Source: Lophium mytilinum (Eukaryota). From it: a DNA stretch of 64,000 nt. Below the pieces are notes generated by a model that was not told the DNA's origin, made no database searches, and worked only from the letters and a program-made list of their open reading frames with translations. The DNA is taken from assembly GCA_010093605.1 (NCBI GenBank), contig MU004191.1, positions 1,782,816 through 1,846,815 of the forward strand. Direction: 5' to 3'. Below are positions 1-64,000 of the stretch, one piece after another (position 1 is the first letter of the stretch; the number at the start of each line of letters is the position of its first letter). The translations under genes were made by a program, and so were the position numbers.

Positions 1-169
1 TAAATACTAAATTACTAAGCTTATAAGCCTAGTAATTATCTATCTATACTATATATATAGCTTAGCTCTATATAAAACTTATAATTAAAAATAATGCGGT
101 TATATTATTTATAAGGAGTTTATTAGAGTATACTAGAGGTAATCTATATCTTATCTATAATAGTAAGCT

Positions 170-1330
170 ATAAGAGGGCGTCTAGGGTAATTTTATAAAC
201 TTATATTATAGGCGCTTACATTAGGGGTAAACTAGAGTTATTAATGCTATAGAAATTTAATATAAGAATATATTAAGAGATAGAAGTTAATATACTATAC
301 TAAGCATTTACTAAAGTTTAACATAAATATTTAGGTACGCCGCATTTACCTAGCGCAAGCAGGAGTAAATACGCGTTTTCTCTTTTAAAATAGATACTAT
401 AGGGCCTGCATTAGGCTTAATATTCTCTACCCCCGAGCAAGAATAATTACCCACTACTAAGAAGTAGGTAGAGGATCTTAATAGGGGCGAACTGCCTAAC
501 CTCTAGAGTACTATATTCTTTAACTAGTTTTAGACGCTACTCTTAGTACTTTTAATAATTCTATACCTAGGTAAACCCGTTAATCTATAGCCTATAATAT
601 TAGGCTTTTAGTTACTAACTAACCCCTAATTTAACTTAATTATACTAAGCTAATACGCTAGAACGTATATACTTAAATTAGGGTGCTAAGAGTAGCGTCT
701 AAATTATATTAAAGAATACGTATTTTATATAAAAACTCCATTATATAATAAGATTTAATAGATTTTATAACTAGTACTATATTACGTAATATAATCTTTA
801 TATAAAATATAGTAGTATAACCTTAGTATAATAAATAGATTATTTTAGAAATAAATTTATAGTATAGAAGATTTATTAAGATTTAATCTAACTAAGCCTC
901 TAAAAAAGCTTTAAAGAGACTCTAAGTAGGTAATTTATAAGCTAATTAGGGGTAAATACCCCCTCCTATTTAAGGATGCCATTTAAAATCCGCCTAAATA
1001 TAGGGGTTCTAGAGTTAAAAGAAGAAGTTTTCTATATATTTAATATAAAAAATCTAGCTACTTTCTAATAGTTATAGTATATAAATAATTCCTTATTTCT
1101 TATAATATTATCTATCGGCCTCTAGAAATTATCTACTAATAAGAATTAGTAGAGTATATTATAAGTAAATCTAGTTATACTTATATAAATCTAGACTAGA
1201 GAATTAGCCCCTTAAATCTATACTAATTCTTAGTAGTATATAGTTCTTGCCCGGTAGATAATATTATAAAAAAATTCTAATTAAGATTTTATTTATTATA
1301 ACGCAAATTTATTATAAAGCGGTTTATTAT
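170..1330 (-). pseudogene. RIP-degraded gene of unknown function, interrupted by the MITE
   Basis: Minus-strand frame from 1322 reads PLYNKFAL**IKS*LEFFYNIIYRART...RTPIFRRILNGILK*EGVFTPN*LINYLLRVSLKLF. Stops fall where CAA/CAG/TGG are plausible. Ends approximate. Confidence 0.5.
511..720. mobile_element. MITE-like element (about 210 bp) with roughly 36-bp terminal inverted repeats, flanked by TA
   Basis: 514-549 tattctttaactagttttagacgctactcttagtac is the reverse complement of 683-718 gtgctaagagtagcgtctaaattatattaaagaata (core 20/21 match). TA at 509-510 and 721-722, which is weak evidence in such TA-rich DNA. Confidence 0.7.
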
Positions 1331-2769
1331 AGTAAGGTTATACTATACTTTTAAGGTTAAGTATAGCTAAATTAGATCTACACGCGGGAAGGTAGGTAGT
1401 AGCGGGTAGCAGAAGAGTAGAAGTATATATTTAACCTTCTATACTTCTCCGCCCGGCCTACTTCTACTCTTCTCTAGTCTTGCAAAGTTAGTTATTTTAA
1501 GAGGTTAAAAGCTCTAATATAAGAATACTATAATATAGAAGTAAGTAATAGAAAATATATAAAGTATAAAATCTACTCTATAGCCTACCTATAAATACTT
1601 TTAAGATTTCTTATAGCTAAGTTCTATACTTTAATCTTTAAGCTAAACTCTAACTACTAAGTAGAGTTAGTTCTAACCTTTAAGCTAACCTTTAGCCTTT
1701 ACTTAGTTTCTAATACTTCTAGCTAATATATTTCCCCTCTTAGTAATTAGAGCTTAGCTTAGGTTTCTAGATACGCTTCTTCTACCTAGCGGCCTTTATG
1801 CAAGTATATCCCTAGTATAAGAAAGGGTTAGAACTATTTATAATTTAAAGTTCTAGTTATTATAAATATACGCTAGGTAGACTATAGAAAGAGGCGGCTT
1901 CTAATATTTTTATTATAATAAGTAAAGTTTTAGTGCTCGCGCGGTCTATAAATTATAAGTATTAGTTACTAGAATATTTATTAATATTATAAGAGGCTTA
2001 CTATATCTAATATCTAGATGTTATTAACCTTCTAGTAGTTTCTTAAGAATATTCTTATCTTAAAGCAACTACTCTTTATCTATTATAACTCTTTCCATTC
2101 TAACTCTATTACTAGTTAGCCTAATAGTTACTTATCTCTAGCTAGGTCTACTAGGTATATATAACTGCGATTACTATTATACTTTATTTTACTATCTACC
2201 TTAAGGCAGCTATTATTACTATTATCTTAATAGAATGTTTCTTTACTTTTACTAGTATAGCTAGCCCTATAGAATTTAATTATTATTCTATATATTAAAT
2301 TACTTTATAATAATTTCTAGTTAAACTTTATAGAGCTTATTCTTTAGTTATTTTCTATATACTTAATAAGCTTATAAAGTTTCTATAGAGTATTAGTAAT
2401 ATACTAGTTATACCTCTATTTTTCTAGTATTAGTAATAGTTTAGCATTCTATATATAATTATCTATCTCTAATAAAGTCTAAATATAGTCTATATCTATT
2501 TCTTTATATAGGGTAAATAGTTTAATTACTCTATAGTAGACTTCTAGGGCAGTAAAAATAACTTATAGGGCTAGTAATTACCTAAAAATAAGATTAGTAA
2601 CTTAATAGGTAATAGAATTACTCTCTATAAATATTATATATAACTTTCTACTACTACTATACCCGCCTGTAACTATATAGGCGTCTTATCTAGTTAGGTA
2701 GAATAGATTTATAATAGGAAAGAGTTAACCCTATATATTTAGATTAGTATCTATTTAGAGAAAGATATA

Positions 2770-4100
2770 ATTAAAATAGTATAAGTATATCTTACTCTTA
2801 TATATAGTATCTATAGGGCTAGATCTTATAGAGATAATCTCTATATTACGCCTCTCTAGATCTACTATAGCTAGACTTATACTTACGCTTTATAACGCCC
2901 TAGATCTAGATATTCTAACCTATACCTATATTTTAAAATTACCTATCTTCTAAAATAACATATTATATATTACTCTATTAATAATATATTAGAGTATTTC
3001 TAGGGCGTTCTCTTTACTCTTTAGTTATTCCTTTTACTTATTATAGATAGTGTAGATAGATTAGAATTTCTATATCTTATTCTAGGCACGCTCCCGTTCT
3101 TATTTTATATCTTTAAGTTCTTCTTTTAAGTTATTAAACTTTATTCTTATAGTAGTAAGCTCTTCTTTTACGCTAGCAAGCTACTATAGAAGCCTCTCGC
3201 GTTCTTATTTAATATTTATTTTTATTTCCTTAAGTTCTACTTTTAAATTGCTTAACTTTACGCTTATACTAGCGAGTTCTACTTTTATAATAGTAAGCTG
3301 CTATAGAAGCCCCTTATATTCTTATTTAATATTTATTTTTATTTCTTTAAGTTCTACTTTTAAATTATTTAACTTTACTCTTATACTAGTAAGTTCTTCT
3401 TCTAGGCTAGTAACTTTCTACTAAAGCTAGTTGCGTTCTTACTTAAGTTCTAATATTATATTATTTAACTACTTCTATATATTACTATATTACTTAAGCT
3501 CTCTAGTTCTATAGCCTAGTAGTAGAAGGCTATTACGCTCTTTCTAGAGCTCTACTATTAGTAGTTCTACGTTAACTATCGCGTTTAGAAGGGGGCAGTA
3601 TTTACTAATATTAAGCTTGCCACCGCTATAAGGGGGGAGAATAGTAGAAAGGGAGGTAGAAGGCTAGGAGGTTAAGGTATAGAGGGGATATATTAGAATA
3701 TAAGAGATATTAGGGTATTATATTACTACTTATAGAATTATCTCTATTAGTAGATTATTTCTAAGCTTTATAGTAAGCTATCTTATTTTCTAGTGCACTC
3801 TATTAGGCTCTTCTTTAAGTTTAAGTTTATCTACTAGTATTATAGTATGCTAGCAAAGGTTATTAATAATAACCTAGCCTACTTTAAGAAAGGTAATAAG
3901 CTACTCTCTATAACCCTCTCTAAACTAATTATATACTTTAAGAAGATTATTAATATACTATTTTAATTTTATATCTCTATTCTCTTCTATATATTATATA
4001 TACTTCTAGGTATTAGGCTACTCTAAAAAGAAATTAAGCTTCTTTTATAGAGATTAGAGCTCTAATATAGCGTTATTATAATTATCTTATAGAGTTATAA
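2770..4100 (-). pseudogene. RIP-degraded coiled-coil protein gene with a 39-aa tandem repeat
   Basis: Frame reads ...ELK*ERN*L**KVTSLEEELTSIRVKLNNLKVELKEIKINIK*EYKGLL*QLTIIKVELASISVKLSNLKVELKEIKINIK*ERERLL**LASVKEELTT..., a heptad-like L/E/K pattern with a 117-bp DNA period. Ends approximate. Confidence 0.7.
3184..3417. repeat. 117-bp tandem repeat (2 copies plus a partial third to the left)
   Basis: ctatagaagcc...ttcttatttaatatttatttttatttc..taagttctacttttaaatt starts at both 3184 and 3301. Confidence 0.9.
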
Positions 4101-6089
4101 GGTCGACTAGTAGAAGATATAAGGGGCAGTAGTTAAGTATATAGCATACTTCTAATCTTATAGAAGCGCTAATTACTACTTAGTAAACTAAGAATAGAGA
4201 ATTAGATATATAGTACTTGCCTAGATATCTACTAGAGAAAGACTAAGTTAGCACGGCTTTTTTATTTTACTAAAGTTTTAAGTCTATCTATATATAATAA
4301 CCTAAGTAGTATATAAAGTAGAATTAAATATTATCTATCTTAATAATTAGTATAGTGTAGTAACTCTAAGTATAAAGTTTAGCCCCGCAGTTACTAAGAA
4401 GACTCTAGCTTTCTATATTTTCTAGTACTTAAGGCTTTCTACGCTATAGTATCTAAGAATCTATAGAAGTTAATAGATCTTAATAAGTATACTAGAGAGT
4501 AGAAGTAAAGTAAAAAGCTATAATATAATAGTTTTATACTTAAAAGATAAAGGTATAGTTATATATAGAGAGCGTGCGCTAGTTAGTTACTAGTCTAATA
4601 ATTAGACACGCGCGGATTATTTATAAATATCTTTAGCAAAGGGAGAAAATACTTATAGTTCTAGCTAGTTAATAATATACAAGTAATAGCTAAATACTTG
4701 CAGCTTATGCGGGGTATATAGTATAGAGCTAATAAAGCTAAATAAAAAGAGTAGATTAGATAGAGTAGAAGTAAGCTTACTTTAGCTTTATAAATGCGGT
4801 AGAGGGTTTTTAATACTAGTAGAAATACGTAGTATAGAAAAGATAGAGTCTAAGATATATTTTAGTAGTAAAACGTGTGGCGTTATATATATAAATAGTA
4901 ATAACTAAGATAAACTAAGTAGTAGATATATTCTAGATATAAGATAACTAAAACTATATATAGCTAAATAAGCCCTATTTAAAACTAAGTAATTCTAAGA
5001 GGTATTAATATACTTTAGTTGCGGGAAGCCGCTTTATATTATAGCGTTTTATAAAAAGGTTCTTGTAAGTTAAAGTAAAACTAATTTAAGGTTTCTAGCT
5101 CTAAGCACCTTATTTAAAAGATCTAAGGCTAAGTAATAAGCCTATCTCTTAGGCACCGCTAATTAGATATATCTTCCGATATTTTAATTAGATTAGTAAT
5201 TAAATCGCTATCCTATTATAGAACTAGAATAAGTAAGTTAAAGGTAAGTTTTTAATAGAGCTAACTCTTTTATTCTAGATTTATCTACCTATATCTCCGC
5301 TATAGAGCTAACCCTTTAGATTATCCTGCAACCCGCTTCTAAAGAACTTATAAGGTAGCTTATAAGGTAAATTTATTTAGCTAGATATATATCTAGCTAT
5401 TTATATAACTAGTATATAACTTTATTTACGGGCTAATATATTACTTTAAGAATTATATGCAACTAAAGAAAATTAAAGTAATATATAATAAAATAGGCAG
5501 GCTATATAGTATTAAGACTTTAAAATTTATATAATTTTATAGGGTAAATACTAAGCTTTATATAAATTCTAAAGTCTTATAACTATATATAAGATCTAGA
5601 TTAATATAGCTATATAATGCTTTAAGTGCCGGAATCGCGCTAGCTTAAAAGTATATATTTTGCTAAGTCTTTAAAATAATATTTAATAGAATCTACTATA
5701 GCCTCTCTAATAGAATAAAAAAGTAAGTATCTTTATAAGTATTATATAAATTAGAAGATGCCTCTTTCTAAGAAGCTACGTAATTTAATACGCTCTCTAG
5801 CATGCTAATAATATATTTCCAACTAGATATCTCTTTCTAGAAACTCTTACTACTTAATTCTAATTTTCTTACTATTTAATTTTTAGGTTCTAGTATATTT
5901 TTAATTTTATAGTATACCTTAAGAGTTTTATAGAGACTTCTAGACTAGCCTCTACCTAAGGCGAGAAATAAGTTCTATTCTAAATTAAGTTATTTAAGCT
6001 ATATAGCCTCTAAATCTTTCTCCTATTATAGTAGAGCCTTCTACTCTTTTATTAATTTTCTAAGGATTAAGATTAATTATTTAGTACTA

Positions 6090-6740
6090 TTCGCCGCTAT
6101 ATTATAATATGCTAGCACACCTCTATATTAGTAGAGTGCGCCGTTAAGAATACTAATAAGGTCTAGTAGTGCTATATATTTTAGAATAGGTCTCTCTAAT
6201 TTAAATAGTTTATTTTCTAGAAAAGTAAAGAAGCTTTATACCTATTAAAGACTATTATTAGTAGATAGGGTTAATATTTAAAGTAACTTATAAATTTCCC
6301 TAATTAGTAAGGCTTCTATACTAAAAAAAGTAAGGTTTATAATTATATTATTCTATAGGTATATAGCTTTTATAATATTAGACCGTAGTAAGAATAGATA
6401 TAATAAAACTAGAGGTAGGTCTTATAGAGGACCTATAAAGATATTTAGAAGTACTAGAAGTACTAGTTCTAGTAGTACTAATATAGGGTAGTAAGAATAG
6501 TTCTATCTCTATTAGGTGCTAGCTAAGAAGTTACTAGCCCTACCTAATATATTATAGGCTGTATCTAGTATATTACTTCTAAGAACCGCTATAGAAATAT
6601 TAGATATATCTTTTAATTTACGTAGTATAGTTAGAAATAATAATACATTAGTATTCTATTTAGGGGAAAAGGTTGCCTGTTTAAACTTAAGTTCTATTAG
6701 TCCGCAAGCACTAGACTAAATACGCTTTAGAGTTATATTA
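6090..6740 (-). pseudogene. RIP-degraded gene fragment of unknown function
   Basis: Long frame with few stops: ITLKRI*SSACGLIELKFKQATFSPK*...LERPILKYIALLDLISILNGALY*YRGVLAYYNIAAN. Includes a CTA/GTA run that is probably a RIP-mutated CCA (Pro) tract. Confidence 0.45.
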
Positions 6741-9700
6741 CTAATTTATTGCGGGTAAAGAACTAGCTAGTAGAATAGCATAGTAGGCTAAGAAGAGATA
6801 TAGAAATAGGCCTTATAAGACTACTTAAGATAAAATTATATTCTATAAAAATAAAGTCTAGAGAATAATATAATTTATACTATAAAGGGAAATAGGGTCT
6901 AATATAGCTCCTCTAGAAATTATTCTTTAAGTAGCCTAGGTTAGTAAGCTAAAATAATATGCGCTTATTATAATATCTCTAATAAGGGTAAAGCTATTTA
7001 ATAATAGCGCTTATATTATAGAAGGTATACTATCTAGATTTATAAATAATTTTTAGCTAGAATAGCATATAAGATCTTAGCCGGCCTAAACCTAGGTACT
7101 AGGGGCGCTATTAAGATAGCTTTAGGGCTTAAGAGCTAGTATAGATTAAGTTAATAAGAGGTTTATAAGGGCTAGCTATAAGAAGAAACTATTATTATTT
7201 AGGGGCCGTGCGGATCTTAAAGCACTAGAATAATATTTTATTAGAAATAGCGGTCTATAATTACGGTTAATTATTTCTAGAGACTATCTTTTACTAGCTA
7301 AGCTTACTAAATATATAAATATAATAATTTAATTTTAGTATATATAAGACTATAGCTAGTTAAAGAGAATCCGGCGTCTAGCTAGTCTTACTCTATTTTA
7401 TTACAGCTCTACTATTTTTAATACTATCTTTTATGCGTTGCTTTTTATTTCCTAATATATCTAGTTTTCCTTAACTATCTTTACCTTTATTCTTATTATT
7501 TATACTACCCCTAGAGTTCTTACAGTTATACTTTAGCCTACTAGGCTAACTAGTATAGGTAGAATATATACTATACTGTACTCCCGGTATATAACTACTA
7601 GAAAGAGAAAGTAATTAGAGGTAGTTTTAAAAGATATAGCTAAGACTAACTATACTTACTAGGTATTTAGGCACGTAGATTATAAATTTAATATATTACT
7701 CGCTACTAAAATAGATATAAGCTATAGTTAGAAGCGTCTTAGTTTAGAAAAGAGTTAATAGGTTATTAGAGTTATTATCGCCTGTCTAGCTATAGATAAA
7801 AGTGCTATACCTAGATATATTAGTTAAGTATAGCTATCTTATAACTATATTAAAGTATAGAATATAATAATAGTCTTTAGCTTCTATATCCTCTAGCAGG
7901 TAGAAGTTATTTAACTAAAATATACTAAATATAAGGCTAAAACGGCTAAATATAAGATAGAAATCTAGTATAATAGAACTGTAATACTTCTAGAACCCCG
8001 GTATAGTACTAAGAATTACCGGGCAGTAAGAATTAGTATTTTAGAATAGCCTTATATTTCTCTTAAGCTATATTACGGCCGCGGTAGCGGGGGAGAGTGC
8101 TATAATCTACCTAAAAATAAGTAACTAAGATAATAAAGGTTCTATAAGGACAGTTTAAGTACGCCGTAAATATATATAAAGAATATAATATATATTAGTA
8201 TATATAGATAGTATAGGGTTATTATTTATATATATTTTATAAAGCTTCTTATAAATATATATTATATCTTAGATACTATATATATAAAATCTCTCCCCTT
8301 TTATTAAAGTAACTAAAGACTCGCGTCTATAAGGTATATTAGAGATGTAACATCTTAAATATTAATATATTTAAGTTATAGCCCGCTATAAAAGAGTTAA
8401 GGCCTTTTCTTTAAGTTAGTAGTTAATAAAAGAAGTAAATAACGCGGTGCTTTATCTATTTTATAGTGGAAGCTTCTCCCCCTATTATAGAAAGACTTAA
8501 TAGTTTATTTAATTCTAAATAGTAGAAAGCCTAGTTAGAAATTATTAGGATCTATAAGTACTTACATAGTAAGTTTAATATTTCTTAGATTACTAGTTAT
8601 CTGCGCGTAGAGTATAACTTTCTCTAATCTATAACTATAACTATACTATATTATATATACTAAACTTCTTATTATTATCCTTATAATCTTACTTAGTAGA
8701 GCTTTCCCTAATGTAATAGATAAGTTTAATAAGGCTTAGCACCCTATTATAATCTATAGATTTCTTAATACTATATTAACTAATATAAAATATATTATCT
8801 ATACCTTTAATACAGCTCTCGCTAATACCTCTAGCACTTCTATCTTGCTAGTAGTTACCCTAATAGATTAGTAAGGCCGTCTACCGGCTTTACTTTAGTA
8901 ATTAGGTTAAATAATCGGCCTTAGGATAAATACTTAGAAAAGGGTGTCTCTACTTATCTATTCTATATTAGATAGACTATATTAGGCTATAGTTATTACT
9001 CTTATACTAATTAGCTAGTTCCTAGGCCTATTACTAGCTATAAGTATTAGATATATTATTTTAGTCCTAGTTCTATACCTCGTGCTTAAATTTATTATTT
9101 AGCTTATCTACTTTCTATTTTGCCTTATTAGTAGCATCTACTAAGCCCTCGGCTAAGAGACGCCTTATTAGACTTTAACTTCGCATTAATAGGTATTATT
9201 ACCTAGATAATATTTAGTTTCCCGCTATATCTAGCTTATAAGAGAATATATAAGTCTAGAGTTATATAGCTAGTAGTATAAGAATAAAGTAAAAGATTAG
9301 GTAGAGAATAGGTAGTTTCTAAGTAGGCTTAAGCCTAACACCTAATCTAGAGTATATAGTATTTCTAGAGAGTAGAGATAGAAGCTAGTAAGTATATAGG
9401 GCATGTAGTTATATAAAATAATATATATTTTTACTCTAGAATTTCTCTACTAAGTATTCCTTTACCTTCTACTCTAATATAACGCCCTCTACTAAGATTT
9501 CTAGTATACTATATTATACTAATACTAAGATAGTTATTCTATAACTCTTTAAGATATATATAATACTAACCCTATAAAATTTTATTACCTATTAGAGGTA
9601 GCATTACTAATAGCTTTATAGCAGTAGTTATAAAAGACCTATTAATTCTTATTAGAACTTTTATAAATATAGTTATCGCCTAGCTTTTAGGCCTAAGAGT

Positions 9701-11267
9701 GTAATCCCTTAATACTGTATGCATAGCTAGATATACATCTTAATTATATTATATAAATAACTATCTAAGTCTCTACTACTTTACTTATAACTTTCTTTAT
9801 TTTAATATTATTATATATTCTAGGAAAAGTATATTATTACTATTACTATTAGACGCGTATTTAGGGATATAGCGTATTAAGAAGGTTGCAAGAATATAGT
9901 AGAATTAGGCGCAGGATAGAATATAGCAACGCGTGCAGGTATAAGTAGTGCGGGTAAGATAGAGCTCTTACGTAAGGTTTACTATAATACTAGAGAATAT
10001 TAGTAAGCCTTACTTATTATTATTAGAAGAGTATTAAACGGGTTAATATTTAATTAGATAACCCTTAGTAAGAAACGCTAAGAAAGTAATACTAAGAATT
10101 CTTAGCTATTTTATACACGATAAATAGATAAACTTTAATCCGCCTTCCCTTCTTATAGAAGATCGCCCTCTTATTCTTTAGCCCCTCCCTCTATTACCCC
10201 GTTATTTAATCTACTATTAATAGCTAACTATTCCTTTTAGAGTAAAAGGTTTAAGCAATTTTATAATCTAGCACCCTAGTAATAATAAACTTAGAGCTAG
10301 AAGCTACTAAAAGCCTTAGTAGCCTTAAAAGAATTATTAATAGAACTTATTATCTATGCGTTCTACTATAGCCCTAAAGCGTCTAATAAGTTAGATACTT
10401 ACTACCCCTACTTACTTCTAGTATTATAGCTAACTTATAAATAGATCTCTTATTAAGATTTAAGATATCTACCCCTTACTATCTTATTCTCTTATGTATA
10501 ATTACCTAATAACGTTATAAGACGTCCCTAGCTAACTTAACTATAACTTCCTTAGAAATTAAGGGCTAGTAGAAAAATATAATATCTTCTTAATACTAAT
10601 ATATTTACCTTATATTATTAAATTAGCCGAGTATATAACTATAGATACGGCCGTCTTATATAATAAAGGGTTTCCTCTAGATATAAGCTTTATAGAATAT
10701 TTTTAGCATATAGAGTAGAAATATTACGCTATAACTAACAGCCTAAAGCTATTACTATTTAATATTAAGAGTTCTGCAGCTCTTCTAGCTAGAGAATAGA
10801 GATTTCTAAGTAGATAGTAGTAATATTATTATATTACCTTCTATATTATAATCTATACTATAGACCCTTTATTTATTAAGCTTATACTAAATCTTATTTA
10901 GAGAAAAGAGTAAGATAATAGAGACTTAGGTATTAGCGTTACCTATTACTCTAAACTTCCGCAATTAACCTATTATATTAACCCGAGCCGCTCTCTATAT
11001 AGATTGCCTACTTCTTTACTTACTAAGGTAATATATTAAGTATAGTATTATGCTTAGAGTTAAGGTTTATATATTAACCCCTAGACTTATATAAAATTTT
11101 ATTACTAGAAGCCCTAAATAACGCGCTCTACTATACTTATAGTACTAGCTAAATATATCTAATACTTTTTAGCCTATAAGGCTACTATAGATCTATATTA
11201 GCGCTTATATTAATTATAACTTAAACTAGACTTTATTAGGCTACAGCCTTAACTTACTAATTTTAAG

Positions 11268-11327
11268 CTAATTATTAAGTTAAATACGCACCTAATTATT
11301 AAGTTAAATATATACCTAAGTATTAAG
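11268..11327. repeat. 24-bp tandem repeat, about 2.5 copies
   Basis: ctaattattaagttaaatacgcac / ctaattattaagttaaatatatac / ctaagtattaag. Confidence 0.85.
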
Positions 11328-11609
11328 AGATAGGTATTTATTTAGTATAAGCTTAATATCTATAAGAGATATATTTAGAATCCGCTAGACTAAGTTATAA
11401 TTAGGTAAAATAGTGCAACTTCTATAATAGAGAAAGAAGATAGACTATATAAGATTAAGTACTACTTTATAGTATATAACTAGTTTATTTAACTATAGCT
11501 AATATCTATATAATATACTTATAGCTAATATTACTATATACTATAAAGCTTTAATTTCCTCTTTTATTAATTTATATTATCTACCGCGGGTGGTGCTAAC
11601 GCAATCTAG

Positions 11610-13650
11610 TTTTTCTTTATTTCTAAGTAAGATATTCCGGACGTCTTCTATATAACTCTAGATATTAAGGCCAGCTTTAAGTATAAAGAGTTAAAGAAAT
11701 ATTAGATTTATATAGATAGGCAGGGGCAATAGATTAATTACGTAATTAAGATAATCTAAGATAACTCTTACCCTTATTGCGCGGGCACTTAACTAATTTA
11801 CTGCATTATTAATAGCACGCTATCTACTCTATAGAATACTACTATAGAAACTAAGTCTTACTACTTACCTAGTTTAAAGGCTAGAGATAACTTAATATCT
11901 ATATAAAGGAAGTAAATTATATATCTTAGTTACTAAGGCTTCTATAGAAACTTAATATAGTATTATATAAGCAGGTAAGAAAAAGAGTAAGGGTAATATT
12001 AAAAGTAACTAATATTATTAGACGCTCCGGCCTAATAGTTATACTAGCTAATAACTATCTAGTAGGTAACTTTAGGTTCTATAGATATATATAGACGCGG
12101 AAGAAATAAGTAGACTTTTAGAGAACTAGAATACTACTAAAAACCCTTACTAATCTATCTATAACTATATCTATAGTTTATATATACTACTATATATAAT
12201 ATAGTATAGGTATATTTCTAGGCCTAATACTTACTTACGCGGAATTTTATTAGCTAAACTCTTCTTCCCTCTTATAGCTTATTATTTAGGATGCTATAGG
12301 CCTTAATAATAAAGAAGACCCGCTTTTAGTAGTTATTCCCTCTAAAGATATTTAGCCTACTACTAACTAAAAAGCATTATATAGAGAGGTAGATAGTAGG
12401 CCTAGAAAAGACTAGCCTATAAGAATACTAAAGCTTAACTTTTTACTTAAATTAGGCCTTTTAGTATTCTAGTATACTATAGGTAACAGTAGTCCTCTTA
12501 CCTATAGTATAAAAAAGTAGATAATAGAAGTTTAGAGCTTACTAGATAGCTTTATAAGTATATTCCGCATTAAGTACCTACTTAGCTATATTTATAATGC
12601 TTTACTCTATTAGTTAGCTTTATCTATAGTATATTAAAAACTACTAGATAAGTATAAAATAAGTGTAGAAAACCTTTTAGAGGATAATAAAAATATTAAA
12701 GAGGAAGAGAGCATTATTCTAGGTAATACTAGCGGTATAGAATTAACTAAAGACTAGAGTCCCTTTATAGAACTTTATAGAAGTAGCCTAATTATCTTTA
12801 GAGCTCTCTTAATATTCTAGGGGTTCTATAGTATTTTAGTACTATATATACTTTAATACTATAGTCTTTCTTTTCTATTAGTAAATTATTAACTATAGTA
12901 TTACTTATATATATAATTACTTTTCTAGTCTACTTTCTTATTATAGTTGCCGCTATAAATACCGGGTCTAATCTCTTCCTAATAATTTATTATAACCTCT
13001 AGCGTATACTACAGCCTTTCTTCTCTTAGCTTCTATAAGCTACTATTAGAGGGCTTATTATATATAGCCTCCCCGTTATCTAAAAGGCTATTAAGCTATA
13101 GTTCTAGCTACTTAAACTTATATATAATCTTATAGACTATATAAGTAATAGAAATATCTTCTTAAAGGGTAATAAAGGCCCTACTAATATAAAAATTCTA
13201 TATTCTTAAGATAGTACCTCTATTAACCTATACCTTAAGAATATTATATATTTATCTAGCGTTAGAGGCTTTACGCTTAATTATTTAACACTAGAAGAGG
13301 TAACTAGTCGGGAAAGGTAGTACTGCGCGGGCACAACTATCTATAGTATCTAATGCTAACATTAGAGATATAAAAATAGAAGTAAGGAATTCTATATATA
13401 TTGCCCGTTATATTAGGTCTAAAGCTTTTTTATCTAGAATATTATTATTTACTATAGAGTATTTAAGATATCTATATATTAATTAGGGCTATAGAGTATC
13501 TTAAAATAGTAAGGGCGCACTATTTCTTAGACTGTACGCATAATTACTATTAAATATTATATAGATTACTTCTAATTAAGGTCTTAAAATATAATATGCG
13601 CTATAAGTAAGCGCTTAATTTAAATATCTCTAGAACGGTATTTAAATAAC
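11610..13650 (+). pseudogene. RIP-degraded intron-containing gene(s) of unknown function
   Basis: Acceptor gctaacgcaatctag at about 11595-11609 is followed by FFFISK*DIPDVFYITLDIKASFKYKELKKY. An intact-looking 49-nt intron at 13317-13365 (gtagta...gctaacattag) joins EEVTSRE-R-DIKIEVRNSIYIARYI in frame. May be more than one gene. Confidence 0.5.
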
Positions 13651-16600
13651 TTTATAGTAAAGATAACCTTAGGGATGCTAGAAATTTATATATAGTAGCG
13701 TAAAAAAAATATACGCGTATAAGATTTATATACTACTTTAGTAATTATAGTCTTTCTACTATTATAAAGGCATTAAAAGAGTTATAGGGCTATAGCTTAT
13801 AGCTATAAGCTTATGCAGGCGGCTCCCTAGATATATAGCCTTATTCTTAACCTATTATTTATATATATAGTATAAGTAGTTCTTTTATTCTTTACTATTC
13901 TATTCTATCTTATAGAAACTCCCTCTAGTTACTTATATTAGCCTTATAATTCCCTTCTATAAAATTCTAACTAGCCCCTATATAAAGGATAGAAGCGTTA
14001 TATATAGAGAACTTTTTACTACTATTAGCTCTATACTCTTAGCTACGCCGGAATTATAAGCTATAAAAGAAGGAGAAGAATAAACTACTCTTATTCCTTA
14101 TTACTAACTAGATAGTAAACTATTACTTTATATAAACTTCTAGTACCGTTCTATATTATATCTTTTAGCGGCTGCAAAGTTTACTTTATTATGCCTTTAC
14201 TTCTATTTAATATAAAATTAGTAGACTAGTAGAAAAAGGGTATATATTATATTTAGTAGTAGCTTTTATATCTTCTAATATATATTAAACCGCTCTAAGT
14301 ATTCTTTCTATACTTTTTAGATAAAGAACTAGAATTTTTAAATATACTATAAAGTAGTAAGCTATATAGAATAATATAGATATATAATTTAAGCGGCCTA
14401 GTAAGAGTATTACTATTCTATATCCCCTTAAAGCTACTATTTCTTTTAGACTACTACTCTTATTACTCTAATTATTTAACTTTCTAAAGCTATATAAGTA
14501 TTACTAATAGTAGACCGCCTAGTTTATAATCTTAGAAAAGAAGGTAGAGATATATATCTAAACTAAGCTTACTTCTAGTATTAAACTTACTATTAAGTAG
14601 GCATGCCTAAAGGCCTAGAAGAAAATATAAAGTTAGGTTTTAAAGACGCACTAACTTAAATAGATAAACCTTCTTAATTAATACTATATAATATATTTAA
14701 TTAATCTATAAGTAGATAGTATAACTAAAGGGCGTCTAAAGAGATATAGGGATTCTAAAAGTAGTAGAGAAGAAAAGCAGCGCATTTAGAAGGGCGCGAG
14801 GCTTAATAGTAATATAACCTTTAACTAGGACATTAAAGTTTCTACGCGTTGTATTATAATTCTAACCCGTAGAATTATAACTGCGTCTAGTTAGGTTGCG
14901 GGTTTAGGCTAACTAGTACCTATTAGAGCTACGGCATCTACTAAATATCTAAGCTATAAGCTACCGGCCCTAACTATAGTATAGATAATTAGCTAATAAA
15001 ATATATAAATACGTGTTATAGGTATAAGAGAAGCTTTTACTAACCTTAGAATAGTTTATACTTTAGAAGGATTTAAAGATATAATTATAGAATAAGTTAA
15101 ATTATTATAGAAGGTTATAGACTTACTACCTAGAAGTAAGGGACCTAATATATTGCCCCACTATTACCTTAATAGGCCGGGAAGGGGAGGGAGAAAAAGT
15201 AGAAAGAAGAGGAGGTAGCTTACGGGTTATATATGCGGCAGGTGCCTAATAGTTTATAATAGCTACAGCTTATAGTATTTTAAGAGGAGAATAAGTAGTA
15301 GAGTTTAGAAAATAATTATATAGTTTTTAGGCTCTCTCTTATAATAAATAGTAGATATAATAGTAGATTATATACTATACTAAGGCTAGAGAATAATATA
15401 TTAGACTAGAAAATAATTATACCTTATATTTTCTTACTGCTTTTTATAGCTCTAGCTAGCTATACTAGCTAGCGGTGGATATTACTTATACTAGAAGTAG
15501 CTAAGATCTTAGTTAGCTCTTCCCTAGTACTAAATTCTTATCTTCTTTCTTACTACTACTTCTTTCTCTATTTTCTAAAAGATATATTTTTAAGAATATA
15601 TACTAGGGTTATTTTAGATTAATTCTAATATAAGGGGCGCCGCTAGAAAGATTATCTAATTATGTAAGCATTATGGCGTTATAGAAAAGAATAATTTAGC
15701 TCTTAGAAGGTAAGTTTAAAATTAAATAGGCTAAATAACTAGGTATATATTAGATTATAATAGTATTAATAGTCTTAGTACTAGAGGTAATAGAGGCTAG
15801 CTACTAGACTAAATACTAGTCTAGCATAACTAGACTTATACGCGCGCGAACTCCTCTATTAATTCTTAGCTAGTTAATATTTTATAACGTTAGTAATAAT
15901 AATTTTATAGAGCCTACCTATCTTTTCTATTTTACTTACCTTAATTACTAATAGCGCTTATATAATACTTATATAATAGTGTTACTAATATGCCGCTATA
16001 ATCTAGCTAGTAAGCTATAGTATTATTCTTCTTATTATCTTATAGCTATTATCCTTAATATCTATTCTATTAGTAGGCTTATTAACCTCTTTAAGAGCTT
16101 TCTTCTACTAATACCCTCTCTATATATAAACGCCGCCTAGCCCGCCCTCTAACTAATAGGTACTAATGTAAATATAACTATGCCTTATTTTAACTAGACG
16201 CAATAGAAAAGCTTTACTTAGAATCTATAGAGAATTTAATAACGCTAGTAATAGACCCTGCATAATTTCTCTAGCACTACTAGAGCTACTTAATATATAT
16301 AGTAGCGTTAAGCGTAAAAAAATAGTAATAGAGATATTTATAGTATATTTATTATCTTTAGTCCGCCTTTCTTATATACTAATACCTCTAATAGAAAATA
16401 AAATACGTAATATAGAGGTTATATAAAGGCTTAGTAAACCTAAGTAATATACGCCCTTACCTAGTAGCTATAGAGCCGCAACGCAATTAAATATTACTAG
16501 CAATTTACGCTATATAGTAAGCCGCCTTATCTAAATTTTATATAAAACTATACTCTTATATTATCTAATATAAAGCTTATATAAAACTATAGTTATATAT

Positions 16601-17459
16601 TTAAAGTAAAATACTACGCGAATATATATAGTACTATAGAAAAATTCTATTAGAGGGTTAAATATATAGCTTCTTAGAAATACCTCTATAGTATTAGAAA
16701 ATATATATTAGATAGAGTTTTAATTACTAACCTAGCTACGCCTATCTATCTATACCTATAGAGCTGTAGAATGTCTTTCTATAGTAGTAAGTTTTTAAAG
16801 TTTAAAACTAACTGCCTTTTAAACTTTAAGGTAAACCCTTAGGCCTATTCTAAGAAATTAATTATTCTATAGATACTATAGTATAGTTATACTTTTATTA
16901 GGCGTATTCTAGAGCTATAGAGGGTATAACTTTAAGATTCTATATATAAACTATAAACTTATAATTTTCTAATACTCTTATTCTGCACCTCTTAGCTTTA
17001 AATCCTCTTTCTTTAGTAAATAATAATAAAACTAATTATATAGTTTAAGAAACTTATTAGTTAATAATTATAAATTAAACTCCCTATAAATTAGGTTTAA
17101 AAGCTAATTACTGCGTGGCGCATAAAGTTTTTAATACTAGACGGAAACTAGAAAGCTTAATCTAAGAGCCCCTTATCTTTTAAACTATCTTTCTAAAGTA
17201 AGGGTGGAAGCCGTAATATAGTATTATCTCCCGCGTTTAACCGCCGGCTTTACTATTATAAGAGGGAGAGGATTCTAAAGAATAGTAACTATAAGTAAAC
17301 CTTTACTACTATCTAACTATATATATTTAGTACCACGCTTAAATCTTCTTAAAATACCCTTTAGATATATTAAATATAAAAGACATTCCTACTATTACCT
17401 ATTATCTCCTTATATTCTTCTATTCTAGTTAAACTTCGGCCGAGCGGCGAGCTACTAGC

Positions 17460-17904
17460 AAACCTATTTAGCTTACTTAGAATTAAGGTAACCTTTATTA
17501 TAGAGAAGGACGCTAGTATAAAAGATATCTTACTCTATAAATATATCTATCTCGTCTTTATTAAAGGCTAATTTAAAGTTATAATCTAGAATAGAGAGCG
17601 CTGCATATTAAATATTTAATATCTTATTTAAAACCTGCTATATATACTAACTAGAATTCTATATTTTAGAGGTTTTTTAAAGGTCTAGAATAACTAGCAT
17701 TGCAAGATTATAGTTATTCTAGTCTTAAAGAAGGCTAATAAAATCTTCTAAGGCTTAAAAGGAGGGTTTATTATTATTATAATAGAGATATACCTAGAAG
17801 CGCTTATATAGAGTCTATAGTTGCGCACCTTAGTTAGGGTAGTCTTACTTTTTAATCTTAGTTATCTTATAGAAGAGGTATATATTAGTAGTGTTAGCGG
17901 CTAT
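17460..17904 (-). pseudogene. RIP-degraded gene fragment of unknown function
   Basis: Frame from ATA (possibly former ATG) reads AANTTNIYLFYKITKIKK*DYPN*GAQL*TLYKRF...ALEDFISLL*D...FKLAFNKDEIDIFIE*DIFYTSVLLYNKGYL. 3' end not fixed. Confidence 0.45.
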
Positions 17905-18037
17905 TATAAGTTAGTATAGTAGATATTAGATATGCTAGAAATAGTAGTTTAATATAGAAGTAGAGAATAGATATAAGTATTAGTAGAATATAAGATAAGA
18001 TTAGTTAAAAAGAATTAAAAGTAGAGATTTAACTATA

Positions 18038-18817
18038 CTATATAGCTTTCCGTCGCGGAACACTAAAGACCTAATTTCTACGCATAATAAATTTAAAGTT
18101 ATAGCTATTTTTATATATTATAGCCCTTACCTATATAGCCGCGCAGTTATAGCCTTAAGTAAAAATAATAAAAGGTCTAATGTAGAGGGCGAGTTTCTAA
18201 GAAACCTACTAGCTACTTATAATTTTTAAAAGTAGTTATATAAAGACTTTAACTTGCAGTAAATAAAGAACCGGGATACTAGCTCTAATTATAAACTTCT
18301 TAGTAATAAAGTCGCCGCCCTAGCACTAAATAATATTACTATATTATAAGAATAGGGCTTCTTCTTCTATATCTATACTAAGACTTACTAGAGAAAGATC
18401 TAAGAATCTTAAAAGGTACTATATAAGGTAATACTTATAAGTATAGCTAGCGGGTTCTCTATTAGTAAGGCCTTAATACTATTATTAAGGAAATTTCCTA
18501 ATTCTAAGTAAGATATAGAGATTCCTCTAAATTTTACTAAAATAAAATCTAACTCCTAGTAGTAAAAATAGATAAAGATTACCTAACCTTCTCTATATAA
18601 AGTATATATAGAGTACTAATAAGTAAGTAGTATATACTATAAAGTCTCCCCGCTTATAATATATAAGATGTAATAGCCTAATAATACTATCTTCCGGAAA
18701 TATTTCTTTTTACAGCATCTAGTATATATATAGTAAGGTGCAACTAGTTTTTATAATAAAAACTAAGCCGCTTATTATTCTAGCTACGCTAAAAGTATTA
18801 TACTATATAGAAGCTAT
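18038..18817 (-). pseudogene. RIP-degraded gene of about 260 codons, unknown function
   Basis: A 780-nt single frame from ATA (possibly former ATG) ASI*YNTFSVARIISGLVF...KEIFPEDSIIRLLHL...EEEALFL*...GGDFITKKFIIRASIPVLYLLQ...VFSVPRRKAI* with sparse stops at Q/W-like positions. Confidence 0.55.
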
Positions 18818-19436
18818 AGTACTATAGAAAATAATTAGTAGTAATAAAAAGAAGTAAAAGAGAGAACTTAGTTAACTTAAGACTACTAAGAGCCTTTTTA
18901 TATAGAATATAAATTACCCTTAACGCCTAGTAAGATACTTATAAAATAATATAGGCGCTCTCTTTAATATTATTATATAAACCTATTCTTAGAGACCCGC
19001 TAGTTACTCTATAAATAAGCTTTAATTTTACTTACCTTAGTATATATCCCCTAAATTAGGTATTTAATTAGAAGTTCTACTAAATACGAGTAGTACCTTT
19101 AAGATTACTAATACTAAGATAAAGCATAGTGCACGATTATAAGGCTATAGTAGATATAAGAGTTAAGAAACTTATATTCTAGCTATTTATAGTAATAATA
19201 GAAATAAGACTAGTAATAATATTAATATTAGGTAAGCAAGTTTTATATTATAATATAAATAGAGCACTAAACTAATATAGCTTCTTAGTTACTAGTAATA
19301 ATAAAAGTGTAATAGGCGAAGTTAATAAGAATACTAGTTAAGCGGAGGTAATTATTAGGTAGACTCTTACGTGCTAGTATCTAAAAGAAGCTAATATTTA
19401 TAAGCCGACTAGGTTTACTACTAAGTTAGAAACTGC

Positions 19437-19685
19437 GTGCCATCCTTAGGTAGTAATTTAGCCTAGCGTAATAGCTAGATCTATCTAATAAATCTAGTTA
19501 AGTTCTAAAAGATATCTTTAGGTAGTATTTTAGCTTTAGAGGGGAATTTTAGAAGTAATTTTATATTATATTTTAATAAAATACTACCTAGGTAGTAATT
19601 TAGCTCTCTATAATAGCTAATTCTACTTTATAATTAGTACTATCTTAAATTAATAAAATACTACCTAGGTAGCAATTTAGCTTAT
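19437..19685. repeat. Array of four roughly 70-77-bp-spaced repeats with a palindromic core
   Basis: aggtag(t/c)a(a/t)tttagc at 19448, 19520, 19590 and 19667. Perfect 16-bp palindrome tactacctaggtagta at 19582-19597 and a near-perfect one at 19659-19674. Confidence 0.8.
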
Positions 19686-20295
19686 ATAGTACCCGAATAT
19701 TATTTTAGTATTAATTTTTTCTGTTAGTATAAAACTATTTCTTATAAATTAGTAGAAAGAAAGAGACGCTAATTATTTTATATTATATAGTAGAGGAAAG
19801 CCTTCCGCTCTTTACTTAGATAAGAAACTAAGAATTATGCTATATAGTTAGACATCTTAGAGTAAGTAGTAGTACTAATTATATTCGCGTTTAAATTTAT
19901 AGCCGTTAAGATTCTAAATAATAGAGAGCTATGCGACTATTTATAGAAGAAATTCCTCTCTAACTTTTATAGAGAGTAGTAATTATAGCTTCTAATAAAA
20001 ATATTCTAGTTATATTTAATCTAATAGGGACTAGTATAGGAAAGATAGTACCTATATACATTCTATAAACTGCGCTAGTAATTAAATCAGCTATAAAGGA
20101 GAGATAATTATAAGATAACGCGTATCTAAAGCTTAGTTATAGTTATATATTAGGTAGGTAATTATAGCCGTTATATACTATTAATTACTGCTATATTTAT
20201 TAATCCCTTTATTATAAATCTATAGTTATAACTTTAACGGGGACTAAGTTCTAGAGTATATAACCACGTTGGGAGAAGAATAAATCTCTAGTATC

Positions 20296-20344
20296 TACCC
20301 TTTAACTCTAGTTAAATCTATTCTTTAACTCTAGTTAAAGGGTA
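20296..20344. repeat. Double palindrome: two tandem tttaact-ct-agttaaa units within a 12-bp outer inverted repeat
   Basis: taccctttaact (20296-20307) is the exact reverse complement of agttaaagggta (20333-20344). tttaactctagttaaa occurs at 20301 and 20324. Confidence 0.85.
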
Positions 20345-20939
20345 AAATATATTATTTAGCCTATTTATAAAGAAGTATAATAAGATATTAAGTTAAGATA
20401 GGCCTTTACGTTGCTAGGAAATAATTAAGTTATTTTAATAACTTTATTATTCCTAATAAGGGAAAATTGCCTTAGTTAGATAAATAGCCTTAAAAGTAAT
20501 AGTTTTATTATGCAAAATACTAAGAAATTATATAATAAAGAACTTATCTTTATTATAATAAGATATAGCTAAAGTATAGTATAGAGGCTATACTATAAGT
20601 AATATAAAAGATTATAGTAGTTATATTACTACCTACTTATACTTAATATAAGTATAGATAATAAAATTAAAAGCTTAAAAGCTTGTAATAGTAATTAATT
20701 TAAAAGATATTTCTATATTTAAAGAACTACTTAATATTCTAGATTATATTAGAAGATATAAGGTTAGTTAGACTACTAAATCTATAAACTGCCTTAACAC
20801 CTCCATTAAAAATTTAGATAATTAAGACAGATTTCTAATAATATAATAATAGTAGTGCAAATAGAGACATTACGCGCTATAAGTAATATCTTTCTTCCTT
20901 ATAGCTAGAAACGTAAGCCTTAAGGCAATAGAGGTATAA

Positions 20940-22335
20940 TATTAAGAAAAAGAAAGTAAGAACGCCCCGGCTAGGACGCTTCTAGTTTAGAGGATAAAGA
21001 GTTTCATTCTAAGAGTAGTTATAATAAGAAGGACGTCTAGCTTCTATTTACTAGTCTAAAAATACTACTAAACCCCGCACTACTTATATAATTTCTATAA
21101 ACCTATAATAAGAGTCTAGCTAATAGAATTAAGTTCTATAAGTGGGCTTAGCTAGCTATATAACGCCTTATTAATAATACTTAGTATAGTACTATAGGTA
21201 ATATTATTATTTTAGTATACTTATTTATAAAGTATACTATTATAAACTATTTAAGTATATATATTTAATAGTATTTTATAATATTATTAATCTAGAATAT
21301 TATCTATTATATATACCTAAAAGTTAAAGGGCGTATAAGTAAGACTATAGAATCTTCTATTTAGTTATATATAGAAGTAAAATATAGTAATAAAGTTATT
21401 TAGAAGTTAGGGGAATTATAGAAGTAAATTAGTACTAATATTTAGAAATAGTTTCTTATAGGAAAATAACTAAATAACCTTATATACGAGTTTAGTAATA
21501 GTTATATCTTCTTTCTAGAAGAGTAGCTATTAAAGTATTAGTAAGATAGTAGACTTAATAGATATAAGTATATATTAACTTTATATAGGCTTTAAAACCG
21601 GTTTATATTTAAGAGTAGTCTATAAGATAAAGCTATATAGTATTTATATTATCTAGATCTTAAAGAGACGGCCGAGAAGTATAGAGTAATAAAACTTAAA
21701 AGGTAGATTTATCTTATTTTTATATATCCTTTATAAGAGGCTTAGGCAGGGTTAAATTTATCTAGAAGTTAAGGAAAGACCCCTTTAGAAGATAAGGTAG
21801 ATTTAGATTCTAGAAATATAATAGAGTAATACTATAGAAAGAAGAAGAGTAAAGTCCTTCTATTAATTAAATAAGAATTAAATCTAAAAGCGGCAATTAG
21901 ATAATATCTTTACTACTCTTACTAGTATAATAGACGAAACTATTTCTATAGTATTAATTTTAACTAGTCCCTAATCTAGCTAGAAGAGAATAAGAATATT
22001 TCTTCTAAGTCTATTTGCTCTATTAGTAAAGCTTTATAATTTAAAATAGCGGTAACTTGCAGCGCTTTCTATATAGTATACCCGTAACTAAGAGTATATT
22101 TAATAGACTAGGGAAACTATATTCTCTAGTAAAATAGGTAACTTTTAGGTCTAATAGCCCGCATACTAAGTAGGCTAAGCTAATTTTTAGGTGCGTAAAT
22201 AGTATAAAGAATATAATTATAGAAGATATATACTTATTAGTAATCTTCTATACTTATAACCTTCTATAGTAGTTATAGTTACTATAAGTTAAGAGAAGAG
22301 ATAGCATTATTAATTACTATATAAGGTAAACCCCT
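20940..22335 (+). pseudogene. RIP-degraded multi-exon gene of unknown function
   Basis: Frame LRKRK*ERPG*DASSLEDKEFHSKS...GK*LNNLIYEFSNSYIFFLEE. Donor gtaaga at about 21541. Intron at 22138-22190 (gtaact...gctaatttttag). Ends approximate. Confidence 0.55.
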
Positions 22336-22979
22336 ATCTTACTAATACTATAATATAGTAATTATAAGAGCTTAGATAATATAGAGTCTAAAGAGTAGTA
22401 GAAATAATAGTAATAAGAATAGACTGCAGGTAAGGGCGAGGGAAATAGTAGTAAGAATAAAAGCAGCAGCGTTATTAGTTTTAACGGCGGTAATAATATT
22501 AGTTAGTAGTAAGAACAGCTAGTATAGAGAAAATAGTATATAATATAGTAATAGAAAAGAGATTATAGGGCTACTAGGTTATAGTAGTAGTTGCGCCCGA
22601 GTAGATATTTCCTCTAAAAGGGCTAAGGTTAAAGAAAATAGGGGCTATATAGTTAATAACTAGAGAAGCTAATTTATTATTCTTATCTTTAGTATTAAGT
22701 AATACTAGTTGCTAGTATAATATATTTATATTACTAGGCGTCTAAATAAATTTAGGTTTAGATAATAATAGAGTAAAGAACGCAGGATACTAGAGCTAGA
22801 TAATAGCTATTATTAATATACTTATATTATACGCATATTAGAAGGTGCACCCCGGGGTAACTAGGTATATAAAAATAATATAAAGCTATTTAGAGCTAGA
22901 AGATAGCTAGTTATACTAACCTTAACTAATATAATTCTATATTAGTTCTAGTACTAATATTATACACGCTTTTCTTCTA

Positions 22980-23880
22980 CTAGGTTATATTCTTTATTAG
23001 CGTAAACCTATTTATATCTCTTTAATAGTTCCGGACGTTCTATATATATAGTTTTAGATACTTTTAATATTAAGCCCTTTTTACTAGATATTCTTCTATA
23101 ATAATATTATCTCTATATTACTTTTAGCTAGATAGTAATAGGGAGCTAAGCTTAGTTATAAGATTATTACGCAAGAGCTTTATAGCTAGTTTTAACTCTA
23201 TATTTATACCCTTCTATAAAATCTCTTAAAGAAGAATACCTAGCAACCCGTTAGTTAGAATATTTTTAAACCTATAATATATACCTACTTAAAAAGTTAT
23301 ATAGCGCATCTTTAAGTCTTCTCTTATTATTATAAAGATTATTTAATAGACGGGGTAGAATATAGTCTATTAGCGCTTATCTATAGAGGATTAAATCTAA
23401 GCCTAGAAGACTAGTGTTTCTAAATAGTCTAGATATTTTAGTCTATTTTTCTAGTAGAAAGTACTACTTAGTTTCTAGTCTTATATTAGTATACTATTAC
23501 TGTTTTAAATTAAAGATATACCTAGGGTATCCTTCTACTTTTAAAGCGCCTATACCTTATAGACTTTAAGTAAGGCCTTAAGTAACCTCTTTAATAGGGG
23601 GTATAAATAGGCTATAAAGCTACTCTAGTATAAATTAATATTATTACTAGATATATAGGCTCTATTAACTAATTCTCTATTAGTATTATTTTAGTTAGTA
23701 GCATCTACTTTATCTTTATCTACTTTATTATAATGTTGCTTCTTCTCCTAATTAAGTTTGCGAATTTCTATTTTAATTATTTTAGTAACCTTAGAATTAT
23801 TTCTAAGGGGAATATTATCTAAATATATATTAGTGCCCCTCTTTATCTATATTTTATTTACTTTCTAAATAATAGAAACC
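22980..23880 (-). pseudogene. RIP-degraded gene fragment of unknown function
   Basis: Protein-like frames DNIPLRNNSKVTKIIKIEIRKLN*EKKQHY...YLYPLLKRLLKALLKV and ALIDYILPRLLNNLYNNKRRLKDALYNFLSRY. Confidence 0.4.
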
Positions 23881-25410
23881 CTATATTACTAAATAAATAT
23901 ATATAGGTCCTCTATAGTTTAGATTTTAGTACTATACTTAGAAAGTTTTAATTTTTAAATATTACTTCCGCGAGCCTAAAAACTATTATATACTATATCT
24001 CGCCGGAAGATATATATTTAATAGTCCTAATTAAGAATAAAAAAGTACTAAGGCTTAGATATAAAACTTCTATAGTATATTTTAAATTGCCCGTTATATT
24101 TATATTAGATATAAAATAGAAAATTAGTTTTTAAGTTATAGAGAAGGAAATTAGTTACTAAGGGCGTAGTTAGGTTTATCTCTAAATAGTAATAAGGAGA
24201 TAAACGGACTATATTATAAAGTTAGAGAATATATTTAAGTAATTCTTTATTTCTATCTTTATATTTTAGAATATTTTAGCCTTAACATTACTTATATAGA
24301 AGGGGTATCTAGTTAAAGAGTAATACTATACTAGCTAGAATTCTAGGGATTTCTTTCTAATACTAGCTTAAGTTTATTTTTACTACCTTTTAGATACTCT
24401 TAAGAGTTTTATAGAGTTAATAAAAGAAAACTATAGTTAGACTAATATTATAATAATCTTAGATAGAAAATGCTTAGCTCTATATATAGTATCTAACCTC
24501 TCTTATCTAGCTTCTTATAGTTAAATAAGATACTAAGTAGCGCTATAGAGTTCGGCTGTTTAGTATAATTTTAACTATATTAGAGTAACGTAGGGCGATA
24601 AAAATAAGGAAATCTATAGTAAGGGCCGAGGTTCTCTTATTCTTTAGAAACTATTTCTATCTCTTAATATTCTAGAATAGGTTATTATAGCTATTATAGC
24701 TATTCTAGTAGTACCTAAAGTAATCTAGCTAGATTAAGTTATTCTAGCTAAGTATTAGAAACTAACTTATTCTAGAAATTCTTAGAAATAAAAGAGCTCT
24801 ATCTATACTTATAGCTTTCTACCCTAGATTAAAAGTATTAGTAGAGAATAGTAAACTATAATTAATTCTTTAAGAACTAGTTACCTCTTACTACTAGAAG
24901 TAGGTCTTTATCTTATCTAATGCCCTTTTCTAACTATTACTAAATAGTATCTTTAGCTATTTAACCTAGTAATATATATAGGTATAGATCTAGCGTAATA
25001 TAAAGAGCTATTCTAATATTTTAGAAAGTATTAGAATTAGTAGCGTAGCTAAAGTAAGGAGGCCTTTTAGAATTATAAATCTATAGGGCTTTATATATTA
25101 GTAAATAAAAGGGTTAGAATAATAATAAGTTCTTATAACTTTATTAAGCTATAAGACTTAATAACTACTTAATAAAACTTCTAGAAGCTCTTAGCTAACT
25201 ATTTACTTAAGAGGGATAAAAAGTCGGCCCCCTTATAGTAAGATAGCTTGGCTAAATAGTCTCTACTAAGATAATCCTTCTAGTAAAGGATTTACTTACT
25301 AGGGTTCTAGAAATATATAGAAAAGTACGCCTATATACGCTTTCCTTTTAGGTATTTTATAATGTATAGGGCACTATTACGTAATATTATTCTTAGTGAA
25401 TGCTAATTAT

Positions 25411-25981
25411 ATGGACTTTTTACCTTGTTCGCCACTTTAGGATCATTGGTAAGCTGAAACCCCCTACCTATTCCATTTTGTTTCAAACTAACATGTTCCA
25501 CAGCCCCATCTGCAAGAAAGAACTCACTAAGCGATGCTACGACAGACTCCATTGGGCTTGGTGTGAAGTTCCCCTCGAGAATGGCGAGCTGTGCGGAGAG
25601 CGTTTCCAGGTTCACTCGCCCGGAGGCTGCATGAAGGTGGGCCATGAGTACCACAATTCGGACGAGAACAATCGCCTCAGAAACCTGCGGCGTGAGTTGG
25701 ATGGCGGCGGCTTGCGCAAGAAGACCCCAGACGCGGAGGAAACCACCGATAAGGAAGAACCCGCCCCCGTTCCCGTCGCTAGAGAGCGAAAGAGACCGGA
25801 GAGACTCAGGACCTGGTTCACCAGCTGGGACAAAACGGAACACCGTGAGGAGAGGGCTCCGCCAGCCCCGAAGAGTACTGCGGACAGGAAGCCGAAGAAG
25901 GCCGAGACGAAAAACACCTACGGCTCCTGGGTCAAAGGCAAGAAAAATAAGAAGAAGGGCAAGAAGGACGAGGCAAACTAA
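25411..25981 (+). CDS. Small orphan protein with a Cys/His-rich (putative zinc-binding) N-terminus and a Lys-rich tail; 5' end possibly damaged by RIP leakage
   Basis: Intron at 25449-25503 (gtaagc...ctaac...cag) splices to give D-H-C-P-I-C-K...C...H...C...C...H...C...H. In-frame TAG at 25438-25440 after the ATG at 25411. True start uncertain. Confidence 0.6.
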
Positions 25982-26668
25982 GCCAGAGGCTTACCATCTT
26001 GGCCTCGGGATGGCCTGAGGGCCTAGGGGCTCGATCGACTGTGCGATCAATACGTGTAGGGGTTCTCGAATGTCACGACTATCTGTCCGAGCAATGGTTC
26101 AAGTTCGATAGCGACGAACGTAGGATGGGTACACATTTGAATTTATGGGCAGGTGCGTCCTTTGCTAGAGTTAGGGAATCGGTCGAGGGGACGCTGGGAT
26201 TACGAAGTTCTGTGCTTGGGGTAGGAGGTAGAACGAGACAGATATCAATCAACCCCTTCATATGAAAACATAAATTTGCAAACTTGATTTAGAGCTTGAA
26301 GTGATACTTACTTGGAAAGCATCCTGAGGTCAACAGCATGAGCAATCCATATTTTGACTACGAGGTAAGTTAGCATGGTCACGTGTCGATACAGATGTAA
26401 TAGAGTCTGGACTTTTTTAACTTGCATATCTCATTAGGTTTCTTACTCTCAAACTTACACTTCTGTTCTTGTTTTTTCGGACACTTCGACGGTGTTTGAC
26501 CAGGCAGATGAGGTACCCAGCCTCATGCATAATTAAGGTCTAACGATTTGAAATGTATTCCATGGATTTGAGGCCCAAGAAAGAGCCTGGTACATACATA
26601 CAAGAAGGTAATCATGGAACTCTATGAAAGCCAAAGGAAAACAGTGCTTACAATATCAGAATGCAAGA

Positions 26669-28102
26669 TCAGCATGCCAAAACATTTTGCAAACGCTCCC
26701 GAAGCGCCTCCTCGCCTTCTTTCCAACCACCCTCCCCAAGCTGTGTAGTGAAGGTCCACGAATGGGTTCGAGGAAACGCCGATTCAAGCACCTTATCCGC
26801 TGCATCAGCCGCGCTCCCATTGCCGTAAAGCGCATCATGAAGTGCAGTGAACATCGCGCTCTTCTCCGTAAACTTCGCATCGGAGTCTTCGCCAGCAACC
26901 TCTAGCATGGCTTTCGCGTAGAAATTCCGATATCGATCGAGCTCCTGTGGTGAAAGAGTAGTATACTCCTCCCCAGGCCAAACATATTGTGGTCGCCAGT
27001 CATGGCGAAGCCACATGGGAACAGCTGAGCCAACACACCGGGGAACGGTTTTGATGCCGTCAAAGTCGATGAGACCGGTTACATTGCCGTCATCATCAAC
27101 GTACACGTTCTGGAGATCGAGATCGGCGTGTGCGAGGACAAAGGTTTCGCCACCAGTAGATTTGCCCGCGGAATCGACCTTGGTGAATGGCGGCATGGCG
27201 AAAGCTGTTCGGAGAATCTTATGGATCCCGCGCACTCGGTCATCAATGCGCGACATCGCCTCCTTCTCTTGCAAAGCCGCTTCATAGTATTCTTTAGCGG
27301 TGCTAAAAGCAGGGATGGTCTTAAGCTCTCGGGCGATCCCCAAATCTTCGGGATGATCTTTGATATCCTTTGGCACCCGGAAGGTGTGTGTTGGTCCTAC
27401 TACTGGATCCTGATCTCCATCGAAGTGGAGCGTGCCGATCTTGTTAAATTCCAGCTTCCCAAACTCATTCATTGCTTTCGCAAGCGACGTGAGAATGTTT
27501 TGCCGAATTTCTTCAATGTTGTGTTGATGCTTGTACCAAACCTTATGTACAGGCTTACCCTCGACAAAGCCCATCATGATATAAGGCGCGCCGATAGAAT
27601 TGCTGAAGGTGCAGTCAAAGCCGAGTATCGCTGGAACGGGCGCCTTGGTGTGCTTGGCAAGGTAAGCCATCGTGAGCGCCTCAGTCTTTATGTTGACAGC
27701 GTCCTCTGGAGTCCAACGGTCAGCATGTCCAGTGGCTGGAACTTTGATGACGATTTTCTCCCTAGTGGGGGTTTCCACAATCCAAACGCAATGGAATGTG
27801 CCTTCATCTTGATCTAGAACTAAGAAATTCTCCGCATTAAGCTGTTTCCCTGGATCAAGAATCGAGAGAGTCAAGTCAATCAGAGCCTGATTCGAGATGT
27901 TCTTAATTGGCCCCCAATATCGAAGATCATGCTCTTCGTCCTCGTCATCCTCTTCGCCCTCGTCATCCTCTTCATCCTCGTCATCTTCATCTACATGCTC
28001 GACTTCCGGGTCTTCGACGGGCGTATTGGCGTGGAGTCGGGGCGGTTGAGCATTTTCAGGTTCCGCTTGCGCGTTGCCGAAGAGGCGAAGAATGCGCTGC
28101 AT
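26669..28102 (-). CDS. APH/phosphotransferase-family (protein-kinase-like) protein, copy 1
   Basis: 477-aa intronless ORF with EGTFH, IKVP, IGAPYIMMGFVEG, Brenner-type motif FVLAHADLDLQNVYVD and GLIDFD. The N-terminal acidic tract is encoded by an 18-bp repeat. Confidence 0.92.
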   Translation of the reverse strand: MQRILRLFGNAQAEPENAQPPRLHANTPVEDPEVEHVDEDDEDEEDDEGEEDDEDEEHDLRYWGPIKNISNQALIDLTLSILDPGKQLNAENFLVLDQDEGTFHCVWIVETPTREKIVIKVPATGHADRWTPEDAVNIKTEALTMAYLAKHTKAPVPAILGFDCTFSNSIGAPYIMMGFVEGKPVHKVWYKHQHNIEEIRQNILTSLAKAMNEFGKLEFNKIGTLHFDGDQDPVVGPTHTFRVPKDIKDHPEDLGIARELKTIPAFSTAKEYYEAALQEKEAMSRIDDRVRGIHKILRTAFAMPPFTKVDSAGKSTGGETFVLAHADLDLQNVYVDDDGNVTGLIDFDGIKTVPRCVGSAVPMWLRHDWRPQYVWPGEEYTTLSPQELDRYRNFYAKAMLEVAGEDSDAKFTEKSAMFTALHDALYGNGSAADAADKVLESAFPRTHSWTFTTQLGEGGWKEGEEALRERLQNVLAC

Positions 28103-29422
28103 TGGTTTCAGCTTCTTTGCGGGAGGATGCTCTTGAATGGTGGGTTCAATCTTGACTTTTTTCTGGCGCAGGCCAACTGCGCGAGCGCAAGTCCGACCGA
28201 CCTCACGAGCGAAGTCGCGGAATTTGCGTTTCTGGACCTTGGCTAGAGTAGTGGCTGTGCCTGAAGTAGAAGGTGCGGTGGAGATAATGGCGGGGGTGGT
28301 GTGGTTGAAGATTTGGAGCTAGCGATCGATTCGTTCTACACTGAGGGATTGTACACTGACTTATGTAAGCGTGTGCAAATTGTTTGAATGTAGGTTTGCT
28401 GACAGACGTGTGGTAAGCAAAAAGAGGGAGTGCAAGCAAATGTGATGGAAAGATACTTATACCTGGGAAGTGAAAGGGCCCAGGCTGTATGTATATACAT
28501 TCACGAACAATGAGACTTGATCTTAGATCAACGCCTGAACCGAAAACAATGCTTTCGAGTTATGTTCAAGATGTATGTCGGTATAGAGGTAAATGGGAAT
28601 GCAGATTCAAGAGACATAGACTTACACGTTGCACAATGCGCAATATCCCACGACGCTATCGCCATCATTCACTGCCAACAACGTCTCCCTCGGAATACAG
28701 TTTCACCATAGTAGCATCACGACACTCGACATGTATACTGACACGTCCTCGTAAACATGAGCCCCTACCACAGACCACTCCAGTGTTTATACTCTTTTTG
28801 ACACCCTAATGTCTCATTCTAGTGACTGTGTAGAGAAAATGGTGAAATGGAGAAAAGAGCCATCTCATCTGTCAACTCTGCAATCTGAAGGTTTTGCACT
28901 AGCTCCCGGGCATTGAACTGATAAGATTTTCGCATATTCCTACTCCTGATTATAGATCGGCTCGATCTTTTTCGGAAGAAGGCAAGATAGGGATGACTAT
29001 AACGAGGCAAAGTGCAGCGAAAGCTTAATATGGGAAGGTATCATTTAGCTACCTAGAGTGTTTGCTCCCATGCCATCATGATTGTATGCCTGAAATTTCG
29101 GGGTTGTCCGGCGAGATGCGGGCTCTGGGCTGTAGGCGCTTTGGGCATTGTAAACCACCAATCACAGGCCAGATTCTTGTCTGCCATCGGATACCATTGA
29201 ATTGTATATGAAAAGCCTCATCGAGAGCTGCTTCCCACACCGGCACGTAGCTTTTCATCATACAAGCAGGGGGGAAGAAGGAGAGAAAACAAAGGGTATC
29301 ATGATTCCACTCAATATGCCAACTCTTGTGAATTTTGAAACAGTCAAAATCAGAGGGCGATGGGAATTGAGAGAGGAAAGAGGAGTATGCATACCTGAGG
29401 ACGAAAACATTCGAATCCAAGT

Positions 29423-31152
29423 CTAGCAAGCGAAAAGCTCCTTGAACTTTGCACGCAGCCACTCTTCCTCGGCCTCGACGTACCCTTCCGCCCCAAGACG
29501 CAAGATATGCTCGTCCTTGCGAGTGCGGGGAACGAGCAGCTCCAAGATCTTGAAGAGGACCTCTTCCATCAGCTTGGCGTCACCGACAGCAAACTCAAGA
29601 GCGCTGAAGAAATGGCTCTTGCGGGTATATCGCCATGCGTCGCTGCTAGTTCCGCAAGCCTCCTTCATGTACCTAGCATAGTCCTCGCGGTAGCTGGCGA
29701 GGTGGGATGGCGACATGACGTTCTTGGCTGGCCACTCGTACATCACCCGCCAGTCAGCGCTGAGGAAGTTCGGGTAGCAAGGCCAACCAAGATAGATGGG
29801 GAGGGTTTCAGCTCGGTCCCAGTCGATGAAGGCAGTGACTGTCCCATCATCGGCGACAAGGGTGTTCTGCCAGTCAAAATCTAGGCGCCGATTAGCATCC
29901 TTGCAATCATAGCAGAACTGCGATCGGACTTGTGCGCGCATGGTAATTAGCAGGAAAGGTAATCTATATTTACCTGGCGGAGCGAGGACGAAGGGCTCAG
30001 GGGAAGAAGGATCGGCCTTCGCGAACGGAAAGTAGTCAAACATCATAGCAAAGAGCATGTAGATGCCCTTGTGTTCGTGATGCTTTTGGGCAGAGGCGCC
30101 TTTCTTGTCCTTCGCGCAGGTTTCCTTCCACCACTGATCGAGCCGGTATCTCAGCCACTCCTGTGATGTTGCGTAGGGAGGAGTGATTGCGTCATGCTTG
30201 TGAGTCCCGGTTTTGTCCGGGAGCCAACCAAAGTTGCGGTTGTAGGATTCGCCAACATATGGAGTTGAGATACGCTTCTCCAAAGATATCGGGAAACCAC
30301 CCGGGAAGTGCAGGGTGCCCATCTTGTCAAACTTGAGATGGCGCAGTGCACTCACACCCTCGGCCAGCGTCTTCAAGATGTGCTGGCGCTTTGCTTCAAG
30401 CTCAGCTGGTGTCAGCCCGTCGTCTTCGAACCACACATGGCTAGCGTCTCGTCCGTCGACTGCCGTCATGATCATGTAGGGCGCTTTCATGGCGTTCTTG
30501 AGGGTGTTGTTGACATGAAGCATGTCTGGTATCCGCATTTGGCTGTTCTCCCGGATGTACCTAACCGTGCATGCTTGGGATAAGAAGTTTTTCGCGTGCA
30601 TTTCGCTCCAATTGTCGCCCTAGAGATTGGTTCGTATCAACGAGATCTAGATGCATGATCGGGTCGCTAGAGCGAAGGAAAGAAGAAGAATTGAATGTGA
30701 GTTGGCGCGCTATCAACGACGACAATACGAGACGTTTGATGGCAATGAGATGCAACATGACTTACCCATCCACAAGCTGGAATGCGCACACAGACATCCC
30801 ACCCATCGTTGTAGCGGATGATGAAGGCGCGGTTGTTGAAGCCCTCGGCGTGAAGTTTGACAATCGCGGTGATGTCGCTGGGCTCGGCGATTGGGAACTT
30901 CTCATCAGTGTCCTCTAGCTCAGGGTAGAGGCGTCGCCGGTAGGCAAGCGCAACCTCGAGAGCGGCTTCATCGGGGATGCTGAGGATAGGGCCCCACTTG
31001 AGCGCGTCGAACTCGCGGTCTTTGTAGGAATGGCCGCGGTCGAGGGCGAGAGAAGACTCAGATCTGTCGTCTCCAAAGTACAGGGAACGGTGGAACACTC
31101 TCTTGGTCAGGCTCACGAGGTTGTCGAACGAAGATGGTCGCGTGGGACCCAT
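29423..31152 (-). CDS. APH/phosphotransferase-family (protein-kinase-like) protein, copy 2 (3 exons)
   Basis: Exons 31152-30766, 30619-29974 and 29880-29423. Splicing gives EGFNN...VRIPACGW|GDNWSE...APYMIMTAVDG...FVLAPP|DFDWQNTLV...FIDWD, collinear with copy 1. Confidence 0.88.
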
Positions 31153-32081
31153 CTCTGGGCCGGTGAGAGGAGGCTGCTGGCGAGCAAAGGGGAGCCGCGT
31201 GGCAGATGGAAGAGAGGAGGAGCCGATGAAGGGCGGAAGGAAGGTTGTGAAAGAAGAGAGGAAGCTGAGAGTGTGTGTTGTGGAGGGGAGGGTGACGAGG
31301 CGAGATGGAGTGCGTTGCTTGAAAGAGGCAGGCGCGCTAGTGATGAGAGATGGCCTCCTCGGATCACTGCGTGCGTTGCTCCGTATCACCCATGTTATCT
31401 TAAATCGGGCAGAAGCGGTGAAGATGTCGGTATCCTGACTACGGGATGGCGTTAAAGGGCAATATAGAATCCACAATGGCCCTGAGTGAGATGTCGGGGG
31501 CCTGGGGCTTCGGCACCCAGCGACGTCGAGCTTTGACAATGAGGCTCCATACTATTCCGTTTGATTTGACCAGCCAGCACGGTAGTGACCCAGAAGCGTG
31601 TCGTCGTGAGTTGTGCAGAATCCTAGCCTATCGACCATGGTACGCGGTCCCTTGTACTGCGGTACGCCTCGTGTCTTGGCCTTACCAGAACGAAGTTCAA
31701 CCTTGGAACAAGTTATAGATGCCTCTATAAAGCAATCATAACCCCACCGTGTAGCCTAGTACGTCAGGAACGACCCAAGACCATGAAGCCTTATTTTTAA
31801 GCCCACCTGTTGGGGGTTTGCTCAGGGGAGACTTATGAGATTGATACAAACCGCCGTGGGACTACTCTAGTTTGCTTCCTTACCAATGAGAACACATATC
31901 TAGTCTCGCCTAAATTTGAGATCCTTACCTCAGCTTGCTTGCTTGATAATTAGATCTATACTACCAGCGAAGTATACGCAAAACGAAACGCCCAAAGGAA
32001 TCTCCAGCTGCCCAACAAGTCCTGGATTTCTATTGTTCCTCTTTGCCAACAACCCGCCCTCTGTTCCCCGATCTTCCTCGG

Positions 32082-33020
32082 CTATCGCTCTTCCCCCTGC
32101 CTAACACTCTCCACATTAAACCCCCTCTCCTCCCTTCTCTTGTTGACCCAGTCCCCGAACGGCCTCCAAATCGCCTCTTTCTCCGCCGGCTTCAAGCTCG
32201 CCGCCAGCCCACTCGTTGTCGTCGTCACAAACACCCTCGCGCCTCCCCACGCTCCCCCCTCCTCCCCCTCCCCACAAACCCCCATATTCTCCGCCTCCCC
32301 CTGCCACCCATACGCAAACTCCCCCTTCTTGAACCCCCTCCTATACCGCCACCGCCACACCCCTTCCCAAATCCCCTTCCCCACTATACACACCGCCTCG
32401 GGCCTATACCGCCGAAACTTCTCCTCCAGGATCTTCGTCCCCGCTGCGATCTCTTCTTTACTCAGCTCCGCCGCGTCCTTGCTCGGCCGTGACACGATGT
32501 TCGTGTTGCCCATGCAGTATGCGGCGGGCAGCGAGCGGTCTTCTGAGGGTGAGAGGCGCCGCGCGGTGAGCCCGGAGCTGTGTAGTAGCTTCCAGAAGTG
32601 GTTCGAGGGGTGCGCGTAGGCGTGTCCGGCGGTTGCGGTTTGTACGCCGGGGTTGGTGCCGACGAAGACGCAGACGAGATTGGGTTCGAGGATGTCGGTT
32701 AGGGGGTTCAGGTGGGCGTAGGTGGAGGGAGCGGCGTATTTGCTGCTTTGGCGACGCTTTTTGGAGGGTTTGGGGGAGATGGTTGAGACGGCATCGTTGG
32801 AGGATTGGAGGGTGCGTTTGGGGAGACGGGCGGGGGAGGGGGTCGGTTTCTTTGGTGACGCTTGTGGAGTGGAGCTTGAAGCGTAGGAGAATTGTTGGAG
32901 GCGGCCGTTGAAGGTGGGTGGTGGTGCTTGGGGATCGGAGTTTGATGGTGGGTCGAGGGGTGTCGTTGGATCGGGCGCTGCTTCTTTCGCGGTGACCTTG
33001 ACGGATCGTGTTCGTGCCAT
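32082..33020 (-). CDS. thp1: G/U (G/T) mismatch-specific DNA glycosylase, TDG/MUG family
   Basis: VFVGTNPG, GHAYAHPSNHFWKLLHSSGLT, GNTNIVSRP, CIVGKGIW and TTSGLAAS motifs. Confidence 0.93.
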   Translation of the reverse strand: MARTRSVKVTAKEAAPDPTTPLDPPSNSDPQAPPPTFNGRLQQFSYASSSTPQASPKKPTPSPARLPKRTLQSSNDAVSTISPKPSKKRRQSSKYAAPSTYAHLNPLTDILEPNLVCVFVGTNPGVQTATAGHAYAHPSNHFWKLLHSSGLTARRLSPSEDRSLPAAYCMGNTNIVSRPSKDAAELSKEEIAAGTKILEEKFRRYRPEAVCIVGKGIWEGVWRWRYRRGFKKGEFAYGWQGEAENMGVCGEGEEGGAWGGARVFVTTTTSGLAASLKPAEKEAIWRPFGDWVNKRREERGFNVESVRQGEER

Positions 33021-33252
33021 TGCGATGTGGTCTTGACTGGAGAATTGAGTTGAGATCCTTGATAATTATTGAGACAAGATTTCCCTTTACTTTAAATACT
33101 TTGGGAGAGGTTTTCAGCTTGCAGCCTGGAGTGGCTTGAAGAGGCGCATAACGTGACTTCGTATTCTCGCGGTCTTTCGTGTTTCGATCTTAGCGTCCAT
33201 ATCAACCACGCGAATCTACGCGTCTACAACCTCACTATACTCTCCAGACACA

Positions 33253-33833
33253 ATGCTGGCCATCCAGATACCCTCCACGAAGTCGCCAGAGTGCACGCCG
33301 AATCTCCTCCCTGCGCGCCTCAACCACGATGGCCCCGTAAACGCCACCGAGCGGCATTGGAATCCAGAAACCACAGAAAGTACGTTAATCGACCCCAAGA
33401 TCGTGGTAGCATGCTAATAGACGTAGACGGAGACACCACCGCCTTTTTCCGAGGGCGTAAATTGAAAGGGCGGACCGTGAAGATTCCAGAGGGATACAAA
33501 GGCGTCGTGCTGGACATCACGGATAAAGCTGCGCCGCAACCAAAAAAAGTGCAAAATGAAGGTCGTGCGGATGACGAGGGAGACAATGAGGAGGAGGAGG
33601 ACCCGGTGGATGTCAAGGCGGTAGAAGAGCTGGCCACTTTTGAAGAAATTGTCGTTTGGGGACATGAGGCTGCACCCGCGAATACGGAGGATCCTTACGC
33701 GAAAGGAGTCCATGAGTGGATAGGCTTTGCAGAGGCGGTGAGTCTAGACTCTGAATAGGGGTTGATGTATGGTGGCTGATGAGGGCAGATGCATTGTGAG
33801 GATGAAACGCCCTCAATACCAGGGACATCATAA
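33253..33833 (+). CDS. RNH203: Ribonuclease H2 non-catalytic subunit C
   Basis: Exon 1 MLAIQ...PNLLPARLNHDGPV; intron 33380 to about 33426; AFFRGRKLKG, IPEGYKG, FEEIVVWGHE, DPY and EWIGFAEA motifs; intron about 33738-33788; last exon MHCEDETPSIPGTS*. Confidence 0.88.
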
Positions 33834-34123
33834 CGAGGTTGTTTGGGAGTTCATGGAGTCAGTCTATTATACTACAACAGAGCAGGTAGCAGTATGGAAG
33901 CAAGCCTGCACAATTACTTGCTGGAGCCTGGGAGAACACTACAAACCTCGTCATGCACCCACGCCTAAGTACCAAGCACCCGTAAGGACAGTGTCTAATG
34001 GCCAGCATTACCCTGTAGAGGCAAAACAGTATAGAAAGAAACACTAACATAAGAAACCACCCTCACAGAAGAAAACAAATCCTACAAAGTCGTCTACGCC
34101 ACCACATAACCCCGCAAAGTCCA

Positions 34124-34615
34124 TCAAATCCTTTGGGAACTTCCGTCAACCTCACATCCCAGGTTCCTGGTTATCTTGCGCACTTTCGAGCGAAAATCCT
34201 CTTCGAACTCCTAGTCGTCTACATCTGTGTACCAAGTCGCGCCGGGAAGTTTGTTCATCCATAGATTATAGCGGTGGTGCACTATTCCTTCGCTTTAGCC
34301 TATACCCTCTTTGTTCTTCCCGAGAAAGGGACACATACATTCCTTACTGCACTTATCACTCTCTTTCCACGAGTCTTTCCACTTTGCGTGAAGGGTCTCG
34401 AGTTCAGCATCCGTGTTAACTTCATGAACCCTCCAACGCCTAGTATCGCGGTCTCTCAGTGCTCGAGAGGCAATCTTGTAGCAGCCACCCGCGATGGCAG
34501 GATTGGTGGTGAAGCCTTCCCCAGCCTCTAACAGCTGTTCGTCGTGAGGACCGTATACTGCCCACATTTCAGGGTATGTGATGATCCAGCCTCTGGGTTT
34601 CCTGGCTTCCGCCAT
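34124..34615 (-). pseudogene. Small hypothetical gene, probably a pseudogene with two premature stops
   Basis: The 106-aa ORF continues in frame past TAA (34295-34297) and TAG (34211-34213) as SEGIVHHRYNLWMNKLPGATWYTDVDD*EFEEDFRSKVRKITRNLG to a TGA at 34124. Confidence 0.5.
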
Positions 34616-35322
34616 AGTGTAATCACGAAAAGCTTGTTCGATCTCTGGTTTCGAAATGTTTGTTTGGTATCTTCAGCGTGGCCGGGAAGAGTTGGAGAGG
34701 TGATATCGATATGAGGAAAGAAGAACGGCGGAATCGCTAGCTACGCTCTTGATATACTACGACATGACTCCTCACAGTCCAGCTCAGACCGCGTACTGAA
34801 ACTCTCAAAACCGATCTGACTCTCTACTGGGGTGTGTGCTGTAAGACTCATTTGCCAGCGTAGGGCGACTTCTGGTCCAGCGCCGCAGAAAAAGGCTCAG
34901 AACGCAGACATGACACTACAGTGCTCGAGATTCAGTGATTCAAGAATGTTTTGAATAAAGGAATGGGTAATGTACTCAAGAACTATGAGAATAGGAGTTA
35001 CATATGAGCAAAAGTGGTGGTCCTGTTATGACTACCTACTCCTTCTCACGATTTCTTCACATTTCTCACGCCCCGGCTGATTTACATGGTTTGCTCGACG
35101 TTGGGCGATTTGCGCAACTTGACAGCCTTAGAATTAGGGTGTCATAAATTCATGGTTACATCCTCAATTCAACGTTGCCAACTCTCCTACGCTCGGTCTT
35201 ATGTTATTAGGCGCTTATCTCAAGATCACCTCCTTTCATCATCCACAAAAAGTAAAGTTAGCCTCGAGTGCTCAGGTTCATAGTTCAGTTCCCATTCAAG
35301 CTCCTAAACTCGTCCTCACCCT

Positions 35323-36899
35323 TCAAATGTCCTCAACAAGTTTACTCTGATCCACATAAAAAGACTTCACCAACCTCTCCTTACTATCCACAAAATCAAT
35401 CTTCTCAATCTCCCTCTGGATCTCCTCCCGCGACCTCACAATCTCCTTCGCCACATCCTTCCACGCCAACGTCTCCCTCCCCCCGAGAACCTCCCTCGCC
35501 ACCTCATCAACAACCACATCCACCAACCTGCCCCCCCTCTTCCTAACCACCCCATCTACAATCACCACCTCCACATCCGCCGGACTCGAATGCATCACCA
35601 CCGCAACCACCGCATCCTGCTGCGCCGCCCCCACCATCGCCGGACTCACCGCATCAAACACGACCACATCCGCCAGCTTCCCCACCGCCAAACTCCCAAT
35701 CCTATCCTGCGCCCTCACCGCCCTTGCCCCGAGTATCGTCCCCAGATTAAACGCCCGCTCCACCCCCATCGCCGCATGCAGCTTCGTCGGCGTAACGCCC
35801 GCCGCCTCAAACCGCAGATTCCGCATCCCCCGCGCCGCCTGAAGCCCCGTCCGCATCACCTCCGGCATCGACGCCGCCACCGCGCTGTGACAATCCACCC
35901 CTAGACTACAGCTCGCATGGATACCGGGGATATCCTCGCGCCACGCGACCGGCGCGCCGTGCGCCATCTGCAGCTCGATCGCCGGCGTGCAGCTCACATG
36001 CGCGCCCGCATTCGTGATGAGCGCCACGTCTGACGCCGAGCAGCCGGTGGCGTGGGAGAAGAGGATGCTCTGGTCCAGCACGCCGAACGTACTCAGCGTC
36101 TCGGGTAGCGAGGCGAGCGACATCTGCGCCGAGCGGACGTAGTGCGAGGTTATGGTGCGCACGCCGCAGTCCTTCGCGTGGGCGAAGAGTTCCGTGACGA
36201 GCGCCGGGCCGAGGAAGTAGAAGTCGAAGCCTAGTCCGAGCTGCACGCGGGAGGAGCCCCAGCCGGCGGCGAGGGAGGCGGAGAGGGAGGTGAGGTTGGG
36301 GAAGACCCAGGGTTCGAGCGGGGTGGGGGATTTGGTGAGGGGGTGCCAGGAGGTGATGCGCGCGGTTGGGGTGTAGGCGAAGGTGGAGCGGAGGCCGGAG
36401 GAGATGGTCGCGGCGAGGGCGGTGCGCGAGGCGGTGGGGGAGACGTCGATGTGGGCGTGGTCGAGGATGTAGGTTGTGCCGGCTGCGAGGGCTTCGAGGC
36501 AACCGGCGAGTTGGCCGTAGAAGATGGAGGATTCGGTGTACTGGGAGGATTGGGCGTTGCCTGCGAAGGGTTAGGGTTGGTGAGTGAGGAAATGTGGGAA
36601 GGGACGGGTGTAGGGTAAAGTGTACCAGTGGCCATATATTCCAGGAGCTGTTCGTCGGCGTGGCGGCCTTTTAGTTGGGTTTGCCAGAGATGGTGGTGCG
36701 TATCGACGAAGCCGGGACTGATTATTTTGTCGGTGCAGTGGATTGTTTCCACATCCTGAAGGGCGGATATGTCAATGTTAGGGGCGATTTTAGCAATTGT
36801 GTTCCCAGTGATTAGGATATCTGTTTTCTCGCTGCGAACATGGTCGTCGACACCGTGAAGGAGTGCGGTCCCATTTTTCAAGAGAATGGAAGAAGACAT
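35323..36899 (-). CDS. Metallo-dependent amidohydrolase (MTA/SAH-deaminase-like family)
   Basis: MSSSILLKNG...ISPGFVDTHHHLWQT; intron 36625-36561; later SH, LGVDCHS and GSLAVGKLADVVVFD motifs. Confidence 0.92.
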
Positions 36900-37818
36900 T
36901 GCCAATTGAGCAGTCAGGTGAGGATGGATTGGAGTGTGGAGTGCGAGTGTAGTAGACAACAGAAAGCTAATGAAATTGAACTAGAAGAAGAACAGTATAG
37001 GAGTCGCTTATATATACTCAGAACTAAAGGCAAACGCTGAAACCTGAAAAGGAGTGACGGAAAGTAGCTGCAGCTCCGCTTAGGGCTTGTAAGTCTGATA
37101 GCCTACTTTGATAATACTCCGACCAATCGCGTCGTAGCGCCGAGATCGTACAGCGAGATAGTATATCCACTAGAGCCGAAAGTAGAATTGATCTCGCACT
37201 TTACCTCTAAATCCGGAATAAGGAGCGAGTACATATGCTTATACAAATATGGCCAGAAGCAAGAGGTCTACGGTTTACTAACACTCGGCCTCGCCATTTG
37301 TTTAGACGCGACGTCCCAAACCCCGAGGCCGAGGTGCCAGGTAGGTAATGGATCGGGGGTGGAAATAGCAAGGATGATATCTTGGACTGTTGTACCGATC
37401 GCAATGTGGATGTGGATCTTGAAAACCTGTAGAAAGTACCCTCCCAAATCGCTGCCGAGTGAAGTTGCGATGCAAAAACGCTTACAACATATTCTAGCCA
37501 AGAAGCCTATTACTATTCTGGGCTTGTTTAACGATGCTGATTGGTTGAGCTATCTAGCCAAGAACCACTACCTTAAAGATTTCATAGCTTCGATAAAGCT
37601 GGGCCGTGATAGGAATGTCATAGGGTGGGAAAGGAAAGAAACTGGGCATCAAGTGTGCTTCCAAGAAAAGCGTTCCGGAGCGAAGCGTTCGAAATCGTAT
37701 AGTCATGATGCTACGTAGAAGGCGATTGCTGGGCTCATAAAATCGTTCAGAGTGTTCCCAAACGCCTTGCTGAAACGCTGCAAATACTTTCCCAGAGGAA
37801 AAACAGGTAGATTAACCC

Positions 37819-39094
37819 TCAAACATTTGAACCACTCCTGTCTAGAAAACTCTCATCATTAAACGCCTTTCCCGGCCACGACTCTTGCCGCCGTCCCATC
37901 TGCTGTGTATTCAGCGGTCTCGGAATCTCCACAACCCTGGTAACATCTGAAGTCGCAATCCCCGACTCCAGCCTGTCATGGCCTTCAAGATCCAATTCCT
38001 CTCCCACTATCGTGTGACGTCCACTAGACGCCTCGACGTCTCGAAAGTAGTGTTCTTCAATCTCCTCCGACGCCGTCCGGACATGCAACTTCCCGCTAAC
38101 GATACTGTCGCCCCTAGAACTCGCCCCATCAGCACCCCGAAGCGTGCTCCGAGAGCCGGATCTCGAGCGCCAGCTATCTTTCTCGCCCCTTGACGCCGGT
38201 CGGTGGGTCCGCACGAACGTCCGCAGGCTAGGCAGGCAGACCGCGAGTAGAGACGACACGATCTCGACGAGCGCCCACACATCAATCGTGTGTGTAATCT
38301 CGGCCCGCGGGACGTGCTCAACCAGCTTGAGCGTAACGAAACGGACAAGCGCGGCAACAATACTCACGCTGCCCATGAGGAAGACGAAGAGCAGGCCCGT
38401 GCGCTCCGCCTTGCCTAGCCGTAGGCCAACAAGGGTAGAGATCGGGATGCTCAAGATGACTAGATCTGTTGCGACGTTCGTGAAAGTGGATACGGTCACC
38501 GAGTTGATAGAGTGCACGGCTGAGCACAAATGGCCCTCGACGTTCCAGTTCGCGCGGATTGGCGCGCACCAGAACGCGATGAGGCACAAGTGCAGGATGA
38601 AAGTTGCGAGCGTGAAGCCGCTAGCGACCCACAGCACGATGCGCGTGGTGCGGCCCTGGAGGCTGAGGATGGAGTAGTAGAAGGCGAGGAATGCGGCTTT
38701 GGAGGCCCAGAGCGAGATGTAGATGAAGAAGAGGGAGATCCAAGAGACGTAGAGGAGGTGGGCGGCTTGGTCTTTGGGGACGCCGTAGTAGATGGATGAG
38801 GGTGGGGCGTGGGTGTAGCGCTCGCGGAGGTTATTTTTCCATGTGTTGATGCTGATGAGGACTATGCCTGAGAGCCAGGCTAGGAGGACGAAGCCGTCGG
38901 AAAGGTTGGTAGAGAGGGAGTGGTGCCCACGGTGGCGCGCGCGAAGTGAGAGGCGGAGCAGGATGGGGATCAGAGCGACAGTCATGAGAGTCCAGTCCAA
39001 GGCAATGAAGCCGGCTTTGGGAGTGTTAAAGATGGTACGATGTGCTAGAGAGGAATTCCTTACGGAGGGGCATGTGAATATCGGTATACACCAT
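37819..39094 (-). CDS. PTH11-like (fungal rhodopsin-domain) integral membrane protein, no CFEM domain
   Basis: About 7 hydrophobic segments, W..KAAFL.FY, C.PI..NW, TDL.IL.IP and W..VE....L..VCLPSLR. Probable first exon MVYTDIHMPL with intron 39063-39011. Confidence 0.85.
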
Positions 39095-40253
39095 GTTGAA
39101 GAGTTGGCGAGGAGAGGATTCAAGATATAGATGGTGATATAAGACCGAAACACTGAAACACTTGCGCAGGGTATCGAGCTCAGCACGATTTCGAACCTGT
39201 GAGCACAAGAAAATTCAATTGGGTATAGAGAACAATAGGTAGAAGAGAAGTCGCAACCAGAACGCCGATCAGAAGAAGAAAATCAGTCGTCCCGCAATTG
39301 TCACTGAGTGTTCATGATGGTCGAGCAGAAAATATTGGGGGTTTCAGGCCTTCCTATGTAAGCTCCCGTCGCATCGTCAACGATGCAGGGCCGTTGTTGT
39401 CAGCAGTCATCGCAATTTGCGGGGAGGCCGTTTTCGTCGCAGGGCTGAACTAGAGACGACAGCCAGCATCGGCTTGTCCATGTGCTCCCGGCTTCGGCGT
39501 GCCAATGGCAGGCCGGTGCGACCGCGGAAGAGCTGAAAATAGGACAAAGTAGAGGGAGGACACGGAGGGGTCGCCGAGCGCGAATCAACAATAGTGGTGG
39601 CGGCTCCTCTGATTCGGCCTTGGTGTTGAGCTTGCAGAAGATGAACACAGGGGAGAAGCCGGAGGCTGTGCTGACATGACTCAGCCTGGGGTATCACGAC
39701 CACGAATAGTCCCGGATAGCCTGGCGATGCGTCGATTCGGTAACGTTGTGCTCAAGCAGCGGGAGTACTCCTTACCGCGCAGATGCAATAGCCAACAGCC
39801 CGACAGTGTGGATGCGGAGGATCGCCATCGTAGTCGTCTCCGAGTCCCCCACTTCGCACCATAGAATATTTTGGCCATGGTGTAGCGAGAATCTGCAGGT
39901 TACCGTCGTGACTAAAAATAGCTACTTTGAGGGGCAGCCAGAGAGACTCGGCTCCTCCCGTTCATCTCAGTTTATTACCCTGAATGGTGAGAGGTGCAAA
40001 CTGTAATAGCATCGCAACAGTCTGTGGCGTTTCATCTTGATCTTGGAAGCCCAAGAATAGACCGGCAACGCATAATAATCGTTAGCTTTAACGTGATTTA
40101 TTGTAGTTATCTGCGCGACGCAAATATAGCTGGTCGAATTCGAAGCATCTAGATTAATTCGTATTCGAAACGATCATGGATCGATACGTGTCTCTAGTCT
40201 AATAGCATGTTGTACAGATTGGGTATACACAGCGTTTTTACAGTATACAGAGT

Positions 40254-41863
40254 CTACCTTGGTCTGACCAAGGCCAGCAAGAGGCTCATAAGAAGTGCAC
40301 CGACAGCGGCACCTTCCAACGTAGCAGCCGTCATATCGACCTTTCTCAACAATATCGGCCTCTCGCTGAGTAGATCAAGGAAATACTCTCGATAATGCTG
40401 AATAAGATCAGTGAATCGCTGCTGCCACGCATGTGGTTGAGTTAGTGCCATCGCCGGCGTCTCCCCAGAGTCTGGTTGCGGGGTGGAAACCGGATCTTGT
40501 GCAGGAGTCTGGACCACCTCGACAGCTTGTATTTCTGGGGTCTCGCGGGAAGTCGGGTCGTCTGCAGCAGCCACAAAAGCTTGAGGAGGGGTGATCGCTT
40601 CGACTGTTGGAGTGGTAGATGCAGGCGTATCTTGGGTGGATGTGTCAGCATCCCCTAGGCTTTCTAAGGTGACCCCAGCCGGCTCCACTACCGAGTCGAT
40701 TGCGTCTTCAAATGACTGAACAGGTACAGCCGGTGTCAAACTTGTAGGAGCTGCCAGAGCTGCAGGAGCTACTATCGGTGCCAGAACTGGCTTCTGTTCG
40801 TCGAGAGTCCTCCGAATCTCGCGCACCAGTCTCCTTCTCCTCCACGGATCAATCACGACCAAGGAGGCGAGGAGGAGGAAGATATTCACTCCCATAAGCC
40901 CAAAGGTTACCCAAGTGCTGTTCCGTCGGATCGTGTCGCTCCAGATCTGCTCTTCATGGTACTGCGCTCGTTCTCGCTTCTCTAGGTGCGATCGTGCCTC
41001 TTCCAGTGACACCTCTGCTGCCAATACGCTGTCTTTTGCTGCTGACACAGCTTGGTCGTTGGCATGCTCGGACCGAATAAGAGACATGTAGCGTTCCAGC
41101 TCCGAATCTAGCCACGAGTTCTTGCGCTCTAGGAGCCGGACGATCTCCTTCTGAGATGCTGACTGTTGAGCAAGTGCAGCGTCCATGGCTTGTTTCGCGT
41201 CTTCGACCAACAGTCGACGAGATCTAACGAGCTCCTCTGCAATTGAAGTTAGACAATTTGTTTAATGCCGAAGCTGATGAGAGCTGCACGCATATACGAG
41301 AAACGCCTACCTTGTTCTCTTATCTCGCGCCGCAGTGCTTCTATTCCTGAGTAATCCGTACCCGTATAGTTGTTCACTTTTTGCGTTACGACGGCCAGCT
41401 TCGGCAAGAGATCATCCATAAGCTCGGAGAACCGCTTTGATAGATTCCAACGCTGCCTGTCTCTGTGGGACGGCAGGTCTTTGTCTGACACTCGTGCGAT
41501 TGTGTCTTCGCTTTTGGGAGGTATTGGAGGCGGAGGCGGAGGCGGTGACAGCGGGGGTGTAGTCGACTCTGGTCTGGGTGAAAGCTCTTGGGAAGGTGTA
41601 TTTAAAGGCTTGGGAGGTTCCTGAAGATGTCTCGGCGAGGTCGAGAGTAGCCGGCGTGTCGTGAGACTTGGTGATCCATTGAAGGCTAATTGACTCTTGC
41701 TTTTCTGTTGCCGAGCGGATACCCGGAACTGGCAGCGGAGGCATACTGAAGCTGGCGAGCTTGCGGCATTGACGAGGAGTGCAATTCGGCTGGGTGCTGG
41801 CCGGGCTAGGGCTCCAGCAAGGTCAAACAGCGAGCGCGAAGCATGCTGAAGCATTGGCCTCAT
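40254..41863 (-). CDS. SHE9: She9/Mdm33 mitochondrial inner-membrane protein
   Basis: NNYTGTDYSGIEAL, SQKEIVRLLERKNSW, QYHEEQIWSDTIRRNSTWVTFGLMGVN and DPWRRRRLV motifs; intron 41310-41237; presequence-like N-terminus. Confidence 0.93.
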
Positions 41864-42107
41864 TGCTTGCGTCGAGCCTCAGTCGCCCATGGAGTGAAAG
41901 GCCGTGGTGGTGGGAAAGTGGACGAGGCAAGCGCGATGCGCGAAGTTGCCCGAAGGACTGCCGGGATGCCACAAGTGGGACCTCCACGTGCTTTGCGGAA
42001 CGTCAATCTTTTGCCCAATTTCTCCCAACACTCTGCACTCACCTCTCGTCCCTGAAATCTCTGCTATAAACCCTTCTTGATTCACCAGAAGTACGGAAAC
42101 AGGCAAA

Positions 42108-43311
42108 ATGGGCTCTGTATCTGAACTCCCGGCCATGAAAACCAACCCCAAGTTCATCTTCTTCACTGATTTCGATGGAACAATCACACTCCAAGACAGT
42201 GAGTCACCATCTGCCTCCTGTCTGTCATGAAAGCCTGGATAAGAGACGGGCGAGAGAAGAAGGCTTGGGCTTCCAGACTGCCTCCGTAATTCGGTCATTT
42301 CAGCCCAATGCGCCCCAAATACCACTGGCCACTCTAAGAACCTCGTCTATGTCACTTAAGCCATCTAAATGCTCGAACTGCTTGCTGAGACTCCGCAGGC
42401 AATGATTACATGGTATGTGAGGAGTCGCTTTCAATCCGAGCTCTCATTGACAGGGGCCTTCGTAGACCGACAACATCGGATATGGGCAACAGAAGCGCCG
42501 CCAAGGTAACATTGATACTCTGCACGGAAAGATCACCTTCAGGTATGACGCTACGTCAGCATTTTTCAGTTCCATCATTAAGTGGAGTTGTGCAGGAATT
42601 CGTTCAAGGAGATGATGGACAGCGTCTCCAAGCCCTACCCAGAGTGCATCCAATACCTGGTTGACAATATCAAGCTCGACCCCGGCTTTGCCGAGTTCTT
42701 CAACTGGAGCTTGGAGAACAATATTCCAGTGGTTGTGCTTTCGTCTGGCATGGAGCCCATCATCAAGGCTCTCCTCGCTGCACTGGTTGGCCCGAACTCG
42801 ACGAAGATGCAAGTTATTGGCAACGATGTTGGGCCAAGGCCTGGCAAGACTATTGACCAGGAGGGCGGCTGGCAGATTGTCTTCCATGACGAGAGTGACT
42901 TCGGCCATGATAAGTCATTGACACTGCGACCGTATGCACAGCTCCCAGCGGCAGTCCGGCCGACCATGTTCTATGCAGGTGACGGCGTCTCCGACATATC
43001 CGCTGCGAAAGAGACGGATCTTCTGTTTGCGAAGAAGGGCCATGGTAGGACTCTCCTACGTCTTTTTATTCAATCTCGCTGACCACTTCAAGACTTGGTC
43101 TCCTACTGCGTGAAGGACGATATCCCGTTCACCCTGTTCGAAGACTGGACGACTATCCTAGCTAAGACGAAGGAGATTGTGTAAGTTCTAGCATCCTTAC
43201 ATCTGGACTAAATCTAACGAGTTCATCAGCGAAGGCAAGACAACTGTCAAGGCTGCCGCCCTCGCGGGATCCGAGGCATACAAAGCCTCCTTGCACTCTC
43301 ACAGCTTGTGA
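42108..43311 (+). CDS. HAD-superfamily phosphatase (MtnX/yeast Pyp1-like), 6 exons
   Basis: FFTDFDGTITLQDSNDYM, VLSSG, FGHDKS and YAGDGVSDISAA motifs. Introns at about 42199-42398, 42413-42465, 42543-42595, 43046-43092 and 43181-43229. Confidence 0.9.
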
Positions 43312-44088
43312 GACCGATTCAGAAATAACTCTGTTCGGACCTGAGTCGAGCTTGGAAACGATTTTTGCATACGCCGACCTGCGGCCTTTTTGACCATTTG
43401 CATTTGCTGCCAATAGAACTATAGATGACGACCCCAGATATACAGGATATAAATAGATTGCTGCTACAAGGGTGCCTCGAGCACCCAAGCCCTTGCTATT
43501 CAATAGTTTGCTCACGATCTGACTGGAGTTTCAAATCTACAAAATTAGAAGCCTAAGTGCCTATTTGACTCTTCTCCGGGCTACACGACATCAGTGCTAC
43601 TCGTCCCCGACTGCTATGTGTATGCTGGGGTAGTCACATGACCATGTCGGTCTCCGGTTCCGCTTGACGTACGATGTGCTGGCATCTCCATCCCACCTCC
43701 AAGGAGCGCGCGTCCGGGGTTGCTAGGGTTGCTCCACCATGAAGCTCACCACCCACCAGCACCCGCCGATTCGACAATTGCAAGCCGGCTGTGGCTGATC
43801 CCGTCCGCCCTCACCGCTTTCCCTCGCAGCAATATCTGGAGAAACGAGTGCCTCGCGGCCGCGTTTGAGTCGCCATCCCACCGCTCCTTTTCTGACGATT
43901 CGAGTACCCCGCTAGTTGGGCCTTCAACCTCACCTCCAGCTCGACTTTTTCGACATTCTAAAAAAATACCCACAACATAGCAGTAGTAGTTAGTAGCAGC
44001 TCCCAGGTACACACCATCCCACCCCGCCGATCCCCAACCAAGCCCTTCGTCCTAACACTCCACCCCCAGCTACACCCTCTCCACAACC

Positions 44089-44988
44089 ATGAACATCGAC
44101 CCCACCACCAACGCGCCCCTCCCCGCCGACGCCATCCAACGCATCCTCTTCATCGCGCCCAAAGTCCACGTCTACAACATCCCCCCGCTCACCTCGACCT
44201 CGGGCTACAAAGCCGCCGCCTGGACGGAGAACAACAACGCGCGCCAGATCTTCACCGCCCGCCTGCGCATCCTCGAGACCGCCGTGCCCCTCCCCGCCTC
44301 CGCTACCCCCTCCTCCCCGACCGCAGAGCCCCAGGAGAAAGTCACAACCACCCTCCTCCTCGAAGACCCCGCCACCGGCGCGCTCTTCGCCGCCTGCCCC
44401 TATACCTCCCCCGCGACCGTCAGCCAGGCGGTCGACAGCTCGCGCTTCTTCGCGCTTGTGGTGGTGGGTGACGGGGGCAGGAAGGCGACGCTGGGGATTG
44501 GGTTTGAGGAGCGCAGCGAGGCGTTTGATTTTAGCATTAGCTTGCAGGACGCGCGGAGGGTGCTGGGGATGGAGAATCCGGGGGCGGCGGCGACGCCTGG
44601 GGGAAAGGGGGGGAAGAAGGGGAAGAGGGAGGAGGAGGAAGGAGGGGAGAAGCGGGATTTTAGCCTGAAGGAGGGCGAGACGATTACGGTGAATATTGGG
44701 GGTAGGGGAAGGAGGGCGGTAGGGGGTGGGTCAGGGGCAGGGGGCCAGGGTGGGGAGGAGAGGGAGAAGGAGGCGCTCTTTTCGATTAAGCCGCCGCCGG
44801 GGAGTGGGAGTGCGGGGGGTTTAGGGGGAGGTGGAGGGGGTGCTGGTGCTGGTGCTGGGATGCCTTTTCTGCCGCCGCCGCCGAGCGCACGGGAGGTCAA
44901 GGAGGAGAGGAGGCGGAGTAGGCAAGCGGCGGAGATGACGCCGAAGGACCTGGGGTTCGATGACGGGGAGTTTGGGGAGTTTCAGTAG
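44089..44988 (+). CDS. NECAP-like adaptin ear-binding coat-associated protein (DUF1681)
   Basis: VHVYNIPP, LFAACPY, DSSRFFAL, LGIGFEERSEAFDF and DFSLKEGETITVNI motifs; acidic C-terminus DDGEFGEFQ. Confidence 0.92.
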   Translation: MNIDPTTNAPLPADAIQRILFIAPKVHVYNIPPLTSTSGYKAAAWTENNNARQIFTARLRILETAVPLPASATPSSPTAEPQEKVTTTLLLEDPATGALFAACPYTSPATVSQAVDSSRFFALVVVGDGGRKATLGIGFEERSEAFDFSISLQDARRVLGMENPGAAATPGGKGGKKGKREEEEGGEKRDFSLKEGETITVNIGGRGRRAVGGGSGAGGQGGEEREKEALFSIKPPPGSGSAGGLGGGGGGAGAGAGMPFLPPPPSAREVKEERRRSRQAAEMTPKDLGFDDGEFGEFQ

Positions 44989-45276
44989 AGGTGAATTGGA
45001 TATGAGGATGGGGTGGCATGAGCGTGTGGTGGTAGATAATTACATTATTAATGGGTCTAATTTGTATATATACATGGCCATCGTCGATCGTTTCTTTTCT
45101 TCTTACTTCGCGCCTGGAGGTGTATGTCCATTCCGGGCGGATATGGGGCTTCAAGCTTCTCAAAAAGACAACTAGCGTTGATGTGAGCCCTTGTGTTCTT
45201 CGCCGCTGTGTCGTCGCGGCGGGACGGGTGGTTCTGGTGTTCATTCTTCTGCCAGTTGCGACAGTCCTCCGCGGTC

Positions 45277-46161
45277 TCAATCCGACCATCCACTTGCCTC
45301 CTGGTAGAGCTTGTTGATATCATCGATCAAGTCCGCCGGCTTCGAGCCCCCATCGCAGTCCGACCACGCACCATCATCCCGTATACACCTAACCTCATTA
45401 TTCAACCGCACCGTGCAGCTCTTCGTGACATTCAACTCCGCGCTGCGCTCCACGCTCTCCCTCAGCAAGCCCATCGCAAACCCGCCATCATCCTCACTCA
45501 CACAATGATTGATCTTATCGAAATCCATGCCATGCTCCAGCGCGCAGTCCTCCAGAAGGCTCTTTTTCGGAATGTCCTCATAGCTCTTGCTCAGACACAT
45601 GGTAAACCCCAGGTATATCTTCGGATCCGGATACACGCTCGCCGCGCATAGCTCGATGATGTTCCCGAGACACTCCGTCTGGCCGTGCTTGCACTGCACG
45701 CCGTCGTCGTCGTGCGTAACCCTAACACGCAGCCGTTAGCCCGTGCTACGACGCCCGTCGCACAGCTCACTGAACTTACTTGCCGATGAACGACAGCTTG
45801 AAATCGACCTTGTCGGACACGTTTTGCATGCTCGGCAGTATGAGCTTCTGGAGGCAGTCGCGCGCATCAGGGCATTTCGACCTAGAGGCACTTGGTCAGA
45901 TGGGGCAGGTCGTCGACGGGTGGGCGGGCCGTGCCCGTCTTACATTATATGGACTTCCAGCGGCACTTTTGTAGCCTCCTGGTGGTTGTGACTCGGGTCC
46001 TGGCATTGGAAGCTCTGGGCGAGGAAGAAGAGGCCGATGATGGCGACGAAGGCGGCGGCGTGGAAGCGTGAGAGACGGGAGCGCACGCCTCGCGGGGGCA
46101 TTGTGGTGTCGTCCGGGGTCTGGGGCGTGGTGGTTGGGAGGAGGGGTGTCTTTGCGTCCAT
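45277..46161 (-). CDS. GILT (gamma-interferon-inducible lysosomal thiol reductase)-like protein
   Basis: N-terminal TM anchor; VHIM|SKCPDARDC; QCKHGQTECLGN; introns 45943-45882 and 45779-45722. Confidence 0.9.
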
Positions 46162-46704
46162 CGTGCAGGTTTTATACGGAGGATGATAGGTATTTTGGGA
46201 TGCGCGCTTTGAGGGAGCGTGAGAGCTGATAAAGTCTTACAGATCCAAGGGAGGAAAAAAGTACGGAGTGGCACAGTTGGTAAGGTCGTAGCTAGCAGCT
46301 AGGGATTGGGGCTCAGCCCAGCCTTCTCAGCTTCTGGTCGAAATCGGCAAGCCCAGACGGAAACCCAAGTGCACGGTTCGGGTCCACCGCGCAGTCACCA
46401 TACCACTACATCGCAACGCTTTTCGGGTGCAACACCAGTGTCCTCAGATACAGCACCCGCCCGCTTCCTGATTGTACGCTGTGTCTGCGTGGCCGCGTAT
46501 GAGGGTGGTTTTCTCTTTATAAATTCATTTTCTGCGCTGTTGCTCGTTGTTTTGGCTTCCATCACTTCGCTTTACATACCCCTCCACGCGTCAGCTTCAT
46601 GCGATTATTTCTTACGGGACTTCGCTATTGTGCACTTGTTTACAGCCTCACATAGTCGCGTTACCTAGTGCTTGTTTATTGTCTCTCTGATCATTTCAAC
46701 CGCG

Positions 46705-48408
46705 ATGCGGAGTTCTGTACAGGCATCCAAAGACGACGCCAGCTTGGATGACTTTCTATCTCCTTTGACCCGCCCGGTGACCGAGGACGGTCTCCTAGAT
46801 CTGGCCCGGAGGTTCACAAACACATATAAACAACTCGCAAGAACATCAACGGAGCATTTTCTGACTACGCCGGTTACTACCCTACCAACTGGGAACGAGA
46901 GGGGCAAATTTCTGACGATTGACTTGGGCGGGACGAACCTCCGCGTCGGATTCATCGAGCTTCTTGGAGAGAATGAGGCAGACGCTGTGAAGCATCAATC
47001 CCAGCACGTACTTCCCTCGAAAATTAGGAGGTCACATGAGAAATCATGGAACATCGAAGAGCACATGAAGATGGACCAGGCCGAGGACCTGTTTGCGTGG
47101 ATTGGTGACTGCATTGCCGAAGTTATTACGGATGCTCTAGATGAGGCTTCAGAAAAGGGGTCTGATGAAGCTCCCTTTGGTGATGAGATACCGTTGGGTA
47201 TCACCTTCAGCTTTCCCATGACGTGAGTATTGTCAACGTTCCTGACTTGCTCTTTCAATGTAGGTTGCATCATGACTACCAAGCTGACGAGTCTATTCAG
47301 GCAAACATCAATGTCAGAAGCGACGCTAATGCCCATGGGCAAAGGCTTCGCCATCACATCTGACTTGAATCTCGGAAAAATACTCTTGGCTGGCTACGGA
47401 CGACATTTAGATGGTCGGAGTACTAACAGCGACGACTCTACATCTGGCGACACGCCTTCAAACAGAAAGAAGAAACTACCATCACTACCGAAGATCCGCA
47501 TTGCTGCCATCACCAACGACACCGTAGCCACCTTTGCCTCCTTAGCCTATGCAGTGCGGTCCACGTCAAACAGCCGCGTCGCCATGGGCCTCATCGTGGG
47601 AACCGGCACCAACGCCACCGTTCCAATGGAACTGGGCTATCTCCATCCCGAGAAAGTTGCAGAGCTTGCGACTCCTGGCAGGGCTGATATGAGGAAGACG
47701 GTCGTCATCAACACCGAGTGGACCATTCGCGGGACTGACAAGCCCCTCGTAGACCTCGACATCAAGACCAAATGGGATCTAGAGCTCGACATGAACAGTG
47801 AAGCCCCAGGATTCCAGCCATTCGAGTACATGACCGCCGGGCGGTATCTAGGCGAGATCGTGCGCCTCGTGTTGTTCGATTTGCTGTCTAGAGACGATAG
47901 CGTGGAAGACGTACCGCAAGGATTAAGTAGGAAGAATGCAATATCAACGCGGTTCCTGTCAACGCAAGTGGCGGATCGGAGCAGCCTCAAGAGTCTTAGC
48001 GCAGAGCTTGAGAAGATAATACCTTCAAAATCTGCTTTTTGGACCCCACAGCGGTGCGAGATGGTTCGGAAGATTGCGCTGGCTGTCCAGCAACGGTCGT
48101 CTGCCCTCGTTGCGGCGGCCATTGTAGGACTGCTTGGGTGCGTGCAGGATATTCGGCTAGACGATACTGGAGGAATAGACGGCGTGGGCTCAAGTCCTTC
48201 GGAAGAGATCATCATTGCATACACGGGAGGCCTGGCATCGGGGTATCGGGACTGGCTCCCTGATTGTCAGAACTGGGTTGATGTTCTCATTCGCAAGGGC
48301 TCGGTAGCGAATGCGTCGAAGCGGGTGGTGTTGAAGGAGGCGGTAGATGGAGGGGTCATCGGCGCTGCTGTGCTAGCTGGGATGACGGAGGGCGCTGCAG
48401 GTAGGTAG
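46705..48408 (+). CDS. Hexokinase-family protein, atypical MGKGF type
   Basis: IDLGGTNLRV, LGITFSFP, MGKGF, ITNDTVAT, IVGTGTNA, INTEW, PGFQPFEYMTAGRYLGEIVR and DGGVIGAA motifs; intron 47223-47300; start codon uncertain. Confidence 0.92.
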
Positions 48409-49323
48409 GGCGTTTAGCTTGGAGGCCGATAGATGAGTGCATCGCAAACAAAAAGAAGGTAGACTAGAGGCGCTTTACTTTGACTCAGTCTCATATTTCA
48501 CGTCAAAATCTGCCCAGCCTCGCGTTTGTTCTCGTAACTCATATTGAAACACTAGGTTTGGGAAGATTGATAGAGATGTTTCACCTGTGCTATCATGGTC
48601 TATCTTTGGACATTAACGCAGCAGGTAAAACGTGGGTTGTAGTGGGAGCCTAGGTGAGTGACATTGTTGGACGAGGAGGTAGCCCTGCCATGCTTAATCT
48701 ACCTTAAGATACTGCCTCCGCCAGGTTGATAAATTGGTGTAACCTTTTGCAGACTGCATACATGAGTGCTCGATGTATAGTATTCTGCACCACATTCGGC
48801 CCACGATGTTTGAAGCTGTGGTGTTGTTGGGAAGCAGCTACCCGCCCGATGCGGGAGTGGCTCGGTCTTAGCGTCACATGCTGCACAAACACCAAACGAC
48901 CTCTTCACACTCCTCTACCTAATCTCTGATTTCGACATCTCGATTCCTCAGACAGACTGTGCATTCACTCTCACATATCATAACGGCTTGGCTTTCGAGG
49001 CACTTGCAAGCCCAAAAATGCGGATGTAATTCCGTATCTGATATCAGTTCACGAAGCACGCTTCTCCACCTGGGCACAAGCCACCACGATCCTTCTCTGA
49101 GACACTCTCACACTTACCAAACGCACAGACGGGCCGCCCATAGTGCCACATCACCTCCACCACGGCTTTCCCGCGTTCTTAACTGCCCACTGCGGTTCGC
49201 AGGTTCCACTCGTTCACAATCAAGGTAAGATATAGATCTCCTGTTGTTACATTCTGCGCGACCTGCAAGGGCTTTTAGATCTCTGTTGACAGCTTCATAG
49301 TATTCGTCTAGGACGACATAAAG

Positions 49324-50586
49324 ATGCGCCTCGGATCTAAGACCGCAGTTCTCCTCTGCGTGGCTTTTAACTCTTTCGCCCAAAGTTCCCAAGGTCCCTC
49401 GCCCTCGCAACTATGCTACTACGACGTAGGCAAGCTCGCCTCGGAAGAGATCATACCGTGTTTTGAGGGTAGCCCAATCTCGTCGTGCTGCATGAAGGCA
49501 AGCAACTGTCTGGCCGACAATGCTTGCTGGGATCCCGCGAGTGGGGCCACCTACCAGTACGGCTGTACGGATTCAGCCTACGAGGATGAGAGATGCCCTT
49601 GGAAGTGCGGCTTTGACACCGGTACGCCACACGGCGCAAGATAAGAGTAATGTTCCGGCTGACAATCACCAGACGCATCGCCCTGGGTAGGACTCGTCTA
49701 TTGCGACGGCGAGGGTGACACTACCAGTACTCACAATCCTAACAACACCTGGTTATGCCATCACCCAGACAACTGTGGGGGCCCGAAACTGTGTCCCAAG
49801 GAGACTGTTTGGCCTGCCTTGCCAACTAAGTGGCCAATAGTCTCCTGCGGTCAGCTGAACGACCCCAGCGCCACCGCGTTCTTGGACGGCAACCCGTTGG
49901 AATCGATCATAGTTCTTCCCAAAGACTCCAAAGGCGTCGCTAGCTACTTCTCAGCTCATCCTTTTCCGACTCCCCCTCCCAGTTCGCCGATTCTCTCAAC
50001 CAGCTCGTTCGCATCGACGACGCCGAAAGTCTCAAGTCCGTCAACCCTTGCGACTCTTACGACTAATCCAACGAGCTCCCCATCGTCCACGTGGCCCGTT
50101 TCGGGGCCCACCACTGGGCCTGACAGCTCCGACTCCGGACATTCATCCACCCTCAACATCGGCCTCGGTGCCGGCATCGGCATCCCCGTCTTCTTCATCG
50201 TCACAGGCCTGCTCAGCTTCTACGGCTGGCGCAAGCACAAGCGAAGCAAGCATTCCAAGATAACATCGCAGCAAGATCCGCCCACTCCAATGATCGATAC
50301 GTATGCAGTCGGCGCAGCAGGCTCTGGTTTCACACACAAGGCTGAACTCGACAGCACGCCTATCAACAGCCCCACTATGACTACCATGGGCTCCGGGGCG
50401 GACAACGGACCTGGGAAGTCGGTGTTTGAGATGGAGAGTCCCCAGGCCTCGCCCGTGGCACCGGTGCATCGCAATTTCTCGCAGCCGCCGGGTGAGGAGG
50501 TCTATGAGATGGAGGGGGACATTCCGGTTAGGCCGGCGCCGCAGGAGATGCCTTCGCCTCTGCAGCCGAAGCGGAGAATCGATTAG
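49324..50586 (+). CDS. Single-pass cell-surface protein: signal peptide, Cys-rich domain, Ser/Thr stalk, TM helix, cytoplasmic tail
   Basis: MRLGSKTAVLLCVAF signal; CC...CL.DNAC...YQYGCTD..Y.D..CP..C; intron 49622-49672; IGLGAGIGIPVFFIV...WRKHKR; AELD and YEMEG tail motifs. Confidence 0.85.
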
Positions 50587-51951
50587 ATCGGTCTGGTCGG
50601 TGGAAAGAGAGGAGGTGAAGGGGTAAAGTGGTAAATGGATGAGCTGTACAGTGGGGAGATTTGCCTATAACGGGGCGTCCGGCGTCCTTGTTGATATCTG
50701 GGCATTTGTATTAGGGAAGGGCGTCTACTGGCTGGGCAAGGAGGGGATTCTTTTTTCGCCCGGTTTCTCGACGGCTGGTTGGGCACTCGGTATGTATGAT
50801 ACATTTGCGGTTAACTGAATCATACATTAGATATAGGAATTCTGTTGCGAAAGCAAAAGGGAAATTCCCGATTGATAGGAAATCCGTGAATAAAAGGTTC
50901 CAGTATACCGATCTGTGGGTGTTTCCGTGTGCTTCTAATACTGAAGATACACGCCCATTTACCCGGCATCGCTTGGAGGACCCCGGTATGTGGCAAGAGT
51001 TGAAAACATATAGATAGTCTTGCGAGGCTTGATGGCTCTCCGAGGCGACCTCAGGTGCAATTAGAACAAACCGCCACCTCGCCTTCAATTCAGCGTGATT
51101 GTTACTCAGAACACTCATCCCCCACACCCATCGCCATAGTTAATCAACCCACCTCCAGTATAACAGCGCTGAACTCCTTTGCATGGTGCGCTTCTTCTTA
51201 CTTCGCTTCCGTTCCAGTGATCTAGTCTTTTCAGACTCTCGTATCTCTCTCCCTATCTCATCCCAAAGATCCATCACTCAATCTTATCTCAGGCACTCGA
51301 TTTGAGGTTCGGCCTCTGACTACCAAATATCGTTGAACACTCACCGCTGTTTTCCGTCACGGACCTCACGTGCACCGGACCGACGGCTTCCGAGCGCAAT
51401 AACTTTTGGCTATAAAACCTCGCTCGGTTCTGAGACTGGAGTTTTCTCTGCAGGGACGAGGTTGGGGTGTGGGATCAAAATTGTACTACAAACTTCCCAC
51501 GGAGGTGTCGCAGCAAACGATGTAGGACAAGCTTCGATGGTCTGGGGAAATTGGGGTCTTGCAAAATCCGGCTGCATGAACGCTCGATGGGTGGAGAGGT
51601 GTGTCGTGCAACATCGACACGACCTGAGTTCAATGTAGGGAGTGATTATGCTGGGCAGATCAACCAAGCACCTCATGAGTTGGGCTCGATCGACAACGCT
51701 CAAGACAGAGGCAGAAAGTGGACGGGGGGGGTATGGGAGCGGATAATGATGGAGTTCATGATCCTGAACTGGAGATGGAGATGGGTGGGGTTGAGAGTTG
51801 TTGATGTATCATTTCTCTTTGAGGGGATAGAGAGATGCTAGACAGTAAGTTGGTGAGTTTTGACGTTCCTTGATGGGGATGATGTTCAGCATTGCGGGAG
51901 AAGAGAGCACGCCTCCCGCCATGCTTTTACTTCTGCTTTGTCCTCACGACC

Positions 51952-52097
51952 CCGAGTCCCCATGATAGAACAGACCTGGTGTTTTGTTCCAAACTCCTGC
52001 ATTGTCCGCGAATATCCCATAATTCCGGGTCCCCATGATGGAGCAGACCTGGTGTTTTGTTCCAAACTCCTGCATTGTCCGCGAATACTCCATAATT
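51952..52097. repeat. 73-bp tandem duplication
   Basis: catgat.ga.cagacctggtgttttgttccaaactcctgcattgtccgcgaata at 51961 and 52034. Confidence 0.95.
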
Positions 52098-55000
52098 TGT
52101 ACCCTGGACCACCACCAGGACTCCATCAAGGTGTTCTTAGGCCAATATTCCAACCAACTACACCACACATGGGCGCTGCACTATCATGCCTTGCGTCCGC
52201 CAATCCCATCAGACCAGCATGAAAGGACACGTCGACGATTTTGATCCCCAGCAGTCTTCCAACTTCCCCTTGCTCAAGAAACCCTCCCCGAACCTACTCT
52301 TTTATACCCTATGGAGAAAGAAAAGCAATGACTCAGTGACCGTTCACGGGCTTTCCACGTGCCAGATCTCGAATAGACACCTGTACTACAACGCCACGAA
52401 GTCTGGTTACAAGTTCCTACGAATCCAACCGCGCGACGTAAACGTTCTAGATGTTGAGACTATGTAAAGGGGTGTGCAGATGTGCCTTTCTATTGTTACT
52501 TTTGTTCTCTAAGCAGAAGAATAATATCAGGCCGCGGATTAAAGAATATTTAGAAGCATAGTATAGAAATTCTCCTCTACTCTAAGAGCAGTATAAGAAG
52601 GAAAGGGCACGTGTAGTGCATATAATTCTAGAAGTAGAGAAAGAAGATTACTCCACGTGCCATAGAGTATAACACGTGTAGGCACATCTTTTCATAGGAT
52701 TTAACTGCGCCTTCTTCTTGCTTTCTGAAATTTCAAAGGATAACTAGTAGAGTTTGCTGTGCAGCCTATTCACACGCTGCAAGCCGCCAGTCCATGGGGG
52801 AGGCGGGGTGGAGATTAAGAACGGTGACGGTGTGTTCAATGGACTTGGGGATGATCAGGGTTTGTGCCATTCAATGGCGTGGTGTTGAAACAGAGAGAGC
52901 GTCGCAACCATGGTGGCGGCTGGAAGCCTCTAGAACGTGTTGGTGATGACAACCATTCAGGATGCAGGATGGCCACAAGCTAGTGGAGACGACGATGAAT
53001 GCAACTTAGCAGAGATGATGCTGCGCCTCAAGCATGGTGAAGTAGAGGTAGGGGTCCTTAGATTAGGAAGACTTGAACGTCGTGATGTTGAAGTCAACAC
53101 GGTTTGAAGTACACGAAGGTATTCTGAATGACAACCGAGTTTCATTATACTCATCTCTATGGTTCAATGGGGTAAGTGGTCTGATCTAGTTCGGCAACAG
53201 ATTCCTCTCTACATCAATTTCCCGCGTCACTCTTTTTGAAGCCAGCTTTTCGCGATGAAGCGCTCTAATCGCCCTGCCTCATGGGCCTGTCGAGCTCCAA
53301 AACGTCTCTACATGCAGAGTCCTAGGCCCTCGGACACTCTTCGTGCCCCAGCTTCCCCGTCAAAGCCCAGCGCTCTACTGGCCCGACCAGCGCCGCTTCT
53401 CCTCTACAGTAAGTTCCCATTCGCCGCCCAGAAAGCCCTCAACTGAGCCAACACGAATCTAGTTGCTCATTAGCCTATGAGACAAGCCTTCGGTCGCCTC
53501 CCATGCCGTTTTCCAGGCTCACCTCCTTTCTCGACCGCCCCAATGAGACTCTCTCAACAATCGCACCATCTCCGTCTCCCTGCTCCCTCTCACCGCAGCG
53601 CCTAGTCCTGAGTCTCGCCGCAAGCCCGCGCGACCCGCCGCATCGATTCTACGAAGAAATACCCAAAGGTGAACCCTTCGCCCTTCGAAGCTCTACATAA
53701 GAAGACGGTGCTCTTGCGATGCTCTGAGCTCAGCGCAACATTTGGACGCTCACTCCCGGCCACTACAGCCGGGCACCCCGCCTCCAATGGATGATCAAGG
53801 ACATGGGAAGACACAGACGGCGAGGAAGGCAAGAAGGGAAGCGTAGATGGGGCCCAGGACGAAGAGCTCGCGGACCCCGGAAGTCTAGGCAGATCAGTAG
53901 CTTGCTGGAGGTGTCGCAAAGACGTCTGGTATCAAGCGTCACCGCCAGACTAGGATGCAATGGCGGATCTAGATCAAAGACGGTTCACATGAACCTTCAC
54001 TGCGACAAAGTGCTCGAATGAGGGACGCTGGCGCGTGTGTCCGTGGCGGCTGAGCCCGCGCGAGGTCTCTGAGGCCCGGAAGGAGGACTGCATGGCAGAA
54101 ACTGGGTGGGAACGCACATTGGAGAGGATGACTTGCTTTGTATCTACAGGTGTACGTAGAGTACCATAGTCGCTGAATCGAATGTAGCCGTTGCTCGCCT
54201 TTATAGAGCCTGCTCAGCGACGTTCACGCAATCATCACAGCGCATGGTAGAGTGAAACGAGAGGCTTGTAAATGGATTTCATTGCTTTTCATACCAAGGT
54301 TAGCTCGCCGACACTGGTAAGCCGTTGCCTTACCTTTCTACGTGCTTTGGTGTCTCCAAGGTCCTTCCCTCCTAAACCAGCGCTCCTTCGCGGTAGTGAC
54401 GCTTTTTCTTCGAGCCGTCTCTCCGTCGCGACTATACCACTTCTCCAAGACGTCAAGAATCCTAGTTATTCCAGGAGGTAGGCGGGGATGCGCGGTCGGC
54501 GGCGACCCGTACTCCCAATCACCGCTCGCGAGTTGGACGATGGCGTGGGCAAGAGGAAGATGAAGCCTGGTCTCCCTACCTTGCCGAGCCGTCATGCTGG
54601 TGCCCGTGAGCTGTTCGAGCGCAGACGGTGACTTTGTCCGTCAAGGGCTCAAGGCCCATGGGATGCAGCTGACTGCGAAGTCGTCTTCTCGGCCGCCGCT
54701 CGTCGGGCGTGGATCAAGTCGTGGCTAAGATGATAATGAACGAGGGATGTCTTGCGGCGTTGCCATGCCCCCTTACTGATGTTGTGTTGGGTGATGAGGA
54801 AAGGTCGAGGATCTTCGACGAGGTAGGCGGAACGATGCGGTTGAAGGGGCGGAGGCGTCTCCGCCGGACGAGGTTGCGCGATATAGGCCGACTGGAAGGG
54901 AGCGGTGGGAGAGGGGAAGGGAGAGGGGACTGAGATGGAAGAGGTATGAAGCGGAGGAGGGAGGATAGTGCAGGGTGGCAAGTGATAGAGAGAGGAGTTG

Positions 55001-55277
55001 AAGGATTCAAGGAAGAGAGGCAATCCGTTGAACAGAGACATGATCCCACGAAGGGGATTGGAGATCTTCTTCCAGACCTCGCGCAAGGCGAGAGAATCGA
55101 TGAAAAAAAGTTTGTTTGAGTGACCGAGCCCCGACCACGCTCAAGCCCGTGATGCCCACCACTGGTATGGCACCTCCGTGGAAGAGACGATGCAAGCACC
55201 GCATTCCAAACAGCGAATTGAGAAGCAAAGCTCCCCAGCTGAGATCCCCCAGAAGCCCACTGAAGTCCGAAGACTTC

Positions 55278-55525
55278 AAACCCCCCAGTTGAACCAAGAG
55301 AAGCCGACACAGAGCAGACGAAAGCCGAAGCCAGTCGCGCGCATCAAGACAACTCAGAAACCCCCAGTACGAACAAGAGAAGTCGACACAAAGCAGACGA
55401 AAGCCAAAGCCAGTCGCGCGCATCAAAGACAACTCAGAAACCCCCAGTACGAACAAGAGAAGTCGACACAAAGCAGACGAAAGCCAAAGCCAGTCGCGCG
55501 CATCAAAGACAACTCAGAAACCCCC
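55278..55525. repeat. 80-bp tandem repeat, 3 copies plus a stub
   Basis: Units start aaaccccc at 55278, 55358, 55438 and 55518. Copies 2 and 3 are identical; copy 1 is diverged. Confidence 0.95.
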
Positions 55526-56383
55526 GGATCCATGTGGGCGCTTGTGGTAATCGTATACACGCTCGTGACAGCCACAGCCCTGCGGCCCTACGTTCTAAGC
55601 GGCTACCGTAATCAGACTGAAGTGAACGAGCGTGGACTCCCTCCGGCGCGGCGATTGCAAGCAGCGCTAACTGCGAGAATCCCCTGTCTTCGTCTCCGCA
55701 GCCCAGAGGACGATCTGAACTGCGTGGCCAACCGCACGCCATCCCGCCCCCAGGCACATTGAACTGGTGCTGCAGCCGAAGCCACCACCTCGCCAGAGAA
55801 CGAATCTCAGCCGCGTAAGATGTGGGATTGCGATGACGGCGGCCGGTGTCGTGAGAAATCTCGGGCAAAAGCTGGCCGTTATAAAAACTCATACAGCGCT
55901 ACGCTTGTGGTGTTAACTTCTTCGAAGCTCCTGAGAGGAAGGCGTTAGCAGGGTGCATGAGATGCAGTGAATAGTGATGAACAGCAAGCTGGTGATCGAA
56001 GGGTGAAGGAGTGAGGACAGGGGAAGAAGTGAAGGCAGGTGAACGAGTGAAGACTTGTGAGGCTGAAGGACTGGGATGGATCGAGACAGGTGACGGTGAA
56101 GGACTGGAATGGGTGGAGAGAGGCGATGAAGGAACAAGATAGATTGCAAGAGGTGATGGGGGAGGAGTGAGGTGGACGATGACGTAAGAAGAGGACGAGT
56201 AACAGAGGAACTGAAGAAGAGATCGCGACAGGCCAGGCAGAGCAAGGAAACCCAAGATGGAAAGGAAAGGAAAGAAAAGGTGAGAAGTGAGAACGTACCT
56301 GACTCGGCTCCCACAATATATACGAAGGGCACTCCGATCATCCGCCGCCGACAAGTGACCAAGTCAACCAGAGGTCGATACTA

Positions 56384-56461
56384 GTTGTCGAAACCAAAGC
56401 GGTCAAAACCAAAGCGGTCGATGCCAAAGTCGTCGAAACCAGTTCCATCAAAACCAAAGTT
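56384..56461. repeat. 15-bp minisatellite, about 5 copies
   Basis: gtcgaaaccaaagcg gtcaaaaccaaagcg gtcgatgccaaagtc gtcgaaaccagttcc atcaaaaccaaagtt. Confidence 0.85.
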
Positions 56462-58847
56462 TGAGCGAAGTAAGGAAGAAGGAAGGTCGGGGGGCGGCGG
56501 GCCTTAAGTAGTCGGAGGGAGAAGGAGGCCGGTAACGCTAACCGCTTTGGGAAATCACGTGCGGGCACCCCCTCACACCCTGCGTGCCCTCTGCGTGCCC
56601 CTTTCAGTTGCTTCTTGTAACTACTGACGTCAGTTTCCATGGAGCAACCTTCGCCCAGTTTCCACCAGTTTCCACGACGGTCCCAGGCAGCAGCGAGGTA
56701 GTGCAGTGCCGTCGCCAGGCCGGCAGCTTCACTATGAGTGAACGATATGGCGACTCCAGTAGGGTCGCAGTTCTTAAGATAAGAGAGAGCGAGATGGCAT
56801 GATCGTATAGAATGAACACAATGAAGTTGGAAGAGATTGCAGTCCCTTCCGGGCATCTCACCGTCCACCCCATGTCGCAAGGCCCGCTCATGGCCTCCTC
56901 TGCCTATAGCCGTGCGACATTCGCCGTGACAGCAGCCGGTCAAGCTCCCTGAAGATAAGAGACGGGAGGAGCGACTGCCCATAGATATGCAGAGAATGAA
57001 GACAGCAATGAAGATCACAGTAATGATTCGACCATACCATGCTACTGTCCTAGATGCCCTCGAAAGGCAGCCAGCAACCTCCAAAACGCTACGAGCAACG
57101 CGGCACTCTCCCTCAACAGCGTCGTAGATGATATTCCTCACATCTTCAAGCCCATGCGTTTCTCGGCGCTCTGCGTCTTCAGTGGCTCCTCTGCTATACC
57201 CGGTCTCTAAGTCCTTCGCTGGGCCATGCTGCTACATCCACAGCGGCGCTTTCAGCAACACCATGAGCGAGACGCTGCCCTCCGGAGCATACTACGAGCC
57301 TCCCACCTGCGAGCCACACTCTCCTCCCGTTATACCCTCGCCTTCGACTTTATCATCTCCCCCTATCCTCTCGTCGCCCACTCGACAACCCTTCACCCGT
57401 CAGGACCCCAAGCTCCTCGACCATCCAGGTGCGATGCCGTCTTCGCAGGCATCGGCGCCCGTCCCATCCTTTCGTAGCAGCCTCTTCTCATCGGTGCCTC
57501 CAAGCGACGGAGTCCAACATACCCAGCTACCGCCACCGATCCAACTGCCGATGACGCCTCGGCAGACACCATCGACGATACATTCGTAAGGGTCCACTGG
57601 AAGAATACCCGGAGAGCGAAGTGATGGCCGGCAAGCCCGAGCGCGACTTGGAGACCAGGCCACGTCGAAGCCAGAGGCGATATCACGGGCGACGGCGTCG
57701 TCGGCACGCGGGATCTCTGGTACGTGGGCGGGCTGGGGCTTGACATCTGAGTGGGACGGCAGTAGATGAGGCGCATGGATAGCTTGACGGGAACACATCT
57801 CCTCTTGCAAAGGAACATTGAAAGGACGGCACGGCGCAAATATGGTTTTTGGTGTAAGGCTTGAGGGACGCACAATGGGAGAAGAGTTTTCTTTCTGCAC
57901 GCGGATAGTGATTAAATAGAGCATGACAAAAATGCGAAGACTCTATCGCTAATATCATTGGTTTTATCTACTATATCCGTTCCATGCTTGAATTTTGATG
58001 TCGATGAAGTGGAATCCTTTCTTCTATGTGTATACTTACATGAGATTCGTAGGTTCATCCTCGCCTTTTCAGCAACCAGGTTTGATTCGACATGCCATTC
58101 TTTGGGATTGTGGACTGAAGCTGCCGTCCAACGTTGACGAGATGATTGTGGAAGATCTCTGCTTCCATGAGCACAGGTGTGGAGGAAGCGCTATCTCTCT
58201 CGATGGCTTCTGCATGAGCTTGGCGAGATGGGGATCCTAGCAGGGAATTGATAGCCTCGCTGCTGGTCTTGGCCGACGTGGGGGTCTTTGCGTAGGCGCG
58301 CTTCTCTTAACAGAGAAGAGGATTCTCGCAATGCTTCGAGAGCGCTGTCCTCGGGTAGTGGACCTGGCTTAGTTGCCGGCGCGAAGGAGTTGAAGGGACG
58401 CCTTTGGGGATGGCGTAGCTCTGTCGTGATGGATGATCTGACATCACGTGGAAGCTATGGTATGGATTGAAGCCGTACCAGTGACATGGGTGGACGTGTT
58501 TGTTGCCGAAGCCGAAGCCCGCGGAGTAGTATTCGTATGGTGAACCTGTAGCAAACTTGAATGGCCTAAAGTTTGCAGCGCAGACGTTTTCTCTTCCATG
58601 GCGCAGATTTTCTACCGTCATACTGTCATTGGTCTCGCCCATCCAGTCTTTTGTGGATCTCAATGCGCCTCATCGGACGCTATCTCCGCTAGATTTGAGC
58701 TTCGATGGCTCAATATCTGGCGCCCTGGCGGTTGCGACTGCCGGGAGTTTCTAGCAGGTTTTCCTACGGGGGACCTGTGTTGAGAAGATGCTCTAGGCCG
58801 GGTGTTTGATGTGAGAGCCCTCAATGGTGGCTCTCTGTCTATTTGTC

Positions 58848-60730
58848 CTAGCCAATGATGGAGGGGACAGAAGCAGAAGATCGATGATTGCCAGGAGAAG
58901 GACTGTAATGGATAGCCGGCGGCACCTCGAGAGTATCACGTCGCTTTGGCGGTCGCTTGATACCACTGGATTCAGCAGTTGAAACGGTGGCCAGATGCTG
59001 CATCTCGAGCGACGTCTTGTTAGTCGGGCTGCTGTCGAGTGCAACGCCTTCGATGCCAAGGCCAGTACCGGACCCCATCGTCATGAAGCTGCCCCTCGAA
59101 TTCTGTTTACGCAGCGAAGGAGTGAGGTTCCCTTCTGCGTCTCGGCGCGGATTGTACGACTCCCTAATATGGGCCAGCGCAGGATTTCGGTGCTCTTCGC
59201 CGGGAATCTCGGGAAAGTCGACAGCTCGACCGCGTTTGAACTCAGCCACGTCGTCATGCGCTGCGGTGCCAAAGTAATTGCCAACGGAAGTCAGCATGTT
59301 GGCGACTTTTTTCCTGTTGCCGGCATCGACTCGCTCAGGTTCCTTGACGACGTCGCTAGCGGTGCTATCAGCGCTTCTACTGCTTGGTAGGTGGTCTTCG
59401 CTTGGCGGAAGCTGCAAAGTCGGCTGCCGTAGAAGCCCCTGGCCGTGATGGCCATGTGAACAGTTGCAGTGATGCGTTCCGGGATCTTGAGTCTCTTGCT
59501 TCTTCGTTATTTCCCCGTTGACGGTCAGCAGAACTAGCGACCCGAGTGCTGCCATCACAGTACCAGCTATGGGGGCCCACTGGCCTGGAAGTATGTCAGT
59601 AGTTTAAGATGACGGCAAAGGAGGAACACGTACCGATGGAAGCAAAGGGCTCTGTCTGGTATCGAACCTGACGGCTGAAGAAGTTTCTCTCGCCAATGAT
59701 GAGGATAGCAAGGACGGCAGCGCTGAAGATGGGAATTTCGACTCCATTGAGGACTTTCCTAATTACGCTGTTCACGCCCATCATGCGCCTCTCGGTAGCG
59801 CCGTTGGTTCCCTCAATGACTTGGTCAATTCTGTCATCTCGGTCCTCATCAGCACGGAGCTTCTTCCAATTGATTTCGACGATTCTGTTCCACATGGATA
59901 CAAGGGAAAGAATGGCTGGGACACAGCACGCTGCTGCGAGGAGGGTGGCGGTATTGAAGGTGAGCATGTCTGGCGAGGGAATCACGTAGATGTTGTTGGC
60001 CGAGCCGCCTCGCAAGGGAGAGAAGGGGCCATCCTCAGTAGTACAAACGAGGCCACAAGAGTCCCCGTAGGTAAAATCACTCGCAGTCTGGAGAACGTGT
60101 TTGCCAGAGTCGTTGCTGAAGCATTTGTGGGACGTGCTCCGGTAGAATTCAACCGTCAAGCTTAGCAGGCCTTAGAGATCAATCAGAGAAATGCTCGTCG
60201 ATGGACTAAAGACAGATAGAATACTCACCGGCAAGGACAAGACCGGTCCACAAAAAAATGGTGTTGCGACCGGGATCATAGAAGTAGGTTCGAGAGAGTT
60301 TGACGGTTACCGGAGCAGCCAAGATGCCTATCGAGCATGTCTGGAAAGCACCGTATACATCCATATCGACGGCGCCTGGTGTTTGAGTCGTTAGCGGTGA
60401 GGTCGCGTAGCAGTGTGACAGTGACTTACCATCGACGTGCATAGCCGCGAGAACGATGCCGTGGATGGCAGCAACGGCAGGGAACAACAACGCAGCGGCT
60501 AAGCAGGCGTTCTTCAACCATTCCGTCTTTCTTGCCAGCACGCAGGCGGCTACGAGGCAGTAATAGAGAATCCGTGAACCGGGCCCATATTGGCCTGACA
60601 CCGGCCAGGCGCACACGACGCGCAGCGCATCACTAATAGCACTCGTAGCGTTTGGAGAAGAGGTAAAATTGGTGGCAGCGGTTCGAGCAACGAAGGTGGT
60701 GAGCAACGAGGCTGAAGATATCACTGGCAT
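58848..60730 (-). CDS. Fungal multi-pass membrane protein of unknown function (4 exons)
   Basis: VVCAWPVSGQYGPGSRILYY, GAVDMDVYGAFQ.CSIGIL and EPFASIGQWAP segments. Canonical introns 60429-60376, 60228-60171 and 59633-59585 join three track ORFs in frame. Confidence 0.85.
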
Positions 60731-62057
60731 ACCTCCGTGTTCCACGGATACAATGGCAGTGTGATGGAATAGAAGAGGACTCGCTGATATTAATGGGTAG
60801 ACAGAGGGGCGTCTGGGGCTCCGTATCGCATTGTCTGGGCGACAGGAGATGGAAGCTGCTCGCGTGCTCAACTACCCAGACAAGGTGGCAGGCATCCGCC
60901 TCTGAAGGGTGAGGCTGTTGGCCACCTGGGCGCGTGGTGATGATAGTGGCACAGGGCGCAAGATGCAGTTGGTCCAGCGGCCGCTTGACTGGTGAGGGAA
61001 GCTGGTAAAGCACGACGGTCGCGCGTGCTTCTCTTCAGCGGCCGGTGAGGCTGATTTGGCCCAGTCGGCAGGCCGGGATGCTCCACGCCCGCGGGGAATA
61101 CAGAGGACACGGGCTGCAAACTGTGTGGCTGTGTTTTGGTGTGGAGAGACGGCCTAGCTGCATGAAGCATGTCGTAATGACCGCACAGGCACTGAGACTC
61201 TGGGCGCAGAAAGAAGACGTGCAGCAATACAGTACAAGACATGAATAAGCTGAATGATGCGGATGACTCGATGAAGAGATGGAAGGTAGGGAACAGAAGG
61301 CAGAAAGAAGCAGCATGGAAGGGTTTCAGCCCTAAAAGATGGGGGTGGGACCGGAGTACCAAGTACCTAGCTAGCCATGTTTCCCCAGTATTATATCCTG
61401 ATGCAGAGTTACAAATCAACCACCCAGCTCTAGATGGCTTAGTCTCCTAAAGCTTGCGTATTGTACCAGATTTACACCCCGACTACCCAGCTCAGACGGC
61501 TTAGTCTCCTGATAGCTGCGTATTGTGTGGCCAAGATCGGCAGTCTTCAGGCTAGGCATCGCGCTAGCTCACCGGAATCTGAGGTGAGGCTGCAGATCTC
61601 TTTTCCCTCATCGTCAGCCCGCAGCCTGCCCTGCCCTGCTGCATCCATCAGTAGTCGAATACTCGTCTTGGCCCTGCTGCATTCATCAATCCAATCCTCG
61701 TCCTGCCTGCCGTTCTTCCATCTCTCTTTGGCCCCGCACCATCCTCTCACATATATCGCTCACTGCAGGGACCATCATCGGGTCAGATCTCTTCGATTTA
61801 CGGGGCACGAGAAAGCCCGCAGGCTCACAGTGTTCGCGCCGTCCACAACCAGCTCGACACAGCCTCCACACGCATCTGGGCATGCAGGGCTGACCTCCCC
61901 TCGCCCCACTCTCAACTCTCTTGGCAGCGCATGTCGCCGTTGCCGTGTGAGCGGGCAGCTGCCATCGTGGAGAAAATCTAACCTCCACGTCGCCATCGAC
62001 AGTCGAACACCAATGCCGTGCCTCTAGCAACTCTCCACTTCGCCAACAAGTTTGAAA

Positions 62058-64000
62058 ATGGGAGAGACTCTTGAGCAGAGCTTGGACACCAGCAAGATCA
62101 AAGAATGGCGCTCCATCGTCACCCTCATTGTCTTCGTTATCACCAGTGAGTTTATCCACTACGCATCGTGTCCAATGCGCCGAATAATCCCTCAACACGC
62201 GCACAGATCTGGTTGTCATTTTTCCGTTTCATGTTCCATTCTTTATCCCTCGAGTAGTTGTGAACGCAGTTTTAGATGCACTGAGTCGACTCCGCATAAT
62301 ATCTCCCCGCCACCATCACTCCAATGATGACCGGAACGGCAAAACACCATTCTTTGTGCGCCTCAACTTTCCCTTGAATTTCGTTACGGCCCCCTTGATC
62401 GCCGATCTCTTTCTGCTTGCCCTTTTGGCAATTGGTAAGAAGGAAGTCCGCGATGGGACCATAGGAGCTGACAACATCTCACCTTACGATATCATGCTCT
62501 TTTTCATATCCCTGGCTTACATCGCCATATCCATTGACGCTTCCGGTTTGATCAGGTACCTAGCATTCAAGGTGCTTCAATGGGGTGGCGACGCCGGCCA
62601 CAGACTCTACTTCTACCTCTACGCCTTCTTTTTCGGACTCTCTAGCTTCATCGGAAATGACCCCATCATTCTGTCTGGCACCGCCTTCCTGGCCTACATG
62701 ACGCGCGTGTCTAGCAACATCATCCATCCAAGCGCCTGGATCCACACCCAGTTCGCCGTTGCCAATATTGGTTCCGCTATCCTTGTCTCCTCTAACCCAA
62801 CCAACCTTGTGCTCGCTGGTGCTTTCAATATCAAGTTCATCAACTACACAGCCAACATCATCGTGCCCGTAGTATGCACCGCAGTTGTGCTCTTTCCCTT
62901 CTTGCTCTACATTGTCTTCAACGACGAAGACCTAGTGCCGTCCTCTATTAAGATGCACGAGCTACCCGACGAACTCAAAGCCAAGAAGCCCGTAAATCCC
63001 AACATACCTCACGCCCGGGGGAACGCCGAGGAAGAAGAGAACTTTGCCAACGACGAAGAGGGGAAATTGCTCTCGCTGGAAGAAATCATGAATCCATTTT
63101 TGGACAAAGGAGGCGCCGCGTTTGGAGGCCTAATCATGGCCGCCACACTCATCACCCTGCTAGCGATCAACGCGTCTGGCGAAAAGACTGGGCATAAAGC
63201 TGCATTTTGGGTAACCCTGCCCGCTGCTTTTGTCATGCTAGTCTGGGACATCGCCTTCGGATGGTATCATCGACGCGAGACGCGTGACATTGCTCACAGA
63301 GGTCGACAGGAGGTTGAGCTCGCACGCGCTGAACGTGCCATTAGGGAAGAGGAGGAGGTTGCGCGATCAGCCATTGAGAAAGATAAAGCTGACACTCTGG
63401 AGCAAGAAAAAGCTGTTTTGACTCAGACGTACTCACCCGAACCTCTGGAGAAGCAGAGCGGTAACGGTGATGAGAGCGATATCTCCATCTGTCCACCACA
63501 AGCGCCGTCAGGAACGACACCTAGCATGGATATAGACGAAAAGAAGCGGGAGGCGGACCTCCAGGCACGCATCTCGCGTGAACTCGCGCTTCGACAGACT
63601 CGTGGCCGGTCGACCCTCGTCTCGCTCGTCGGGGACGCCTACCGGTGGTCACAGGAGACGTTCCCTACCGCAACTACCGTGCTCACACATTTGCCTCTTG
63701 CGCTCATCCCCTTTGCTTTCTCCATGTTCGTCCTCGTACAAGGTAAGCCTACGGTATCAAGGTTGATATGCCTAAAGCGCTAACGAGCGTTCAGCTCTGG
63801 TCACCAAAGGGTGGGTTCAAGTCTTCGCATACGGCTGGGACCATTGGGTCAATAAAACCGGAACCGTCGGCGCAGTTGGCGGTATGGGTTTTCTCTCCGT
63901 GATCCTGTGCAACGTAAGTTCGCTCCCTTTTCCCCTTCCCTCGAACTTCAAGCCCATCGAACTTACTCTTTCTTTCAAATCTAGTTCGCAGGTACAAACA
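62058..64000 (+). CDS. ArsB/NhaD/CitMHS-like ion-transporter-superfamily permease (3'-truncated by the window)
   Basis: LAYIAISIDASG, GNDPIILSGT, ANIGSAILVSSNPTNLV, PFAFSMFVLVQ and CN|FAGTN motifs; introns 62146-62206, 63743-63794 and 63914-63984. Confidence 0.88.

What the first reader, a model, noticed from the sequence alone, without database searches (positions are those of the whole stretch)
1..25400. The RIP block looks like a graveyard of cellular-type genes, possibly a dead giant mobile element
Seen: at least 8 separate stretches on both strands translate as long protein-like frames whose stops sit at plausible Q/W positions, several with intact splice signals, packed about every 1.5-3 kb. 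I recognised no RT, integrase or DDE motif. Established: RIP saturates sequence that was repeated in the genome. Inference: a multi-gene block of at least 25 kb was once multi-copy, as expected for a Starship-type element or a large segmental duplication. None of the fossil proteins matches a family I can name, so the element class or its cargo may be undescribed. No DUF3435 captain was recognised; it could lie left of the window. Caveat: in RIPped DNA all stops become TAA/TAG, so stop type alone is not evidence.
Basis: partly seen in the sequence, partly recalled or inferred. Interest (0 to 1): 0.75.

Follow-up and report, generated by a model that had tools for sequence, protein, structure and literature searches.

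The report
Dead 36-kb inverted-repeat-bounded mobile element
The AT-rich block is the right-hand 25 kb of one roughly 36-kb piece of mutation-wrecked fungal DNA bounded by inverted repeats, most likely a dead giant cut-and-paste transposon, and the "fossil genes" seen in it cannot be told from chance.

Summary
Window 1-25425 is a RIP-saturated block: 27% GC, TpA/ApT 1.6-1.8, CpA and TpG at 0.13-0.15 of expectation.

The "fossil frames" do not hold up.
- All six frames carry 11% stops, and stop-poor stretches match shuffles.
- Intron-like signals are fewer than in shuffles.
- Six-frame Pfam, three word-index searches and one full phmmer search gave no real protein hit.
- A purine/pyrimidine period-3 measure that RIP cannot alter shows only a weak excess: 10 segments of 10 bits or more against 1.7 expected, top 15.6 bits against 33-50 in neighbouring genes.

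The new result comes from the source sample's contigs. Window 25192-25425 is an inverted copy of a stretch about 11 kb left of the window. The whole AT block is therefore one unit of about 36.4 kb with inverted ends of about 230 bp. RIP stops within 60 nt of that end.

My best reading is a dead giant TIR-type element of undetermined family. A Starship or a block of duplicated host genes is not supported. The left 11 kb was out of reach. Earlier notes of this scan report similar giant RIP-killed elements elsewhere in this genome.

The parts
1..25425 (.). In-window part (right about 70%) of one RIP-saturated unit of about 36.4 kb. It starts about 10,981 nt left of window position 1.
Evidence: RIP indices and dinucleotides. 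The source sample's contig X2 record 7 runs unbroken from about window -15,033 to 21,649. The left arm of the inverted repeat lies at about window -10,981 to -10,757.
25192..25425 (.). Right arm of the terminal inverted repeat (about 230 nt). Its partner lies outside the window.
   Evidence: X2 record 7 positions 4052-4276 lie inverted on 25192-25425 with 17 other letters and 11 gap letters, including a 10-nt deletion at 25308. X1 records 1 and 6 show the same left arm in two pieces.
25396..25425 (.). Outermost 30 nt of the right arm, not RIP-mutated. TAGTG stands at 25394-25398.
   Evidence: CpA+TpG frequency is 0.103 here, against 0.0148 in 25192-25395 and 0.119 in the host flank. Sequence read.
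3103..3446 (.). 117-nt tandem repeat, 2.9 copies. Read on the - strand it gives a 39-residue coiled-coil-like repeat. On the + strand it holds the block's only long open frame (3086-3421, 112 codons).
   Evidence: Pfam gave coiled-coil matches only (FKBP15, E 9e-5, 22.7 bits, below the cut-off of 27).
2488..3900 (-). Weak coding-like segment (R/Y codon score 14.6 bits, 471 codons). It includes the tandem repeat, which inflates the score.
   Evidence: No homologue at E <= 0.01.
6147..8868 (+). Three weak coding-like segments: 6147-6701 (10.9 bits, codon position 1 at (pos-1)%3=2), then 7405-7824 (11.3 bits) and 8650-8868 (13.0 bits), both with codon position 1 at (pos-1)%3=0.
   Evidence: Stops are 8.7-9.0% in these frames. 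Pfam found nothing. phmmer of 6601-9600 against 1.84 billion representatives gave 0 hits at E <= 0.001.
11975..12817 (+). Weak coding-like segment (12.3 bits, 281 codons). It overlaps a stretch that has a diverged paralogue in the same genome.
   Evidence: contig X1 record 2 / X2 record 8 lies collinearly on 11520-11591 and 12278-12428 at about 80% likeness. No homologue found.
17678..18753 (.). Stretch with a second diverged paralogue in the same genome. The collinear pieces are 17678-17839 and 18696-18753; joints suggest the chain continues to about 21620.
   Evidence: tables 5 and 8 (X1 record 4 / X2 record 10). The pieces differ by 27 letters plus 4 gaps in 162 nt, and by 12 letters in 58 nt.
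23616..24155 (+). Best coding-like segment (15.6 bits, 180 codons).
   Evidence: No Pfam hit and no homologue for 22800-24998.
25493..25981 (+). Context, not part of the element: an intact small host ORF that starts about 70 nt right of the element's end.

Best explanation
The AT-rich block is the right-hand 25.4 kb of a single insertion of about 36.4 kb, bounded by inverted repeats of about 230 bp. I read it as a giant cut-and-paste (TIR-type, class II-like) mobile element. The whole unit, ends included, was present in at least two copies and was then destroyed by CpA-specific RIP.

Shown:
- the RIP signature and its sharp border;
- the inverted-repeat pair that spans the whole AT block;
- flat RIP saturation up to within 60 nt of the repeat's outer end;
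- short diverged paralogues of inner parts elsewhere in the same genome;
- no LTR pair, no inner repeat and no recognisable protein domain in the 25.4 kb.

Inferred:
- it moved as one unit by a transposase acting on the inverted ends;
- its ancestor was AT-richer (36-40% GC) than host DNA, as foreign or transposon DNA often is;
- its genes, if any, are of unrecognisable or unknown families, or lie in the unread left 11 kb;
- its RIP partner has since been lost or has diverged.

The family is undetermined. A Plavaka-type or other CACTA-related element, as earlier notes report elsewhere in this genome, is possible but not shown.
For: -: contigs of the source sample place an inverted copy of 25192-25425 at about window -10,981 to -10,757, with 17 mismatches and 11 gap letters in 234. 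It is seen in both runs, which are one sample.
- the neighbouring finding starts near -11,004, which fits the AT block's left border.
- CpA+TpG is 0-1 per 50 nt up to about 25360, then rises to host level by 25396. The repeat arm is as saturated (0.0148) as the interior (0.0135).
- a transition-blind self-comparison finds no inner direct or inverted repeat above the controls (best 67.9 and 61.9 bits against controls of 60-71.9), apart from the 117-nt tandem. So there is no complete LTR element and no element with long TIRs nested within the window.
- the ancestral GC is estimated at 36-40%. Host DNA put through the same RIP would stop at 41.8%.
- no other contig is shown on the repeat arm, and inner paralogues reach only 58-162 nt at about 80%. 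That fits a low-copy element better than a pile of common repeat families.
- a weak excess of coding-like periodicity on both strands, as expected for a few decayed genes.
Against: - No transposase of any kind was found in 25.4 kb read in six frames.
- The left arm, both flanks together and hence the target-site duplication could not be read.
- The right end as aligned (...TTTTTACCT) does not read as any terminus quoted for Plavaka or the CACTA-related clade in PMC12730594.
- Different inner parts match different contigs, which could mean a mosaic of unrelated repeats.
- Simulated CpA-only RIP leaves 75-88% amino-acid identity. If known genes had been here, Pfam should have seen them. Either the content is unknown or non-coding, or there is much further decay; the paralogous pieces show 37 transitions to 23 transversions.
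- Contigs show presence, not absence, and table 8 lists only 16 of 160 pieces.
Confidence: 0.5

Rival explanations
1. A nest or mosaic: several unrelated old transposons or fragments piled up inside a small inverted-repeat element (MITE-like). The two halves of that small element now flank the pile, and all of it was later RIPped.
For:
- Different inner stretches (11.5-12.5 kb, 16.3 kb, 17.7-21.6 kb) match different contigs.
- Coding-like patches lie on both strands.
- No single transposase was seen.
Against: - No LTR pair, no long TIR pair and no repeated family lies inside 25.4 kb, even transition-blind.
- No RT, integrase, gag or DDE domain was found.
- No other copy of the putative MITE arm is shown among the genome's contigs.
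- RIP is flat at full saturation through the arm and stops at its end. That fits the arm being part of the large repeated unit better than leakage from inner repeats.
- Common repeat families saturated by RIP should still be 80% or more alike over long stretches, yet only pieces of 58-162 nt were laid.
Confidence: 0.25
2. A RIP-degraded Starship: a giant element moved by a DUF3435 tyrosine recombinase encoded at its 5' end, which would lie in the unread left 11 kb, carrying cargo genes.
For: - The size (36 kb) and the sharp insertion border.
- Several weak coding-like patches on both strands.
- A captain could lie left of the window.
Against: - No DUF3435, DUF3723, NLR, patatin or ferric-reductase domain in six frames of 25.4 kb.
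- Inverted ends of about 230 bp. Passages read in PMC11162782 say Starships lack conserved TIRs, have direct repeats and only occasionally TIRs, and are low in copy number.
- An ancestral GC of 36-40% does not look like host-type cargo.
Confidence: 0.06
3. A large segmental duplication of ordinary host genes, later RIPped, with one copy lost.
For: RIP needs duplication, and the block is uniformly saturated over 25 kb.
Against: - The inverted-repeat ends coincide with the RIP border.
- No protein hits at all, although simulated RIP leaves 75-88% identity.
- Host DNA would end at 41.8% GC, not 26.9%.
- R/Y coding scores are a third of those of host genes.
- There is no transition-blind match to the 38.6 kb of host DNA in the window.
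Confidence: 0.03

Closest known systems
RIP-affected AT-rich blocks ('AT isochores') built from dead transposons in Dothideomycetes such as Leptosphaeria maculans (recalled; no paper read here)
   Same: About 27% GC, a classical CpA-to-TpA signature, a knife-sharp border with gene-rich DNA, and no intact genes.
   Different: Such blocks are usually mosaics of recognisable, repeated LTR and DNA transposon families. Here nothing inside is repeated or recognisable, and one pair of inverted repeats spans the whole block.
Giant Plavaka-type and other CACTA-related (CMCT clade) TIR transposons. Family features are from Kojima 2025, PMC12730594 (passages read). Giant RIP-killed copies in this same genome are reported by earlier notes e1-7639579, e1-7641132 and e1-7641153 (unchecked).
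   Same: The size class (tens of kb), inverted ends of about 200 bp as the notes describe, death by RIP, and several possible genes.
   Different: No Plavaka or other transposase domain was found in the 25.4 kb. The right end as aligned does not read as CA..TG, CATCA..TGATG or TGT..ACA. The target duplication is unknown. There is no word-level likeness to any earlier window.
Starships (Gluck-Thaler and Vogan 2024, PMC11162782; passages read)
   Same: A giant insertion with a sharp border, possibly carrying several genes.
   Different: No captain or auxiliary-gene domain in the part read. Long inverted ends instead of short direct repeats. The content is not host-like in composition.
Mutator-like elements and Pack-MULEs (recalled: TIRs of about 200 bp, 9-11-bp target duplication, capture of gene fragments)
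   Same: Long terminal inverted repeats of about 200 bp.
   Different: This unit is ten times larger than usual MULEs. No MULE transposase domain was found. The target duplication could not be read.

Membership tests
RIP-affected repeat block | TpA/ApT well above 0.89, (CpA+TpG)/(ApC+GpT) well below 1.03, composite index above 0 (thresholds recalled) | tested here: met
   1.59-1.79, 0.14-0.21 and CRI 1.43-1.63 in all 12 bins from 1 to 24000. Every host bin has a negative CRI.
TIR (class II) DNA transposon | Terminal inverted repeats at both ends | tested here: met
   25192-25425 pairs, inverted, with about window -10,981 to -10,757 (17 mismatches, 11 gap letters). The left arm is seen only through contigs, not read letter by letter.
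TIR (class II) DNA transposon | Target-site duplication flanking both ends | not testable with these tools
   The left flank is outside the window, and no genome is held.
TIR (class II) DNA transposon | A DDE-type or other transposase gene inside | tested here: inconclusive
   None was found in six frames of 1-25502 at E <= 0.1. The left 11 kb was not read.
TIR (class II) DNA transposon | Other copies sharing the same ends | tested here: inconclusive
   One search shows only the partner arm on 25192-25425, and inner paralogous pieces of 58-162 nt at about 80%. Only 16 of 160 pieces are listed, and contigs cannot show absence.
Plavaka / CMCT clade | Plavaka (or EnSpm-like) transposase | tested here: inconclusive
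   No Pfam hit in the window part. The left 11 kb was not read.
Plavaka / CMCT clade | Termini 5'-CA..TG-3' (PlavakaB CATCA..TGATG, PlavakaA TGT..ACA) with a 2-5-bp target duplication (PMC12730594) | tested here: not met
   The aligned right end reads ...GGACTTTTTACCT. TAGTG stands 27 nt further in, at 25394-25398, but the repeat runs past it. The end is uncertain by a few nt and the duplication is unknown.
Starship | DUF3435 tyrosine-recombinase captain at the 5' end | tested here: inconclusive
   No hit in 25.4 kb read in six frames. If the 5' end is the left end, it was not readable.
Starship | Cargo or auxiliary genes (DUF3723, NLR, patatin-like, ferric reductase) | tested here: not met
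   No Pfam family at E <= 0.1 except one coiled-coil match.
Starship | Borders marked by short direct repeats, with an empty site in other genomes | not testable with these tools
   Only two runs, both of the source sample, hold the stretch. The left flank was not readable.
LTR retrotransposon (single or nested) | A pair of long terminal direct repeats | tested here: not met
   in a transition-blind comparison, no direct repeat exceeds the controls except the 117-nt tandem.
LTR retrotransposon (single or nested) | gag, protease, reverse-transcriptase, RNase H or integrase domains | tested here: not met
   none at E <= 0.1 in six frames.
Segmental duplication of host genes | Content derived from host genes (protein homology, host-like composition) | tested here: not met
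   No protein hits. Ancestral GC is 36-40% against the host's 53.6%. No transition-blind match to the host part of the window.

The most novel reading that the evidence does not exclude
The 36.4-kb unit is one giant cargo-bearing transposon of an undescribed family. It is moved through long (about 230-bp) inverted ends, not by a Starship captain, and its genes (about 6-10 weak coding patches on both strands, one of them a 39-residue coiled-coil repeat protein) belong to no family in Pfam or in 1.8 billion protein representatives. That would be a second, TIR-based route to Starship-sized elements in Pezizomycotina.
Probability: 0.12. Interest if true: 0.65.

Novelty: new member of a known kind. 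Interest (0 to 1): 0.3.

Why it matters
If the block is one transposon, this genome holds several Starship-sized elements that move, or moved, by inverted ends and not by a tyrosine recombinase. That would widen the known size range of fungal cut-and-paste transposons. It would also mean that some AT-rich "isochores" are single insertions and not slow accretions.

On method, the case shows two things. Open-looking frames and splice signals in RIP-saturated DNA are not evidence of genes. The purine/pyrimidine pattern, which RIP cannot alter, gives a usable test of former coding.

As it stands, the content is unreadable and the class unproven, so the finding is a modest addition to a known picture.

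Tried and rejected
- **Whole genome.** None is held for this window. No same-genome BLAST, no deRIP consensus and no starfish-type empty-site test could be run.
- **Other isolates.** Only two runs hold the stretch, and both are of the source sample.
- **Pfam.** Six-frame readthrough (TAA=Q, TAG=W) of 1-25502 in 12 pieces of 4300 residues gave 0 families at E <= 0.1, apart from one coiled-coil match. Ten chosen frames of 466-733 residues, searched at E <= 10, gave coiled-coil families for one frame and nothing for the other nine. I did not repeat the six-frame scan in short pieces, because the expected gain is only 2-3 bits.
- **Homology searches.** Word-index searches with 11402-13000 (+), 22800-24998 (+) and 2488-3900 (-) gave nothing at E <= 0.01. 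Each scored about 8000 candidates, within limited length ranges. Full phmmer of 6601-9600 (+) against 1.84 billion representatives gave 0 hits.
- **ESM Atlas.** I dropped that step.
- **R/Y dicodon model.** In a leave-one-out test on host ORFs it had too little power, at 0.05-0.15 bits per codon. I replaced it with period-3 chi-square and R/Y-codon segment scores.
- **Inner repeats and host matches.** No inner LTR or TIR pairs. No match of the block to host DNA in the window.
- **RNA genes.** No tRNA and no Rfam family. Together with the absence of any Pfam hit, this argues against a mitochondrial-DNA insertion.
- **Subterminal repeats.** Near the right end only short AT-rich matches turned up, such as TTCTAGAA-type words. 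I do not count them as real.
- **Earlier-notes look-ups.** By place (relatives) and by sequence, for 1-12000, 12000-23999 and the right arm, all returned nothing.
- **Depth.** The depth columns are sums over contigs and follow GC content, so they say nothing about copy number.
- **Absence of long paralogous contigs.** laid none. That is not proof that none exists.

Full report
**What is there**

Window 1 to about 25,400 is 24-28% GC in every 1-kb bin, against 44-66% to the right. It carries a textbook RIP signature.
- TpA/ApT is 1.59-1.79, (CpA+TpG)/(ApC+GpT) is 0.14-0.21 and the composite index is 1.43-1.63 in all twelve 2-kb bins from 1 to 24,000. All 19 bins from 26,001 on have a negative index.
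- The damage is CpA-specific: CpA is at 0.15 and TpG at 0.13 of expectation, while CpG is at 0.83.
- The border is sharp. CpA+TpG counts are 0-1 per 50 nt up to about 25,360 and reach host level (6-8 per 50 nt) from 25,396.

**The fossil frames**

- All six frames have the same stop density, 11.0-11.6% (932-985 of 8466 codons). Only 3 TGA occur in all frames together.
- The fewest stops in any 200 codons is 6. The shuffle mean is 9.5 and the shuffle minimum is 6, over 30 dinucleotide shuffles.
- The only outlier is a 112-codon open frame, against a shuffle maximum of 99. It lies at 3086-3421 inside a 117-nt tandem repeat.
- Donor/branch/acceptor patterns of fungal introns occur 11 times, against 15.9 +/- 3.8 in shuffles. 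In 93 of 100 shuffles the count reaches the observed one. "Intact splice signals" are what this composition gives by chance.

**A RIP-proof test of former coding**

RIP makes only transitions, so the purine/pyrimidine (R/Y) string of the block is what it was before RIP.
- A period-3 chi-square on R/Y exceeds its 95% point in 19% of 166 windows of 600 nt (5% expected) and its 99.9% point in 1.8%. In the gene-rich part of the same window the figures are 42% and 21%.
- I scored R/Y codons with frequencies learnt from eight long host ORFs. The block has 10 maximal segments of 10 bits or more against 1.7 expected, 4 of 12 bits or more against 0.35, and 2 of 14 bits or more against 0.05 (40 third-order Markov controls).
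- The best segment is 15.6 bits, and the second best contains the tandem repeat. Host genes in the window score 33-50 bits.
- In the best frames of these patches stops are still 7.2-9.1% of codons. Ten host ORFs put through simulated 90% CpA RIP have 1.9-6.6%.

So there is a real but weak trace of former coding in some 4-10 patches on both strands: about 2.5-3.9 kb (-), 6.1-8.9 kb (+), 12.0-12.8 kb (+) and 23.6-24.2 kb (+), plus weaker ones. It is far from a dense row of gene fossils.

**Protein searches**

- Six-frame readthrough of 1-25,502 against Pfam gave no family at E <= 0.1 in 12 pieces of 4300 residues, except a coiled-coil match at the tandem repeat.
- Ten chosen frames at E <= 10 gave coiled-coil families for one frame (best FKBP15, E 9e-5, 22.7 bits, below the cut-off of 27) and nothing for the other nine.
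- Three word-index searches gave nothing at E <= 0.01: 11402-13000 (+), 22800-24998 (+) and 2488-3900 (-).
- A full phmmer run of 6601-9600 (+) against 1.84 billion representatives gave no hit at E <= 0.001.
- There is no tRNA and no Rfam family.

The simulation matters for reading these blanks. CpA-only RIP leaves 75-88% amino-acid identity, so known domains should have survived it. Either the content was never a known protein family, or it has decayed well beyond RIP.

**Composition argues against host genes**

The 38.6 kb of host DNA in the window falls only from 53.6% to 41.8% GC under 90% CpA/TpG conversion. Back-calculation from the block's dinucleotides gives an ancestral GC of 36-40%. 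This assumes CpA-only RIP. The undepleted CpG supports that assumption, but many RIP cycles could blur it. There is no transition-blind match between the block and the host part.

**The ends**

No genome is held. However, two runs of the source sample hold the stretch, and I laid their contigs on 5601-25600 at 80% likeness or more.
- One contig of 36,682 nt (X2 record 7) covers 5601-21649 without a difference. Its own positions 4052-4276 lie inverted on 25192-25425, with 17 other letters and 11 gap letters.
- Converted to window coordinates, the partner arm lies at about -10,981 to -10,757.
- The other run shows the same arm in two contigs (X1 records 1 and 6).
- At most about 7 of the 17 mismatches fall right of 25,313, so the repeat really reaches about 25,425.
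- The neighbouring finding of this scan spans 13,005 letters ending at window 2000, so it starts near -11,004. That fits the AT block's left border.

The whole AT block is therefore one unit of about 36.4 kb bounded by inverted repeats of about 230 bp.

The arm is as RIP-saturated as the interior (CpA+TpG 0.0148 against 0.0135). Only its outermost 30 nt are spared (0.103). There is no gradient of the kind expected if mutation had merely leaked outward from inner repeats. The arm appears to have belonged to the repeated unit.

**Inside**

A transition-blind self-comparison finds no direct or inverted repeat above the controls, apart from the 117-nt tandem. Within the window there is thus no complete LTR element, no element with long TIRs and no family present twice.

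From elsewhere in the genome, only short pieces were laid.
- 11520-11591 and 12278-12428 lie collinearly on one contig.
- 17678-17839 and 18696-18753 lie collinearly on another, with joints suggesting the chain continues to about 21.6 kb.
- 16271-16347 lies on a third.
- All are about 80% alike.
- Across the places of difference tallied for each run (table 1) there are 37 transitions and 23 transversions.

So the interior has old relatives, as RIP requires. No long partner 80% or more alike was laid, though contigs cannot prove absence and only 16 of 160 pieces were listed. Copies saturated by RIP should converge, not diverge. The partner that triggered RIP has therefore probably been lost or is poorly assembled.

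**Reading**

Best: a dead giant TIR-type mobile element that was duplicated as a whole and killed by RIP, family undetermined (0.5).

Main rival: a nest of unrelated old repeats inside a small TIR element (0.25).
- Earlier notes report such a nest elsewhere in this genome.
- Against it here: no inner termini or repeated families, no RT or other transposon domains, no other copies of the arm, and flat RIP to the very end.

A Starship (0.06) would need a captain in the unread left 11 kb. It fits poorly with long inverted ends; passages in PMC11162782 describe direct repeats and only occasionally TIRs. It also fits poorly with the blank for every auxiliary family.

A duplication of host genes (0.03) fails on composition, on homology and on the inverted ends.

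Plavaka or CACTA-type membership is suggested only by earlier notes on other loci of this genome.
- In my 25.4 kb no such transposase is seen.
- The aligned right end (...TTTTTACCT) does not match the termini quoted in PMC12730594.
- A TAGTG stands at 25394-25398, where RIP stops, but the repeat runs 27 nt past it. I record it as unexplained.

**Verdict**

This scan has noted similar giant RIP-killed elements elsewhere in the same genome, so this is a further member of a known kind. Its class stays open until the left end is read.

Noticed in passing
window 3086-3459: A 117-nt tandem repeat (2.9 copies, 79% matches). Read on the - strand it gives a 39-residue coiled-coil-like repeat with a few stops. 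On the + strand it holds the block's only long open frame (112 codons, Ser/Leu/Phe-rich). Which strand, if either, was coding is open.
   Followed up: partly
window 25394-25425: The outermost 30 nt of the right inverted repeat escaped RIP: 3 TpG are kept where 89% of sites are converted elsewhere. A CACTA-type TAGTG sits exactly where RIP stops, 27 nt inside the aligned end of the repeat.
   Followed up: partly
window 25493-25981 (+): An intact small ORF (162 codons from the ATG) with a Cys/His-rich start and a Lys-rich tail begins only about 70 nt from the element's end. The insertion therefore sits in its promoter or leader. Its family was not looked up.
   Followed up: no
window 21622-21649: Contigs of both runs break at the same place inside the block, with a 28-nt overlap. 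This suggests a short exact repeat shared with another locus.
   Followed up: no
window 44001-45000 and 32001-33000: Two 1-kb bins of the host part reach 66% and 61% GC, well above their neighbours. Long open frames overlap on both strands there.
   Followed up: no
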